From contig NC_087541.1 in assembly GCF_963921805.1 (NCBI RefSeq), positions 672,482-697,839 on the forward strand: 25,358 bases of DNA, in the 5' to 3' direction. How positions within the stretch are numbered: the stretch's first letter is position 1; every line of letters begins with the position of its first letter. The DNA is from Phalacrocorax carbo. Its lineage: Eukaryota. This document shows, piece by piece, positions 1-25,358 of the stretch. The notes under the pieces are model-generated. The model saw only the letters and a list, made by a program, of their open reading frames with translations. It did no database searches and had not been told where the DNA came from. The translations under genes and the position numbers were made by a program.

Positions 1-120
1 GCGCGCGGCGGGGCGGGAGGCGCTATTGGCTGGCGGCGCCGGAAGCCCCGCCCCACCCGCGCGGCGCGAAGGCGGCGATGGCGGCCGGGAGCGATCGCGG
101 CGGCCCCGGGTGAGGCGACG

Positions 121-750
121 GCGCGGGGGGTTGTGGGATATTGGGGGTCCCTCGGGGGGGCGCGGGGGGTTGTGGGATATTGGGGGTCCCTCGGGGGGCG
201 CGGGGGTTGTGGATATTGGGGGTCCCTCGGGGGGGCGCGGGGGGTTGTGGGATATTGGGGGTCCCTCGGGGGGGGCGCGGGGGGTTGTGGGATATTGGGG
301 GGGACCCCGGGGGGGGGCGCGGGGGGTTGTGGGATATTGGGGGGACCCCGGGGGGGCGCGGGGGGTTGTGGGATATTGGGGGGACCCCGCGGGATGGGGG
401 GGGGGCGCGGGGGGTTGTGGGATATTGGGGGGACCCCGGGGGGGGCGCGGGGGGTTGTGGGATATTGGGGGTCCCTCGGGGGGGGCGCGGGGGGTTGTGG
501 GATATTGGGGGGACCCCGGGGGGGCGCGGGGGGTTGTGGGATATTGGGGGGACCCCGGGGGGGGCGCGGGGGGTTGTGGGATATTGGGGGTCCCCGGGGG
601 GGGCGCGGGGGGTTGTGGGATATTGGGGGACCCTCGGGGGGGGCGCGGGGGGTTGTGGGATATTGGGGGGACCCCGGGGGGGGCGCGGGGGGTTGTGGGA
701 TATTGGGGGGGACCCCGCGGGATGGGGGGGGGCGCGGGGGGTTCTGGGAT
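121..750. repeat. about 38-40-bp G-rich minisatellite (GGGGCGCGGGGGGTTGTGGGATATTGGGGGTCCCTCGG), about 16 copies
   Basis: visible tandem periodicity. Confidence 0.85.
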
Positions 751-1466
751 ACGCTGTGACAACCCCCCCCCCCACCCCGTAGGGAGCCGCCGCTGATTGG
801 AGGATCCGCGAAGGGGCGGAGACGGCGCGGGGGGGCGGGGCGAGGGGAGACCACGCCCCCCCGGCTCCGCCCCCGCCTGGCAATGGGGTGAAACCCGGCG
901 AAAATGGGGGCGGGGGGGGAGGGGAGGGGCGAGGGGGGGGCGAGGAGGAGGAGGAGGAGGAGGAGGAGGGGGGGAGGAGGAGGAGGAGGAGGGGGGGGAG
1001 GAAGAGAGGCCGCTCCCGAAGAATGGGGTGAAAAAGGGCAAAAAAAAGGGCTGAGCCCCAAAAGGGGGAAAAAAACTGGGAGAAACGGGGCGAAACGGGG
1101 CGGGATCGAGAGCGAGGAGGGGGAGGGGGGGGAGGAGGAGGAGGAGGAAGAGCAGGAGGAGGAAGAAGGAGAGGAAAAAGGCACAAAGCGGCTCGTAAAA
1201 AATGGGGTGGAAAAGGGCAAAATCAAGACTGAGCCCAAGACAGGGAAAAAACTGCTCAAAAATGGGGTGAAAAGGGGCAAAATCGAGAGCGAGGAGGAGG
1301 AGGAGGACGAGAACAAGGATGAAGATCAGGAGGAGGAAGGAGACACAAAGCGGCTCGTAAAAAATGGGGTGAAAAAAGGGCAAAATAAAGACTGAACCCA
1401 AGAAGGACAAAAAGCCGCTCAAAAATAGGGCGAAAAGGGGCAGAATCGAGAGCGAGGAGGAGGAGG

Positions 1467-2201
1467 ATGAAGAGGAGGATGAAGAGGAGGAGGATGAGAT
1501 CAGGAGAAGGGAGGAGGATGAAGATCAGGAGGAGGAAGGAGACACGAAGCCGCTCGCAAAAATTGGGGCGAAAACAGGCCAAAAAAAGGACTGAGCCTGA
1601 GAAAAGCTCTGTGAGAAACGGGGCGAAAAGGGGCAAAATCGAGAGCGAGGAGGAGGAGGAGGAAGAGGAGGAGGAAGAAGAGGAAGAAAGCACAAAGCGG
1701 CTCGTAGAAATTGGGGGAAAAAAGGGCAAAATAAAGACTGAGGCCAAGAAGGAGAAAAAGCCGCTGAAAAATGGGGCGAAAAGGGGCAAAATCGAGAGCG
1801 AGGAGGAGGAGGAGGAGGAGGATGAAGAGGAAGAAGAGGTGAAGGACCCGCCCCGGAAAAACGGGGTGAAAAAGGGCAAAAAGAGGAGCGAGAAGAACCG
1901 AGCTGTGAAAAACGGGGCGAAAAGGGTGAAATTGGAGAGGGAGAAGAAGAGGAAGAGGAGGAGGAGGAGGAGGAAGAGGAGGAAGAGGAGGAGGAGGAAG
2001 GCGACGAGCCGGCACCGGCAAAACGGGCTCAGAAAGGGCAGAAACGGGCCGAGGAGGAGGAGGAGGAGCGGGCAGGGAGGAAGGCCGAGGCCGAAGAGCG
2101 CCCGGGGGGCGGGGAAGAGGAAGAGGAGCCGGGACTCGTCCTCCTCCTCCTCCTCCTCCTCTTCCTCGCTGGAGGAGGAAGAGCGGCGCCCCCCCCGCAA
2201 G
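1467..2201 (+). CDS. HIRIP3: HIRIP3-like large internal exon (3' part): K/E/S-rich repeats [21 protein letters not shown]..., poly-Ser ...SRDSSSSSSSSSSSLEEEERRPPRK, donor AAG|GTAACC at 2202
   Basis: open frame ending at a strong donor; the Ser run followed by an acidic stretch, and the KNGV motif, resemble the HIRIP3 central region; upstream copies (about 900-1460) switch frame at A-homopolymers, so the true 5' boundary is unknown. Confidence 0.45.
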
Positions 2202-2209
2202 GTAACCAG

Positions 2210-4650
2210 TGCGCCCAGTGAGGGGGGGTTTGGGGGGCACTGGGGGCGTTTGGGGGGGTCTCAGGGGGGGTTCGGGGGGTCTGAGGGGGCGTTTGGGGCG
2301 TCTGGGGGGGGTGAGGTGGGGGTTTGGGGGGTCTGAGGGGGCGTTTGGGGGGTCTGAGGGGGGGTTTGGGGGTCTGAGGGGGCGTTCGGGGGGTCTGAGG
2401 GGGGGTTCGGGGGGTCTGAGGGGGGGTTCGGGGGTCTGAGGGGGGTTCGGGGGGTCTGAGGGGGGTTCGGGGGTCTGAGGGGGGTTCGGGGGGTCTGAGG
2501 GGGCGTTTGGGGGGTCTGAGGGGGGGTTCGGGGGTCTGAGGGGGGGTTCGGGGGGTCTGAGGGGGCGTTTGGGGGGTCTGAGGGGGGGTTCGGGGGTCTG
2601 AGGGGGGGTTCGGGGGGTCTGAGGGGGCGTTTGGGGGGTCTGAGGGGGGGTTCGGGGGGTCTGAGGGGGTGTTTGGGGGTCTGAGGGGGCGTTTGGGGGG
2701 TCTGAGGGGGGGTTCGGGGGGTCTGAGGGGGGGTTCGGGGGGTCTGAGGGGGGGTTCGGGGGTCTGAGGGGGGGTTTGGGGGTCTGAGGCGGGGTTCGGG
2801 GGGTCTGAGGGGGCGTTCGGGGGGTCTGAGGTGGGGTTCGGGGGTCTGAGGGGGGGTTTGGGGGGTCTGAGGCGGGGTTCGGGGGTCTGAGGGGGGGTTT
2901 GGGGGGTCTGAGGGGGCGTTCGGGGGGTCTGAGGGGGGGTTGGGGGGGTCTGAGGGGGCGTTTGGGGGGTCTGAGGGGGGGTTCGGGGGGTCTGAGGGGG
3001 GTTTGGGGGTCTGAGGGGGCGTTTGGGGGGTCTGAGGGGGGGTTCGGGGGGTCTGAGGGGGGGTTCGGGGGGTCTGAGGGGGCGTTTGGGGGTCTGAGGT
3101 GGGGTTCGGGGGGTCTGGGGGGGGTTCGGGGGTCTGAGGGGGGTTCGGGGGGTCTCAGGGGGCGTTTGGGGGGTCTGGGGGGGGTGAGGTGGGGTTCGGG
3201 GGGTCTGAGGGGGGATTCAGGGGGTCTGAGGGGGCGTTTGGGGCGTCTGAGGGGGGGTTCGGGGGGTCTGAGGGGGCGTTTGGGGGGTCTAAGGGGGGGT
3301 TCGGGGGTCTGAGGGGGGGTTCGGGGGGTCTGAGGGGGGGTTTGGGGGGTCTGAGGGGGGGTTCGGGGGGTCTGAGGGGGGGTTTGGGGGTCTGAGGGGG
3401 CGTTTGGGGGGTCTGAGGGGGGGTTCGGGGGGTCTGAGGGGGGGTTCGGGGGGTCTGAGGGGGCGTTTGGGGGGTCTGAGGTGGGGTTCGGGGGGTCTGG
3501 GGGGGGTTCGGGGTCTGAGGGGGGGTTCGGGGGGTCTCAGGGGGCGTTTGGGGGGTCTGGGGGGGGTGAGGTGGGGTTCGGGGGGTCTGAGGGGGGATTC
3601 ATGGGGTCTGAGGGGGCGTTTGGGGCGTCTGAGGGGGGGTTCGGGGGGTCTGAGGGGCGTTTGGGGGGTCTGAGGGGGGGTGAGGGGGGTCTGAGGGGGG
3701 GTTTGGGGGTCTGAGGGGGGGTTCGGGGGGTCTGAGGGGGGATTCAGGGGGTCTGAGGGGGCGTTTGGGGGGTCTGAGGGGGCGTTGGGGGTCTGAGGGG
3801 GGGTTCGGGGGGTCTGAGGGGGGGTTCGGGGGGTCTGAGGGGGCGTTTGGGGGGTCTGAGGCGGGGTTCGGGGGTCTGAGGGGGGGTTCGGGGGGTCTGA
3901 GGGGGCGTTTGGGGGGTCTGAGGTGGGGTTCGGGGGGTCTGGGGGGGGTTCGGGGGTCTGAGGGGGGGTTCGGGGGGGTCTCAGGGGGCGTTTGGGGGGT
4001 CTGGGGGGGGTGAGGTGGGTTCGGGGGGTCTGAGGGGGGATTCAGGGGGTCTGAGGGGGCGTTTGGGGGGTCTGAGGGGGGTTCGGGGGGTCTGAGGGGG
4101 CGTTTGGGGGGTCTGAGGGGGGTTCGGGGGGTCTGAGGGGGGGGTTCGGGGGTCTGAGGGGGGGTTTGGGGGGTCTGAGGGGGGGTTCGGGGGGTCTGAG
4201 GGGGTGTTTGGGGGGTCTAAGGGGGGGTTCGGGGGTCTGAGGGGGGGTTCGGGGGGTCTGAGGGGGGGTTCGGGGGGTCTGAGGGGGGTTGGGGGGGTCT
4301 GAGGGGGGGTTCGGGGGGTCTGAGGGGGGGTTGGGGGGGTCTGAGGGGGGGGTTTGGGGGGTCTGAGGGGGGGTTCGGGGGGTCTGAGGGGGCGTTTGGG
4401 GGGTCTGAGGGGGCGTTTGGGGGGTCTGAGGGGGGGGTTCGGGGGGTCTGAGGGGGGGTTTGGGGGTCTGAGGGGGGGTTCGGGGGGTCTGAGAGGGGGT
4501 TCGGGGGGTCTGAGGGGGGGTTCGGGGGGTCTGAGGGGGGGTTCGGGGGGTTTGAGGGGGCGTTTGGGGGCTCTGAGGGGGGGTTCAGGGGGTCTGACAG
4601 GGGGTTCGGGGGGTCTCAGGGGCGTTTGGGGGGTCTCGGGGGGGGGTTGG
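2210..4650. repeat. 20-21-bp G-rich minisatellite (GGGGGGTCTGAGGGGGCGTTT / ..GGGGTTC), about 120 copies, filling the HIRIP3 intron
   Basis: visible tandem periodicity; G-runs of 5 or more in every unit. Confidence 0.9.
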
Positions 4651-4849
4651 GAGCAATTTAGGGGATCGCTGGGTATTTAGGAGGGTCTTTAATCCTGGGG
4701 GGGGCTCAGAAGGTGAATTTGGGGGGGCGGGAGGGGACTCGGGGGGGCAGGGGGGGACTCGGGGGGGGGGCACTGGGGGGCTGGGGGGGTATCGCGGGGC
4801 GGGGCCCCGCGGGTGCAGCCTCCCACGCCCCCCCCCCGCCCCCCCGCAG

Positions 4850-5016
4850 GTGTCGGGGCGCGGCGGGGGGGGACCCCCCGGCCCTGCGGCGCCTCAAGGG
4901 GTACCTGCGGGCCTGTGGGGCGCGCCCCAACTACAAGAAGCTCCTGGGGGGCTGCCGCAGCCTGCGCGAGAGGGTCGGGGTGCTGCGGGGGGAGCTGCGG
5001 GCCCTCGGCCTCACCG
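4850..5016 (+). CDS. HIRIP3: HIRIP3 exon: (R)CRGAAGGDPPALRRLKGYLRACGARPNYKKLLGGCRSLRERVGVLRGELRALGLT(G), C-terminal conserved HIRIP3 domain
   Basis: strong acceptor (CCTCCCACGCCCCCCCCCGCCCCCCCGCAG ending at 4849); matches human RLKRYxRACGxxRNYKKLLGSCCSHKERLSILRAELEALGMKG; first of five tandem copies of the G|GTGCGG donor at 5017; phase with neighbouring exons is off by 1 nt. Confidence 0.7.
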
Positions 5017-5340
5017 GTGCGGGGCGGGGGGCTGCGGTGGGGGGCTGCGGGGGGAGCTGCGGGCCCTCGGCCTCACCGGTGCGGGGCGGGGGGCTGCGGT
5101 GGGGGGCGGGAGGGGGGGCTGCGGGGCCCTCGGCCTCACCGGTGCGGGGCGGGGGGCTGCGGTGGGGGGCGGGAGGGGGGGCTGCGGGGGGAGCTGCGGG
5201 CCCTCGGCCTCACCGGTGCGGGGCGGGGGGCTGCGGTGGGGGGCGGGAGGGGGGCTGCGGGGGGAGCTGCGGGCCCTCGGCCTCACCGGTGCGGGGCGGG
5301 GGCTGCGGTGGGGGGGCTACGGTGGGGTGGGAGGGGGCTG
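4988..5340. repeat. 62-74-bp tandem repeat of the HIRIP3 exon 3' end plus splice donor (GGAGCTGCGGGCCCTCGGCCTCACCG|GTGCGGGGCGGGGGGCTGCGGTGGGG), 5 copies; a degenerate sixth copy (donor GT mutated to AT) lies at about 5690-5750
   Basis: direct sequence comparison. Confidence 0.85.
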
Positions 5341-6480
5341 CGGGGGCTGAGAGGGGGAACTTGGGGGGCTACGGTGAGTGGGAGGGGGGATGTGGGGGCT
5401 ACGAGGAGTGGGAGGGGGGATGTGGGGGGCTATGGGGGGTGGGAGGGGGGATATGGGGGACTACGAGGGGTGGGAGGGGGGACGTGGGGGGCTACGGCGG
5501 GTGGGAGGGGGGACGTGGGGGGCTGCGGCGTGTGGAAGGGGGAACTTGGGGGGCTACAGGGGGTGGGAGGGGGAATTTGTGGGGTGGGAGGGGGATTTTG
5601 GGGGGCTACAGGGGGTGGAGGGGGAATTTGTGGGGTGGGAGGGGGGATATGGGGGGCTACGGGGGGTGGGAGGAGGGATGTGGGGGGAGCTGCGGGCCCT
5701 CGGCCTCACCGATGCGGGGCGGGGGGCTGCGGGGGGCGGGAGGGGGGATGTGGGGGGTGACAGGGGGAACTTGGGGGGCTACAGGAAGTGGGAGGGGGGA
5801 TATGGGGGGCTACGGGGGGTGGGAGGGGGGATGTGGGGGGACTACGGGGGGTGGGAGGGGGGACGTGGGGGGCTGCGGCGTGTGGGAGGGGGAACTTGGG
5901 GGGCTACAGGGGGTGGAGGGGGAATTTGTGGCATGGGAGGGGGGCTGTGGGGGGCTACCAGATGTGGGAGGGGGGTTGTGGGGGGTGGGAGGGGGGGATA
6001 TGGGGGGTGGGAGGGGGACTTTGGGGGGGCTACAGGGGGTGGGAGGGGGGGATGTGGGGGTGGGAGGGGGGCTGTGGCAGGGGGCAATTTGGGAGGTGGG
6101 GAGGGAGGATATGGGGCCTACAGGGGGTGGGAGGGGGATTTTGGGGGGCTACAGGGGGTGGAGGGGGAATTTGTGGGGTGGGAGGGGGATTTTGGGGGGC
6201 TACCAGATGTGGGAGGGGGGTTGTGGGGGGTGGGAGAGGGGATATGGGGGGCTACGGGGGGGTGGGAGGGGGGGCTGCGGGGGGCAGGAGGGGACTTTCG
6301 GGTGTGGGAGGGGGCTGGGGGGGATTTGGGGGGTCATCGGGGGGTTTGGGGGGGTCTGCGGGGCGCAGGAGGGGGTTTTGGGGGGGATTTTGAGGGGTTG
6401 GAGGGGCGTTTTGGTGGGCAGGAGGGGGGATTTGGGGGGGCTGGGAGGGGGTTTGGGGGCGGCCTAGAGGGGTCGGGCGG
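5340..6480. repeat. about 30-bp G-rich minisatellite (GGCTACGGGGGGTGGGAGGGGGGATGTGGGG), about 35 copies
   Basis: visible periodicity. Confidence 0.85.
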
Positions 6481-6739
6481 GGTTGGGAGGGGGTTTGGGG
6501 TGCACTGGAGGGGTCACTGGGGGGGGTGGGGGGTCATTTTGGGGTACGGGGGGCATTTTGGGGGAGGGGGGGGGGCTGAAATGGCTTATTCCACACGCTC
6601 GGGGGCGGGGGGGGAGCGATTTGGAGGGGGGGGTCTGAGGGGGCGCTGAATGAGGCTGGGGGTGGGGGGGTGTGGGGGGGGTTACTGGGGGGGGGGTGTG
6701 GCTTTTTGGGGGTGCCTTTGACCCCTCCCCACCCCCCAG

Positions 6740-6839
6740 GACCCCCCCTCTTTGGCTCGCTGCCGGCGCCTCAAACGCCGCCGGGAAGAAGCGGCCGAGC
6801 TGGCGGCGCTCGACGTCGCCAACATCCTCCCCACGCCCG
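6740..6839 (+). CDS. HIRIP3: HIRIP3 exon: DPPSLARCRRLKRRREEAAELAALDVANILPTP(G)
   Basis: acceptor ...CCCCACCCCCCAG ending at 6739 (in-frame TGA at 6719 excludes upstream acceptors); donor G|GTAACG at 6840; matches human TPSLGKCRALKEQREEAAEVASLDVANII. Confidence 0.75.
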
Positions 6840-6975
6840 GTAACGACACCCCCCACCCCCCCCAAAAAAAACACCCCCCACCCCCCAAAAAAAACACCCC
6901 CCACCCCCCAAAAAAAAACACCCCCCAAAAAAACACCCCCCAAATCCTTACCCTCCCCCTGCTTTAAACCCACAG

Positions 6976-7113
6976 GTCGAACCCGGAGGCGAAACCCGTG
7001 GAACCCCCAAACCCCCCCCGGGGAGAAAATCGGGGGGTCCCCCCCCCCCTCCCCCCCCAGTCGACTGGTCCCGGCTTCGGGGCGTCATTAGCTCCGACGG
7101 CGAGAGCGAGTGA
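6976..7113 (+). CDS. HIRIP3: HIRIP3 terminal exon: (G)RTRRRNPWNPQTPPGE..[frame shift in poly-C]..DWSRLRGVISSDGESE stop (TGA 7111-7113)
   Basis: acceptor CCCACAG ending at 6975, in phase with the previous exon; matches human RPRRRTAWNP..PPGE and the C-terminus PDWSHMRGIISSDGESN; the two conserved blocks are in frames differing by 1 nt across the C11/C8 runs at 7039-7058. Confidence 0.7.
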   Translation, partial: VEPGGETRGTPKPPPGRKSGGPPPPPPPVDWSRLRGVISSDGESE

Positions 7114-7148
7114 CCCCCCCCCCCCCCCCCACCAACCCCCTCCCCAAA

Positions 7149-7154
7149 ATTAAA
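7149..7154 (+). terminator. ATTAAA polyadenylation signal 36 nt downstream of the HIRIP3 stop codon
   Basis: variant poly(A) hexamer in an AT-rich patch (7140-7200) directly after the TGA at 7111. Confidence 0.5.
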
Positions 7155-7260
7155 AACTCCTCGTTTCCAAGGTTTTATGCCTCAAAAAACGTGGGGTTTT
7201 TTTTGAGTTTTTAAGTGGTTTTGGCGGGGGGTTAAAGATGGGGGGGGGTGGGGGGGGGGG

Positions 7261-7445
7261 TTAATACTTGCGCTGGTGAAGAAAAAAACCGGGGGGTCTT
7301 TTTGGGGGGGGGGGGTCGTCTCCTTCCAGCTGGAAAAGGTCCCTCCCCGTCCGGAGAATCTGTTCTTCTAATTTTTTATGGCGTTTCATATCGGATAAAA
7401 CTTTATCGAGGCGCGCCTCCCGCTTCTGCCCGCGGCTGGGGGGGC
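7261..7445 (-). CDS. PAGR1: PAGR1 exon 3 (terminal): (G)[47 protein letters not shown]..[frame shift in C12 run]..LHQRKY stop
   Basis: acceptor CCTCCAG with phase matching exon 2; matches human [39 protein letters not shown]; the conserved C-terminal ...QRKY-stop is reached only in a frame shifted by one nt after the G12 run at +7306-7317; TAA is the complement of 7261-7263. Confidence 0.75.
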
Positions 7446-7554
7446 CTGGAGGGGGGGCACGGCGGGGTTGGAGGCGGCGCCGCCCAGGTTGGGGGTTTCC
7501 CGCCCAAAATGGGGGGGGGGGGTTGGGGAGGGGGTTTGGGGAGGGGGGCCTTAC

Positions 7555-7637
7555 CCGGGGCTCGGCGGCGGTCGATGAGGGAGCTCTTAGGGGCGACGGG
7601 CTCGTCGTCGAAGTCGAACTCGGTGGCGACGGGCGGC
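7555..7637 (-). CDS. PAGR1: PAGR1 exon 2: [28 protein letters not shown]
   Basis: acceptor CCTCCAG (complement of 7638-7644); donor G|GTAAGG (gt is the complement of 7554-7553); matches human [24 protein letters not shown]. Confidence 0.8.
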
Positions 7638-7805
7638 CTGGAGGGGGGAGAGGGGCCTTACCCGGGGGTCGGGGGCGGCGGGGGGCGGCGGGGGGCGGCG
7701 GGGGGCACCATCGGGAGGGGGGTCGCGAGGCGTGAGAGCTGCGGGGGGGGATTCTGGAAGTAAGGAAGCGCGAGGCGGGGAGTCGCGAGGTGGACGAGTC
7801 GTGGA

Positions 7806-9230
7806 GTGAGTGAACCGCCAGGGAGGTCGTCGAGCCGCGAGGGAAATGGCGACCTAAGCCGTGAGGTAAATCGCGAGGGAAATCGCGAGGGAAATCGCGA
7901 GGGAAATCGGGAGGGAAACGGCGAGGGAAATGGCGAGGGAAACGGCGAGGGAAATGGCGAGGGAAATCGGGAGGGAAACGGCGAGGGAAATCGGGAGGGA
8001 AACGGCGAGGGAAATGGCGAGGGAAATCGGGAGGGAAACGGCGAGGGAAACGGCGAGGGAAATGGCGACCTAAGCAGTGAGGTAAATCGCGAGCTAAGCC
8101 ATGAGATAAATCATGAGGTAAATCGCGAGCTAAGCCGTGAGGTAAATCGTGAGGCCGTGAGGTAAATTGTGAGGTAAATCATGAGGTAAATCGTGAGGCC
8201 GTGAGGTAAATTGTGAGGTAAATCATGAGGTAAATCGTGAGGCAAGTCGCGAGCTAAGCCGTGAGATAAATTGTGAAGTCAATCATGAGGTAAATCGCGA
8301 GCTAAGCCATGAGGTAAATTGTGAGGTAAATCGTGAGGTAAATTGTGAGGTAAATCATGAGGTAAATCGTGAGGCCGTGAGGTAAATTGTGAGGTAAATC
8401 ATGAGGTAAATCATGACGCAAGTCGCGAGCTAAGCCGTGAGATAAATTGTGAGGTCAATCATGAGGTAAATCGCGAGCTAAGCCGTGAGGTAAATCATGA
8501 GGTAAATCGCAACCTAAGCCATGAGGTAAATTGTGAGGTAAGCCGTGAGGTAAATTGTGAGGTACATCATGAGGTAAATCGTGAGGCCGTGAGGTAAATT
8601 GTGAGGTAAATCATGAGTTAAATCGTGAGGTAAATCGCGAGCTAAGCCGTGAGGTAAATTGTGAGGTAAATCGTGAGGTAAATCGCGAGCTAAGCCGTGA
8701 GGTAGACTGTGAGGTAAATCGTGAGTTAAATCGTGAGGTAAATCACGAGCTAAGCCGTGAGGTAAACTGTGAGGTAAATCGTGAGGTAAATCGCGACCTA
8801 AGCCATGAGGTAAACTGTGAGGTAAATCGTGAGGTAAATTGTGAGGTAAATCATGAGGTAAATCATGAGGCCGTGAGGTAAATCGTGAGGTAAATCGTGA
8901 GGTAAATCGTGAGGTAAATCGTGAGGTAAATCGTGAGGTAAAGCGTGAGGTAAAGCGTGAGGTAAAGCGTGAGCTAAGCCGTGAGATAAATTGTGAGGCA
9001 AATCATGAGGTAAATCGCAAGCTAAGCCGCGAGGTAAATTGTGAGGTACATCGCGAGCTAAGCTGTGAGGTAAATCGCGAGGTAAGCCGTGAGGTAAACT
9101 GTGAGGTAAGCCGTGAGATAAATTGTGAGATAAATCGTGAGCTAAGCCGTGAGCTAAGCCGTGAGGTAAATGGCGAGGTAAATGGCGACCTAAGCCGTGA
9201 GGTAAACAGCGAGGTAAAACGACAACATTT
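7806..9230. repeat. 12-bp minisatellite (CGAGGGAAATGG / GTGAGGTAAATC), about 118 copies, in PAGR1 intron 1; followed by an A-rich tract at 9235-9275
   Basis: visible periodicity; the unit is a multiple of 3, which explains the long REGNGEGN pseudo-ORF. Confidence 0.9.
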
Positions 9231-9308
9231 CCCCTAAAAAAAAAAACCACGCCAAAAAAAAAAAAAAAAAAAAAGGGTGGGTGGGATGTGGGGAATTTTT
9301 GTCTCTTA

Positions 9309-9669
9309 CTTCTCCTCCTCCTCCTCCTCGCTCTCGGGCTGCCCGGCCGAGCGCGGCTCCTCCTCGCTGTCGGGCTCCGGGGTGGGCGCGCGCCGGGGCA
9401 GCGGGACGTGCCGCAGCGGGAGGCTGCCCTGGTCGGCGATGAGCTCGTAGAGCCGCCGGATATCGGCGGGAGGGGGAAGCCATCCCTCGGGGGGTTCCCC
9501 TTCCTCCTCGCTCCAAGGAACCCCCCAGTCCTCCTCCTCTTCCTCGCCGAGGGGCGAGGGGGGCGGGCGGCGGGCGGCTCTCGCCGGCGCTGGCGGCCGG
9601 GGGGTCGGTGACGGCGAGGGAGCGGAGCCCCGACGTCACCTCCGACGCGTCCTCCGGCGGCGCCGTCAT
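9309..9669 (-). CDS. PAGR1: PAGR1 (PA1) exon 1: [22 protein letters not shown]...[78 protein letters not shown]
   Basis: reverse-strand translation matches human PAGR1 ([58 protein letters not shown]); ATG is the complement of 9667-9669; donor AAG|GTAAGA (gt is the complement of 9308-9307); an internal 1-nt frame inconsistency lies near 9540-9600. Confidence 0.78.
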
Positions 9670-9789
9670 GGCCGCCTGCGGGGGGCGGGCCGGTGTCACA
9701 CAGCGGCCCCCAGAAACGCCGGGATTCGCCCCAAAAAATGGGCATGGGGCTAAAGGTGATCCCGGTGTCGCCGTGGCCACCAAGGGGGG

Positions 9790-10880
9790 TCCTGAGGTGG
9801 TGCTGCCGCCCTCAAGGCCACCGTTTTAATGTCTAAGGTGGTCCTGGTGACCCCCTTGGCCACCAAATTGAGCCCCCCAGGGCCACCCTGGTGTCCCCAC
9901 GGCTACCAAATTCTCCCTGTAGCCACCAAATTGAGCCCTGAGGCAATCTGACCACCTACAATGGCCACTGTTTTAAGGTCTAAGGTGGTCCTGGTGACCC
10001 CGTGGCCACCTAATTCAGCTTTGAGGTGATCCTTGTGGCCACCAAATTGAGCCCAAGGCCACCCCGGTGTCCCCACGGCTACCAAATTCTCCCTGTGGCC
10101 ACCAAATTGAGCCCTGAGGCAATCTGGCCACCTACAATGGCCACCGTTTTAAGGTCTAAGGTGGTCCTGGTGACCCTGTGGCCGCCAAATTGAGCCCTCA
10201 GGTCACCAAATTCTCCCTGTGGCCACCAAATTGAGCCCTGAGGCGATCAGCCACCTACAATGGCCACCGTTTTAAGGTCTAAGTTAGTCTTGGTGACCCC
10301 GTGGCCACCAAATTCAGCCCTGAGGTGATCCTTGTGGCCACCAAATTGAGCCCTCAGGCCACCAAATTGAGCCCTGAGGTGAACCCGATGACCCCGTGGC
10401 CACCAAGGTGAGCACTGAGGTGGTCCTGCTGCCCTCAAGGCCACCGATTTAAGGTCTAAGGTGGTCCTGGTGTCCCCGTGGCCACCAAATTCAGCCCCGA
10501 GGCCACCAAATTGAAGCCTGAGGCGATCGGGCCACCTACAATGGCCACCGTTTTAAGGTCTAAGGTGGTCCTGGTGACCCCGTGGCCACCTAATTCAGCT
10601 TTGAGGTGATCCCTGTGGCCACCAAATTGAGCCCCGAGGTGGTCCTGGTGACCCCGTGGCCACCAAATCGAGCCCCAAGGCCACCCCAGTGTCCCCGTGG
10701 CCACCAAGGTGGGTCCTGAAGTGGTCCTGCCACCTCAAGGCCACCATTTAAAGGTCTAACGTGGTCCTGGTGTCCCCATGGCCACCAAATTGAGGCCTGA
10801 GGCCACCAAATTGTCCCTGTGGCCACCAAGTTGAGCCCTGAGGCGATCGGGCCACCTACAATGGCCGCCATTTTAACGCC
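9790..10880. repeat. complex higher-order satellite (about 270-bp units built from GGCCACCAAATTGAGCCCTGAGG and CTACAATGGCCACCGTTTTAAGGTCTAAGGTGGTCCTGGTGACC), about 4 copies
   Basis: repeated blocks visible at 9960, 10130, 10250, 10530 and 10850. Confidence 0.75.
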
Positions 10881-10899
10881 TGAGGTGATCCCGCCAGCC

Positions 10900-11360
10900 C
10901 TGAGCCCCCCCCCACCCCCCCGGCCGCCATCTTGGGTCCCGGCGCCGCCATTTTGAACCCCGACGCCGCCCCCCCTCCCCCTCCCAAACCCCGCCCCCGC
11001 CATTTCCAGCCCGTCACGCACCCCCAGCCCCCCCCCCCCCGCACCCCCCGCACCCGCTACCCCCGCACCGCCCCCCCCCCGCGTCCCCTCCCCGCACTCA
11101 CCCTCCTCGGGCTCCCCCGGGACCGGCGAGGTCAGGGACGGGACCCTCAGCCCCCGCCCGCCATTTTTTCTTCCCGCTCCCGCCTTCCACCGGCTCCCGA
11201 CTGCGCATGCGCGGGGGGAGCAACACGCTTGCGCAGGGCGGCGCCGGTGTGGTGTGCGCATGCGCGGCGCCGGAAGACTCCGCGGTCCCGCCCCTTTGCC
11301 CACGTGTTTGTGCGAGGCCGCACCCTCTTCCGCCCACGGCGCATGCGCGGGGGGAGGAAG
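10900..11360. promoter_or_regulatory. CpG-island promoter module: two YY1 consensus sites (GCCGCCATCTTG 10923-10934, GCCGCCATTTT 10944-10954) plus three perfect NRF1 palindromes GCGCATGCGC (11213-11222, 11266-11275, 11339-11348)
   Basis: exact matches to established YY1 and NRF1 consensus motifs; lies 1.2-1.7 kb upstream of the PAGR1 ATG on the minus strand. Confidence 0.55.
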
Positions 11361-11629
11361 TCGGTGTGTAACCGTTAATTAAGATGGATATTTTTTGCTT
11401 TATTGCTCTGAAATCCAAGCGAATGGGCCCAAAATTAGGGTGGGGGGACGGTCGGGGGCCTCTCCTCGGTGGGCGCGGCCCTTAAAGAGGTAAAAGGCGT
11501 GGGTGGGGCCTGCCTTAAAGGGGACGTCCGTGCCCCAACCGTAATAAAAATGAATAATTCATAAGTAAAAGAAATCAAGTAGTGTCTAAATAAAGTAATT
11601 AATGAGCCCGGGTGGAAGAAAGCTCGGGA

Positions 11630-11870
11630 GGAGGTGGCCCCACCTTATCGCCGCTTTAAGAGATGGTGTTGCCTCTTTAGAGAACGGGTGGGCCCCACCT
11701 TATCGCCGCTTTAAGAGATGGTGTTGCCTCTTTAGAGAACGGGTGGGCCCCACCTTATCGCCGCTTTAAGAGATGGTGTTGCCTCTTTAGAGAACGGGTG
11801 GGCCCCACCTTATCGCCGCTTTAAGGTACGGCGCTGCCCCTTTAAGAGGAGGCGGGCCCGCCGTGTCGCC
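11630..11870. repeat. 57-bp x4 tandem repeat (GGGTGGGCCCCACCTTATCGCCGCTTTAAGAGATGGTGTTGCCTCTTTAGAGAAC) inside an AT-rich island
   Basis: four near-identical copies. Confidence 0.85.
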
Positions 11871-11879
11871 GCTTTAAGG

Positions 11880-12760
11880 CCGCCCCGCCCCGCCCCGCCC
11901 CGCACTGATTGGCTCACTTGGTGTAACAGACGCAGGCGCCGCCAATCAGAGGGAGGAGAAGGAGGAGCGTGGCCAAGGTGGTTCTGCCGCCAGCCAATTG
12001 CCGGCTGGGACCTGCACGCTGCGCCACTGGGCGGCCAATCGGAAAGAGGGGCGGGAGGGCGAGGTCAGGGGAGCGGGAGAACCCCGAACACCCGCCCCGG
12101 GACCCCCTCATGGGCCTGCCCTAAGCCACGCCCACAGAGGGGCTTGGTCCCGCCCACAGAAGTTTGGCCCGCCCCTTCACGTGGCCCCGCCCCGTTGTGG
12201 CCCCGCCCCGCCTGCCAGTGGCCACGCCCATCGCCCTCTAGACCCCACCCACCGCAATGCAGACCGCACCCACAGCCCCTAGACCCCGCCCCTTTCTGCA
12301 CCCCGCCCTCCATTAAAAGGCTGCCTGGTTTTGGCCCCGCCCACAACCCTCAGACCCCGCCCCTTCGCCCAGACACCGTCCAGGTTTTAACCCCGCCCCT
12401 TCCCCGGAAGCCCCGCCCCCAGCCGGGCTCTGGAAGCGGCGAGGAGGGGCGGGGCGTTGCCAAGGGGATGGGGCCCCGCCGACCAATCGCCGCTCGGGCA
12501 GGCACCGGCTCCACCCCCTCCCCTTCAGAATCAGCCAATCGGCTGCGCGTTGGGGGCGGCGCTACGGTCACGTGGGCGGCGCGGGGCCGCTCTAGGCCGC
12601 TGGAGGAACGCGGCTCTATGGTCTGCGGGGCTCCACAGCGCTCCCCCATCCCCCCACCTCCCGCCTCAGCCGCCCCCCACCGCGTCGGCTCAGCAGGGAC
12701 GTCACGGGAGGAGGCGGTGACGTCACGGGGGACGTCACCCTCCCCCCCCCCCAGCCGATG
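11880..12760. promoter_or_regulatory. TATA-less promoter-type block: CCAAT boxes at 11907, 11942, 11994, 12035, 12483 and 12536; about 15 Sp1 GC boxes (CCCCGCCCC, 11881-12420); E-box CACGTG; three tandem CRE/ATF half or full sites (GGGACGTCAC / GTGACGTCAC / GGGACGTCAC, 12697-12740)
   Basis: direct motif matches; orientation and position are consistent with TAOK2 upstream and 5'UTR control and/or divergent transcription with PAGR1. Confidence 0.5.
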
Positions 12761-12799
12761 CCGGCGCCGCCTCGGCCCGCTCCGACCCGCCCCCCTCGC

Positions 12800-13260
12800 C
12801 CCCGCCGCGGCCGCCGCCATTTTTCGCCCTCTCTCAGGAGCCGCTTCCCGCCATTCCCTCCCTTCTCCCCCTGCCCCCGCTCGGCGCATGCGCCGCCCCG
12901 ATCCTGGCCCCGGCAACAGCGCCGCCGCCCAATCCCCGCCCGCCCTGCCCGCGCCGCCCCGCCCCCTCCCGCCCCCTCAGCGCTCCAGCCAATCGCCCGC
13001 TTCCTTCCCCACCGGCTCGCGCGCCCATTGGCCGAGATCACCCGCCCCGCGCACGCCCCGCCCACCTCCTGGCGGGCCCGCCCGCCCTGTGCCTTCACCC
13101 GCCGCCGATCTGCGCATGCGCGGAAGGGGGTCGGGGGCGCGGCGCGCATGCGCCGCAGGGCCCGCTCGGGCTGCCACTTCCGGTCCGGCCGCCAGCGCCA
13201 TCTTAGATCCGGGGGCTCCCCCACCCCCTTCCCCGGGGGCTCCCCCCGCTCGCCGCCGCC
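12800..13260. promoter_or_regulatory. second NRF1/YY1 module: GCGCATGCGC at 12884-12893, 13112-13121 and 13144-13153; YY1-like GCCGCCATTTTT (12811-12822) and CGCCATCTTAG (13193); CCAAT at 12989 and 13027
   Basis: motif matches; candidate TSS region for a non-coding first exon of TAOK2 (possible donor CCG|GTGAGG near 13446). Confidence 0.4.
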
Positions 13261-13479
13261 GCCGCTTTGGGGTTAAAGCCCGGCTTTTTGGGTATCCCGG
13301 AGCCGCCCCTCCCCCCCCTCCCGGGAAGGAGGGATTCGGGGGGAGGTGGGGGCCCCCCCCCGGAGCTGGAGCCGCCCGGGGGGGGGGGGCGGACGAGGGG
13401 GGCTGGGCGACCCCCGCGGCCCGACGGAGCCGGAGCCGGAGCCGGTGAGGGGCGACCGGGGGCTTGGGGGGGGCCAGGG

Positions 13480-15500
13480 CCGGCGGCACTTGGGGGGCAG
13501 CGGCACTTGGGGGGCAGAGCCGGGGCCCTTGGGGCACTTGGGGCTCGGTAGGACTTGGGGGGCAGAGCCGGGGCCCTTGGGGCACTTGGGGCTCGGTAGG
13601 ACTTGGGGGGCAGAGCCGGGGCCCTTGGGGCACTTGGGGGTCGGTAGGACTTGGGGGGCAGAGCCGGGGTACTTGGGGCTCGGTAGGACTTGGGGGGCAG
13701 AGCCGGGGCCCTTGGGGCACTTGGGGCAGTTTAGGACTTGGGGGGCAGAGCCGGGGCCCTTGGGGCACTTGGGGCTCGGTAGGACTTGGGGGGCAGAGCC
13801 GGGGCCCTTGGGGCACTTGGGGCTCGGTAGGACTTGGGGGGCAGAGCCGGGGCCCTTGGGGCACTTGGGGGTCGGTAGGACTTGGGGGGCAGAGCCGGGG
13901 CCCTTGGGGCACTGGTGGGGCAGACTCTGGGTCTCTTGGGGGGCAACGCTTGGGTCACTTATGGGATCTGTGGGGCACTTGGGGGGGGACCCTGGGGCAA
14001 CTGTGGGGCAGAGCCTAGATCTTAAGTTCTCTTTAGCACTTGTGCTAAAGCACTTGGGGGGCAGCGCTTGGGTCTCTTGGGGGGCAGCGCTTGGGTCTCT
14101 TGTGGGATCTGTGGGGCAGAGCGTGGGGCACTTGGGGGGGCCCCATGGTCCCTTTTGGGAGAGAGCCTGAACCTTGGTCACTTGTGGGGCAGAGCCGGGG
14201 GCACTTGGGGGGCAGCAAGGCTTGTGGGGCAGAGCCTGGACCTTGAGTTCTCTTTAGCACTTGTGGGGCGGAGCGTGGGGCACTTGTGGGGCAGCGGGGC
14301 TTGGGGGGAGGGCCTGGACCCCAGGGACTCTTGTGGGGCAGCGCTTGGGTCGCTTGTGGATTCTGTGGGGCAGAATGTGGGTCACTTGGGGGGCAGAGCC
14401 TGAACCTCTGGAGCACTTGTGGGGCAGGGTGTGGGTCCCTTGGGGGCAGCGTGTGGGTCTCTTGTGGGGCAGTGCTTGGGTAGCTTGTGGGATCTGTGGG
14501 ACCGAGTGTGGGTCACTTGGGGGGCAGAGCCTGGGGCCCTGGGTCACATGTGGGGCAGGGTGTGGGTCACGTGTGGGGCAGGGCCTGTACCCTTGGGTCA
14601 GTTGTGGGGCAGGGCGTGGGTCACTTGGGGGGCAGAGCCTGTACCCCTGGGTCAGTTGTGGGGCAGGGCGTGGGTCACTTGGGGGGCAGAGCCTGTACCC
14701 CTGGGTCAGTTGTGGGGCAGGGCGTGGGTCACGTGTGGGGCAGAGCCTGAACCTTGTGTCACGTGTGGGGCAGGGCGTGGGTCACGTGTGGGGCAGGGCC
14801 TGAACCTTGGGTCACTTGTGGGGCAGGGTGTGGGTCACGTGTGGGATCTGTGGGGCTGAGTGTGGGTCACTTGGGGGGCAGAGCCTGGGGCCTTGGGTCA
14901 CTTGGGGGTCAGAGCCTGGTTCAGTTGTGGGGCAGGGTGTGGGTCACGTGTGGGGCAGAGCCTGTATCCCTGGGTCAGTTGTGGGGCAGAGCCTGCTTCA
15001 GTTGTGGGGCAGGGCCTGTATCCCTGGGTCACTTGGGGGGCAGAGCCTGCTTCAGTTGTGGGGCAGGGCCTGTATCCCTGGGTCACTTGGGGGGCAGAGC
15101 CTGCTTCAGTTGTGGGGCAGAGCCTGTATCCCTGGGTCACTTGGGGGGCAGAGCCTGGTTCAGTTGTGGGGCAGGGCGTGGGTCCCTTGTGGGGCAGAGC
15201 CCGAACCTTGGGTCACTTGGGGGGCAGGGCCTGGGTCACTTGGGGGGCAGAGCCTGCTTCAGTTGTGGGGCAGGGCATGGGTCACGTGTGGGGCAGAGCC
15301 CGAACCTTGGGTCACTTGGGGGGCAGGGCCTGGTTCAGTTGTGGGGCAGGGTGTGGGTCACGTGTGGGGCAGAGCCCGAACCTTGGGTCACTTGGGGGGC
15401 AGGGCCTGGTTCAGTTGTGGGGCAGGGCGTGGGTCACGTGTGGGGCAGAGCCCGAACCTTGGGTCACTTGGGGGGCAGGGCGTGGGTCACGTGTGGGGCA
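13480..15500. repeat. about 60-bp minisatellite family (CTTGGGGCACTTGGGGCTCGGTAGGACTTGGGGGGCAGAGCCGGGGCC, then GGGTCACGTGTGGGGCAGAGCCTGAACCTTGGGTCACTTGTGGGGCAGGGCGTG), about 30 copies
   Basis: visible periodicity. Confidence 0.85.
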
Positions 15501-15638
15501 GAGCCTGCACCCAAGCCACCCCCCCCGCCAGCAGCAGCACTCGGGTGACCCGTGGGGCCCCCCTGCGCCCCGTGGGGCAGCCCTGGCTGACGCGCGGCTC
15601 TGCCCCACGGCCGCTGTGGGGCGGGGGCAGGCGCCGCC

Positions 15639-15758
15639 ATGCCCTGGGGACGCCCGCGGGGCCCCCCCGGGGCCGGGCTCTTCCTGCAGGGGGACCCCGA
15701 GCGGCTCTTCGGGGACCTGCGCGAGATCGGCCACGGCAGCTTCGGCGCCGTCTACTTC
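15639..15758 (+). CDS. TAOK2: TAOK2 coding exon 1: start codon in gccgccATGc Kozak context, [40 protein letters not shown], kinase subdomain I (Gly loop)
   Basis: ATG at 15639; translation matches the TAO kinase N-terminus ([22 protein letters not shown] in human); phase-0 donor GTGAGT at 15759. Confidence 0.88.
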
Positions 15759-15764
15759 GTGAGT

Positions 15765-17290
15765 GCCCCACAAGTGCCCCCCCGCGCCCCACGGGTGCCC
15801 CCACGCACACCCCCGAGCCCCACAAGTGCCCCCACAAACACCCCGTGCCCCACGGGGGCCCCCCCGCGCCCCACAAGTGCCCACCACACACACCATGTGC
15901 CCCACAGAGGCCCACCCGTGCCCCACAAGTGCCCCCACAAACACCCCGTGCCCCACGGGGGCCCCCCCGCGCCCCACAAGTGCCCCCACACACACCCCCG
16001 GGTGCCCCCCTGCTCCCCACAAGTGCCCTCACAAACACCCGGTGCCCCCCTGCTCCCCACAAGTGCCCCCACAAACACCCCGTGCCCCACGGGGGCCCCC
16101 CCGCGCCCCACAAGTGCCCGCCACACACACCATGTGCCCCACGGGGGCCCACCCGTGCCCCACAAGTGCCCCCACACACACCCCCGGGTGCCCCCCTGCT
16201 CCCCACAAGTGCCCCCACACACACCCCCGTGCCCCCCGGATGCCCCCCTGCGCCCCACAAGTGCCCCACACACACACCCCGCGCCCCACGGGGGCCCCCC
16301 CCACGGCCCCCCCCATGCCCCCACACACACCCCGTGCCCCACGGGTGCCCCCCCGTGCCCCCACTCACACCCCCGCGCCCCACGGGTGCCCCCCACACAC
16401 ACCCCGCGCCCCACGGGTGCCCCCACATGGGTGCCTCATAGGTGCCCCCCTGCGCCCCATGAGTGCCCCTCCGCGCCCCATGAGTGTCCCCACACCCCCC
16501 TGAGCCCCACAAGTGCCCCCACAAACACCCCGTGCCCCATGGGGGCCCCCCCGCGCCCCACAAGTGCCCCCACACACACCCCCGGGTGCCCCCCTGCTCC
16601 CCACAAGTGCCCCCACAAACACCCGGTGCCCCCCTGCTCCCCACAAGTGCCCCCACAAACACCCCGTGCCCCACGGGGGCCCCCCCGCGCCCCACAAGTG
16701 CCCCCACACACACCCCCGGGTGCCCCCCTGCTCCCCACAAGTGCCCCCACAAACACCCGGTGCCCCCCTGCTCCCCACAAGTGCCCCCACAAACACCCCG
16801 TGCCCCCCGGATGCCCCCCTGCGCCCCACAAGTGCCCCCCACACACACCCCGCGCCCCACGGGGGCCCCCCCACGGCCCCCCCCATGCCCCCACACACAC
16901 TCCGTGCCCCACGGGTGCCCCCCCCCCACCCCCCACAAGTGCCCCCCCACACACCCCACACCTCACGGGTGCCCCTCCCGCGCCCCACGGGTGCCCCCCC
17001 GTGCCCCCACTCACACCCCCGCGCCCCACGGGTGCCCCCACACACCCCGCGTCCCACAAGTGCCCCCACATGGGTGCCTCATAGGTGCCCCCCCGCGCCC
17101 CATGAGTGCCCCACACCCCCCCACACACCCCCGTGTCCCACGGGTGCCCCCCCCACACACACCCCGTGCCCCACAGGTGCCCCCACACACACTCTGCGCC
17201 CCACGGGTGCCCTCAAACACACCCCCGTGCCCCACAAGTGCCCCCTACACACCCCCCGCGCCCCCCAAGTGCCCCCCGCGCCCCCCGTCT
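15765..17290. repeat. about 50-bp C-rich minisatellite (CCCCACAAGTGCCCCCACAAACACCCCGTGCCCCACGGGGGCCCCCCCGCG) filling TAOK2 intron 1
   Basis: visible periodicity. Confidence 0.85.
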
Positions 17291-17310
17291 GTCCGTCCCT
17301 CCCCCCGCAG

Positions 17311-17382
17311 GCGCGGGACAGGCGGACGAGCGAGGTGGTGGCCATCAAGAAGATGTGCTACGGCGGGAAGCAGTCCAATGAG
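17311..17382 (+). CDS. TAOK2: TAOK2 exon 2: ARDRRTSEVVAIKKMCYGGKQSNE (VAIK catalytic lysine)
   Basis: polypyrimidine tract plus CAG acceptor ending at 17310; GTGGGA donor at 17383; in phase with exon 1; matches ARDVRNSEVVAIKKMSYSGKQSNE. Confidence 0.9.
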
Positions 17383-17384
17383 GT

Positions 17385-17935
17385 GGGAGGCCCCGCCCCC
17401 GGGTGGGGAGGCCCCGCCCCTTCCCCTCCCGGGTGGGGAGGCCCCGCCCCTTCCCCTCCCGGGTGGGGAGGCCCCGCCCCTTCCCCTCCCGGGTGGGGAG
17501 GCCCCGCCCCTTCCCCTCCCGGGTGGGGAGGCCCCGCCCCTTGCCCTCCCGGGTGGGGAGGCCCCGCCCCCAGAGAGGCAGGCCCCGCCCCCTTTGCCCC
17601 CCTCCAGGGTGGGGAGGCCCTGCTCCCCTTTCCCCTGATGGGAGACCCCGCCCCCAGAGAGGCAGGCCACGCCCCCCTTTTCCCCTGGGTGGGGAGGTCA
17701 CGCCCCCTCCCCCCTGGGTGCAGAGACCCCGCCCCCAGAGAGGAAGGCCCCGCCCCCTTTGCCCCCCTCCTGGGTGCGGAGACCCCGCCCCCCTTTTCCC
17801 CCGGGTGCGTAGGCCACGCCCCCCGGGTGCAGAGACCCCGCCCCCAGAGAGGGAGGCCCCGCCCCCTTTGCCCCCTCCTGGGTGGGGAGGCCCCGCCCCA
17901 CGCCGGCCCCGCCCCACGCCGGCCCCGCCCCACAG
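17385..17935. repeat. 30-bp repeat CCGGGTGGGGAGGCCCCGCCCCTTCCCCTC, about 17 copies, each with a consensus Sp1 GC box; fills TAOK2 intron 2
   Basis: visible periodicity; GGCCCCGCCCC in every unit. Confidence 0.85.
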
Positions 17936-18037
17936 AAGTGGCAGGACATCGTGAAGGAGGTGCAGCTGCTGCAGCGCCTGCGTCACCCCAACACCATCGA
18001 GTTCAAGGGCTGTTACCTGCGCGGCCACACGGCCTGG
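17936..18037 (+). CDS. TAOK2: TAOK2 exon 3: [34 protein letters not shown]
   Basis: acceptor CACAG ending at 17935; donor GTGAGC at 18038; phase 0; LRHPNTI and GCYLR..HTAW match TAOK2. Confidence 0.9.
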
Positions 18038-18059
18038 GTGAGCCCCCCACGTGTGGGGC

Positions 18060-18720
18060 GGGGGCGGGGGCCCTCCTTCGGGGGGTCCTGGGGGGCGGCG
18101 GGACCCACAGGAGGGGCTGGGGGCTCCCTTGGGGGATGTAGGGGGCGTCTTGGGGGGCAGCGGGGCTCGTAGGTGTGGGGTGAGGGGGTGTCGGGACCCA
18201 TAGGTGTGGGGCTGCGGGGTTCCTTGGGGGCTGTAGGGGGGGTGTTGGGTGGCAGCGGGACCCACAGGAGGGGCGGGGGCGTTTTTTGGGGGGTGTTGGG
18301 ACCCACAGATGTGGGGCACGGGGACAGTCGGGAGGCATGAGACCCATACATATGGGGCTGGGGGATTATCAGGACTCACAGATGAGGGTCAGGGGAGCAG
18401 CTGGGGGGTGCCAGGACCCACAGATGTGGCGCGGGGGGCAGTTGGGGGGCACCAGGACCCCCAGATGTGGGGCAGGGGGGCAGTTGGGCGGTGCAAGGAC
18501 CCCCAGATGTGGGGCAGGGGGGCAGTTGGGGGGTGCCAGGACCCACAGATGTGGCGCAGGGGGGCAGTTGTGGGCTAGTTGGGAAACACAGATGTGGGGC
18601 GGGGGACAGTTGGGCGGTGCCAGGACCCCCAGATGTGGGGCAGGGGGGCAGTTGGGCGGTGCCAGAACCCACAGATGTGGGGCAGGGGGGCAGTTGGGAG
18701 GCACGGGCCCCATAACCGGG
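18060..18720. repeat. about 60-bp repeat (GGACCCACAGATGTGGGGCAGGGGGGCAGTTGGGCGGTGCCA), about 9 copies, in TAOK2 intron 3
   Basis: visible periodicity. Confidence 0.8.
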
Positions 18721-18850
18721 CCCTGGTGGCGCTTTGACAGTGGGGCAAACCCCCCATAGCGCGGCCCTGACGTGGGGTCGGGCCCTGCCCCACGGCAAGA
18801 CTTGGGGGGCAGCTGTGGGGCAGGCGCTGACCCCTCTCTCCCCCCCCAAG

Positions 18851-18896
18851 CTGGTCATGGAGTATTGCCTGGGCTCGGCCTCCGACCTGCTGGAGG
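18851..18896 (+). CDS. TAOK2: TAOK2 exon 4: LVMEYCLGSASDLLE plus 1 nt of a split codon
   Basis: acceptor AAG ending at 18850; donor G|GTGAGT at 18897; identical to human LVMEYCLGSASDLLE. Confidence 0.9.
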
Positions 18897-19006
18897 GTGA
18901 GTGGCGGCGCCGTGGGGCGGCAGCGCCGTGGGGCGGCGGCGCCGTGGGGCGGTGCCGTGGGGCGCCCCACGGCTGCCCCTGCCCCACGCCGCTCCTGCCC
19001 CCCAAG

Positions 19007-19103
19007 CGCACAAGAAGCCGCTGCAGGAGGGGGAGATCGCGGCCATCACGCACGGGGCGCTGCGGGGCCTGGCCTACCTGCACGGCCACGACGTCATCCA
19101 CAG
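19007..19103 (+). CDS. TAOK2: TAOK2 exon 5: (A)[31 protein letters not shown](R), catalytic-loop HR
   Basis: acceptor CCAAG ending at 19006 completes the split Ala codon; donor AG|GTGTGT at 19104; phase consistent with exons 4 and 6. Confidence 0.88.
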
Positions 19104-19109
19104 GTGTGT

Positions 19110-21010
19110 GACCCACGGCGCGACCCACGGCTGCCCCGCGGCGCGGCCCGGGGCTCGCTCTGCCCCATGGTGCGACTCACGGCATGACCCACGGCGCGGC
19201 CCGGGGCTCGCGCTGTCCCTCCTCTGCCCCACGGCGCGGCCCGGGGCTCGCGCTGTCCCTCCTCTGCCCCACAGTGTGACCCACGGCGCGGCCCGGGGCT
19301 CGCGCTGTCCCTCCTCTGCCCCACGGTGTGACCCACGGCGCGGCCCGGGGCTCGCGCTGTCCCTCCTCTGCCCCACGGTGTGACCCACGGCGCGGCCCGG
19401 GGCTCGCGCTGTCCCTCCTCTGCCCCACGGTGTGACCCACGGCGCGGCCCGGGGCTCGCGCTGTCCCTCCTCTGCCCCACGGTGTGACCCACGGCGCGGC
19501 CCGGGGCTCGCGCTGTCCCTCCTCTGCCCCACGGCGCGGCCCGGGGCTCGCGCTGTCCCTCCTCTGCCCCACGGCTGCCCCACGTCGTGACCCACAGCAC
19601 GGCCCAGGGCTTGCTCTGCGCCACAGCGCGACCCACAGCTGCCCCACAGCACAGCCCAGGGCTTGCACTGTCCCTCCTCTGCCCCACGGCGCGACCCCCG
19701 GCTGCCCCACAGCACAGCCCAAGGCTTGCACTGTCCCTCCTCTGCCCCACGGCACAACCCGGGGCTCGCTCTGCCCCATGGCTGCCCCATGGCGCGACCC
19801 ACGGCCGCCCCGTGGCGCAGCCCGGGGCTCACACTGTCCTTCCTCTGCCCCACGGCTGCCCCATGGCGTGACCTGGGGCTCGCGCTGTCCCTTCTCTGCC
19901 CCACGGCGTGACCCACAGCGCAGCCCGGGGCTCGCTTTGCCCCACGGCACGACCCACGGCGCAGCCTGGGGCTCACACCGTGATTCTGACCCACGGCTGC
20001 CCCACGGCGTGACCCACAGCTTGCGCTGTCCTTTCTCTGCCTCGCGCCTGCCCCACAGCACAACCCACGGCTGCCCCACAGCGCGACCCAGGGCTCACAC
20101 TGTCCCTCTTCTGCCCCATGGCTGCCCCACGGCACACCCTGGGCCTCGTGCTGTCCCTTCTGTGCCCCACGGCTGCCCCATAGCGTGCCCCGGCCTCTGC
20201 CCGCCCCACATCTGCCCCACATTCGCCTGTCCCTCCGCGTGTGTGTTCCCGGCGCCCCACGGATCCCCTCCCCCACCCCACTGATCCCCCTTTCTCTGCC
20301 CCACCGGCCCCTCCCCCGCCCCACTGATCCCCCTCCCCCACCCCACCGGCCCCTCCCCCCACTGGCCCCCCTTTTCCCACCCCCTCCCCTTGACCCCTCT
20401 GCTGCTGCTCCCCTCCCCCACCCTGTTGACCCCTCCCCCGATTCCTCCCCTCCCCCACTGACCCCCCTTCCCCCACTGACCCCTCCCCCACCCCGACCCC
20501 TCCCCCACTGACCCCTTCCCCCCACCGACCCCTCCCCGACCCCTCCCCCACTGACCCCCCTTCCCCCCACCAACCCCTCCCCCACCCCCGACCCCTCCCC
20601 TCCCCCACTGACCCACCTACCCCACCGACCCCTCCCCCACCCTGTTGACCCCTCCCCCGACTCCTCCCCTCCCCCACTGACCCCCTTCCCCCACCGACCC
20701 CACCCCGACCCCTCCCCCATTGACCCCCTTTTCCCCCCCCACCCTTCCCTCCCTCCTCCCCTGCCCCACCCCTCCCCCACCCCGCTGCCCCTCCCCTTTT
20801 TTCCCCGCCCCCTCCCCCCACCGGCCCCTCCCCCACCACTGACCCCTCCCCCACCCACCCCCCCCCCGCCCCATTGACCTCCCTTTTCCTCCCCCCACCC
20901 CCCCTTCCCCACCCTTTCCCCCCGGCCCCCCCACCCTTTCCCCCCGGCCCCTCCCCCACCCCCGCCCCTCCCCCACCCCGCCCCTCCCCCCGCCCCTCCC
21001 CCCGCCCCTC
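19110..21010. repeat. TAOK2 intron 5: about 60-bp repeat (TGACCCACGGCGCGGCCCGGGGCTCGCGCTGTCCCTCCTCTGCCCCACGGTG, about 14 copies, 19110-20200), then a C-rich CCCCTCCCCCACC array (20200-21010)
   Basis: visible periodicity. Confidence 0.8.
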
Positions 21011-21026
21011 CCCCGCCCCCCTTTAG

Positions 21027-21140
21027 GGACGTCAAAGCCGGCAACATCCTGCTGACGGCGCCGGGCGAGGTGAAACTGGGCGATTTCGGGTCGGCCTCCG
21101 TCGTGGCGCCGGCCAATTCCTTCGTGGGGACGCCCTATTG
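21027..21140 (+). CDS. TAOK2: TAOK2 exon 6: (R)[37 protein letters not shown](W), catalytic loop, DFG, activation segment
   Basis: acceptor TTTAG ending at 21026; donor TG|GTGAGG at 21141; RDVKAGN and KLGDFG are TAOK2-type (TAOK1/3 have DIKAGN and KLADFG). Confidence 0.9.
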
Positions 21141-21202
21141 GTGAGGGAGGCGCCCCTCCCCCTTCCCCTCCGCCCCCACACTTGTGGGGCTCAGCCCCAT
21201 AG

Positions 21203-21515
<313 letters not shown>

Positions 21516-21524
21516 GTGCGCAGA

Positions 21525-23340
21525 GACCCCCCCCCCCAAATCCCCCCCGCCCCCCCACCCCGCCCCCCAACCCCCCGCCCCCCCCCCGCGCCCCCAAACC
21601 CCCCCCCCGCCCCCCAAAACCTCCCCAAACCCGCCCCCTGGGGCCCCAAACTGCCTCAGAATGGCCCCAAAACCCCCCCCAAACCACCCTCCAGACCCCC
21701 AAACCCCCCCCCCAAACCCCCCCCGCGCCCCCCCAAACCCCCCCGGGCCCCCCAAACCCCCCCGGCCCCCCCCAAACCCCCCCCGCGCCCCCAAAACCTC
21801 CCGAACCCACCCTCGAATGCCCCAAACTGCCTCCGAATGGCACCAAACTGCCTCAAAATCCCTCCCCAAAACCCCCCCAGACCCCCCCCAAATCGCACCC
21901 TGAAACCCCCCCGGCCCCCCCAAACCTCCCTGAGCCCCCCCCCAGCCCCCCCCGGCCCCCCCAAACCTCCCCAAAACCCCCCCCCAGAATCCCCCAAACT
22001 CCCTCAAAATTCCCCCAAAGTCCCTCCCAACCCCTCCCCCACCCCCCAGACCCCTCCCCCACCCCACAGGCCCCTCCAGACCCCTCCCCACCCCCCAGAC
22101 CCCTCCCCCACCCCACAGGCCCCTCCCAGACCCCTCCCCCACCCCCCAGACCCCTCCCCACCCCCCAAACCTCTCCCAGACCCCTCCCCCACTCCCCAGA
22201 CCCCTCCCCCACCCCCCAAACCCCTCCCGGACCCCGCCCCCACCCCCCGGCTGCCCCTCTCAGACCCCTCCCCCACCTCCCAGACCCCTCCCCCACCCCC
22301 CAAACCTCTCCCGGACCCCTCCCCCACCCCCCGGGCCCCTCCCGGACCCCTCCCCCACCCCCAGACCCCTCCCGGACCCCTCCCCCACCCCCCAAACCCC
22401 TCCCAGACCCCTCCCCCACCCCCCGGCCGCCCCTCTCAGACCCCTCCCCCACCTCCCAGACCCCTCCCCCACCCCCCAAACCCCTCCCGGGCCCCTCCCC
22501 CACCCCCCAGACCCCTCCCCCACCCCCCGGGCCCCTCCCCCACCCCCCAGACCCCTCCCGGACCCCTCCCCCACCCCCGAAACCCCTCCCGGACCCCTCC
22601 CCCACCCCCAGACCCCTCCCAGACCCCTCCCCCACCCCCAGACCCCTCCCCCACCCCCCAGACCCCTCCCCCACCCCCAGACCCCTCCCGGACCCCTCCC
22701 CCACCCCCAGACCCCTCCCAGACCCCTCCCCAGACCCCTCCCGGACCCCTCCCCCGCCCCCCAGACCCCTCCCCCACCCCCCAGACCCCTCCCGGACCCC
22801 TCCCCCACCCCCCAGACCCCTCCCGGACCCCTCCCCCACCCCCCAGACCCCCTCCCCCACCCCCCAGACCCCTCCCGGACCCCTCCCCCACCCCCCGGGC
22901 CCCTCCCCCACCCCCCAGACCCCTCCCCCAGACCCCTCCCAGACCCCTCCCCCACCCCCCAGACCCCTCCCCCACCCCCCAGACCCCTCCCGGACCCCTC
23001 CCCCACCCCCCGGGCCCCTCCCCCAGACCCCTCCCCCACCCCCCAAACCCCTCCCGGACCCCTCCCCCACCCCCCGGGCCCCTCCCCCACCTCCCAGACC
23101 CCTCCCCCAGACCCCTCCCAGACCCCTCCCCCACCCCACAGGCCCCTCCCAGACCCCTCCCCCACCCCCCAGACCCCTCCCCCACCCCCCGGGCCCCTCC
23201 CCCACCTCCCAGACCCCTCCCCCAGACCCCTCCCAGACCCCTCCCCCACCCCACAGGCCCCTCCCAGACCCCTCCCCCACCCCCCAGACCCCTCCCCCAC
23301 CCCCCGGGCCCCTCCCCCACCCCCCGGCCGCCCCTCCCCC
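21525..23340. repeat. C-rich 20-33-bp minisatellite (CCCCTCCCCCACCCCCCAGACCCCTCCCGGAC), about 70 copies, filling TAOK2 intron 8
   Basis: visible periodicity. Confidence 0.85.
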
Positions 23341-23345
23341 CGCAG

Positions 23346-23427
23346 GTCGGAGCTCTTCCGCCAGTTCGTGGCCTCCTGCCTGCAGAAGCCGCCCCCCCAG
23401 CGCCCCCCCTCCCGCCTCCTCCTGCAG
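23346..23427 (+). CDS. TAOK2: TAOK2 exon 9: (W)SELFRQFVASCLQKPPPQRPPSRLLLQ
   Basis: acceptor CCGCAG ending at 23345; donor CAG|GTAACG at 23428; matches [27 protein letters not shown]. Confidence 0.88.
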
Positions 23428-23526
23428 GTAACGCCCCTCCCCCACCCGCCCCCGCCCCCCGCCGGGGCCCCTCCCCCGCGCCCCCTCCCCCAACGCCGCC
23501 CCCCTGCCCCTGCCCCTCCCCCACAG

Positions 23527-23706
23527 CACCCCTTCCTGCTCCGCCCGCGCCCCCCCGGCGTCGTCGCCCGCCTCCTGCGCCGCGCCCGCGCCGCCGCCCC
23601 TCCCCCACGCCGCCGCGGGCTGGGGGGGCTGCTCCGCGGGCCCGATCCTGGCGGCGGCGACGATGACGACGACGACGAGGAGGATGATGACGACGACGAG
23701 GAGGAG
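23527..23706 (+). CDS. TAOK2: TAOK2 exon 10: HPFLLRPRPPGVVARLLRRARAAAPPPRRRGLGGLLRGPDPGGGDDDDDDEEDDDDDEEE (post-kinase segment plus acidic tract)
   Basis: acceptor CCACAG ending at 23526; donor GAG|GTGACG at 23707; aligns positionally with [21 protein letters not shown]...EAPEEEEE, but the central part is strongly diverged. Confidence 0.7.
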
Positions 23707-23759
23707 GTGACGAAGGCTCCTGCCCTGCGGGGGGGTTTGGGGGGGGGGCGTTTAGGGTA

Positions 23760-24610
23760 CCGTGGGGCGGCTCCCAGGGGTCTCGGGGGTGTCCCTGGGG
23801 GTCCCTGTCACCTCCCTGGGGGTCCCTGGGGGTCCCTGTCCCCTCCTGGGGGTCCCTGGGGGTCCCTGTCACCTCCCTGGGGGTCCCTGGGGGTCCCTGG
23901 GGGTCCCTGTCCCCTCCCTGGGGGTCCCTGGGGGTCCCTGTCCCCTCCCGGGGGGTCCCTGGGGTCCCTGTCACCTCCCTGGGGGTCCCTGGGGGTCCCT
24001 GTCCCCTCCCTGGGGGGTCCCTGGGGGTCCCTGTCACCTCTCTGGGGGTCCCTGGGGGTCCCTGTCCCCTCCCACGGGGTCCCTGGGGGTCCCTGTCACC
24101 TCCCTGGGGGTCCCTGGGGGTCCCTGGGGGTCCCTGTCCCCTCCCTGGGGGGTCCCTGGGGGTCCCTGTCCCCTCCCTGGGGGTCCCTGGGGGTCCCTGT
24201 CACCTCCCGGGGGGTCCCTGGGGGTCCCTGTCACCTCCCTGGGGGTCCCTGGGGGTCCCTGGGGGTCCCTGTCCCCTCCCTGGGGGGTCCCTGGGGGTCC
24301 CTGTCCCCTCCCGGGGGGTCCCTGGGGGTCCCTGTCCCCTCCCACGGGGTCCCTGGGGGTCCCTGTCCCCTCCCTGGGGGGTCCCTGGGGGTCCCTGGGG
24401 GTCCCTGTCCCCTCCCTGGGGGGTCCCTGGGGGTCCCTGGGGGTCCCTGTCCCCTCCCTGGGGGGTCCCTGGGGGTCCCTGGGGGTCCCTGTCCCCTCCC
24501 TGGGGGTCCCTGTCCCCTCCCTGGGGGTCCCTGGGGGTCCCTGTCACCTCCCGGGGGGTCCCTGGGGGTCCCTGTCCCCTCCCTGGGGGGTCCCTGGGGG
24601 TCCCTGTCAC
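23760..24610. repeat. about 30-bp G-rich repeat (GGGGGTCCCTGGGGGTCCCTGTCCCCTCCCTG), about 28 copies, in TAOK2 intron 10
   Basis: visible periodicity. Confidence 0.85.
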
Positions 24611-24679
24611 CCCCTGGAGCTCTGGGGGATCCCCGTGTCCCCCCCCGTGACCCCCCTGACCCCCCCCCCCCACTGGCAG

Positions 24680-24871
24680 GAGGCGGAGCCGTCGGGCAGC
24701 ACCGAGCGCAGCCATTGGCCGCCCAGCGCGTCCGTCAGCGCCTCCAGCAGCGGCACCAGCCTGGGCGACGCCTCCGAGGAGGAGGAGGAGGGGCGGGGGG
24801 AGGGGGAGGAAGGCCCCGAGACCCCCCCGCTGCAGGACGGGGAGACCCTGGGCGCCCCCCACGGCCCCGAC
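24680..24871 (+). CDS. TAOK2: TAOK2 exon 11: EAEPSGSTERSHWPPSASVSASSSGTSLGDASEEEEEGRGEGEEGPETPPLQDGETLGAPHGPD (Ser-rich/acidic linker)
   Basis: acceptor GGCAG ending at 24679; donor GAC|GTGAGC at 24872; aligns with human AEPYMHRAG..SMSISASSQSSSVNSLADASDNEEEE..EGPEAREM. Confidence 0.8.
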
Positions 24872-25161
24872 GTGAGCTGGGGGGGGAGGGGAGGGGGGAG
24901 GGGCACCCTGGGGGGGGGAGGGGCGGGTTGGGGGGGGCGGGGCACCCCGGGGGGGGATGGGGGGGGAGGGGCACTGGGAGGGGTTGGGGGGACATGGGGG
25001 GGGGGGGGAGGGGGTGGCACCGCAAGGGGGGGTGGGGGGATGCGGGGGGGGGGATGGGGGGCTCGGCGCCGGCCTATCAGCATCGGGGATGTTGGTGGCG
25101 CAGCTCCGCCCCCCGCGGGGCGGGGCCTGACCCACACACCCCCCATTTCTTCCCCCCGCAG

Positions 25162-25290
25162 CCCCCCGACGGCCTCGGCGCCCCCCCGGCCCCGCCCCCG
25201 CCCCTCCCCCCGCTGGAGGAGGGCCTGAGGGCGGAGCTCGCCCAGCTCCGCCCCTGCCCCGCCCCCGAGAGCCCGCCCCAGGCCGACGAG
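25162..25290 (+). CDS. TAOK2: tentative TAOK2 exon 12: PPDGLGAPPAPPPPLPPLEEGLRAELAQLRPCPAPESPPQADE
   Basis: good acceptor (CCCCCCGCAG ending at 25161) and donor (GAG|GTGGGA at 25291); open frame in phase with exon 11; only weak Pro-rich similarity to the TAOK2 linker. Confidence 0.45.
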
Positions 25291-25358
25291 GTGGGAGGGG
25301 CTTCGGAGGGTGTGGCTGGGTGGGAGGGGCTTGCGTGGGTGTGGTCGGGGAGCCACGC

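What the first reader, a model, noticed from the sequence alone, without database searches (positions are those of the whole stretch)
1..25358. 16p11.2 genes present but rearranged: HIRIP3(+) then PAGR1(-), then a CpG island, then TAOK2(+)
In human the order is PRRT2-PAGR1-MVP ... TMEM219-TAOK2(+)-HIRIP3(-), with TAOK2 and HIRIP3 tail-to-tail. Here the HIRIP3 3' end lies upstream of TAOK2 on the same strand, and PAGR1 sits between them on the opposite strand, about 6 kb from the TAOK2 start codon. This implies one or more inversions within the conserved 16p11.2 block, or a misjoin in this repeat-dense assembly.
Basis: partly seen in the sequence, partly recalled or inferred. Interest (0 to 1): 0.5.

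Follow-up and report, generated by a model that had tools for sequence, protein, structure and literature searches.

The report
Normal bird order of HIRIP3, PAGR1, TAOK2

Summary
The window holds the 3' part of HIRIP3 on + (to the stop at 7111-7113). PAGR1 lies on - (ATG 9669, stop 7261-7263). The 5' part of TAOK2 is on + (ATG 15639). Nearly all inferred splice sites are canonical AG/GT, and every intron is filled with GC-rich minisatellites.

The misjoin reading is not supported. Two cuckoo assemblies carry TAOK2 | PAGR1 | HIRIP3 with the same strands. A pigeon assembly carries PAGR1(-)/TAOK2(+) about 5.6 kb apart. Ostrich and alligator have PAGR1 and HIRIP3 tail to tail. Both ends of the 147-bp HIRIP3-PAGR1 junction align to cuckoo and ostrich. 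The layout of the PAGR1-TAOK2 spacer recurs in cuckoo and pigeon.

Xenopus keeps the human-like PAGR1-MVP pair, so the PAGR1-HIRIP3 adjacency is probably derived in turtles plus archosaurs. Ostrich and alligator have a SEZ6L2-like gene upstream of PAGR1. The TAOK2/PAGR1 head-to-head pair was therefore seen only in Neoaves.

This is real but ordinary. The same order is visible in annotated public assemblies. Gene order in this region was already reported as not conserved in zebrafish.

Side note: HIRIP3 and PAGR1 exons show at least five 1-bp frame breaks at homopolymer runs. These are probably base-level assembly errors.

The parts
900..2201 (+). HIRIP3 large Lys/Glu/Ser-rich exon made of 153-199 bp coding repeats. 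The donor GT is at 2202-2203. The 5' edge is uncertain.
   Evidence: Translation shows the repeated unit TKRLV..GKKGKIKTE.KK.KKPLKNGAKRGKIESEEEE. Tandem repeats were found and the donor site. The reading frame jumps at about 1375-1395 and about 1575-1600, both at A-runs.
2219..4651 (.). HIRIP3 intron filled by a 21-bp G-rich minisatellite (about 117 copies).
4849..5016 (+). HIRIP3 exon encoding DPPALRRLKGYLRACGARPNYKKLLGGCRSLRERVGVLRGELRALGLT.
   Evidence: tblastn hits (84% identity to owl HIRIP3). Splice sites. There is a frame break at the G8 run at about 4864-4871.
5027..6461 (.). HIRIP3 intron with 31/62/137-bp G-rich minisatellites.
6740..6839 (+). HIRIP3 exon carrying the CHZ-like motif (PSLARCRRLKRRREEAAELAALDVANILP).
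   Evidence: Pfam CHZ scores 22.1 bits, just under the 23.3-bit cut-off.
6976..7113 (+). HIRIP3 last exon, ending ...VDWSRLRGVISSDGESE with stop TGA at 7111-7113.
   Evidence: There is a frame break in the C-runs at about 7010-7055.
7114..7260 (.). 147-bp tail-to-tail spacer between the HIRIP3 stop and the PAGR1 stop.
   Evidence: The coding ends on both sides align to Cuculus, Phaenicophaeus and Struthio. The spacer there is also short, tens to about 110 bp, and is itself poorly conserved.
7261..7435 (-). PAGR1 exon 3 ([32 protein letters not shown]...QRKY, stop TAA).
   Evidence: (96% identity to penguin).
7555..7637 (-). PAGR1 exon 2 ([26 protein letters not shown]).
7860..9218 (.). PAGR1 intron 1, holding a 12-bp minisatellite (CGTGAGGTAAAT, about 115 copies). 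It is the only low-GC stretch of the window.
9310..9669 (-). PAGR1 exon 1 (ATG at 9669; [20 protein letters not shown] ... [34 protein letters not shown]...).
   Evidence: There is a 1-bp frame break in a C-run at about 9555-9575.
9857..10891 (.). Tandem array of about 300 bp (GGCCACCAAATT...) next to the PAGR1 5' end.
   Evidence: The consensus unit is related to the 72-bp array at the same place in cuckoos: local alignment score 43 against 13.9 +/- 2.5 for shuffles, with 0 of 500 shuffles reaching it. blastn between the arrays themselves found nothing.
12000..13500 (.). Non-repetitive CpG-rich spacer, probably the TAOK2 promoter or a 5' non-coding exon (inferred).
   Evidence: CpG obs/exp is 0.67-0.95. 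A 46-bp block at 13169-13214 is 85% identical to the pigeon spacer. None of its ORFs has a Pfam domain.
13505..15507 (.). G-rich minisatellites with a 48-bp unit and then 23/31/54-bp units with core GGTCACTTGTGGGGCAG, ending just upstream of the TAOK2 ATG.
   Evidence: Related 31-bp arrays lie within about 1 kb upstream of the TAOK2 ATG in Cuculus and Caloenas.
15639..15758 (+). TAOK2 first coding exon ([40 protein letters not shown]).
   Evidence: donor GTGAGT
17311..19103 (+). TAOK2 exons 2-5 at 17311-17382, 17936-18037, 18851-18896 and 19007-19103, separated by C-rich minisatellite introns.
21027..21519 (+). TAOK2 exons 6-8 at 21027-21140, 21241-21332 and about 21421-21519, covering kinase subdomains DVKAGN...[20 protein letters not shown].
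23347..24862 (+). TAOK2 exons 9-11 at 23347-23427, from 23527 to about 23570 or beyond, and about 24668-24862. The gene runs off the window.

Best explanation
The window is a correctly joined piece of a GC-rich, minisatellite-laden bird microchromosome region. Its closest PAGR1 proteins come from penguin, stork and albatross. It carries the ordinary avian arrangement HIRIP3(+) | PAGR1(-) | TAOK2(+).

Shown here:
- PAGR1 and HIRIP3 are tail to tail in ostrich, alligator, two cuckoos and this window.
- TAOK2 and PAGR1 are head to head in two cuckoos, a pigeon and this window.
- All three genes are under purifying selection in the conserved exon segments compared.

Inferred:
- The PAGR1-HIRIP3 adjacency arose in the turtle plus archosaur stem.
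- The amphibian/mammal state (PAGR1 followed by MVP) is ancestral.
- The TAOK2/PAGR1 adjacency arose later, in or before early Neoaves.
- That adjacency possibly arose by loss or relocation of the SEZ6L2-side genes that sit upstream of PAGR1 in ostrich and alligator.
For: Same order in other assemblies (annotation, exon mapping):
- Cuculus canorus CM030674.1: TAOK2(-) | PAGR1(+) | HIRIP3(-).
- Phaenicophaeus curvirostris: the same order and strands.
- Caloenas nicobarica CM069743.1: PAGR1(-) | TAOK2(+) | CDIPT(+).
- Ostrich and alligator: PAGR1(+) | HIRIP3(-), followed by INO80E(+). The INO80E Pfam hit is in alligator only.

Other support:
- Both coding ends of the HIRIP3-PAGR1 junction align across species.
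- The spacer is colinear with other species. PAGR1 exon 1 is followed by a GGCCACC-type array, then a conserved 46-bp block, then a 31-bp-type minisatellite, then the TAOK2 ATG exon.
- dN/dS is 0.05-0.31 for conserved exons of all three genes.
- Xenopus has KIF22 | PAGR1 | MVP, which polarises the change.
- No SEZ6L2-like exons occur in the window or in the neoavian loci.
- No Pfam domain occurs in spacer ORFs.
Against: - No read-level data for this assembly were available.
- The order is not universal in Neoaves as assembled. The parrot has Trypsin(-) | TAOK2(+) with no PAGR1 or HIRIP3 between them. The honeyguide has an SSF transporter gene upstream of TAOK2. The wagtail has PAGR1 between VKOR and a fibrinogen-domain gene. 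These are either further rearrangements or incomplete assemblies.
- The position of TAOK2 in ostrich and alligator could not be seen.
- Frame breaks at homopolymers show that the assembly is imperfect at base level.
- The dN/dS values were computed only on exon segments chosen for their similarity, which biases them low.
Confidence: 0.88

Rival explanations
1. The window is a chimeric contig. The assembler misjoined HIRIP3, PAGR1 and TAOK2 pieces through repeats.
For: The window is extremely repeat-dense (106 TRF rows). It also contains base-level errors, seen as frame breaks at homopolymers.
Against: - Both junctions are reproduced in independently assembled genomes of other species.
- The HIRIP3-PAGR1 junction is a 147-bp sequence that TRF does not flag as a tandem repeat, and its flanks align to other birds.
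- The PAGR1-TAOK2 spacer has the same internal layout as in cuckoo and pigeon.
- There are no N gaps.
Confidence: 0.03
2. A recent inversion or transposition specific to this species or its close relatives produced the order.
For: The order differs from human, and from the parrot, honeyguide and wagtail assemblies.
Against: The identical order and strands occur in Cuculiformes and Columbiformes, which are distant neoavian orders. The PAGR1-HIRIP3 half occurs in ostrich and alligator.
Confidence: 0.04
3. The HIRIP3 and PAGR1 copies here are decaying pseudogenes or paralogous copies, so the 'order' does not concern the functional orthologues.
For: There are at least five 1-bp frame breaks in HIRIP3 and PAGR1 exons.
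Against: - All the breaks sit in homopolymer runs of at least 6 nt.
- The inferred splice junctions are canonical AG/GT, and orthologous exon segments map in the same order in other species.
- dN/dS is 0.05-0.29 in the conserved exon segments.
- PAGR1 is 91-96% identical to penguin PAGR1 over its conserved exons.
- The locus is orthologous by its neighbours in five other species.
Confidence: 0.05

Closest known systems
Annotated TAOK2-PAGR1-HIRIP3 loci of Cuculus canorus (GCA_017976375.1, CM030674.1) and Phaenicophaeus curvirostris (GCA_032191515.2)
   Same: The three genes have the same order and relative strands. PAGR1 and HIRIP3 are tail to tail with a short spacer. A GGCCACC-type tandem array lies beside the PAGR1 5' end. 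In Cuculus, a related minisatellite lies upstream of the TAOK2 ATG.
   Different: The cuckoo spacer is 2-2.6 kb, against 6 kb here. Cuckoo introns are shorter and less GC-rich (locus GC 0.56-0.58, against 0.65-0.80 across most of the window).
Caloenas nicobarica locus (GCA_036013445.1, CM069743.1)
   Same: PAGR1(-) and TAOK2(+) are head to head and about 5.6 kb apart. A 31-bp CTGGGTCACTTATGGGGCAG-type minisatellite lies directly upstream of the TAOK2 ATG.
   Different: HIRIP3 is not visible because the locus ends about 1.3 kb beyond PAGR1. CDIPT follows TAOK2, a region that lies outside this window.
Ostrich (GCA_040807025.1) and American alligator (GCA_030867095.1) loci
   Same: PAGR1(+) and HIRIP3(-) are tail to tail. 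In alligator, HIRIP3 is head to head with INO80E, as in human.
   Different: The gene upstream of PAGR1 is a CUB/Sushi (SEZ6L2-like) gene on the same strand, not TAOK2. No trace of that gene exists in the window.
Human 16p11.2 BP4-BP5 interval, and the Xenopus tropicalis PAGR1 locus
   Same: The gene content is the same (PAGR1, TAOK2, HIRIP3, INO80E, CDIPT and others linked). The HIRIP3-INO80E pairing is also kept in alligator.
   Different: In human and Xenopus, PAGR1 is followed by MVP. In human, TAOK2 lies tail to tail with HIRIP3 (established knowledge; listing order in PMC11211608). Here PAGR1 sits between the two, tail to tail with HIRIP3 and head to head with TAOK2.

Membership tests
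PAGR1 (PAXIP1-associated glutamate-rich protein 1) orthologue | PAXIP1_C domain (PF15364) above the Pfam cut-off, with closest homologues named PAGR1 | tested here: met
   PF15364 scores 136.2 bits against a cut-off of 27 (E 9.6e-40). The top hits are bird and reptile PAGR1, with a best E of 8e-89.
HIRIP3 orthologue | C-terminal CHZ-type histone chaperone motif | tested here: inconclusive
   Pfam CHZ scores 22.1 bits against a cut-off of 23.3 (E 1e-4), which is just below threshold.
HIRIP3 orthologue | Closest named homologues are HIRIP3, and the position is conserved next to PAGR1 and INO80E | tested here: met
   Athene noctua 'HIRA-interacting protein 3' scores E 9e-44 at 75% identity. Orthologous exons lie next to PAGR1 in ostrich, alligator, turtle and cuckoos. 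INO80E lies beside it in alligator.
TAOK2 orthologue (as against TAOK1 or TAOK3) | STE20/TAO-type kinase domain, with the closest bird hits named TAO2 and neighbours from the 16p11.2 set | tested here: met
   Pkinase scores E 3.5e-62. The bird hits are named TAO2 or TAO2-like. CDIPT follows TAOK2 in pigeon, honeyguide and parrot. No phylogenetic tree was built.
Assembly misjoin (chimeric contig) | The junction is not reproduced in independent assemblies of related species | tested here: not met
   Both junctions are reproduced. The junction flanks and the spacer layout are conserved.
Assembly misjoin (chimeric contig) | No long reads span the junctions in this individual | not testable with these tools
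   No read data were available.
Lineage-specific (new) inversion in this genome | The arrangement is absent from outgroup bird orders | tested here: not met
   It is present in Cuculiformes and Columbiformes, and half of it is present in ostrich and alligator.

The most novel reading that the evidence does not exclude
This is a three-step model, inferred and untested.

1. In the archelosaur stem, the human-like block SEZ6L2-ASPHD1-KCTD13-TAOK2 was inverted in place between CDIPT and HIRIP3.
2. PAGR1 moved in next to HIRIP3.
3. Neoaves then lost or relocated KCTD13-ASPHD1-SEZ6L2. That fused TAOK2 and PAGR1 into a divergent pair.

The spacer of that pair has kept the same minisatellite families in place since the early neoavian radiation. 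Related arrays flank the TAOK2 ATG exon in opposite orientation, which might matter for regulation or DNA structure.
Probability: 0.3. Interest if true: 0.3.

Novelty: already known. Interest (0 to 1): 0.15.

Why it matters
The main value is as quality control. A suspicious-looking gene order in a very repeat-rich, GC-rich bird contig turns out to be structurally correct and typical of birds.

It also shows that micro-order within the 16p11.2 gene set is not conserved across tetrapods. Human order should therefore not be used as the yardstick for misassembly in sauropsids.

The homopolymer frame breaks warn that gene models from this assembly need base-level polishing.

Tried and rejected
- tblastn without composition correction gave hundreds of low-complexity hits. 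It was replaced by SEG plus composition-based statistics.
- tblastx of the ostrich SEZ6L2-like region against the window returned 4,358 hits, which I judged to be low-complexity noise. It was replaced by exon peptides conserved between alligator and ostrich. These found nothing in the window or in the neoavian loci.
- The look-up of the stork PAGR1 (P0003) failed because the protein was not on record.
- The TAOK2 protein search returned no ostrich, alligator or usable chicken entry.
- blastn between the window's 300-bp array and the cuckoo arrays found nothing. Only the consensus units align above shuffles, so that homology claim is kept weak.
- Rfam found nothing. The single ARAGORN tRNA-Arg call lies inside a minisatellite and is dismissed.
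- Pfam on nine spacer ORFs found nothing.
- Literature searches found no paper describing this bird gene order.
Full report
**What is in the window.** The sequence is 65-80% GC over most of its length and almost wholly made of tandem repeats between short unique islands. Probing with peptides and then with database proteins places three genes.

HIRIP3 lies on the + strand.
- Its Lys/Glu-rich exon ends at a GT donor at 2202.
- Further exons lie at 4849-5016, 6740-6839 and 6976-7113, with the stop at 7111-7113.

PAGR1 lies on the - strand.
- The ATG is at 9669.
- Exons lie at 9669-9310, 7637-7555 and 7435-7261.

TAOK2 lies on the + strand.
- The ATG is at 15639.
- Eleven exons were traced to about 24862.

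Nearly all inferred boundaries are canonical AG/GT. The donor of TAOK2 exon 8, the boundaries of exons 10-11 and the start of the large HIRIP3 exon were not resolved.

The gene identities rest on several results.
- Pfam PAXIP1_C scores E 9.6e-40 and Pkinase E 3.5e-62, while CHZ falls just below its cut-off.
- The named homologues are PAGR1 of Eudyptes (93% identity), Ciconia and Thalassarche.
- HIRIP3 matches 'HIRA-interacting protein 3' of Athene noctua at E 9e-44.
- The bird hits to the kinase are named TAO2 or TAO2-like.

The source is therefore a bird, probably a waterbird relative.

**Is it a misjoin?** I fetched the PAGR1 or TAOK2 neighbourhoods of ten other species and mapped the window's exon peptides onto them.
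- Cuculus canorus and Phaenicophaeus curvirostris both read TAOK2(-) | PAGR1(+) | HIRIP3(-). This is the window read from the other strand.
- Caloenas nicobarica reads PAGR1(-) | TAOK2(+) | CDIPT(+), with about 5.6 kb between the two first coding exons.
- Ostrich and alligator read SEZ6L2-like(+) | PAGR1(+) | HIRIP3(-) | INO80E(+). The INO80E Pfam hit is in alligator only.
- A turtle reads PAGR1(+) | phosphatase gene(+) | HIRIP3(-).

The flanks of the 147-bp HIRIP3-PAGR1 junction align to both cuckoos and to ostrich. These flanks are the last codons of each gene. In those species the spacer between the stops is likewise only tens to about 110 bp.

The PAGR1-TAOK2 spacer is colinear with other birds.
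- PAGR1 exon 1 and the TAOK2 ATG exon match at its two ends.
- A 46-bp block in the CpG-rich part matches pigeon.
- The G-rich minisatellite just upstream of the TAOK2 ATG (core GGTCACTTGTGGGGCAG) matches 31-bp arrays in the same position in Cuculus and Caloenas.
- The roughly 300-bp array beside PAGR1 is related, at consensus level only, to the 72-bp array beside cuckoo PAGR1.

Independent assemblies of other species would not reproduce an assembly chimera in this way, so I reject the misjoin reading.

**Are these the functional orthologues?** Conserved exon segments give dN/dS of 0.05-0.31 against five to nine other species. This estimate is biased low because the segments were chosen by similarity. 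The neighbours also match. Against this, HIRIP3 and PAGR1 show at least five 1-bp frame breaks:
- at about 1375-1395 and about 1575-1600, in A-runs inside the coding repeats;
- at 4864-4871, in a G8 run;
- at about 7010-7055, in C8 and C11 runs;
- at about 9555-9575, in a C-run of PAGR1 exon 1.

All of them sit in homopolymers, and the peptide simply continues in the next frame. By my splice-phase bookkeeping, the first eight TAOK2 exons stay in frame. Base-level assembly error is the likeliest cause. Pseudogenisation cannot be excluded without reads.

**How the order relates to human.** In human, PAGR1 is followed by MVP, and TAOK2(+) lies tail to tail with HIRIP3(-), which in turn is head to head with INO80E. 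This is established knowledge, and the gene listing in PMC11211608 is consistent with it.
- Xenopus has KIF22 | PAGR1 | MVP, so PAGR1-MVP is the older state.
- A lizard keeps KIF22 | PAGR1, but ASPHD1(-) follows.
- The PAGR1-HIRIP3 adjacency is therefore best read as derived in turtles plus archosaurs.
- The TAOK2/PAGR1 head-to-head pair was seen only in Neoaves.
- No SEZ6L2-like exon remains in the window or in the cuckoo and pigeon loci, and the spacer ORFs have no Pfam domain.

A model that fits all the loci seen has three steps. The SEZ6L2-to-TAOK2 block is inverted in place, which also explains the same-strand TAOK2-CDIPT pair in birds. PAGR1 then moves next to HIRIP3. KCTD13-ASPHD1-SEZ6L2 is later lost or moved in Neoaves. 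This is inference only. I could not see where TAOK2 lies in ostrich or alligator.

**Caveats.** Three neoavian assemblies differ.
- The parrot has Trypsin(-) | TAOK2(+) with no PAGR1 or HIRIP3 between them. Cuckoos have Trypsin beyond HIRIP3.
- The honeyguide has an SSF transporter gene upstream of TAOK2.
- The wagtail has PAGR1 between VKOR and a fibrinogen-domain gene.

These may be further rearrangements or incomplete assemblies.

**Novelty.** The arrangement is plainly visible in annotated public bird assemblies. Non-conservation of order among 16p11.2 homologues was already noted for zebrafish (PMC3484866). I found no paper on the bird order, but nothing here is new in kind. The verdict is a real feature that is structurally sound, ordinary for birds and of low interest.

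Noticed in passing
window ~1375-1395, ~1575-1600, 4864-4871, ~7010-7055 (HIRIP3); ~9555-9575 (PAGR1 exon 1): There are at least five 1-bp reading-frame breaks, each inside a homopolymer run, in exons that are otherwise conserved. The peptide continues in the neighbouring frame. The TRF periods of the HIRIP3 coding repeats are 163 and 199 bp, each one more than a multiple of three. This is probably homopolymer-length error in the assembly, and less likely pseudogenisation.
   Followed up: partly
window 14000-15500 versus 15780-17100: Minisatellites sharing the core GCACTTGTGGGGC flank the TAOK2 ATG exon in opposite orientation. There are 14 core copies on + upstream and 21 on - in intron 1, with none on the other strand in either array. 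Arm pairs are 72-82% complementary over 33-50 nt. The GC skew flips sign at the exon. Cuculus shows a weaker version.
   Followed up: partly
window 13880-15507; L003 and L009 just upstream of the TAOK2 ATG: A 31-bp-type minisatellite (GGTCACTTGTGGGGCAG...) occupies the same position upstream of the TAOK2 ATG in this bird, in Cuculus canorus and in Caloenas nicobarica. The array family has therefore stayed in place across distant neoavian orders. Eleven of the window's units carry GTCACGTG, which contains the E-box-like hexamer CACGTG. None of the other species' units does.
   Followed up: partly
window 7860-9218: PAGR1 intron 1 is a 12-bp minisatellite (CGTGAGGTAAAT, about 115 copies). It is the only low-GC stretch (0.44-0.47) in the window, and it has the highest CpG obs/exp (about 1.5).
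   Followed up: no
window 2219-4651, 5027-6461, 15779-17277, 19228-21019, 21527-23325, 23777-24617: Every intron of HIRIP3 and TAOK2 is filled with strand-biased GC-rich minisatellites (units of 10-62 bp, up to 117 copies). Exons make up only a small part of the sequence.
   Followed up: no
window 24371-24464: ARAGORN calls a 94-nt tRNA-Arg(CCT) inside the 10/31-bp minisatellite of a TAOK2 intron. Rfam finds nothing there. It is almost certainly a false positive.
   Followed up: partly
L004 (Motacilla alba) 15600-15758 and 16273-16422: The wagtail locus has two copies of the last PAGR1 exon about 0.6 kb apart, and different neighbours (VKOR and a fibrinogen-domain gene). No HIRIP3 lies within the 4.9 kb available downstream.
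   Followed up: no
L007 (Malaclemys terrapin) 12637-16297: In the turtle, a dual-specificity-phosphatase-domain gene sits between PAGR1 and HIRIP3. Archosaurs have only a short spacer there.
   Followed up: no
L011 (Pezoporus) and L010 (Indicator): In these assemblies the TAOK2 5' neighbour is a trypsin-domain gene (parrot) or an SSF transporter gene (honeyguide). No PAGR1 or HIRIP3 lies within 10 kb. In cuckoos the trypsin gene lies just beyond HIRIP3, so the parrot looks like the cuckoo order minus HIRIP3 and PAGR1.
   Followed up: partly

Follow-up and report, generated by a model that had tools for sequence, protein, structure and literature searches.

The closest described system is that of false gene losses in vertebrate and especially bird assemblies, which stem from one-base indels in GC-rich exons (Kim et al. 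2022, Genome Biol 23:204, PMC9516821). Bird assemblies are documented to contain false indels and frameshifts in step with GC content, and the affected gene is then annotated as truncated, partial or garbled. Those errors were verified by read mapping, mainly in older assemblies (Sanger and Illumina) for which long-read assemblies served as the standard. Homopolymer-length errors that pseudogenise genes in long-read consensus are also comparable, in that the remaining errors gather at homopolymers, cause frameshifts and are exposed by comparison with orthologs (PMC12007338, PMC8812927, PMC9262707); the genomes in these papers are small or bacterial, unlike the present locus. The avian dot-chromosome 'hidden' genes (PMC12954441) have very GC-rich exons and show sequence and exon stuttering, and imperfect tandem arrays fill their introns. 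That study treats repeat instability and gene loss rather than coding frameshifts, and HIRIP3, PAGR1 and TAOK2 are unmentioned in it. A unitary pseudogene, finally, is a conserved single-copy gene that still occupies its syntenic position but has been hit by a frameshift.

The stretch analysed here, 25,358 nucleotides of the Phalacrocorax carbo contig NC_087541.1 (the window), covers a GC-rich locus of a bird, with HIRIP3 and the kinase exons of TAOK2 on the forward strand and PAGR1 on the reverse strand. HIRIP3 and PAGR1 are convergent, matching the gene order in sparrow, ground tit and ostrich. The locus is extremely GC-rich and G-skewed, with tandem repeats in its introns, and fits the dot-chromosome or microchromosome type of birds. 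As in the stuttering of the hidden genes, copies of an exon end with its donor are found in the adjacent intron. The window looks long-read derived, given its resolved kilobase-scale tandem arrays. The protein-search matches included neither a protein nor a contig of this species, and the errors proposed below are deduced from sequence comparison, where the bird study used read mapping.

The original prediction held that HIRIP3 and PAGR1 contain six frame or phase breaks. We found that four exist, three in HIRIP3 (most likely at 4865-4879, and at 6742-6748 and 7039-7058) and one in PAGR1 (approximately 9553-9600), each of them a +1 shift with one base surplus; the other two, both in PAGR1, were counting errors. 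The homopolymers C8 (2189-2196), C7 (6742-6748), C11 (7039-7049), C8 (7051-7058) and G6 (9558-9563) lie where predicted, and a G12 run exists 2 nt away from its predicted position, at 7304-7315 instead of 7306-7317. The features of HIRIP3 that bear on its three breaks are listed below, with splice junctions marked by a slash.

2189 to 2196, forward strand: C8 run before the donor AAG/GTAACC; read in the poly-Ser frame, the exon has a phase-0 end
4850 to 5016, forward strand: exon encoding VSGRGGG and DPPALRRLKGYLRACGARPNYKKLL..LGLTG, donor in phase 1
4865 to 4879, forward strand: G8 (4865-4872) and C6 (4874-4879), the likeliest site of the most upstream break
6740 to 6839, forward strand: exon for (G)PPSLARCRRLKRRREEAAELAALDVANILPTP(G), with the beginning of the CHZ domain, assigned from frames, ortholog proteins and profile match
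6742 to 6748, forward strand: C7 run, +1 break, seen as a phase mismatch with the donor at 5016
6976 to 7113, forward strand: last exon, stop at 7111-7113
7039 to 7058, forward strand: C11, T and C8, +1 break, seen as a frame switch, with the extra C in either run

HIRIP3 was identified by a CHZ motif (PF09649) scoring 30.2 bits against a cut-off of 23.3 bits, and by the tail DWSxxRGxISSDGES, and it aligns with owl, passerine, turtle and mammal HIRIP3. The phase-1 donor at 5016 demands codons from 6742, whereas the conserved frame of the next exon begins at 6743. The phase-1 junction before this exon is kept in ostrich and sparrow, and C6 instead of C7 at 6742 gives a HIRIP3 protein identical to owl LGLTGPPSLARCRRL. 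The +1 break predicted here is thus real, and the C7 run is its only possible site. In the last exon, GRTRRRNPWNPQTPPGEKIGGS is encoded in frame 3 and PPPVDWSRLRGVISSDGESE followed by the stop in frame 1, and one C fewer within 7039-7058 results in a length equal to that of owl GASPPPPRPVDW. This confirms the break proposed at these runs, inside C11 or C8.

The most upstream of these three breaks, between the poly-Ser part of the large exon and DPPALRRLK, is also real, but the C8 run at 2189-2196 to which it had been assigned is probably the wrong site. At the corresponding junction the DNA of ostrich (..ACG AAG/GTAAGG) and of sparrow (..GGG AAG/GTGAAA) is in phase 0, and this C8 run is probably correct as assembled. 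The owl protein agrees with frame 2 as far as VSGRGG and with frame 3 from GGDPPAL onwards, and deleting one G in 4865-4872 gives ..RRPPRK/VSGRGGGDPPALRRLK.. across the junction. Because the ortholog junction is in phase 0 and the owl protein reads through VSGRGG-DPPAL, the break is placed at G8 or C6, inside the next exon. An alternative acceptor, the AG at 4817-4818, has the wrong phase and was ruled out. Since three +1 shifts add up to 0 modulo 3, the assembled 3' reading frame of HIRIP3 stays open to its natural stop, with the conserved core and the CHZ domain out of frame.

The corresponding features of PAGR1 are the following.

9310 to 9669, reverse strand: exon 1, ATG at 9669..9667, donor GAGAA/GTAAGA at 9310/9309
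9553 to 9600, reverse strand: interval of the +1 break, bounded by the frames; G6 at 9558-9563 is the longest run inside
7555 to 7637, reverse strand: exon 2, entry phase 2 and exit phase 1, both junctions in frame
7261 to 7445, reverse strand: exon 3, stop at 7263..7261, a single intact frame
7304 to 7315, reverse strand: G12 (C12 on the coding strand), encoding D-P-P-P-P, no break

PAGR1 matches the full-length PAXIP1_C profile (PF15364) with 140 bits and is 86-89% identical to penguin and albatross PAGR1. Its exons (9669..9310, 7637..7555 and 7445..7261) give one frame from an 11-residue stretch of exon 1 to QRKY-stop across both introns. A break had been claimed at the G12 run, where the frame is in fact continuous, and GAC-C12 aligns gaplessly to penguin, which also has 12 Cs. 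The supposed phase mismatch between exons 1 and 2 likewise disappears, since the donor is GAGAA/GTAAGA in phase 2 and not AAG/GT, and AA joined to the G at 7637 gives AAG (Lys). This donor is GAGAA/GT or GAAAA/GT in penguin, albatross and ostrich. The break predicted inside exon 1 stands. The ATG and an 11-residue motif share one frame and the entire PAXIP1_C domain is shifted by +1, whereas the exon is in a single frame in albatross, ostrich and penguin. Its assignment to G6 is plausible but not provable, as the region is unalignable to penguin and the break is bounded only to approximately 9553-9600, with a C4/G4 run (9551-9554) just beyond the lower bound. A one-base deletion in exon 1 leads to the same length as the stork protein. 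The assembled PAGR1 sequence translates correctly for 37 residues, after which the reading is out of frame until it meets a stop in exon 2.

TAOK2 served as an internal control.

15639 to 24871, forward strand: 11 TAOK2 kinase-domain exons, 1191 coding nt, no frame break

It was identified by a Pkinase match of 209 bits, with a TAO2-like protein of Larus as best match (80% identity), and is collinear with the TAOK2 proteins of other birds. Its junctions are clean, as predicted, the 11 exons forming one frame with GT-AG throughout. Still, TAOK2 is a weak control because it has no run of 8 or more; its six 7-mers are all correct. In HIRIP3, a one-base offset in or adjoining a homopolymer was found for the G8/C6, C7 and C11/C8 breaks. 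The claim that five of six breaks sit at homopolymers was overstated, as a G/C run of at least 6 occurs every 44 bp of the window. Such runs hold 16% of the bases in the three 3' HIRIP3 exons, and all three resolvable breaks fall inside them (p ~0.004). This association fits both sequencing error and real slippage and does not tell them apart. Among runs of at least 7, 3/5 are broken in the 3' HIRIP3 exons versus 0/6 of the TAOK2 7-mers (p ~0.06), a contrast which suggests that errors, or mutations, cluster in HIRIP3.

Further frame changes are probable in the 5' part of HIRIP3.

78 to 109, forward strand: exon 1, ATG at 78-80, donor GG/GT in phase 2
783 to 2201, forward strand: large K/E-rich repeat exon, assigned from frames, stops and NG[VA]K motif positions
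1372 to 1377, forward strand: A6 run, probable extra +1 break (mod1 to mod2), from alignment of paralogous repeat units
1581 to 1587, forward strand: A7 run (or the adjoining GGCC), probable extra +1 break (mod2 to mod0)

The N-terminus MAAGSDRGG is similar to Pseudopodoces MAAAAAPSGGDR, whose donor is likewise in phase 2. In the large exon, which shares the ARGDHA motif with Pseudopodoces P0128, the coding-like frame switches from mod0 to mod2, mod1, mod2 and back to mod0, the last being open from 1387 to the AAG/GT donor at 2201. Its ostrich counterpart is a single ORF of approximately 800 aa. The unit containing the A6 run encodes NGVKKGQNKD-stop versus NGVEKGKIKTEPK in sister repeat units, and alignment of these paralogous units confines the surplus A to this one. 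The A7 call comes from comparing the repeat unit by hand with the unit at 1183, together with the frame maps. On this evidence the exon probably carries additional breaks, at both A-runs.

What the sequence shows directly is that the breaks exist, that each is a +1 shift in or adjoining a run, and that the coding blocks so shifted are conserved. Most likely, the four breaks are homopolymer-length errors of the assembly, HIRIP3 and PAGR1 are intact, and we infer that the reads would disagree with the consensus at these runs. Such errors would be single-base over-calls in G/C homopolymers of the assembled consensus, each surplus base moving the downstream conserved coding block by +1, and similar over-calls are probable in the A-runs of the large HIRIP3 exon. 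Long-read consensus would be weakest at homopolymers, and coverage and quality would fall in GC-rich, G4-prone sequence; together these could leave run lengths one base too long. In support of this reading, each of the four +1 breaks is repaired when one base is deleted from a run of 6-11, and the shifted blocks are conserved, with low dN/dS and no other lesions. Moreover, the stork and sparrow assemblies break at C-rich runs of PAGR1: the stork model changes frame at the counterpart of the G12 run, and in sparrow exon 1 the ATG is out of frame within C8-C9 runs. It counts against an assembly error that the longest coding run, G12, is apparently right while runs of 6-8 are wrong, that the broken runs cluster in HIRIP3, and that real replication slippage likewise favours homopolymers. 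The original view of assembly indels rather than pseudogenes is the best-supported one for the four real breaks, but not for the two miscounts, and one homopolymer was probably misassigned.

Across the shifted segments pairwise dN/dS is 0.05-0.22, with dS near saturation (0.9-1.1) and the measure insensitive to very recent inactivation. Past its break, PAGR1 has an omega of 0.05-0.14 against albatross, penguin and ostrich, and only four lineage-specific residue changes, a number within the spread seen among intact orthologs. The HIRIP3 segments, each in its own frame, have an omega of ~0.2 against two passerines, and keep 37/37 alignment-invariant residues and the natural stop. By dN/dS and invariant residues, relaxed constraint was not seen in either gene. 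No nonsense codons occur in the proper frames of HIRIP3 and PAGR1, and every splice site is canonical GT-AG. The domains that define the proteins (PAXIP1_C, 140 bits; CHZ, 30 bits) lie downstream of the breaks, and single-base run edits restore proteins of ortholog length that are collinear with their orthologs (owl for HIRIP3; stork and penguin for PAGR1). The locus thus resembles a unitary pseudogene in its frameshifts, but differs in that constraint is kept, stops are absent and splice sites are present.

The value of recognising these frame breaks is practical. A pipeline that checks for stops only would accept the garbled HIRIP3, with approximately 120 residues mistranslated, including the CHZ motif. 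For PAGR1, annotation would report a partial, truncated or missing gene, as the models for stork and sparrow already illustrate. The same run-length artefact can undermine claims that a GC-rich avian gene was lost or evolves fast.

It is unlikely that the extra bases are real, reflecting slippage frameshifts in HIRIP3, PAGR1 or both, as very recent unitary pseudogenes or haplotype null alleles. The domains of both proteins are indeed out of frame as assembled, and HIRIP3 may hold at least four further frame changes in its large exon while TAOK2 is clean. Several indels need time, however, and the substitutions expected at invariant residues are absent; constraint is not relaxed, and there is no stop or splice lesion. 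The well-resolved events are all one-base insertions, whereas neutral indels are deletion-biased, and PAGR1 is essential in mouse. Dot-chromosome genes have been reported as unstable and prone to loss, yet the same study found no pseudogene remnants of the lost genes (PMC12954441). Somewhat less likely again is that the run lengths are correct and reflect +1 slippage mutations that arose very recently in the hypermutable G/C tracts of both genes, with inactivation in progress on an unstable GC-rich microchromosome or dot chromosome. Under real slippage a duplicated ('stuttered') donor could bypass one break, and the locus would offer a rare snapshot of a widely conserved chromatin cofactor that is beginning to be lost.

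There is a slightly smaller chance of a mixed situation, in which the PAGR1 break is an assembly error and HIRIP3 is decaying or differently structured. If its K/E repeat 'exon' were partly intronic, some apparent HIRIP3 breaks would not lie in coding sequence. Seven to eight of the 8-9 inferred inconsistencies fall in HIRIP3, its 5' model is uncertain, and NCBI models of passerine HIRIP3 omit or truncate the repeat region. Against this, the repeat exon is one ORF in ostrich, and the three 3' breaks affect exons whose boundaries and phases are shared with ostrich and sparrow, whose products match the owl protein and whose segments have an omega of ~0.2.

It is highly improbable that the assembled sequence is correct and that the frame is restored by the use of other splice sites. 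The exon end and donor are copied several times within the intron, and two alternative GT donors, one at 5037 and a duplicated one at 5079, would each give phase 0 into the exon at 6740, joining in frame with DPPSLARC.. as assembled. Such splicing would add 7 or 21 unconserved residues at a phase-1 junction that, with LGLxG/xPSLARC, is conserved from ostrich to passerines and owl, and it leaves the breaks at 4865-4879, 7039-7058 and 9553-9600 unexplained. Programmed frameshifting or transcriptional slippage was rejected, as the DNA of ostrich, sparrow, albatross and penguin, like the owl protein, keeps the frame at the homologous sites.

Four of the six frame or splice-phase breaks that the original prediction placed in HIRIP3 and PAGR1 are real, one of them at a different site, whereas the other two, both in PAGR1, are miscounts. 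Its interpretation of the breaks as indels at homopolymers, and not as signs of pseudogenes, is partly supported. The three genes are listed below; for HIRIP3 and PAGR1 the domain scores refer to repaired conceptual proteins, from which one base per break was removed.

78 (ATG) to 7111-7113 (stop), plus strand: HIRIP3, CHZ motif 30 bits
9669..9667 (ATG) to 7263..7261 (stop), minus strand: PAGR1, PAXIP1_C 140 bits
15639-24871, plus strand: kinase part of TAOK2, Pkinase 209 bits

The closest database relatives are all birds (albatross, penguin and stork for PAGR1, little owl for HIRIP3, gull for TAOK2). No same-species protein was found in the protein database, where repaired queries gave top identities of 89% for PAGR1, 80% for HIRIP3 and 80% for TAOK2; with no match above 89%, the source species is therefore absent from the protein collection.

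The break at the start of the HIRIP3 exon beginning at 6740 is a genuine +1 shift, as proposed. The preceding exon ends at 5016 with a phase-1 donor (..CTC ACC G|GT), sparrow and ostrich DNA share this phase-1 junction, and the conserved frame PPSLARCRRLK... begins one base late. The extra base is assigned to the C7 run (6742-6748) because nothing else lies between this donor and the start of the conserved frame. Little owl HIRIP3 has LGLTGPPSLARCRRL at this position, and the window is identical once the run is C6. The break in the last exon (6976-7113) was likewise borne out, with GRTRRRNPWNPQTPPGEKIGGS in one frame and PPPVDWSRLRGVISSDGESE followed by the stop in the next. The switch necessarily occurs after the TCC at 7038-7040, and therefore within the C11 or the C8 (7039-7058); removal of one C gives the length of the owl protein.

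The third HIRIP3 shift, which separates DPPALRRLK from the poly-Ser stretch closing the large exon, is also real, but not where it had been placed, in the C8 at 2189-2196. The intron at this junction is phase 0 in ostrich (..ACG AAG|GTAAGG ... CAG|GGC) and sparrow (..GGG AAG|GTGAAA ... CAG|GAC), and the large exon of the window, followed in its poly-Ser frame, ends in phase 0 without any correction (..CGC AAG|GTAACC). Continued in phase 0, the exon after it opens with VSGRGGGG, where the owl has VSGRGG-DPPAL, and the frame switches inside 4865-4879. Given the phase-0 junction in ostrich and sparrow and the match to the owl, the extra base probably sits in the G8 at 4865-4872 (or the C6 at 4874-4879). 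Repair at the C8 also restores the frame, but needs a non-conserved phase-2 junction. An alternative 3' splice site was considered and rejected; the upstream AG at 4817-4818 gives the wrong phase.

As assembled, and with canonical splicing, the HIRIP3 ORF (2130-7113) has no stop before the natural one, because the three 3' +1 shifts sum to zero. Its final 20 residues are correct and about 120 residues preceding them are garbled, a defect that escapes checks of ORF integrity or stop codons.

Further frame changes, four or five in number and beyond the coordinates of the reported breaks, are found in the large K/E repeat exon (783-2201). Its coding-like frame runs mod0, mod2, mod1, mod2, mod0, whereas the homologous repeat exon of ostrich is a single ORF of about 800 aa. 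The positions concerned are:

1372-1377 (A6), plus strand: extra A in one repeat unit relative to its sister units, well supported
1581-1587 (A7) or the adjacent GGCC, plus strand: extra base in another repeat unit, well supported by sister units
near 968-998 (G7/G8) and 1040-1075 (A8/A7), plus strand: frame changes, model-dependent
near 829-835 (G7), plus strand: exon 1/exon 2 phase problem, model-dependent

PAGR1 was taken as exons 9669..9310, 7637..7555 and 7445..7261, with GT-AG at all borders, and its frame is unbroken from an 11-residue stretch in exon 1 across both introns to the stop. The phase mismatch called between exons 1 and 2 (9309/7637) does not exist. The exon 1 donor is GAGAA|GTAAGA, phase 2, the same as in penguin, albatross and ostrich, and AA together with the G at 7637 encodes Lys; the mismatch had been called because an AAG|GT donor was assumed. 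Nor is there a break at the G12 of exon 3, which on the coding strand is a C12 reading D-P-P-P-P; a penguin contig has exactly 12 Cs here, and the alignment to it is gapless. The annotated stork protein (P0002, Ciconia boyciana) loses frame at the homologous G12/C12 run, and its C-terminus matches an alternative frame of exon 3 in the window.

The break in PAGR1 exon 1 is real, but its site is bounded only to about 9553-9600 and not pinned to the G6 at 9558-9563, since the acidic linker between the two blocks is not alignable to penguin at the DNA level. The ATG and a conserved 11-residue motif share one frame, and from EEEEEDW on the whole PAXIP1_C lies one base further; in albatross, ostrich and penguin exon 1 is in a single frame. 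As assembled, the product terminates at a stop in exon 2, whereas one base removed anywhere in 9553-9600, where the G6 is the longest run, yields a protein as long as stork PAGR1. A passerine-style alternative N-terminus that would legitimise the shifted frame was rejected because that frame has no ATG in the window; the wagtail SLHSLSLTPPP is homologous to the 11-residue motif and in the same frame. At the sparrow locus (Ammospiza caudacuta, L002, about 18300-18450, minus strand) the ATG block of PAGR1 exon 1 and the domain block are in different frames. The sparrow break lies inside C8-C9 runs, and NCBI labels the protein partial.

All the homopolymers named in the original prediction are present, the G12 at 7304-7315, 2 nt from its claimed place. 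Across the window there are 572 G/C runs of at least 6 nt (one per 44 bp), which make up 15% of all bases, and mere proximity of a run is therefore cheap evidence. Three breaks are localised to within 10-20 nt, and each of these intervals consists almost wholly of homopolymer; 16% of the bases in the three 3' HIRIP3 exons fall within runs of at least 6, and three out of three would be expected by chance with a probability of about 0.004. This association is predicted by sequencing error and by real slippage alike.

TAOK2 is clean, as had been stated, with 11 exons and 1191 nt in one frame, canonical sites and collinearity with other bird TAOK2 proteins. It has eight G/C runs of at least 6, none of at least 8, whereas the three 3' HIRIP3 exons have nine, four of them of at least 8. 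None of six 7-mers is broken in TAOK2, against three of five runs of at least 7 in the 3' HIRIP3 exons (p ~0.06). The clean TAOK2 is thus compatible with a length-dependent error process, although weakly informative. Past the kinase domain (23527-23706) TAOK2 is extremely rich in R/A/P/G and D/E (..VVARLLRRARAAAPPPRRRGLGG..DDDDDDEEDDDDDEEE). This part differs greatly from the mammalian sequence but remains collinear with Caloenas TAOK2, and its departure looks like GC-driven divergence and not a frame problem.

Judged from sequence, the breaks are probably an assembly artefact, that is consensus error at homopolymers, and not gene loss. This is favoured because one surplus base accounts for each of the four breaks and for both well-supported upstream ones, because every displaced block still encodes conserved protein, and because comparable breaks occur in other assemblies (the stork PAGR1 model, sparrow PAGR1 exon 1). 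False indels and frameshifts tracking GC content have been documented in bird assemblies (PMC9516821). As reservations about an artefact, the 12-mer appears correct whereas shorter runs do not, and the lesions cluster in HIRIP3. Against real frameshifts stand low omega values, from codon pairs derived by tblastn: 0.05-0.14 for PAGR1 past its break, pairwise and with dS near saturation, and about 0.2 for the HIRIP3 blocks, quoted from passerine comparisons alone as the ostrich pairing contained one spurious HSP; such pairwise tests are blind to very recent inactivation. Moreover, HIRIP3 retains all invariant residues and its natural stop, the four lineage-specific changes in PAGR1 are within the range of intact orthologs, and neither gene has nonsense codons or splice-site losses. 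The evidence thus favours the artefact. The case is an ordinary one, probably a homopolymer error of the consensus in an avian region that is difficult to sequence.

GC content is 66-79% across most of the window, with strong G skew at 1-9 kb. The convergent arrangement of HIRIP3 and PAGR1 is also found in sparrow, ground tit and ostrich. Their stop codons are 147 nt apart (7113-7261), and the 3' UTRs are therefore very short or overlapping. Imperfect tandem arrays (40-bp x15, 21/42-bp G-rich x117, 12-bp x115 and others) dominate introns and intergenic DNA, in the regions 120-709, 2219-4651, 7860-9218, 9857-10891, 13505-17276 and 22022-24617; an ORF scan of 10.9-15.6 kb gave repeat-derived ORFs only. 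The locus shows the architecture reported for avian dot-chromosome genes, including the recently described 'exon stuttering' (PMC12954441), which is matched by copies of a HIRIP3 exon end and donor. The 3' end of exon 4850-5016 and its GT donor are tandemly copied in the following intron (4977-5315), creating extra donor sites that are in-frame-capable:

5039-5080, plus strand: copy of exon end and donor
5176-5217, plus strand: copy of exon end and donor
5249-5290, plus strand: copy of exon end and donor
about 5690-5712, plus strand: degenerate copy

Follow-up and report, generated by a model that had tools for sequence, protein, structure and literature searches.

How did the end of a coding exon, together with its 5′ splice site, come to stand several times in tandem at the start of the following intron, and which of the resulting donors would be expected to serve the gene? 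The locus lies in a window of 25,358 nucleotides (the whole stretch of DNA that was analysed), which is 70.7% GC and whose plus strand is strongly G-rich up to ~9 kb. The window sequence is vertebrate, not prokaryotic, and an Rfam scan of the whole window gave no matches. The initial annotation had assigned the exon to HIRIP3, and homology searches bear this out. The best match was the X2 form of HIRIP3 from the little owl, Athene noctua (79% identity), in which the junction reads ..LQALGLTG|PPSLARCRRL... Searching with the little-owl protein (tblastn) placed the third coding exon from the end (exon 5) at 4850–5016 of the plus strand, with an acceptor cag| at 4847–4849 and a phase-1 donor; this exon encodes ..DPPALRRLKGYLRACGARPNYKKLLGGCRSLRERVGVLRGELRALGLT(G), also given as ..LRRLKGYLRACGARPNYKKLLGGCRSLRERVGVLRGELRALGLT(G). 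The next exon, in which the CHZ motif starts, occupies 6740–6839 of the same strand ((G)PPSLARCRRLKRRREEAAELAALDVANILPTP(G)) and contains a C7 run at 6742–6748 that is one base over the conserved phase-1 junction. The last coding exon, at 6976–7113 on the plus strand, encodes GRTRRRNPWNP...VDWSRLRGVISSDGESE followed by the stop codon, and its C runs at 7039–7058 appear to hold another +1. The peptide of exons 6 and 7 matched the Pfam CHZ family (PF09649) at 30.6 bits against a cut-off of 23.3 (E = 2.2e-7), a score reached only with the longer conceptual C-terminus; the exon peptide alone, and likewise the K/E-rich exon, had no Pfam match. The CHZ exon is 94% identical to that of Strix. On this homology the gene is identified as HIRIP3, a CHZ-domain histone chaperone gene. 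A search of 5.8 billion proteins returned five matches, all of them HIRIP3 or unnamed orthologues and four of them avian (little owl, passerines and a turtle being among the top matches), with no transcriptome-derived HIRIP3 protein among them, and a cluster look-up gave no alternative owl HIRIP3 isoform. PAGR1 lies tail to tail with HIRIP3 on the minus strand (7264–9680), its best DNA matches being those to penguin PAGR1 (75–86% identity), and TAOK2 follows on the plus strand, with exons from 15654 to beyond 23427 and a protein identity of 73–79% to the retrieved species (73% to chicken).

The last 34–40 nt of exon 5, its 5′ splice site and 22–28 nt of intron form a 62–74-bp unit that occurs five times head to tail, with copy number and unit lengths read from one assembly and one haplotype. 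Amplification of the exon end had been reported with a copied coding part of 30 nt; the amplification stands, and the copied part is longer. Unit alignment places the beginning of exon homology at 4977 (40 nt with one T/G mismatch) or, for an exact match, at 4983 (34 nt), with the intron part of each unit on the 3′ side of the exon-derived part. A 29-nt core composed of the exon end plus GTGCGGGG... (GCCCTCGGCCTCACCGRTGCGGGGCGGGG) has exact pattern matches at 5001, 5063, 5126, 5200, 5273 and 5696, six of six on the plus strand, the sixth with GT changed to AT; the same pattern had no match in 100 dinucleotide shuffles. A repeat search of the window returned one family of six copies with spacings of 62, 63, 74, 73 and 423, in agreement with the exact matches and with the spacings first reported for the five tandem copies, and TRF found periods of 62, 74 and 137 over 4977–5315.

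All five units lie on the plus strand and were delimited by unit alignment and by blastn of the exon against the window. Unit 1 (4977–5038) spans the exon-intron boundary and holds the donor CCG|GTGCGG at 5016|5017. Unit 2 (5039–5101; 97.5% identity over 40 nt, 68.9 bits) has its decoy donor at 5078|5079, offset by +62, and unit 3 (5102–5175; 85% over 41 nt, 44.6 bits) at 5141|5142, offset by +125; the latter is without a 12-nt segment, CTGCGGGGGGAG, and shares with unit 4 an extra 12-mer, CGGGAGGGGGGG. The decoy donors of unit 4 (5176–5248) and unit 5 (5249–5310) lie at 5215|5216 (+199) and 5288|5289 (+272), and unit 5 grades into a 31-bp minisatellite. The donor GTs thus stand at 5017, 5079, 5142, 5216 and 5289, each after ..CACCG. 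The 9-mer CCG|GTGCGG, which matches six of nine consensus positions, is identical at all five, with identity among the copies extending at least 24 nt upstream and at least 20 nt downstream. In each unit a second GT (GCG|GTGGGG) follows 20 nt downstream of the donor. The exon end has thus been amplified in tandem together with its 5′ splice site, as first reported, leaving four intact donors identical to the first and a further one that has been inactivated. The copies also fall into different frames, as had been proposed, the offsets of donors 2–5 from donor 1 being 2, 2, 1 and 2 modulo 3; because G runs are unreliable in the assembly, and the 62/63 and 74/73 spacing differences and one G5-versus-G6 difference sit in such runs, these phases are known to ±1.

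The inactivated donor belongs to a sixth exon-end copy at 5679–5735 (plus strand; 97% over 33 nt), which was initially described as degenerate with GT mutated to AT and does carry AT at 5712–5713 in place of the donor GT. It is flanked by 31-bp minisatellite units. Alignment of 5259–5678 with 5682–6106 (78% identity, E = 6e-94) delimits a higher-order tandem duplication of ~423 bp over 5259–6106 of the plus strand, which carried one exon-end copy and ~370 bp of intronic minisatellite. Copy 6 belongs to this older duplication, and units 1–5 to a later, nearly identical amplification; this two-tier history had been missed at first reading.

Could the array be a product of the assembly, with a single boundary copy, or some other copy number, inflated or mis-sized in a difficult GC-rich region? 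The array region is 77% GC and dense in G-quadruplex (G4) motifs, the assembly has homopolymer errors elsewhere in the gene, and avian dot chromosomes are sequenced at lower depth and with less accuracy (bioRxiv 10.1101/2025.10.17.683159). Against this, the copies are not identical: some have the 12-nt insertion, one is without a 12-nt segment, and the sixth has diverged and has flanks of its own. The whole array, at ~330 bp, is moreover far shorter than long reads. A similar structure in chicken was verified by raw nanopore reads (PMC12954441), and the assembly of a sparrow provides an independent example at the same exon. We consider an artefact of this kind very unlikely.

We compared the boundary with orthologous loci of other birds. 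In a cuckoo (Phaenicophaeus), the exon end reads ..GTGCTGCGGGGGGAGCTGCGTGCCCTCGGCCTCAACG|GTGGGT (= ..GAGCTGCGTGCCCTCGGCCTCAACG|GTGGGT), is collinear with copy 1 and is present once, and blastn of this exon end against the cuckoo's own intron found no copy. The cuckoo exon has 83% DNA identity to the exon at 4850–5016, and the two share the end ..CTCGGCCTCAACG|GTG. The ground tit likewise has a single copy of the boundary, with no exon-derived copies in the intron. The saltmarsh sparrow (Ammospiza caudacuta) has two copies of the same boundary (11234–11599 versus 11615–11988, 82% identity), the duplicated segment comprising the last 43 nt of the exon, the GT donor and intron, with a period of ~381 bp and the GT kept in the copy. 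The position of donor 1 is orthologous to the junction in the owl protein and to the boundaries in cuckoo, sparrow and ground-tit DNA, which supports the proposal that the exon at 4850–5016 is real and its first donor authentic, and indicates that copy 1 holds the ancestral donor. The single-copy state of cuckoo and ground tit implies that the five-copy array is derived and lineage-specific. Dating by orthologous loci, suggested at the outset, thus places the array after the lineage had diverged from cuckoos and passerines, which is its only age bound because no retrieved species is close to the window. HIRIP3 was not present in the loci retrieved from parrot (via TAOK2) or from penguin, kagu, Nicobar pigeon and Savannah sparrow (via PAGR1), which were short contigs or had a different gene order, and the Ural owl locus lacks exon 5 because it breaks ~500 bp upstream of the CHZ exon. 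In both the window and the saltmarsh sparrow, the intronic copies match the exon of their own species; the two duplications would therefore be independent, or else have been homogenised separately in each lineage. Capture of the same exon boundary in two bird lineages points to a mutational bias, exon-end motifs resembling the intronic repeat, rather than to function.

What the exon edge was captured by is suggested by the rest of the intron, where TRF finds a G-rich minisatellite with 21-, 31- and 62-bp periods (GGGGGCTACGGGGGGTGGGAGGGGGAACTTG and variants; 5333–6572, plus strand). The motif of this minisatellite recurs, in variant form, as the intronic half of the repeat unit, and canonical G4 motifs lie on the sense strand of the intron at a density of 21.5 per kb. 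The orthologous cuckoo intron contains related G-rich repeats (GGGGGGCTAC.GG..GGGAGGGGG..), which scored 91.5 bits in blastn against at most 44.6 for shuffles. The array had been taken to show how the intronic minisatellite arose by duplication of an exon-intron boundary. Duplication of the boundary is upheld, but since the cuckoo intron has a related minisatellite without an exon piece, the minisatellite predates the exon capture; the exon edge was taken up by a pre-existing repeat in an already repeat-prone intron. Two other readings of the array were considered and abandoned. An RNA-structural one was dropped when the predicted fold proved no more stable than those of shuffles (z = −1.86), and a coding one, prompted by a frame 3 that is open over 4662–6464, was rejected, the openness following from a G content of 62% and the homologues having no additional residues at this junction.

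Two copies of the motif GCTGCGGGG(G) lie in the exon end (GTGCTGCGGGGGGAGCTGCGGG), and the first intronic repeats (GGGGGGCTGCGGTGGGGGGCTGCGGGGGG) contain it too; it could have provided the register for misalignment. Slipped-strand mispairing or unequal exchange between such motifs would duplicate everything between them, the donor included. Under this scheme the ~423-bp duplication would have come first, followed by small-unit amplification of the proximal copy, and the G4-prone intron would be consistent with replication-associated instability. The GT-to-AT change in the oldest copy would fit simple decay.

Arrays of this type have been described before, as boundary-spanning minisatellites and as exon stuttering, and HIRIP3 in a bird other than chicken is an added example. 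On chicken dot chromosomes, exon stuttering affects 236 introns of 115 genes, with PHF8 intron 18 as the type example (Hron et al. 2026, Genome Biol Evol, PMC12954441). There, exon parts of 20–187 nt (median 36) are present in 1–44 copies (median 4) with the source at the exon border, the median span is 1,751 bp, and the screen retained proximal blastn matches above a shuffled-intron ceiling of 42.1 bits (PMC12954441). When exon 4850–5016 was compared with the window in the same way, five intronic segments exceeded this ceiling: 5039–5078, 5176–5215 and 5249–5288 (68.9 bits each), 5101–5141 (44.6 bits) and 5679–5711 (56.3 bits). Each of these matches runs up to exon base 5016, beyond which the sequence goes on into GTGCGGGGCGGGGGGCTGCGG, and this places the source at the exon border. 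Of the 16 exon segments in the window that were compared, the remaining 15 had no copy of their own edge in the adjacent intron; their few non-self matches, located elsewhere, were short stretches of GAG or low-complexity sequence. The copies form an imperfect tandem cluster in an intron covered by repeats (TRF 4977–5315 and 5333–6572), and the exon itself is unaltered and collinear with that of the cuckoo.

In common with the chicken cases, then, the edge of a coding exon and its splice site have been copied imperfectly and in tandem into an intron filled with GC-rich simple repeats, with an exon part of 33–41 nt, five intronic copies, the source at the border and the exon intact. The differences are that the bird is not a chicken and that the span is small, at ~330 bp plus one copy at +700 bp, compared with the median of 1,751 bp. 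The published definition also includes location on a dot microchromosome, and an intron length and copy number that vary between individuals (PMC12954441). The GC content of 70.7%, the repeat-filled introns and the presence of PAGR1 and TAOK2, both of the 16p11.2 synteny group, are indirect signs that fit a dot microchromosome, and another member of this group, ALDOA, lies on chicken chromosome 38 (PMC12954441). That paper makes no mention of HIRIP3, and neither do those of its supplements that were searched. The array is, in our judgement, quite probably a lineage-specific instance of exon stuttering, that is, a young minisatellite (VNTR) whose first unit lies across the HIRIP3 exon-intron boundary. 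It would provide a clean example of the phenomenon from a non-chicken bird and in a new gene.

Minisatellites across exon-intron boundaries are also known from F7, IFI6, CBS, LMNB2 and PDGF (PMC1557585), and bear on the question of which donor is used. In human F7 intron 7, which is the precedent studied most closely, the first monomer of a 37-bp VNTR lies across the exon 7-IVS7 boundary, and the identical pseudo-sites downstream were found experimentally to be functional but silent, only the most upstream site being used (Borensztajn et al. 2006, PMC1557585). The window shares with F7 tandem head-to-tail units, the first of which crosses the boundary, and an authentic donor followed at regular spacing by strictly identical pseudo-donors (4–8 in F7). 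The donors of both are rich in G and of modest strength (UGG|gugggu in F7, CCG|gugcgg in the window), and any use of a pseudo-site would retain intron sequence. The F7 unit differs in containing 4 nt of exon, compared with 34–40 nt in the window, and in its period of 37 bp rather than 62–74 bp; site usage is experimental in F7, whereas that in the window is deduced from precedent. In IFI6 (6-16) intron 2 and CBS intron 13, the donor is likewise reiterated many times over in the intron by a minisatellite that begins at the exon edge, and there the first two pseudo-sites are used constitutively beside the authentic donor (PMC1557585), a precedent that speaks against silent decoys. Unlike the in-frame arrangement of IFI6, the unit length in the window is not a multiple of three (offsets of 62, 125, 199 and 272, ±1 per unit), and comparable use of the decoys would frameshift the CHZ motif.

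By the F7 analogy, and because the orthologous junction ..LTG|PPSL.. corresponds to donor 1, this donor is expected to be the dominant site. The pre-mRNA would present five identical CCG|GUGCGG donors, of which the most upstream would make the functional mRNA, and the four decoys would be silent or used at a low level, donors 2 and 3 contributing to a minor extent at most. The initial description of the array as a set of competing 5′ splice sites is therefore probably overstated. Conceptual splicing from donor 1 gives the conserved protein once homopolymers are corrected to orthologue lengths. With the same corrections, donors 2–5 add 62, 125, 199 or 272 nt, shift the frame, lose CHZ and terminate in the last exon, and such transcripts would consequently escape NMD.

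As assembled, the reading frame does not follow this expectation. Donor 1 (phase 1) spliced to the only acceptor (AG at 6738–6739) is out of frame with the CHZ exon, and donors 2, 3 and 5 are in frame with it; the discordance of donor 1 had gone unremarked in the first reading. HIRIP3 contains at least five well-supported frame breaks, each of them one extra base in a homopolymer, so that the gene has no uninterrupted frame as assembled. Comparison among repeated K/E-rich modules places two of them, in A6 at 1372 and A7 at 1581. The third is the G8 run at 4865–4872 (plus strand) within exon 5, where VSG(RG)GDPP of owl and cuckoo requires G7. The fourth is C7 at 6742, where phase 1 keeps the reading frame in Strix, cuckoo, sparrow and ground tit alike, and the fifth, identified from the Strix and owl sequences, lies in the C runs at 7039–7058. 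A possible sixth break at 1040–1075 is ambiguous. The TAOK2 exons are in frame, including one with two C7 runs. As all breaks are +1 changes in homopolymers, they suggest consensus error in a poorly covered GC-rich region rather than natural decay, and the HIRIP3 frame breaks are probably homopolymer miscalls of the assembly. The out-of-frame junction of assembled donor 1 nevertheless counts against exon stuttering with a functional first donor as the best explanation, and it is we who infer the miscalls that would remove it.

If the breaks were instead real, HIRIP3 might be a decaying pseudogene in this species and the array without consequence. The number of breaks would fit such decay, and gene loss is common on dot chromosomes (PMC12954441); yet the conserved frames contain no in-frame stop, every splice site is intact, the identity to owl is 79% and that of the CHZ exon to Strix 94%, and +1 changes confined to homopolymers are not the spectrum of natural decay. 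Pseudogene status is thus extremely improbable.

Alternatively, the C7 run at 6742–6748 could be real and compensated by splicing, with donor 2, 3 or 5, or the second GT of unit 1 (GCG|GTGGGG, 5036|5037), being functional and restoring the CHZ frame at the cost of a Gly/Ala/Arg-rich insertion of 7 to 90 residues. Assembled donor 1 joined to AG 6738–6739 reads ..LTGPPLFGSLPAPQ.. and loses CHZ, donors 2, 3 and 5 read ..SASPDPPSLARCRRLKRRREEAAELAALDVANIL.., and frame 3 is open across the whole array. An open frame is expected in sequence with 62% G, however, and the one-directional pattern of at least five +1 homopolymer breaks (A6 1372, A7 1581, G8 4865, C7 6742, C runs 7039–7058) points to an assembly or polishing artefact. 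Exon 5, with its G8 run, and the last exon would remain frame-broken with donor 2, 3 or 5, and owl, cuckoo, sparrow, ground tit and turtle share a junction, G|xPSL, of the same length. Frameshift rescue of this general kind is highly unlikely. Its specific form, in which the +1 in the CHZ exon is real and a duplicated donor (2, 3 or 5, each at phase 0 in the assembly) has taken over from the ancestral phase-1 donor and added a Gly/Ala-rich segment, strikes us as exceedingly improbable; if true, it would exemplify in nature a frameshift compensated by the duplication of a splice site.

Returning to an array of decoys behind a functional donor 1, use of a decoy would destroy the CHZ histone-binding motif and yield a transcript that escapes NMD, which argues that the array is neutral to mildly deleterious. 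It is most likely a set of silent decoy donors, neutral to slightly harmful, and not a designed regulator. The array could conversely be a cis-element kept by selection, in which reiterated U1-binding sites and G runs enhance splicing at the rather weak donor 1, or else restrain transcription or premature polyadenylation in a U1- or G4-dependent manner. The match of the donor to six of nine consensus positions, the G-rich sequence directly after each site and the independent duplication of the same boundary in unrelated birds would all agree with such a role. The same exon manages with a single site in cuckoo and ground tit, however, unit number and structure are irregular, GT has been lost in the oldest copy and the predicted RNA structure is not unusual. 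Mutational bias in repeat-filled introns accounts for the recurrence just as well (PMC12954441). Selection for a regulatory role is accordingly a very doubtful explanation, and the array is most likely tolerated rather than functional.

The saltmarsh sparrow shows the same exon boundary of HIRIP3 duplicated in tandem within a repeat-filled, in its case G/T-rich, intron, and differs in having two copies at 82% identity with a period of ~381 bp. Five identical donors placed 62–74 nt apart in a G-rich context would constitute a natural test bed for 5′ splice-site choice and an avian counterpart of the human F7 model. Such arrays are also a hazard for annotation, as a gene finder may pick the wrong donor, and this hazard, together with homopolymer miscalls, may help to explain why avian HIRIP3 is rarely annotated, the 5.8 billion sequences searched having yielded four avian proteins among five.

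Each repeat unit of the exon-edge array, which consists of five tandem 62-74-bp copies of the end of HIRIP3 exon 4850-5016 and its 5' splice site (window 4977-5310), carries a second GT, GCG|GTGGGG, located in every unit 20 nt downstream of the exon-derived donor (window 5037, 5099, 5162, 5236 and 5308). Because of this second GT, the candidate donors in the array number ten, not five. The second site is similar to the authentic donor, UGG|GUGGGU, of human F7 intron 7, whose VNTR is a precedent with reiterated 5' pseudo-sites.

The HIRIP3 intron preceding the amplified exon (window 2219-4651) consists almost entirely of a 21-bp G-rich minisatellite, with ~117 copies of the unit TGAGGGGGGGTTTGGGGGGC and a 42/62-bp higher-order periodicity. 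Many units contain GTGAGG donor-like motifs, and the G4 density of the intron is 22.7 motifs per kb. Repeats also occupy coding sequence: the large K/E-rich exon at window 1130-1990 is built of 153-199-bp tandem modules encoding ..TKRLVKNGVKKGKIKTEPKKDKKPLKNGAKRGKIESEEEEE.., a coding-sequence repeat expansion within HIRIP3.

A tandem duplication of the orthologous HIRIP3 exon end and donor was found in the saltmarsh sparrow, Ammospiza caudacuta (L001, 11234-11988), with a period of ~381 bp and 82% identity, in an intron that is G/T-rich and filled with repeats. The second sparrow copy retains the GT and has a 2-nt insertion within its exon-derived part; this duplication is an independent event. 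At the locus of the Ural owl, Strix uralensis (L005), the G-rich intron is abruptly replaced by unrelated sequence at locus coordinates ~11200-11240 (reverse complement, 9200-9240), a point ~500 bp upstream of the CHZ exon of HIRIP3, and exon 5 is absent. The probable cause is that the assembly was collapsed or misjoined within the repeat.

The HIRIP3 reading frame is repeatedly broken in the window, each time by one additional base within a homopolymer run of A, G or C (1040-1047, 1069-1075, 1372-1377, 1581-1587, 4865-4872, 6742-6748 and 7039-7058). A systematic assembly consensus error in this GC-rich region is the most likely explanation of these breaks. The window's TAOK2 exons are unbroken.

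HIRIP3 and PAGR1 lie tail to tail, with stop codons at 7111-7113 (plus strand) and 7261-7263 (minus strand). Since only ~150 bp (window 7113-7264) separate the stops, the two 3' UTRs probably overlap. The same arrangement was found at the sparrow, ground-tit, cuckoo and Ural owl loci. Within a PAGR1 intron, a 12-bp minisatellite (window 7860-9218) comprises ~115 copies of CGTGAGGTAAAT; on the plus strand every unit forms a near-consensus 5' splice site, GAG|GTAAAT, and on the PAGR1 strand the unit reads ATTTACCTCACG. The PAGR1 exon edge, with the donor GAGAAG|GTAAGA (9309|9308), is not its source.

Long arrays of 40-120-bp repeats lie in the TAOK2 5' region and introns (window 13300-17250 and 21500-25358). 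A Pro-rich open frame of 1,141 codons, with PPPPRPLPDPSPTPQTP.. repeats, is also present on the plus strand. The intergenic tandem array at window 9857-10891 (123/176/300-bp period, GGCCACCAAATTGAGCCC-type 21-mers) is unlike the G-rich intronic repeats in composition.

What the first reader, a model, noticed from the sequence alone, without database searches (positions are those of the whole stretch)
10900..13260. Dense housekeeping-type regulatory block between PAGR1 and TAOK2
Within 2.4 kb there are six perfect NRF1 palindromes GCGCATGCGC (11213, 11266, 11339, 12884, 13112, 13144) and several YY1 consensus elements (GCCGCCATCTTG 10923; GCCGCCATTTT 10944 and 12811). There are also three tandem CRE-like sites (12697-12740), about 8 CCAAT boxes and about 15 CCCCGCCCC boxes. 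This looks like two or three CpG-island promoters: PAGR1 on the minus strand (ATG at 9669), TAOK2 non-coding 5' exons, or an unannotated transcript. A possible first-exon donor CCG|GTGAGG lies near 13446.
Basis: partly seen in the sequence, partly recalled or inferred. Interest (0 to 1): 0.5.

Follow-up and report, generated by a model that had tools for sequence, protein, structure and literature searches.

The report
Two bird promoters flanking gene debris
The motif-dense stretch is an ordinary CpG island in a bird genome holding two conserved, back-to-back promoters (PAGR1 and TAOK2), separated by the decayed tail of a third gene left by an old rearrangement.

Summary
There are six perfect NRF1 palindromes (two coordinates were 10 bp off). 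YY1, CRE, extended NF-Y and GC-box motifs all exceed local dinucleotide shuffles. The 2.6-kb CpG island (10891-13480, GC 0.715, CpG o/e 0.82) lies between CpG-poor tandem arrays.

It is not one regulatory block. Comparison with alligator, ostrich, two cuckoos and two passerines resolves three parts.

(1) 11102-11360 is the PAGR1 promoter with a non-coding first exon on the minus strand. NRF1 sites are followed by a sense YY1 site and the donor AGG|GTGAGT. This grammar is conserved back to alligator.

(2) About 12880-13444 is the TAOK2 promoter with a non-coding first exon on the plus strand. An invariant ETS-N12-YY1 module and the donor CCG|GTGAGG are shared with the cuckoos.

(3) 11361-12064 is a collinear relic of the 3' end of a Sushi/CUB (SEZ6L2-like) gene that sits upstream of PAGR1 in ostrich and alligator.

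Four of the nine CCAAT boxes belong to that relic exon. Most GC boxes sit in a periodic array. 12065-12880 is unassigned, and no TSS data exist. This is an ordinary kind of element and of low interest.

The parts
9310..9675 (-). PAGR1 first coding exon (ATG at 9669), preceded by the acceptor ccccccgcag|gcggccATG (AG at 9677-9676)
   Evidence: Translations. Pfam PAXIP1_C at E 7.8e-40. Orthologue N-termini. The acceptor is shared with alligator (ctgcag|gcagccATG) and ostrich (ttttcag|gaaATG).
9676..11101 (-). Putative PAGR1 5'UTR intron. Its body is a CpG-poor tandem array (9740-10890) of 21-bp-based units. The promoter-proximal units (10864, 10923, 10944) keep the YY1 consensus GCCGCCAT.
   Evidence: TRF output. 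CpG o/e is 0.33. Unit identity is 15/21, reached by 2/5000 shuffles, and there are 18 GCCACCAA copies in the array body. The cuckoos carry the same unit family after the homologous donor.
11102..11200 (-). Putative non-coding PAGR1 exon 1. It contains a sense-oriented YY1 site (11159-11167) and a mini-uORF (11164-11147, MAGGG*), and ends at the donor AGG|GTGAGT (last exon base 11102). The 5' end is only inferred.
   Evidence: This is the best minus-strand donor in the interval, scoring 9.9 against 7.3 for the next best. Alignment A2 shows conserved ATGGCGG, GCTGAGGG..TCCCG and GG|GTGAGTG. The uORF is conserved in 7 species. A GC-skew switch falls at about 11200.
11203..11360 (-). PAGR1 upstream promoter: NRF1 at 11203, 11256 and 11339, ETS CCGGAAG at 11270, a GC box at 11287 and E-box CACGTG at 11301
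   Evidence: Multiple perfect NRF1 palindromes occur at the homologous position in alligator (4), ostrich (7) and the cuckoos (1 each). The core CGCGCATGCGCAG is invariant in alignment A2.
11361..11635 (-). AT-rich relic of the 3'UTR end of the Sushi/CUB (SEZ6L2-like) gene, with the poly(A) signal AATAAA at 11404-11399
   Evidence: Window 11434-11399 aligns to ostrich L001 8967-9002 (TTTTGGG..CATT.GCTTGG..AGCAATAAA) at E 7e-5. It is collinear with the TM-exon match.
11636..11878 (.). A 55-bp tandem repeat (4.5 copies) derived from the intron that follows the TM exon (motif CTTAAAGCGGCGATAAGG)
   Evidence: TRF and repeat finder output. Each unit matches ostrich intron 7849-7877.
11918..12027 (-). 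Relic transmembrane exon of the Sushi/CUB (SEZ6L2-like) gene, encoding VAQRAGPSRQLAGGRTTLATLLLLLPLIGGACVCYTK. The acceptor ..gcccag| and the donor CAA|GTGAGCCAATC are kept. The CCAAT boxes at 11908, 11942, 11994 and 12035 lie in or beside it.
   Evidence: Translation. tblastn at E 1e-7 to 2e-7. blastn of window 12064-11808 against ostrich 7611-7877 at E 1e-24. The relic is 57.5% identical to ostrich with a 3-residue deletion, against 72.5% for alligator versus ostrich. The next exon is 100% conserved between alligator and ostrich but absent here.
12065..12460 (.). GC-box array: about 11 CCCGCCC cores on the + strand, mostly 16-20 or 34-36 bp apart. Origin unassigned.
   Evidence: Positions. 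Degenerate direct-repeat families D4, D9, D11, D19 and D20. CpG o/e 0.64 and skew -0.29. No homologue was found in the other loci.
12461..12760 (.). Unassigned promoter-like cluster: CCAAT at 12483 and 12535, E-box at 12569, and three CRE half-sites or full sites at 12698-12738
   Evidence: GACGTCAC 4 against 0.01 expected. Not alignable to ostrich or the cuckoos.
12761..13154 (+). TAOK2 upstream promoter region: YY1 at 12813, NRF1 at 12884, 13112 and 13144, CCAAT at 12929, 12989 and 13027, and several GC boxes
   Evidence: This sub-block has the highest CpG o/e of the island, 1.11. The NRF1 sites here are not shared with the cuckoos, which have CCAAT and a GC box at the corresponding place.
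13174..13204 (+). Conserved TAOK2 core module CCACTTCCGG-N11-GCGCCATCTT (ETS/GABP site plus YY1 site)
   Evidence: Invariant in alignment A1. The pattern CTTCCGG-N12-CGCCAT occurs once each in the window, L002 and L003, always beside the kinase gene, and in none of the five loci that lack it.
13155..13444 (+). Putative non-coding TAOK2 exon 1, ending at the donor CCG|GTGAGG (GT at 13445-13446). The 5' end is only inferred.
   Evidence: This is the best plus-strand donor in 13100-13700. The cuckoos have GG|GTGAG at a comparable distance after the module. A GC-skew switch falls at 13100-13200.
13445..15630 (+). Putative TAOK2 intron 1, almost entirely CpG-poor tandem repeats (13483-15507)
   Evidence: TRF output. 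CpG o/e is 0.26. The acceptor ggcag|gcgccgccATG is conserved as cacag|cgATG and cgcag|cgATG in the cuckoos.
15631..15758 (+). TAOK2 ATG exon (ATG at 15639; ...[17 protein letters not shown]|gtgagt)
   Evidence: (Pkinase at E 8e-27).

Best explanation
The block is one continuous, germline-unmethylated CpG island in a bird genome. The PAGR1 protein is closest to penguin, stork and albatross. The island holds two separate, divergently oriented housekeeping-type core promoters about 2 kb apart, not a single regulatory unit.

Left core, minus strand, PAGR1: three NRF1 palindromes plus ETS, GC-box and E-box sites lie upstream. Initiation is inferred at about 11170-11200, between the last NRF1 site and a sense-oriented YY1 site. 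A roughly 100-nt non-coding exon carries a 5-codon uORF and ends at AGG|GTGAGT. A 1.4-kb intron filled with a 21-bp-unit minisatellite follows, and the acceptor lies 6 nt before the ATG.

Right core, plus strand, TAOK2: CCAAT and GC boxes and two NRF1 palindromes lie upstream. Initiation is inferred at about 13155-13195, at an ETS-YY1 module. A roughly 290-nt non-coding exon ends at CCG|GTGAGG. A 2.2-kb repeat-filled intron follows, and the acceptor lies 8 nt before the ATG.

The spacer between the cores contains the decayed 3' end of a Sushi/CUB (SEZ6L2-like) gene: a transmembrane exon, intron-derived repeats, and the 3'UTR end with its poly(A) signal. In alligator and ostrich that gene lies intact directly upstream of PAGR1. 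So a rearrangement in the lineage leading to the cuckoos and this bird brought TAOK2 head-to-head with PAGR1. The cuckoos have since lost the debris, and their cores are 0.4-0.8 kb apart.

Shown: the motifs, their enrichment, the CpG island, the homologies and the conservation of motif order and splice sites. Inferred: TSS positions, factor occupancy, exon usage and the direction of the rearrangement.
For: Motif enrichment against local shuffles. The CpG island is bounded by CpG-depleted arrays.

Gene identities: PAXIP1_C at 7.8e-40 and Pkinase at 8e-27, bird PAGR1 orthologues, and best named kinase hits that are TAO2-like.

PAGR1 side: 4 (alligator), 7 (ostrich), 1+1 (cuckoos) and 3 (window) perfect NRF1 palindromes are followed by a sense YY1 site. 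Alignment A2 shows invariant CGCGCATGCGCAG, ATGGCGG, GCTGAGGG..TCCCG and the donor GG|GTGAGTG. That donor is by far the best in the interval. The acceptor next to the ATG is shared with alligator and ostrich. The uORF at the YY1 ATG is kept in 7 species.

TAOK2 side: the block CCACTTCCGG..GCCGC..GCGCCAT(C/T)TT is invariant, with identical 19-bp offset in the window and both cuckoos, and is found only next to the kinase gene. The donor is the best plus-strand one. The acceptor of the ATG exon is conserved.

GC-skew sign switches fall at about 11200 and about 13100-13200. This matches the mirror composition of divergent promoters described in PMC3082894.

Relic: collinear matches to ostrich at E 1e-24 and 7e-5, TM exon at E 1e-7, and loss of the otherwise 100%-conserved tail exon. 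The order Sushi/CUB gene then PAGR1 is seen in both alligator and ostrich.

Literature: SP1, NFY, ETS, NRF1, CRE/E-box and YY1 are six of the nine 'cardinal' proximal-promoter motifs (PMC3820735). Bidirectional promoters are enriched in GABPA, NRF1, NFY and YY1 (PMC3082894). NRF1 sites sit preferentially upstream of the TSS and YY1 sites immediately downstream (PMC11269187).
Against: No transcript, CAGE, methylation or ChIP data were available, so TSSs, exon 1 boundaries and factor binding are inferred from sequence and conservation only.

The three NRF1 palindromes on the TAOK2 side are not shared with the cuckoos. 12065-12880, one third of the block, has no homologue in any locus fetched, and its role is unknown.

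Comparison species are few and distant. The closest relatives were unusable: the penguin contig is mostly Ns and the stork is not on record.

The SEZ6L2 name rests on Sushi/CUB domains, a TM exon and 16p11.2 synteny. A name-bearing search failed.

The donor PWM was built from consensus frequencies recalled from memory.
Confidence: 0.75

Rival explanations
1. There is a third promoter inside the block. A minus-strand TSS near 12830-12880, or a TSS associated with the CCAAT/E-box/CRE cluster at 12461-12760, drives an unannotated transcript. This would be compatible with the main explanation and would add to it.
For: NRF1 at 12884 followed about 60 bp later by a minus-strand-sense YY1 site at 12813 repeats the PAGR1 grammar. 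The CCAAT boxes at 12929, 12989 and 13027 would then sit at about -60 to -170. The + strand is strongly C-rich from 12600 to 13100, as expected downstream of a minus-strand TSS. The CRE, E-box and CCAAT motifs at 12461-12760 are far above chance.
Against: The segment shows no cross-species conservation. No strong minus-strand donor follows; the best scores 4.7. No ORF there hits Pfam and no Rfam family matches. Divergent CpG-island promoters routinely make unstable upstream antisense RNA without a gene.
Confidence: 0.25
2. The whole 2.4 kb acts as one classical bidirectional promoter shared by PAGR1 and TAOK2.
For: The genes are head-to-head. It is one uninterrupted CpG island. It contains the motif set typical of bidirectional promoters (PMC3082894). 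In the cuckoos the two cores are only about 0.4 and 0.8 kb apart.
Against: In this window the inferred TSSs are about 1.97 kb apart, beyond the <1 kb definition quoted in PMC3082894. Each core has its own GC-skew switch and its own conserved grammar. The PAGR1 core keeps the same grammar in species where the upstream neighbour is a different gene, either tail-to-head (alligator, ostrich) or VKOR (passerines). So the PAGR1 core does not depend on TAOK2.
Confidence: 0.1
3. The motif density is a by-product of extreme GC content and tandem duplication in a repeat-rich microchromosome-like region, not of regulatory function.
For: The window is 70-80% GC and full of minisatellites. It holds 70 CCCCGCCCC overall. 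Two or three YY1 sites are minisatellite units. Four CCAAT boxes belong to an exon relic. The GC boxes at 12065-12460 are periodic.
Against: All six NRF1 palindromes, four of five GACGTCAC hits and the only ETS-N12-YY1 module in the window fall inside the island. They exceed dinucleotide-preserving shuffles of the island itself. The core motifs are conserved in position, order and spacing across species separated since the bird-crocodilian split. CpG is retained only here.
Confidence: 0.08

Closest known systems
Vertebrate CpG-island 'housekeeping' promoters built from cardinal motifs (NRF1, YY1, ETS/GABP, NF-Y, SP1, CRE/E-box)
   Same: It is GC-rich with CpG o/e of 0.8 or more and has no TATA box. 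It carries homotypic NRF1 clusters upstream, with ETS and YY1 sites at or just after the inferred TSS. Six of the nine cardinal motifs of PMC3820735 are present. The NRF1-upstream, YY1-downstream arrangement matches PMC11269187.
   Different: Nothing differs in kind. The local peculiarities are first introns filled with minisatellites and an unusually long island (2.6 kb) that includes gene debris.
Bidirectional (head-to-head) promoters
   Same: The gene pair is divergent. The sequence is enriched in GABPA/ETS, NRF1, NFY and YY1 sites and shows mirror GC skew (PMC3082894). The cuckoo orthologues meet the <1 kb criterion.
   Different: In this window the two inferred TSSs are about 2 kb apart, and each has its own skew switch. 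The pairing is evolutionarily recent: alligator and ostrich lack it, and the passerines pair PAGR1 with VKOR.
Unitary gene relics or pseudo-exons left at evolutionary rearrangement breakpoints
   Same: The relic is a collinear fragment (exon, intron, 3'UTR and poly(A) signal) of a gene that is intact at the same place in outgroups. It shows relaxed constraint: 57.5% identity, a 3-codon deletion and loss of a tail exon that is 100% conserved elsewhere.
   Different: The remaining exon still has an open frame and both splice sites, and it sits inside an apparently unmethylated CpG island. Whether an intact copy of the gene exists elsewhere in this genome is unknown.

Membership tests
CpG island (Gardiner-Garden and Frommer type criteria, recalled from general knowledge) | Length over 200 bp, G+C over 50%, and CpG observed/expected over 0.6 | tested here: met
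   10891-13480 is 2590 bp with GC 0.715 and o/e 0.82. Every sub-block has o/e of 0.64 or more, while the flanking arrays are 0.33 and 0.26.
CpG-island core promoter | A transcription start site inside the island | not testable with these tools
   No CAGE, RNA-seq or EST data were available. The TSSs are inferred from NRF1-upstream and YY1-downstream bracketing (PMC11269187), conserved donors and GC-skew switches.
CpG-island core promoter | Cardinal proximal-promoter motifs enriched and positioned around the start site | tested here: met
   NRF1 6 against 0.01 expected, YY1 5 against 0.09, NF-Y consensus 6 against 0.33, CRE 4 against 0.01 and GC box 12 against 1.7. The motif list is from PMC3820735.
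CpG-island core promoter | Evolutionary conservation of the motif arrangement at the orthologous gene | tested here: met
   PAGR1 side: alligator, ostrich, two cuckoos and two passerines. TAOK2 side: two cuckoos only.
Bidirectional promoter | Two genes head-to-head on opposite strands | tested here: met
   PAGR1 is on the minus strand (ATG 9669) and TAOK2 on the plus strand (ATG 15639). The layout is the same in Cuculus and Phaenicophaeus.
Bidirectional promoter | TSSs less than 1 kb apart (definition quoted in PMC3082894) | tested here: not met
   The inferred TSSs at about 11170-11200 and about 13155-13195 are about 1.97 kb apart. The ATGs are 5.97 kb apart. The criterion is met in Cuculus (about 0.4 kb) and Phaenicophaeus (about 0.8 kb). 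The TSSs are inferred, not measured.
NRF1 binding site | Palindromic GCGCATGCGC consensus | tested here: met
   Six exact matches. Actual binding was not tested.
SEZ6L2 (SEZ6 family) gene | CUB and Sushi extracellular domains, a single TM segment and a short conserved cytoplasmic tail | tested here: not met
   Only a TM-exon homologue is present in the window. No CUB or Sushi exon was found there. The tail exon, 100% identical between ostrich and alligator, is absent. It is therefore filed as a relic of such a gene, not as a member. The intact ostrich and alligator genes carry Sushi and CUB Pfam hits. The SEZ6L2 name itself is inferred from synteny (PMC11211608), and one search gave no named hit.
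TAOK2 (rather than TAOK1 or TAOK3) | Orthology of the kinase gene | tested here: inconclusive
   It has a Pkinase domain. The best named hits are TAO2-like at 82% and 78%, against 70-76% for the TAO1 and TAO3 hits. It is linked to the 16p11.2 genes PAGR1 and a SEZ6L2-like relic. The cuckoo neighbour is 1238 aa. No phylogeny was made.

The most novel reading that the evidence does not exclude
The debris between the two promoters is not inert. A third, minus-strand start site near 12830-12880 (NRF1 at 12884 followed by sense YY1 at 12813, the same grammar as PAGR1) produces a lineage-specific transcript. That transcript runs through or splices into the still-open transmembrane-exon relic (12027-11918) and ends at the retained poly(A) signal of the old gene (11404-11399). 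A new lncRNA or micropeptide gene would then have been born from the tail of a broken SEZ6L2-like gene. A related reading is that the PAGR1 CpG island is a reused evolutionary breakpoint, with three different upstream neighbours in archosaurs.
Probability: 0.12. Interest if true: 0.45.

Novelty: new member of a known kind. Interest (0 to 1): 0.25.

Why it matters
In itself this matters little. It is a textbook pair of CpG-island promoters using the standard NRF1, YY1, ETS, NF-Y, SP1 and CRE vocabulary.

Its use is practical. It gives testable first-exon and TSS models for two genes (PAGR1 and TAOK2) that lie in GC-rich, repeat-filled avian sequence where short-read assemblies fail. The penguin contig, for example, is mostly Ns.

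It also shows that motif counting alone over-reads such regions. A third of the 'regulatory' motifs here are coding debris or minisatellite units.

The comparative by-products are modestly interesting for avian genome evolution. The NRF1-then-YY1 grammar and the YY1-embedded mini-uORF of PAGR1 have persisted since the bird-crocodilian ancestor through at least two changes of upstream neighbour. A datable gene relic marks one of those rearrangements.

Tried and rejected
(1) Hidden coding gene in the block. Seven long ORFs in 10590-13448 gave no Pfam hit. They are GC-rich and P/R/G-rich reading-frame artefacts.

(2) Structured RNA gene. There was no Rfam match in 9000-16000 at E<=1 beyond weak chance hits, and none in the whole window at gathering score. 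The only tRNA call lies elsewhere and is unsupported.

(3) Homology of 12040-12900 to the ostrich intron upstream of the TM exon. The local alignment score was 20, against shuffles of 15.8 +/- 2.2 with a maximum of 23, so this was rejected.

(4) Tail exons of the Sushi/CUB gene (NPLYEAG, DTREYEVSI) in the window. None was found even at E=50.

(5) Other Sushi/CUB exons in the window. tblastx gave only low-complexity repeat hits apart from the TM exon.

(6) TM-exon relic in the cuckoos. It is absent.

(7) Fetching bird TAOK2 loci through a protein search. Only short fragments from fish and invertebrates were returned.

(8) Naming the Sushi/CUB gene from its C-terminus. Only unnamed short proteins were returned.

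(9) Closest relatives. The stork protein is not on record, the penguin contig is 48% N with nothing upstream, and Zonotrichia is not on record.

(10) Alternative TAOK2 acceptor at about 15532 (ccccgccag|cag). It lies in a window-specific insertion relative to the cuckoos, so the conserved AG at 15629-15630 is preferred.

(11) ZNF143/ACTACA, TATA and Clus1-type motifs. There is no ACTACAAT or TATAAA in the window.
Full report
OBSERVATION

The window is eukaryotic, 55-80% GC and dominated by minisatellites. In 10900-13260 the claimed motifs exist.

GCGCATGCGC occurs six times, at 11203, 11256, 11339, 12884, 13112 and 13144. These are the only copies in 25 kb, and the expectation is 0.01.

I shuffled 10900-13260 alone 1000 times, preserving dinucleotides. 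All of the following are beyond every shuffle:
- NRF1: 6 against 0.01
- CGCCATNTT: 5 against 0.09
- RRCCAATSR: 6 against 0.33
- GACGTCAC: 4 against 0.01
- CCCCGCCCC: 12 against 1.7
- CCCGCCC: 28 against 7.5

Bare CCAAT is only marginal (9 against 4.2). GC boxes are not specific to the block: the window holds 70 CCCCGCCCC.

CpG observed/expected is 0.6-1.2 from about 10800 to about 13600. It drops to 0.05-0.4 in the tandem arrays on both sides. Formally, 10891-13480 is a 2590-bp CpG island with GC 0.715 and o/e 0.82.

FLANKING GENES

The minus strand encodes PAGR1. The ATG is at 9669, with conserved segments [47 protein letters not shown] and [36 protein letters not shown]. Pfam PAXIP1_C matches at E 7.8e-40. 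The best database matches are birds: penguin 89%, stork 86% and albatross 82%.

The plus strand encodes a TAO kinase starting at 15639, [40 protein letters not shown]|gtgagt. Pkinase matches at E 8e-27. The best named hits are TAO2-like. The TAOK2 assignment is further supported by linkage to other 16p11.2 genes (PMC11211608), but I did not build a tree.

No ORF inside the block hits Pfam and no Rfam family matches.

COMPARATIVE LOCI

I fetched PAGR1 loci with 10-kb flanks from the following species:
- ostrich (L001)
- Cuculus (L002)
- Phaenicophaeus (L003)
- Ammospiza (L004)
- a penguin (L005, mostly N)
- alligator (L006)
- a turtle (L007)
- Motacilla (L008)

The gene upstream of PAGR1 differs by lineage:
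- In alligator and ostrich it is a Sushi/CUB gene on the same strand.
- In both cuckoos it is a long Pkinase gene head-to-head, as in the window.
- In both passerines it is VKOR head-to-head.

PAGR1 CORE

Perfect NRF1 palindromes lie upstream of PAGR1 in alligator (4), ostrich (7), each cuckoo (1) and the window (3). In each case a YY1 site in the PAGR1-sense orientation follows.

In alignment A2 the following align between the window and the cuckoos, with the NRF1/YY1 part also aligning in ostrich:
- the block CGCGCATGCGCAG
- the YY1 core ATGGCGG
- GCTGAGGG..TCCCG
- a donor GG|GTGAGTG

In the window that donor is AGG|GTGAGT, with its last exon base at 11102. It is the best minus-strand donor in the interval, scoring 9.9 against 7.3 for the next. 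The PWM was built from recalled consensus frequencies, so the scores are approximate.

An acceptor lies immediately before the ATG in the window (ccccccgcag|gcggccATG), alligator (ctgcag|gcagccATG) and ostrich (ttttcag|gaaATG).

So PAGR1 most likely has a non-coding first exon (about 11200-11102) and a 5'UTR intron (11101-9676).

The ATG inside the YY1 site opens a 4-8-codon uORF in all seven archosaurs examined. This fits the site being transcribed.

NRF1 sites prefer positions upstream of the TSS, and YY1 sites prefer positions just downstream (PMC11269187). This brackets the TSS at about 11170-11200, where the GC skew also changes sign.

The 1.15-kb array at 9740-10890 is built on a 21-bp unit, GCCACCAAATTGAGCCCTGAG. 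This unit matches the unit of the short repeat at 10923-10970, GCCGCCATCTTGAACCCCGAC, at 15 of 21 positions. Only 2 of 5000 shuffles reach that.

CpG-intact GCCGCCAT occurs only at the island edge (10864, 10923, 10944). The array body has 18 GCCACCAA and 4 GCCACCGT copies.

The YY1 elements at 10923 and 10944 therefore lie downstream of the donor, inside the putative intron. They are the proximal, undecayed units of a minisatellite. The cuckoos carry the same unit family right after the homologous donor.

TAOK2 CORE

In alignment A1 the block CCACTTCCGG..GCCGC..GCGCCAT(C/T)TT is invariant between the window (13174-13204) and both cuckoos.

The exact pattern CTTCCGG-N12-CGCCAT occurs once in each of these three sequences, always next to the kinase gene. 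It occurs in none of the five other loci.

A GG|GTGAG donor follows in all three. In the window the best plus-strand donor is CCG|GTGAGG, with its last exon base at 13444.

The ATG exon and an AG 2-8 nt before the ATG are conserved. This gives an intron 13445-15630 that is almost entirely CpG-poor tandem repeat.

The GC skew changes sign at 13100-13200. The two NRF1 palindromes just upstream (13112, 13144) and the one at 12884 are not shared with the cuckoos, which have a CCAAT and a GC box instead.

THE MIDDLE IS GENE DEBRIS

The window's 'CCAAT cluster' (11865-12039) matched ostrich L001 7635-7827. Reading the ostrich sequence shows this to be the transmembrane exon of the Sushi/CUB gene:
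- The TM exon reads [40 protein letters not shown]|gtgagccaatcgg.
- Two tail exons follow (..NPLYEAG; DTREYEVSI*).
- An AT-rich 3'UTR ending in AGCAATAAA follows those.
- The PAGR1 NRF1 cluster comes next.

The window's minus strand encodes VAQRAGPSRQLAGGRTTLATLLLLLPLIGGACVCYTK|gtgagccaatcag, with the acceptor retained (tblastn E 1e-7).

The matches are collinear:
- Window 12064-11808 aligns to ostrich 7611-7877 at E 1e-24.
- Window 11434-11399 aligns to the ostrich 3'UTR end, including AATAAA, at E 7e-5.
- The 55-bp x 4.5 repeat (11636-11878) is an amplification of the intronic CTTAAAGCGGCGAT(A/G)AGG.

The tail exon is 100% identical between ostrich and alligator but is absent from the window. 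The window's TM exon is 57.5% identical to ostrich with a 3-codon deletion, while alligator is 72.5% identical. No other Sushi/CUB exon is in the window.

This is a relic, not a working gene end.

It explains four of the nine CCAAT boxes:
- 11942 encodes L-I-G-G.
- 11994 encodes Q-L-A.
- 11908 is intron positions +5 to +9 after the donor.
- 12035 lies about 10 nt before the acceptor.

The sites at 11908, 11942 and 12035 are conserved in ostrich as part of the exon and its splice-site flanks.

Alligator and ostrich share the order Sushi/CUB gene then PAGR1. So the head-to-head TAOK2-PAGR1 pairing is derived, and the relic marks the breakpoint. The cuckoos keep only scattered CCCCTTTAAG motifs, and their cores are 0.4-0.8 kb apart.

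The SEZ6L2 name is inferred from domains, the TM exon and synteny. A search meant to name the gene returned only unnamed fragments.

WHAT REMAINS UNASSIGNED

12065-12460 is a periodic GC-box array with CpG o/e 0.64.

12461-12760 holds two CCAAT boxes, an E-box and three CRE sites. 12761-12900 holds a YY1 site (12813, sense for the minus strand) and an NRF1 site (12884).

None of this aligns to ostrich or the cuckoos.

NRF1 at 12884 followed by YY1 at 12813 repeats the PAGR1 grammar on the minus strand. The + strand is C-rich from 12600 to 13100. A third, minus-strand start site is therefore possible. However, no good donor follows it and nothing else supports a gene there.

COMPARISON WITH WHAT IS KNOWN

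The motif set is six of the nine 'cardinal' proximal-promoter motifs (PMC3820735). It is the set enriched at bidirectional promoters, and the mirror skew is also described there (PMC3082894).

The window meets the CpG-island criteria and the head-to-head criterion. With inferred TSSs about 1.97 kb apart, it does not meet the <1 kb definition of a bidirectional promoter.

The PAGR1 core keeps its grammar with three different upstream neighbours, so the two cores are best seen as independent.

VERDICT

The element is an ordinary CpG island with two conserved divergent promoters.

Its motif count is inflated by a gene relic and by minisatellites. It is a new instance of a well-known kind, and interest is low. 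The side findings have modest comparative value: the rearrangement relic, the YY1-unit minisatellite, and the conserved NRF1-YY1-uORF leader of PAGR1.

All TSS, exon-usage and binding statements are inferences awaiting CAGE, RNA-seq and ChIP.

Noticed in passing
window 11164-11147 (minus strand); L006 9479; L001 9617; L002 9549; L003 8732; L004 6819; L008 8662: The ATG inside the sense-oriented YY1 site of the PAGR1 leader opens a 4-8-codon mini-uORF in all seven archosaurs examined: MAGGG*, MATSQPGA*, MAAGRQ*, MAAPGS*, MAARGS*, MAVGS* and MAAGS*. An in-frame stop is always close despite the GC-rich context.
   Followed up: partly
L001, L006 against L002, L003, window against L004, L008 (upstream of PAGR1): The gene immediately upstream of PAGR1 differs by lineage. 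It is a Sushi/CUB (SEZ6L2-like) gene tail-to-head in alligator and ostrich, TAOK2 head-to-head in two cuckoos and the window, and VKOR head-to-head in two passerines. The PAGR1 CpG island may be a reused breakpoint. Alternatively the passerine copy, named PAGR1A-like, may be a paralogue.
   Followed up: partly
window ~9556-9600 (minus strand): The first coding exon of PAGR1 needs a 1-nt frame shift within a C/G run to join the conserved N-terminus ([20 protein letters not shown]) to the conserved [11 protein letters not shown] segment. This is probably a homopolymer-length error in the assembly rather than a real frameshift.
   Followed up: partly
L002 (Cuculus canorus) 20147-21002: A tandem array of about 36 units spaced 21-25 bp apart, each carrying a YY1-like CGCCATNTT, with CpG o/e of about 1. 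It lies downstream of PAGR1. It appears to be a CpG-intact YY1-motif minisatellite related in unit length to the window's intron array.
   Followed up: no
window 24371-24464 (+): ARAGORN calls a 94-nt tRNA-Arg(CCT) inside a tandem-repeat tract of the TAOK2 gene body. Rfam finds nothing at gathering score anywhere in the window, so this is very likely a false positive.
   Followed up: yes
window 7860-9218 and 2219-4651: There are very long minisatellites: a 12-bp unit x ~115 filling the PAGR1 coding intron, and a 21/42-bp G-rich unit x ~58-117 further left. Nearly every intron in the window, including those of TAOK2, is built of such arrays. They generate many long spurious ORFs.
   Followed up: no
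window 900-2340 (+): There are repeated Lys/Glu-rich ORFs (..KNGVKKGK..EEEEEE..) on the plus strand, convergent with PAGR1. By position they could correspond to the 946-973-aa gene without Pfam hits that follows PAGR1 on the opposite strand in ostrich and Phaenicophaeus (in alligator a 347-aa gene next to INO80E). There was no Pfam hit here.
   Followed up: partly
L001 (ostrich) 7581-7640 and 9180-9232: Ostrich has a CpG-rich E-box/CRE/CCAAT cluster just upstream of the TM exon, inside the Sushi/CUB gene. It is absent in alligator. Ostrich also has a (GA)n microsatellite of about 25 repeats within the PAGR1 NRF1 cluster.
   Followed up: no
window 11470-11880; L002 ~9200-9480; L003 ~7950-8700; L001 7810-7900 and 8640-8830: A short motif of the form CCCCTTTAAG(A/G) or CTTAAAGGGGCAACG recurs many times. 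It appears in the ostrich Sushi/CUB intron and 3'UTR, in the window's relic, and between the two promoter cores of both cuckoos. Its meaning is unknown; it resembles a degenerate CArG-like or AT-core element.
   Followed up: no

What the first reader, a model, noticed from the sequence alone, without database searches (positions are those of the whole stretch)
11380..11880. Isolated AT-rich island with a 57-bp x4 repeat inside the CpG island
In a window of about 78% GC, the sequence at 11380-11620 drops to about 35-40% GC (TAATTAAGATGGATATTTTTTGCTTTATTGC..., GTAATAAAAATGAATAATTCATAAGTAAAAGAAATCAAG). AATAAA hexamers occur on both strands: plus at 11543 and 11594; minus, as TTTATT, at 11399. A perfect 57-bp x4 tandem repeat follows, each unit with a GATA motif (CTTATC), GGCCCCACC and GCTTTAAGAG. 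The CTTTAAG/CTTAAAG motif recurs about nine times between 11490 and 11880. This may be a remnant transposable element or retro-insertion, the 3' end of an unrecognised transcript, or a small-RNA or insulator-like element embedded in the promoter region.
Basis: seen in the sequence. Interest (0 to 1): 0.5.

Follow-up and report, generated by a model that had tools for sequence, protein, structure and literature searches.

The report
Leftover 3' end of lost SEZ6L2
The AT-rich patch and its short tandem repeat are the decayed tail end (one exon, intron repeats, 3' untranslated region and poly(A) signal) of the brain gene SEZ6L2, left stranded between the PAGR1 and TAOK2 promoters of a bird microchromosome after the rest of the gene was lost; it is a gene fossil, not a transposon, a small-RNA gene or a promoter element.

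Summary
The repeat period is 55 bp, not 57. The AT-rich part is two short blocks, not one island. The window is 70.7% GC, not 78%.

The window is bird DNA. PAGR1 lies on the minus strand, with its promoter at about 11100-11350. TAOK2 lies on the plus strand, from about 13250.

Read on the minus strand, 12026-11399 is collinear with the 3' end of SEZ6L2 in ostrich, alligator and turtle. In those species SEZ6L2 sits tail-to-head upstream of PAGR1. The window keeps these pieces:
- the transmembrane exon, degraded;
- the CTTAAAG-motif array of the following intron, part of it recently re-expanded as the 55-bp repeat;
- the AT-rich 3'UTR block;
- two CCCTTTAAG motifs;
- the conserved block CCATTCGCTTGGATTTCAGAGCAATAAA, which carries the poly(A) signal.

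The CUB/Sushi exons and the last two coding exons are absent. A 2026 survey lists SEZ6L2 as missing in Galliformes and Anseriformes and reports that no pseudogene traces of lost genes were seen. This relic would be such a trace.

It is most likely a largely neutral fossil. Its poly(A) signals may still stop transcription between the two promoters. Interest is low to moderate.

A side observation is more intriguing: arrays of yCCCTTTAAGr inside SEZ6L2 are conserved in turtle, alligator and ostrich.

The parts
11918..12026 (-). Degraded homologue of the SEZ6L2 transmembrane exon. The acceptor AG is at 12028-12027 and the donor GTGAGC at 11917-11912. The 'CCAAT boxes' seen at 11908-12039 lie inside and beside this exon.
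   Evidence: blastn to ostrich L002 7635-7827 gives 67% identity over 193 nt. tblastn with the ostrich exon peptide gives E=3e-8 against the whole window. The frame is open but has a 9-nt deletion. Only 13 of the 25 residues invariant in ostrich, turtle, anole and alligator are kept, and IYVYY has become ACVCY.
11636..11878 (-). CTTAAAG-motif array (as read on the minus strand) derived from the intron that follows the transmembrane exon. It includes the perfect 55-bp x 3.45 tandem tract at 11636-11825.
   Evidence: TRF and the repeat finder. The ostrich intron has CGTCTTAAAGCGGCGATGAGG against the window's TCTCTTAAAGCGGCGATAAGG. Alligator and turtle carry 4-6 TCTTAAAGGG motifs in the same intron.
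11607..11627 (-). Short block (CCGAGCTTTCTTCCACCCGGG) matching the ostrich 3'UTR just upstream of its AT-rich block. It marks the downstream edge of a deletion that removed the last two coding exons and the first part of the 3'UTR.
   Evidence: Alignment A3: ostrich CGAGCTTCTCCCCACCG against window CGAGCTTTCTTCCACCCG. The two missing exons (FQGKSLFGF...NNPLYEAG and DTREYEVSI*) are not found by tblastn at word size 2.
11540..11606 (-). AT-rich block (27% GC over 11540-11612), a remnant of the ATTTA/TTTATTT-rich block of the SEZ6L2 3'UTR. Its reverse complement supplies the plus-strand AATAAA hexamers at 11543 and 11589.
   Evidence: It holds the same position as the AT-rich blocks of ostrich (L002 8530-8575), alligator (L003 7940-7995) and turtle (L009 21320-21385): after the stop codon and before the CCCTTTAAG array. 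Composition.
11481..11520 (-). Two CCCTTTAAG-type motifs as read on the minus strand (plus-strand CTTAAAG at 11481 and 11514). They are what remains of the 3'UTR motif array.
   Evidence: The 3'UTR array has 5 copies in ostrich, 9 in alligator and 7 in the same orientation in turtle, always between the AT-rich block and the distal poly(A) signal.
11399..11426 (-). Conserved block next to the poly(A) signal, CCATTCGCTTGGATTTCAGAGCAATAAA. The AATAAA hexamer is at 11404-11399 on the minus strand. Cleavage is expected about 10-30 nt further on, near 11390-11370.
   Evidence: Identity is 24/28 to turtle and 24/29 to ostrich. The 9-mer GAGCAATAA occurs exactly once in each SEZ6L2 locus (ostrich, alligator, turtle, anole), always on the sense strand in the distal 3'UTR. 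It occurs once in the window and nowhere else in 287 kb of fetched DNA, both strands.
11543..11594 (+). Two plus-strand AATAAA hexamers (11543-11548 and 11589-11594). They are by-products of the AT-rich block and lie about 350-450 nt upstream of the inferred PAGR1 start region.
   Evidence: The same antisense AATAAA runs exist in the AT-rich blocks of the intact orthologues.
11102..11348 (-). Context: the PAGR1 CpG-island promoter and non-coding first exon. It has three NRF1-type GCGCATGCGC sites (11203, 11256, 11339), a YY1-type AAAATGGCGG and a donor GTGAGT at 11101-11096. The relic's poly(A) signal abuts it.
   Evidence: Motif positions. Aligned to the ostrich PAGR1 promoter (window 11221-11150 to L002 9543-9611, 75%). 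Cuckoo and alligator have the same layout.
7261..9669 (-). Context: PAGR1 coding exons at 9669-9310, 7637-7555 and 7445-7261.
   Evidence: Pfam PAXIP1_C, E=6.7e-41. Best protein hits are bird PAGR1 at 81-85% identity. Exon reading.
13250..15758 (+). Context: the 5' end of TAOK2. The non-coding exon ends at 13444 (donor GT at 13445). The first coding exon is 15639-15758 ([40 protein letters not shown]).
   Evidence: Collinear with the cuckoo 1238-aa Pkinase gene. tblastn E=2e-15. Pfam Pkinase E=1.4e-22 on the joined exons.

Best explanation
The island is a gene fossil: the 3' terminal part of SEZ6L2, read on the minus strand.

In the archosaur ancestor SEZ6L2 ended a few hundred bases upstream of the PAGR1 promoter, as it still does in ostrich and alligator. 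In the lineage of this bird the body of SEZ6L2 was lost, and TAOK2 now lies head-to-head with PAGR1. A second, roughly 600-bp deletion removed the last two coding exons.

What remains is:
- a decaying transmembrane exon;
- the intron's CTTAAAG-motif minisatellite;
- the AT-rich 3'UTR block;
- two CCCTTTAAG motifs;
- the poly(A)-signal block.

The low GC is therefore inherited from a 3'UTR. The 55-bp x 3.45 perfect repeat is a recent local tandem re-expansion of the old intron minisatellite. This is the same kind of expansion that covers about 70% of this window.

Shown: the homology, collinearity and orientation of the pieces; the absence of the other exons from the window; and the decay of the exon.

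Inferred: the relic is now mostly neutral. Its single minus-strand AATAAA may still end transcripts running from the TAOK2 CpG island toward PAGR1. The plus-strand AATAAAs may end upstream-antisense transcripts from the PAGR1 promoter.
For: - Gene context. PAGR1 is on the minus strand. TAOK2 is on the plus strand.
- Ancestral arrangement. Ostrich and alligator have SEZ6L2 followed by PAGR1 on the same strand.
- Collinear anchors, all on the minus strand and in the same order as in ostrich: transmembrane exon (12039-11865 to L002 7635-7827), intron motif CTTAAAGCGGCGATAAGG, pre-AT block, AT-rich block, CCCTTTAAG motifs, poly(A) block (11434-11399 to L002 8967-9002, 81%), then the PAGR1 promoter.
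- The poly(A) block is 24/28 identical to turtle, and its core 9-mer is unique to the orthologous site in every locus.
- Alligator and turtle show the same exon, intron-array, two-exon, AT-block, 3'UTR-array, GAGCAATAA layout.
- Only the transmembrane exon of SEZ6L2 is detectable in the window. It has lost 12 of 25 otherwise invariant residues.
- Cuckoo shares the TAOK2-PAGR1 adjacency and keeps only the CTTAAAG array.
- Among 175 SEZ6L2-family hits the only bird SEZ6L2 orthologue is ostrich.
- Hron et al. 2026 list SEZ6L2 as missing in Galliformes and Anseriformes.
- 69.5% of the window is tandem repeat.
Against: - The homologous blocks are short (20-190 nt). The AT-rich block is assigned mainly by position plus an adjacent block of about 20 nt.
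- I could not search the rest of the source genome, so an intact SEZ6L2 elsewhere, or upstream exons beyond TAOK2, cannot be excluded.
- The source species is not known. That it is a galliform or anseriform is inferred only from PAGR1 being at most 85% identical to any annotated bird protein.
- Hron et al. mark SEZ6L2 as not missing in Neoaves, yet the cuckoo locus lacks it. The history of loss is therefore more complicated than a single event.
- The poly(A) block is as well conserved as between species with an intact gene. That fits continued use as well as it fits pure neutrality.
- No expression data were available.
Confidence: 0.85

Rival explanations
1. Exapted terminator or buffer. The relic is kept because its poly(A) signals on both strands stop divergent or upstream-antisense transcription between the TAOK2 and PAGR1 CpG-island promoters and so prevent interference. 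This is compatible with the fossil origin. The question is whether there is present-day function.
For: - The only minus-strand AATAAA in 25 kb sits about 50 nt before the first NRF1 site of the PAGR1 promoter. The two plus-strand AATAAAs lie about 350-450 nt upstream of the PAGR1 start region.
- YY1-type motifs reading on the minus strand lie at 12816 and 13197 inside the TAOK2 CpG island, and one lies at the equivalent cuckoo position. These suggest minus-strand initiation toward the relic.
- The poly(A) block is 24/28 identical to turtle even though the coding exons are lost.
- Termination of promoter-upstream transcripts by nearby poly(A) signals is established biology (my knowledge; not retrieved here).
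Against: - Cuckoo has the same promoter pair but has lost the AT-rich block and the poly(A) block.
- Sparrow has no relic at all.
- There are no transcript data.
- Conservation of 28 nt is weak evidence.
Confidence: 0.3
2. The yCCCTTTAAGr motifs are binding sites for a DNA- or RNA-binding protein. The array persists, and was re-expanded here, because it regulates neighbouring genes independently of SEZ6L2.
For: - 51 motif instances in turtle, alligator, ostrich and cuckoo share an 11-mer, yCCCTTTAAGr, with flanks of about 0 bits.
- Arrays lie at three fixed places in SEZ6L2 in turtle, alligator and ostrich.
- Cuckoo retains 5 exact CTTAAAG copies plus near-variants (about 10 units in all), although every other SEZ6L2 trace is gone.
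- The window has 8 exact copies against 0.4 expected.
Against: - No known factor was identified. A literature search for the motif found only primers.
- Sparrow and anole lack the arrays.
- Tandem duplication alone explains the uniform orientation and the recent copies.
- The 7-mer core was used to pick the instances, so only the flanking positions are informative.
Confidence: 0.2
3. The exon at 12026-11918 and the region down to the poly(A) signal are still the working 3' end of a live SEZ6L2, or of a new gene whose upstream exons lie outside the window. In that case the transmembrane exon would be spliced to a new short terminal exon (acceptor near 11481; reading ...YTK-AAPTEERPPTVPPP*).
For: - The exon frame is open, and both its splice sites are intact.
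- A polypyrimidine tract plus AG lies at 11495-11481. Splicing there gives an in-frame stop at 11438-11436, followed by the poly(A) signal (read).
Against: - No other SEZ6L2 exon lies within the 13 kb upstream, which is occupied by TAOK2 on the other strand.
- The universally conserved C-terminus, NPLYEAGDTREYEVSI, is missing.
- 12 of 25 invariant residues in the exon have been lost.
- SEZ6L2 is reported missing in Galliformes and Anseriformes.
Confidence: 0.05
4. A remnant transposable element or retro-insertion, or a small-RNA gene, embedded in the promoter region. These are the first reader's other options.
For: The region has AT-rich sequence with AATAAA on both strands next to a tandem repeat, and inverted 7-mers.
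Against: - The same pieces lie at the orthologous position in ostrich, alligator and turtle as part of a gene's intron and 3'UTR. It is therefore ancestral sequence, not an insertion.
- The relic keeps intron sequence, so it is not a processed copy.
- No Rfam family matches at gathering score, and nothing scores better than E=2 at a relaxed threshold.
- There is no tRNA nearby.
- No other copy exists in the window.
Confidence: 0.03

Closest known systems
3' end of intact SEZ6L2 in ostrich (L002/L008), alligator (L003) and turtle (L009)
   Same: The order and strand of the parts are the same: transmembrane exon, CTTAAAG-motif intron array, AT-rich 3'UTR block, CCCTTTAAG 3'UTR array, then the block CCATT(C/T)GCTT..ATTT..GAGCAATAAA. 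In archosaurs this lies directly upstream of the NRF1-rich PAGR1 promoter.
   Different: The window lacks all CUB/Sushi exons, the exon before the transmembrane exon and the last two coding exons. The transmembrane exon is degraded. The 3'UTR array is reduced to 2 motifs. Part of the intron array is a young, perfect 55-bp tandem.
Unitary pseudogene or relic of a lost gene in conserved synteny
   Same: It is a fragment of an ancestral gene left at its original position after gene loss, and it shows relaxed constraint on the coding part.
   Different: Only the 3' terminal part survives. It lies on a repeat-dense avian microchromosome, where a recent survey (Hron et al. 2026, PMC12954441) reports having met no pseudogenes left by lost genes.
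'Sequence stuttering': local tandem expansions in introns of genes on chicken dot chromosomes (Hron et al. 2026)
   Same: A unit of tens of bases is expanded locally and is derived from the sequence already present at that spot. The window as a whole is 69.5% tandem repeat.
   Different: Here the expanded sequence lies in the intron of a dead gene, so it is now intergenic. The array is small (3.45 perfect copies). Length polymorphism among individuals could not be tested.
Termination of promoter-upstream or divergent transcripts by nearby poly(A) signals (from my own knowledge of the mammalian literature; not retrieved here)
   Same: Canonical AATAAA hexamers lie on both strands within a few hundred bases of two CpG-island promoters.
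   Different: There is no evidence of use here. The signals are inherited from a 3'UTR and did not evolve at a promoter.
Dense clusters of one transcription-factor motif dedicated to one gene, such as ZNF410 sites at CHD4 (recalled from memory; a lead only)
   Same: Many copies of one roughly 11-nt motif are concentrated at one locus, with unconserved spacers.
   Different: The motif differs (CATCCCATAATA for ZNF410, against yCCCTTTAAGr here). No binding factor is known, and no test was possible.

Membership tests
Functional SEZ6L2 gene | CUB and Sushi domain exons upstream of the transmembrane exon | tested here: not met
   tblastn of all ostrich SEZ6L2-region ORF pieces against the window hits only the transmembrane exon. 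Intact orthologues carry CUB and Sushi.
Functional SEZ6L2 gene | Transmembrane exon with the conserved ...GGIYVYYT(K/R) end | tested here: inconclusive
   The homologue is present with an open frame and both splice sites. However, 12 of 25 invariant residues are lost, there is a 3-codon deletion, and IYVYY has become ACVCY.
Functional SEZ6L2 gene | Last two coding exons (FQGKSLFGF...NNPLYEAG and DTREYEVSI*) | tested here: not met
   Not found by tblastn at word size 2 and E up to 1000 in 11200-12600, or at E up to 10 in the whole window. They are present in ostrich, alligator, turtle and anole.
Functional SEZ6L2 gene | Distal 3'UTR block ...GAGCAATAAA carrying the poly(A) signal | tested here: met
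   Window minus strand 11426-11399, 24/28 identical to turtle. The 9-mer is unique to the orthologous site in all loci.
Processed pseudogene or retro-insertion | Intron-less cDNA copy with a poly(A) tail and target-site duplications at a non-syntenic site | tested here: not met
   The relic keeps intron sequence (the CTTAAAG array and splice sites). It lies at the ancestral syntenic position upstream of PAGR1.
Transposable element remnant | Homology to a TE family, with dispersed copies | not testable with these tools
   No RepeatMasker/Dfam and no host genome were available. There is no second copy in the window, and the sequence is orthologous to a gene's intron and 3'UTR in three other species.
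Small-RNA gene (Rfam families, tRNA) | Match to a covariance model at gathering score | tested here: not met
   No hit at gathering score in the window. The best relaxed hits have E=2. ARAGORN finds nothing near the region.
Sequence stuttering (Hron et al. 2026) | Locally expanded, roughly tandem blocks of tens to hundreds of bases, of local origin, in a repeat-dense dot-chromosome setting | tested here: met
   55-bp unit, 3.45 perfect plus about 1 degenerate copies. The unit derives from the ancestral intron motif. 69.5% of the window is tandem repeat. Definition read.
Sequence stuttering (Hron et al. 2026) | Array length varies among individuals | not testable with these tools
   This needs long-read population data from the source species.
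Sequence stuttering (Hron et al. 2026) | Lies inside an intron of a retained gene | tested here: not met
   The host gene is a relic, so the array is now intergenic between TAOK2 and PAGR1.

The most novel reading that the evidence does not exclude
The yCCCTTTAAGr arrays are an old cis-acting module bound by an unidentified DNA- or RNA-binding protein. They have been shared since the turtle-archosaur ancestor and sit at three fixed places in SEZ6L2. The module has outlived the gene in this bird and in cuckoo because it also serves the neighbouring PAGR1/TAOK2 promoters. Together with the retained poly(A) block, the 'fossil' would then be a working boundary element between the two promoters.
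Probability: 0.15. Interest if true: 0.6.

Novelty: new member of a known kind. Interest (0 to 1): 0.3.

Why it matters
The finding explains an odd AT-rich patch in a CpG-rich promoter region as the tail of a lost gene, so no new kind of element needs to be invoked.

It has some value for the debate on 'missing' avian genes. SEZ6L2 is listed as absent from Galliformes and Anseriformes. [quoted passage not shown] Here a trace survives at the ancestral position, and it fixes the position of one deletion edge, in the intron upstream of the transmembrane exon.

It also shows that the point just upstream of the PAGR1 promoter is a recurrent rearrangement site. The upstream neighbour is SEZ6L2 in ostrich and alligator, TAOK2 in this bird and cuckoo, and VKORC1 in a sparrow.

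The conserved CCCTTTAAG arrays in SEZ6L2 are an unexplained side observation that could be followed up experimentally.

Tried and rejected
- Rfam at gathering score on the whole window, and at a relaxed threshold on 10800-12600: nothing credible.
- ARAGORN: one dubious 94-nt 'tRNA' far away, inside a tandem repeat.
- A 96-aa SEZ6L2 C-terminal query returned only short fragments, because candidate retrieval favours proteins of similar length. That search was wasted.
- Stork PAGR1 and opossum SEZ6L2 were not on record.
- The penguin contig is a run of N upstream of PAGR1.
- The turtle and lizard PAGR1 loci do not have SEZ6L2 next door and so gave no comparison.
- Two metagenome scans, for the 55-bp unit and for the poly(A) block, found nothing.
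- I tested whether the intron array and the reverse-complementary 3'UTR array pair in the pre-mRNA. Folding z-scores were -1.5, -3.4 and -1.0, and only 1 of 12 intron motifs paired with a 3'UTR motif in the minimum-energy structures. I dropped the idea. I also dropped the 'uniform orientation' argument, because tandem duplication explains it.
- A literature search for the motif gave only primer sequences.
- Pfam on the long ORFs between PAGR1 and TAOK2 found nothing, so there is no hidden gene there.
- From memory I considered YY1, SRF/CArG, TCF/LEF, TBP, nuclear-receptor half-sites and STAR-protein UWAA sites for the motif. None fits well enough to claim.
Full report
**1. What is in the sequence**

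The region holds a tandem repeat with a 55-bp unit. Three exact full copies start at 11636, 11691 and 11746. The perfectly periodic tract is 11636-11825, and degenerate units run on to 11878.

The 'AT island' is two short blocks. 11380-11440 is 38% GC and 11540-11612 is 27% GC. A 69% GC spacer separates them, and 11380-11620 is 47% GC overall. The window as a whole is 70.7% GC, not 78%.

AATAAA lies on the plus strand at 11543 and 11589. TTTATT at 11399 is the only minus-strand AATAAA in the 25 kb.

CTTTAAG (6 copies) and CTTAAAG (2 copies) occur only here in the window. About 0.2 of each is expected from base composition.

**2. Where the window comes from and what surrounds the island**

On the minus strand there is a three-exon gene at 9669-9310, 7637-7555 and 7445-7261. 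Its product is PAGR1: Pfam PAXIP1_C at E=6.7e-41, and the best database hits are bird PAGR1 at 81-85% identity.

The window is collinear with a cuckoo locus in which a 1238-aa protein-kinase gene lies head-to-head with PAGR1. The window's first coding exon of that gene is 15639-15758 on the plus strand, and the joined exons match Pkinase. From my knowledge of the human sequence, the exon peptides read as TAOK2.

The PAGR1 promoter is the CpG-rich stretch 11100-11350. It has three GCGCATGCGC sites, a YY1-type motif and a splice donor at 11101. It aligns to the ostrich PAGR1 promoter.

The island therefore sits between two divergent promoters and directly abuts the PAGR1 promoter. Tandem repeats cover 69.5% of the window. 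This matches the description of avian 'dot' chromosomes.

**3. What the island is**

In ostrich and alligator the gene immediately upstream of PAGR1, on the same strand, is SEZ6L2, which carries CUB and Sushi domains.

Reading their 3' ends, and that of a turtle SEZ6L2, gives one common layout, in this order:
- a transmembrane exon ending ...GGIYVYYT(K/R);
- an intron with 3-6 TCTTAAAGGG motifs;
- two small coding exons (FQGKSLFGF...NNPLYEAG and DTREYEVSI*);
- a 3'UTR with an ATTTA/TTTATTT-rich block;
- an array of 5-9 CCCTTTAAG motifs, the reverse complement of the intron motif;
- a distal poly(A) signal inside the block CCATT(C/T)GCTT..ATTT..GAGCAATAAA;
- in the archosaurs, the NRF1-rich PAGR1 promoter.

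The window's minus strand shows the same parts in the same order.
- *Transmembrane exon.* 12039-11865 aligns to the ostrich transmembrane exon and its flanks at 67% over 193 nt. tblastn gives E=3e-8. The 'CCAAT boxes' just right of the island are inside and beside this exon.
- *Intron array.* 11878-11636 is the intron array. The window's TCTCTTAAAGCGGCGATAAGG matches ostrich CGTCTTAAAGCGGCGATGAGG.
- *Pre-AT block.* 11627-11607 matches the ostrich 3'UTR just before its AT-rich block.
- *AT-rich block.* 11606-11540.
- *3'UTR motifs.* Two CCCTTTAAG-type motifs follow, at 11520 and 11487.
- *Poly(A) block.* 11426-11399 is CCATTCGCTTGGATTTCAGAGCAATAAA. It is 24/28 identical to turtle and 24/29 to ostrich.

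The 9-mer GAGCAATAA occurs once in each SEZ6L2 locus (ostrich, alligator, turtle, anole). It is always on the sense strand in the distal 3'UTR. It occurs once in the window at the expected place, and nowhere else in 287 kb, both strands.

**4. It is a relic, not a live gene end**

Only the transmembrane exon of SEZ6L2 can be found in the window. The CUB/Sushi exons, the exon before the transmembrane exon and the last two coding exons are absent. The space where they would lie is occupied by the TAOK2 CpG island and the TAOK2 gene.

Comparison with ostrich indicates an internal deletion of roughly 600 bp. It runs from the intron array to the 3'UTR and removed the two terminal coding exons.

The surviving exon has an open frame and intact splice sites. 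However, it has lost 12 of the 25 residues that are invariant in ostrich, turtle, anole and alligator, including IYVYY changed to ACVCY, and it has a three-codon deletion.

Three further observations fit loss of the gene:
- Cuckoo has the same TAOK2-PAGR1 adjacency and keeps only the CTTAAAG array: 5 exact copies plus near-variants, about 10 units in all.
- Among 175 hits to a reconstructed alligator SEZ6L2, the only bird SEZ6L2 orthologue is ostrich.
- Hron et al. 2026 list SEZ6L2 (expected on chicken chr38) as missing in Galliformes and Anseriformes. [quoted passage not shown]

No annotated bird PAGR1 is more than 85% identical to the window's. From this I infer, without proof, that the source is a galliform or anseriform.

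**5. The 55-bp repeat**

Alligator, turtle and ostrich arrays have spacings of about 50-60 bp, and only the motif is conserved between units. They are therefore old, degenerate minisatellites.

The window's three identical units are a young re-expansion of that intron array. This is the same type of local expansion that Hron et al. call sequence stuttering.

**6. How it works now**

The best-supported reading is that the region is largely neutral. Its AT-richness and its AATAAA hexamers on both strands are inherited from a 3'UTR.

A present role as a transcription stop between the two promoters is plausible:
- It holds the only minus-strand AATAAA in 25 kb, and that hexamer is placed just before the PAGR1 promoter.
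- YY1-type motifs oriented toward the relic lie in the TAOK2 CpG island.
- The poly(A) block is well kept.

This role is untested, and cuckoo and sparrow do without these blocks.

**7. Side observation**

The motif yCCCTTTAAGr forms arrays at three fixed places in SEZ6L2 of turtle, alligator and ostrich:
- a 5' intron, which in ostrich holds 42 motif copies (30 of them a regular 52-bp array), in the sense orientation;
- the intron after the transmembrane exon, in the antisense orientation;
- the 3'UTR, in the sense orientation.

The arrays are absent from the anole gene.

Across 51 instances in four species only the 11-mer carries information. Pairing between the arrays in the pre-mRNA is not supported by folding. 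I found no known factor for the motif.

**8. Verdict**

The 'unrecognised 3' end' option is the nearest to the truth. The transposon, retro-insertion and small-RNA options are not supported.

The feature is a new instance of a known kind, a relic of a lost gene. It is of modest interest as a counter-example to the reported lack of such relics on avian dot chromosomes.

Noticed in passing
L008 12528-14565 (ostrich), L003 3592-3857, 7143-7305 and 8039-8457 (alligator), L009 9637-10261, 17873-18040 and 21845-22341 (turtle): Arrays of the 11-mer yCCCTTTAAGr lie at three fixed places inside SEZ6L2: a 5' intron, the intron after the transmembrane exon (opposite orientation) and the 3'UTR. They are conserved in turtle, alligator and ostrich, with unconserved spacers. 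The ostrich 5' intron holds 42 motif copies, 30 of them a regular 52-bp array. The arrays are absent from the anole gene. Their function is unknown.
   Followed up: partly
window about 9585-9535 (minus strand): PAGR1 exon 1 changes reading frame inside a C-rich run. The conserved N-terminus ([20 protein letters not shown]...) and the conserved remainder (...[11 protein letters not shown]...) are in different frames. This is either a homopolymer error in the assembly or a real frameshift.
   Followed up: partly
window 9857-10891; L001 9640-9990; L003 9620-9960: The 5'UTR intron of PAGR1 is filled with a tandem array. In the window the units are about 21, 41 or 300 bp (GGCCACCAAATTGAGCCC... with GCCACCGTTTTAAGG). 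The units resemble the YY1-type GCCGCCATTTT/AAGATGGCGGC motif of the first exon. Cuckoo and alligator have comparable arrays at the same place.
   Followed up: no
window 7860-9218: About 115 copies of a 12-bp unit, CGTGAGGTAAAT, fill the PAGR1 intron after coding exon 1. This region is 45% GC, the lowest in the window.
   Followed up: no
upstream of the PAGR1 promoter: window about 11400, L001, L002, L003, L004, L007: The gene upstream of PAGR1 differs between species. It is SEZ6L2 (same strand) in ostrich and alligator, TAOK2 (head-to-head) in this window and in cuckoo, VKORC1 (head-to-head, about 120 bp away) in a sparrow, and KIF22 in a wall lizard. The spot looks like a recurrent rearrangement point.
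   Followed up: partly
window 904-7150 (plus strand): A Glu/Lys-rich gene converges on PAGR1. Its last exons align to the unnamed minus-strand gene next to PAGR1 in cuckoo, ostrich and alligator (probably HIRIP3, judged by synteny with INO80E in alligator). Its ATTAAA at 7149 is probably its poly(A) signal. Its introns are almost entirely G-rich tandem repeats.
   Followed up: no
window 24371-24464: ARAGORN calls a 94-nt tRNA-Arg(CCT) inside a 10/31-bp tandem repeat (23777-24617), within TAOK2. It is almost certainly a false positive.
   Followed up: no
window 12700-12740 and 12816-12826: A second promoter-like cluster lies between the relic and the TAOK2 first exon. It has three CRE-type (TGACGTCA/CGTCA) sites, CCAAT boxes, an NRF1 site at 12884 and a YY1-type motif reading on the minus strand. 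It could drive a minus-strand transcript that runs through the relic.
   Followed up: no

Follow-up and report, generated by a model that had tools for sequence, protein, structure and literature searches.

The window, by which we mean the whole 25,358-nt stretch of DNA analysed here, carries a TAOK2-type kinase gene next to PAGR1, and an E/K-rich gene, which we take to be HIRIP3, lies beyond PAGR1 (Table 1). The matches listed for the PAGR1 query, at least 120 in number, all carry PF15364, and the nearest among these listed matches are from penguin (89%), stork (86%), and albatross (83%), which points to a probable neoavian source, perhaps a waterbird. The head-to-head arrangement of PAGR1 and TAO2 is also found in Caloenas nicobarica and Cuculus canorus. 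The C-terminal peptide of the HIRIP3-like gene is conserved in the PAGR1-adjacent gene of ostrich and cuckoo, and searches against Pfam gave no match for the HIRIP3-like peptides or for the raw PAGR1 open reading frames. The synteny with genes of the 16p11.2 block comprises PAGR1 and the HIRIP3-like gene in the window, together with CDIPT in other birds; TAOK2 belongs to the human chromosome 16 cluster that also holds ALDOA.

Table 1. Positions of the genes, exons, and other features in the window
Feature	Position	Strand	Description
PAGR1	7264..9635	-	Three coding blocks; head-to-head with the kinase gene; found by database search (PF15364)
48/54-nt minisatellite	13505..15507		5′ of exon 1; gull and pigeon have it in the same place
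TAOK2-type exon 1	15639..15758	+	From ATG to GT donor; tblastn and splice model; blastn to exon 1 of gull and pigeon
TAOK2-type exon 2	17311..17382	+	72 nt; length matches five other bird loci
TAOK2-type exon 3	17936..18037	+	102 nt; splice model and bird loci
TAOK2-type exon 4	18851..18896	+	46 nt; splice model and bird loci
TAOK2-type exon 5	19007..19103	+	97 nt; 3′ end in HR of the HRD catalytic loop
TAOK2-type exon 6	21027..21140	+	114 nt; carries the DFG motif and the activation-loop serine
TAOK2-type exon 7	21241..21332	+	92 nt; splice model and bird loci
TAOK2-type exon 8	21422..21515	+	94 nt; splice model and bird loci
TAOK2-type exon 9	23346..23427	+	82 nt; Pfam Pkinase match stops here, at residue 277
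TAOK2-type exon 10	23527..23706	+	180 nt; flanks AG / GT; phase 0
Exon 10, codons 1-24	23527..23598	+	HPFLLRPRPPGVVARLLRRARAAA; kept N-terminal half of the post-kinase helix
Exon 10, codons 25-44	23599..23658	+	PPPRRRGLGGLLRGPDPGGG; replaced C-terminal half of the motif
Exon 10, codons 45-60	23659..23706	+	D/E tract; expanded, 16 residues vs 4-5 in canonical TAOK2
TAOK2-type exon 11	24680..24871	+	Ser-rich and acidic; derived form as in pigeon; GTGAGC donor

The introns and spacers consist nearly entirely of minisatellites. Tandem Repeats Finder returned 63 rows with a score of at least 200, most introns being covered, and the GC content of the window is mostly 0.70-0.81. The gull sequence can be aligned with the window through the upstream minisatellite and the introns, and the length of a given intron varies up to ~20-fold among species. 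The chromosome record that holds the pigeon ortholog is 775 kb long, and the record with the cuckoo ortholog measures 1.06 Mb. The ruff scaffold, 38% of which is N, provides no information on neighbouring genes.

The 11 exons of the kinase gene can be joined into a spliced model with AG/GT at all boundaries and without stop codons, which codes for the N-terminal part of a TAO kinase, 397 residues long, and has a GC3 of 0.94. The Pfam Pkinase match covers residues 27-277 (E = 1e-61), and the closest solved structure is the TAO2 kinase domain (1U5Q, 1U5R, and 2GCD; E = 1e-157), for which the alignment reaches residue 296, within exon 10. All of the columns that are invariant among 30 TAO kinases are retained, including K53 of VAIK, HRD, DFG, S177, and APE, and the kinase domain shares approximately 82-83% identity with the TAOK2 of mammal, lizard, and fish. 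The lengths of exons 2-9 are the same in the window as in the gull, pigeon, honeyguide, and parrot loci. Compared with the gull protein, the kinase domain shows a G+A+R+P (GARP) fraction of 0.305 vs 0.245 and an F+Y+M+I+N+K (FYMINK) fraction of 0.21 vs 0.26. A search for hallmarks of a pseudogene in the 11 exons revealed no stops, frameshifts, or lost splice sites, and among the exons only exon 10 nears neutrality.

The dN/dS of the kinase exons is 0.19 against gull, 0.19 against cuckoo, and 0.30-0.37 against the divergent birds described below. In these comparisons dS is close to saturation (4-fold identity of 0.55-0.71), so that the ratios are rough and dS is used qualitatively rather than as a clock. 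In the gene models compared, exon 9 of the cuckoo was placed by hand and the finch model (exons 8-9) was left out. Parsimony polarisation of the kinase-exon changes with bird sequences alone is confounded by parallel GC gain and is not counted as evidence. Collectively, the best explanation of the data as a whole, and a likely one, is that the window carries the bird TAOK2 ortholog with its kinase core under purifying selection, and the kinase product is probably still active. Exons for the coiled-coil part were not found within the window, which stops at 25358, 487 nt past exon 11. The gene may continue past this point because exon 11 ends at a good donor.

Exon 10 is the part of the gene to which the initial annotation had drawn attention, describing it as the homolog of the TAOK2 post-kinase exon in which a motif near-invariant from fish to human has been replaced by A, R, G, and P, followed by an acidic tract. 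The translation of 23527-23706 on the forward strand in frame 1 is exactly as described, namely HPFLLRPRPPGVVARLLRRARAAAPPPRRRGLGGLLRGPDPGGG followed by the 16 D/E residues DDDDDDEEDDDDDEEE. The homology of the exon is supported by its phase, its position, its alignable 5′ half, the TAO2-like kinase that it follows, and the PAGR1/HIRIP3 neighbourhood. Its boundaries and length are preserved as well: five other bird loci have the exon at this position and in this phase, with lengths of 162-183 nt. The conservation of the motif turned out to reach further than was claimed, since it is retained in TAO kinases of not only vertebrates but also cnidarians, nematodes, rotifers, and insects (120 homologs).

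The exon can be divided into three parts, which have fared differently. Codons 1-24 show 61% nucleotide identity to cuckoo, and 11-15 of the 24 residues are identical to those of other birds, whereas codons 25-44 show 28% nucleotide identity to cuckoo, which is about the level given by base composition (0.27 in the matching gull comparison). The described replacement therefore applies to codons 25-44, where identity is at random level, but not to codons 1-24, which remain alignable. The third part, the flanking acidic tract, is present but has been expanded rather than simply preserved; it is a (GAY/GAR)n repeat enlarged via a 24-nt duplication. In addition, weak CGCCCG / CCGCCGCCCGCG repeats are located at 23542-23599, just 5′ of the replaced part. 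An open frame of 60 codons has a 61% chance expectation at the local base composition, and therefore the open reading frame is not in itself evidence of coding constraint.

The C7 run noted in the 5′ part of the exon is located at 23550-23556, and together with the low-complexity GC repeats of exon 10 it could suggest a sequencing or assembly artefact, in which a homopolymer frameshift or a collapsed GC-rich repeat conceals an exon that is canonical in reality; such regions are known to be difficult to sequence (PMC4539667, PMC9516821). The initial annotation had allowed for another frame that restores the motif. This idea did not hold, as the two other frames of 23527-23706 yield unrelated Pro/Ala/Arg-rich strings in which the canonical motif is absent. 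The frame is fixed by homology on either side of the C7 run, where RPRPPGVV..LL.R matches the canonical sequence and translation runs on without a shift through the D/E tract to a recognisable exon 11, and therefore a frameshift artefact is not the explanation. Moreover, codons 25-44 have no residual nucleotide similarity to the canonical exon, which is beyond the effect of any one-base error, and comparable degradation is seen in independent assemblies and in an mRNA contig of other birds. An artefact is thus extremely improbable.

The structural consequence of the replacement was addressed with AlphaFold2 models. Canonical TAOK2 is predicted to form a single helix at residues 289-318, with pLDDT dropping from 90 through 67 to 47. 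For the window protein, a confident kinase core is predicted, followed by a helix at residues 285-296 consisting of VVARLLRRARAA, with pLDDT going from 95 down to 75, and past residue 300 the chain is predicted to be disordered (pLDDT < 50). The canonical helix motif of TAOK2 is thus incomplete in the window: its first half survives as this short helix and its second half is replaced. The kept half has the hydrophobic V-V..L-L pattern and the conserved Arg, after which three prolines, an Arg/Gly/Pro stretch, and the acidic tract follow. Across 30 TAO kinases, L289 is invariant and R292 nearly so. The N-terminal half of the helix presumably packs on the kinase domain, to judge by the TAO2 crystal structure. 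From the alignments and the predicted models, the proximal half of the helix appears to be retained and the distal half lost, which would entail the loss of whatever the distal helix mediates, such as the docking of a partner or of the tail. In TAO2, the region 314-451 has been reported as the dock for MKK3 (PMC7589832), and the stretch lost from the window abuts this region. A regulatory role of the post-kinase segment is an assumption.

The base changes in exon 10 have a strong direction. Over its first 44 codons, 46 changes from gull to the window are A/T-to-G/C and 2 are the reverse, and from cuckoo to the window the corresponding numbers are 36 and 4. The GC content of these 132 nt is 0.87 in the window and 0.63 in cuckoo, and that of the entire gull exon 10 is 0.57. 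At the protein level, GARP makes up 0.73 of the first 44 residues, compared to 0.21 in gull, and FYMINK 0.02, compared to 0.27 in gull, which bears out the described replacement by A, R, G, and P. In-frame translations of the introns of the same gene have a mean GARP of 0.59, and 0.73 is reached by 3.4% of their 44-residue windows. Given this intron-like composition, or one even beyond it, and the chance-level open reading frame, nothing indicates selection on residue identity in the replaced part. The affected stretch is also the one with the highest demand for AT-rich codons: among the first 335 residues of mammal, lizard, and gull TAOK2, the 15-residue segment richest in FYMINK lies at residues ~303-320, with 8-9 such residues out of 15 against a mean of 3.9.

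For the alignable codons 1-24, the dN/dS proposed as a check in the initial annotation is 0.59 against gull, 0.66 against pigeon, and 1.04 against honeyguide, which is well above the values for the kinase exons, and the constraint on exon 10 appears to be relaxed relative to these exons. GC-biased substitution and relaxed constraint had been offered as alternatives for the replacement; both are supported, the former by the excess of A/T-to-G/C changes and the latter by the dN/dS of 0.6-1.0 vs 0.19-0.37, and they are not exclusive. The cuckoo ortholog keeps the motif at a GC3 of 0.93, and therefore GC pressure alone is insufficient and a lineage-specific drop in constraint is also needed.

The same data can be read in terms of adaptation, with the new segment, rich in Arg and broken by prolines, and the lengthened acidic tract providing a new function, for example as a localisation signal, as a docking surface, or in release from autoinhibition. 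The GARP fraction above the mean of the intron translations, the dN/dS of up to 1.04, and the kinase core that remains constrained would be in line with this explanation. However, local base composition and slippage of GC-rich repeats would yield such residues, the dN/dS of these 24 codons does not rise above 1 by more than noise, and the sequence differs in each bird lineage, with no convergent new motif. We regard an adaptive replacement as very improbable.

At the other extreme, the gene might be heading for loss, as in the attrition of dot-chromosome ohnologs, or exon 10 might be unused, and the sequence would then be unconstrained DNA. The random-level identity in the distal half of exon 10, the open frame expected by chance, and the loss of the coiled-coil part in other birds could be explained in this way, whereas the constraint on the kinase exons (dN/dS of 0.19), the open reading of all 11 exons with canonical splice sites, and the helix pattern kept in codons 1-24 speak against it. 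Likewise, exon 11 shares 92% identity with its pigeon counterpart over 79 nt, and the homologous exon 10 is present in a passerine mRNA contig. This contig, of 1399 nt from Logan, has an uninterrupted 378-codon open reading frame and represents a finch-like short form as a spliced mRNA with its exon 10. Together with the splice sites in the window, this transcript suggests that exon 10 would be included in the mRNA, and imminent gene loss or an unused exon is very unlikely.

The comparison with related species that the initial annotation had proposed divides the bird TAOK2 genes into two kinds. The canonical motif and the coiled-coil exons are found in Larus, Calidris, Apteryx, and Cuculus, and in the last of these the PAGR1-adjacent gene encodes a kinase of 1238 residues, its exons 10 and 11 being canonical. 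The motif is degraded, with a sequence that differs by lineage, in Caloenas (VLLDLIGRAQAAARALDQLHLRPMRKLLLPE), Indicator (VLLELLQRTKEALRGLGQLQRRRPQELQLQQ), Pezoporus, estrildid finches, and other passerine-like transcripts. The loss of the motif is derived, because four other bird orders also fail to show it at the same type of locus, and it is not evidence against TAO kinase ancestry. In the pigeon, honeyguide, parrot, and finch loci, no coiled-coil exons are detectable, and CDIPT follows ~1-4 kb downstream. In these other birds, the loss of the distal helix goes together with the loss of the coiled-coil tail. Some of the bird gene models are partial or chimeric, that of Calidris duplicates a segment, and that of chicken stops before exon 10, the chicken comparison being one of the kinase domain only. 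Bird genes named TAO2 thus encode very different products, which calls for caution in the use of their annotations.

Exon 11 complicates this picture. Deletions of 21 nt and 9 nt and approximately 10 substitutions in this exon are common to the window and pigeon and are absent in gull, ruff, and cuckoo; the 5′ part of the window gene is gull-like and its exon 11 pigeon-like. This pattern does not fit a simple one-locus history. It could point to a bird-specific partial duplicate, made up of the kinase and a short tail, or to a chimera of such a duplicate with the canonical gene, in which case the canonical TAOK2 would be elsewhere and poorly assembled. In the same direction, a neighbour-joining (NJ) tree of the kinase domain groups the window with all divergent bird genes at 99% bootstrap, and pigeon, honeyguide, parrot, and finch all have the arrangement of a truncated gene with CDIPT behind it. 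The changes shared with the divergent genes are, however, nearly all A/T-to-G/C, as parallel bias predicts, and several of them are also present in cuckoo; of the kinase-domain sites, just two are in a derived state throughout the divergent lineages. Synonymous distances, which are saturated, are star-like and not deeper for gull, and both forms together were found in none of the approximately 11 bird species sampled. The cuckoo, whose gene in this place is canonical and of full length, also speaks against the paralog model, as does the alignment of the window with gull through the upstream minisatellite and the introns. A mosaic test, in which kinase sites like those of one or the other kind of gene were followed along the gene, gave no clear conversion tracts. 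A single TAOK2 locus with lineage-specific erosion is therefore favoured with good confidence, and a paralog or chimera is unlikely.

On the basis of these data, we consider it likely that GC-biased fixation and repeat slippage have acted on a weakly constrained segment of a TAOK2 ortholog. The gene lies in a GC-extreme, minisatellite-filled region of the avian dot- or micro-chromosome kind, where exon 10 would have been eroded by A/T-to-G/C biased fixation, either through GC-biased gene conversion or through an equivalent bias, and the slippage of short GC-rich repeats would have added to the erosion. Biased gene conversion could be the driver, as the substitution pattern suggests. The erosion would be worst where the canonical protein most needs AT-rich codons, that is, in the K/I/N/Y/M/F-rich distal stretch of the helix, on which constraint appears to be weak in the lineage of the window.

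If so, GC-biased fixation on bird micro-chromosomes could erase a segment that has been conserved since early animals while the gene survives, and such erasure would come first where the protein relies on AT-rich codons. Within the post-kinase helix, the kinase fold appears to need the proximal half, and the distal half may be dispensable once another constraint relaxes, perhaps that of the coiled-coil tail or of a docking partner. A more speculative and somewhat doubtful extension is that the part of TAOK2 outside the catalytic domain has been taken apart repeatedly among neognath birds, which would have lost the distal helix and the coiled-coil tail together and kept a constrained, expressed kinase core. 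The window would then represent an intermediate stage, in which the helix is gone and exon 11 is still spliced onward; the distal helix would work only together with the tail, and birds would offer a natural series of kinase-only TAOK2 variants. In a related variant, an old two-copy state with a chimeric gene would explain the exon 11 sequence common to the window and pigeon.

Compared to vertebrate TAOK2, the gene in the window is alike in its kinase domain, in the Ser-rich and acidic region after the kinase, and in its neighbours from the 16p11.2 block, and it differs in the missing distal helix, the longer acidic tract, the shorter exon 11, and the GC3 of 0.94. Among the birds with canonical TAOK2 (Cuculus canorus, CM030674.1; Larus michahellis, XP_074428002.1; Calidris pugnax; and Apteryx rowi), the cuckoo locus has the same placement relative to PAGR1, and the gull shares the minisatellite, alignable introns, and the lengths of exons 2-9. 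These genes have a GC3 of 0.85-0.93 and nevertheless keep the motif, the coiled-coil exons, and a canonical exon 11, whereas the second half of the motif is lost in the window. With the short divergent RefSeq models of TAO2 or TAO2-like type from Caloenas (XP_065511397.1), Taeniopygia (XP_072792518.1), Lonchura (XP_077645694.1), Pezoporus, and Indicator, the window shares the exon structure and a degraded post-kinase exon in which the V-(V/L)..LL.R start is kept, and with the Caloenas model it also has the PAGR1 neighbour and the derived exon 11 in common. In contrast to these models, its kinase domain has diverged less (83% identity to lizard, compared to 69-77%), and a good donor is still present at the end of its exon 11, whereas the short models have no detectable coiled-coil exons. 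The distal half of its exon 10 is more fully replaced than in Caloenas or Indicator.

This type of erosion is already known from other avian genes, and TAOK2 is a new and well-resolved example of it rather than a new kind of feature. GC-rich, hard-to-sequence bird genes have been described as enriched in GARP, depleted in FYMINK, and accelerated in the evolution of their proteins (Huttener et al. 2021, PMC8449477), and dot chromosomes as showing ohnolog attrition, intron repeat expansion, and 'sequence stuttering' (Hron et al. 2026, PMC12954441). TAOK2, PAGR1, HIRIP3, and CDIPT are not mentioned in the accessible portions of the text and supplements of these two papers, and no mention of avian TAOK2 was found in the literature searched. 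The window resembles the 'stuttering' genes of dot chromosomes in its minisatellite-filled introns and spacers (PMC12954441). It resembles the 'hidden' avian genes in the extreme GC3, the gain of G/A/R/P, the loss of F/Y/M/I/N/K, and a protein change that is faster than in non-avian orthologs (PMC8449477), and it differs from them in that the effect can here be traced to a single motif whose conservation otherwise spans the Metazoa.

Exon 11 of the TAOK2 gene in the window shares a 21-nt deletion, a 9-nt deletion and about ten substitutions with its counterpart in the pigeon Caloenas nicobarica, the two being 92% identical over 79 nt, and the canonical exon 11 is retained in gull, ruff, and cuckoo. 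This likeness conflicts both with the closer resemblance of the window to the gull in introns and 4-fold sites and with every accepted neoavian tree.

In the TAO2 genes of Caloenas, Indicator, Pezoporus, and Lonchura, loci that span four bird orders, no coiled-coil exons could be detected; CDIPT lies about 1-4 kb beyond the gene, and the RefSeq models in these orders comprise 317-457 residues. The coiled-coil exons are retained in gull, ruff, kiwi, and cuckoo, and the cuckoo model has 1238 residues. Exons 8 and 9 are fused in TAOK2 of the cuckoo (Cuculus canorus; L008 4504-4689), and intron 8, which is 1830 nt long in the window, is missing there. When the short introns 4, 6, and 7 of the window were compared with their counterparts in gull, pigeon, honeyguide (Indicator), and parrot (Pezoporus), they were poorly conserved apart from palindromic CCxTGGGGC...GCCCCAxGG motifs, which are common to these introns in five bird orders.

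Coordinates of the compared features
Feature	Locus	Positions	Strand
Long minisatellites in introns and spacers	window	2219-4651, 7860-9218 (PAGR1 intron), 9857-10891, 13505-15507, 15810-17276, 19228-19935, 22022-23325, 23777-24617	
48/54-nt minisatellite directly upstream of TAOK2 exon 1	window	13353-15515	
	gull (L001)	873-3440	
	pigeon (L002)	8992-9922	
Exon 11	window	24680-24871	+
	pigeon (L002)	18856-18934	
	gull (L001)	11591-11878	
	cuckoo (L008)	about 3064-3293	
E/K-rich gene	window	about 900-5100	+
Its coding-like repeats	window	1132-1984	
Its C-terminal peptide	window	4872-5018	
Introns 4, 6, 7	window	18897-19006, 21141-21240, 21333-21421	

The E/K-rich gene, which we take to be probably HIRIP3, contains coding-like repeats of 153-199 nt, and a Pfam search on it gave no match. 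Conserved copies of its C-terminal peptide, LRRLKGYLRACGARPNYKKLLGGC..., lie beside PAGR1 in both the ostrich (72%) and the cuckoo (84%). At the ostrich PAGR1 locus (Struthio camelus, CM081617.1), a Sushi/CUB gene (SEZ6L2-like), not TAOK2, lies 5′ of PAGR1; no TAOK2 exons were found within 10 kb, indicating that the block order differs in this palaeognath.

Long minisatellites, with units of 10-300 nt in up to ~117 copies, make up most of the introns and spacers of the window. One PAGR1 intron is filled by about 115 copies of the 12-nt repeat CGTGAGGTAAAT, which bring local GC down to 0.44-0.47, the sole AT-richer patch in the window. The 48/54-nt array before TAOK2 exon 1 also occurs in gull and pigeon at an unchanged position; it has either persisted or undergone renewal across orders. 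The length of the same intron varies up to about 20-fold among bird species; together with the minisatellites of the window, this variation is consistent with the 'sequence stuttering' that has been reported in dot-chromosome genes (PMC12954441).
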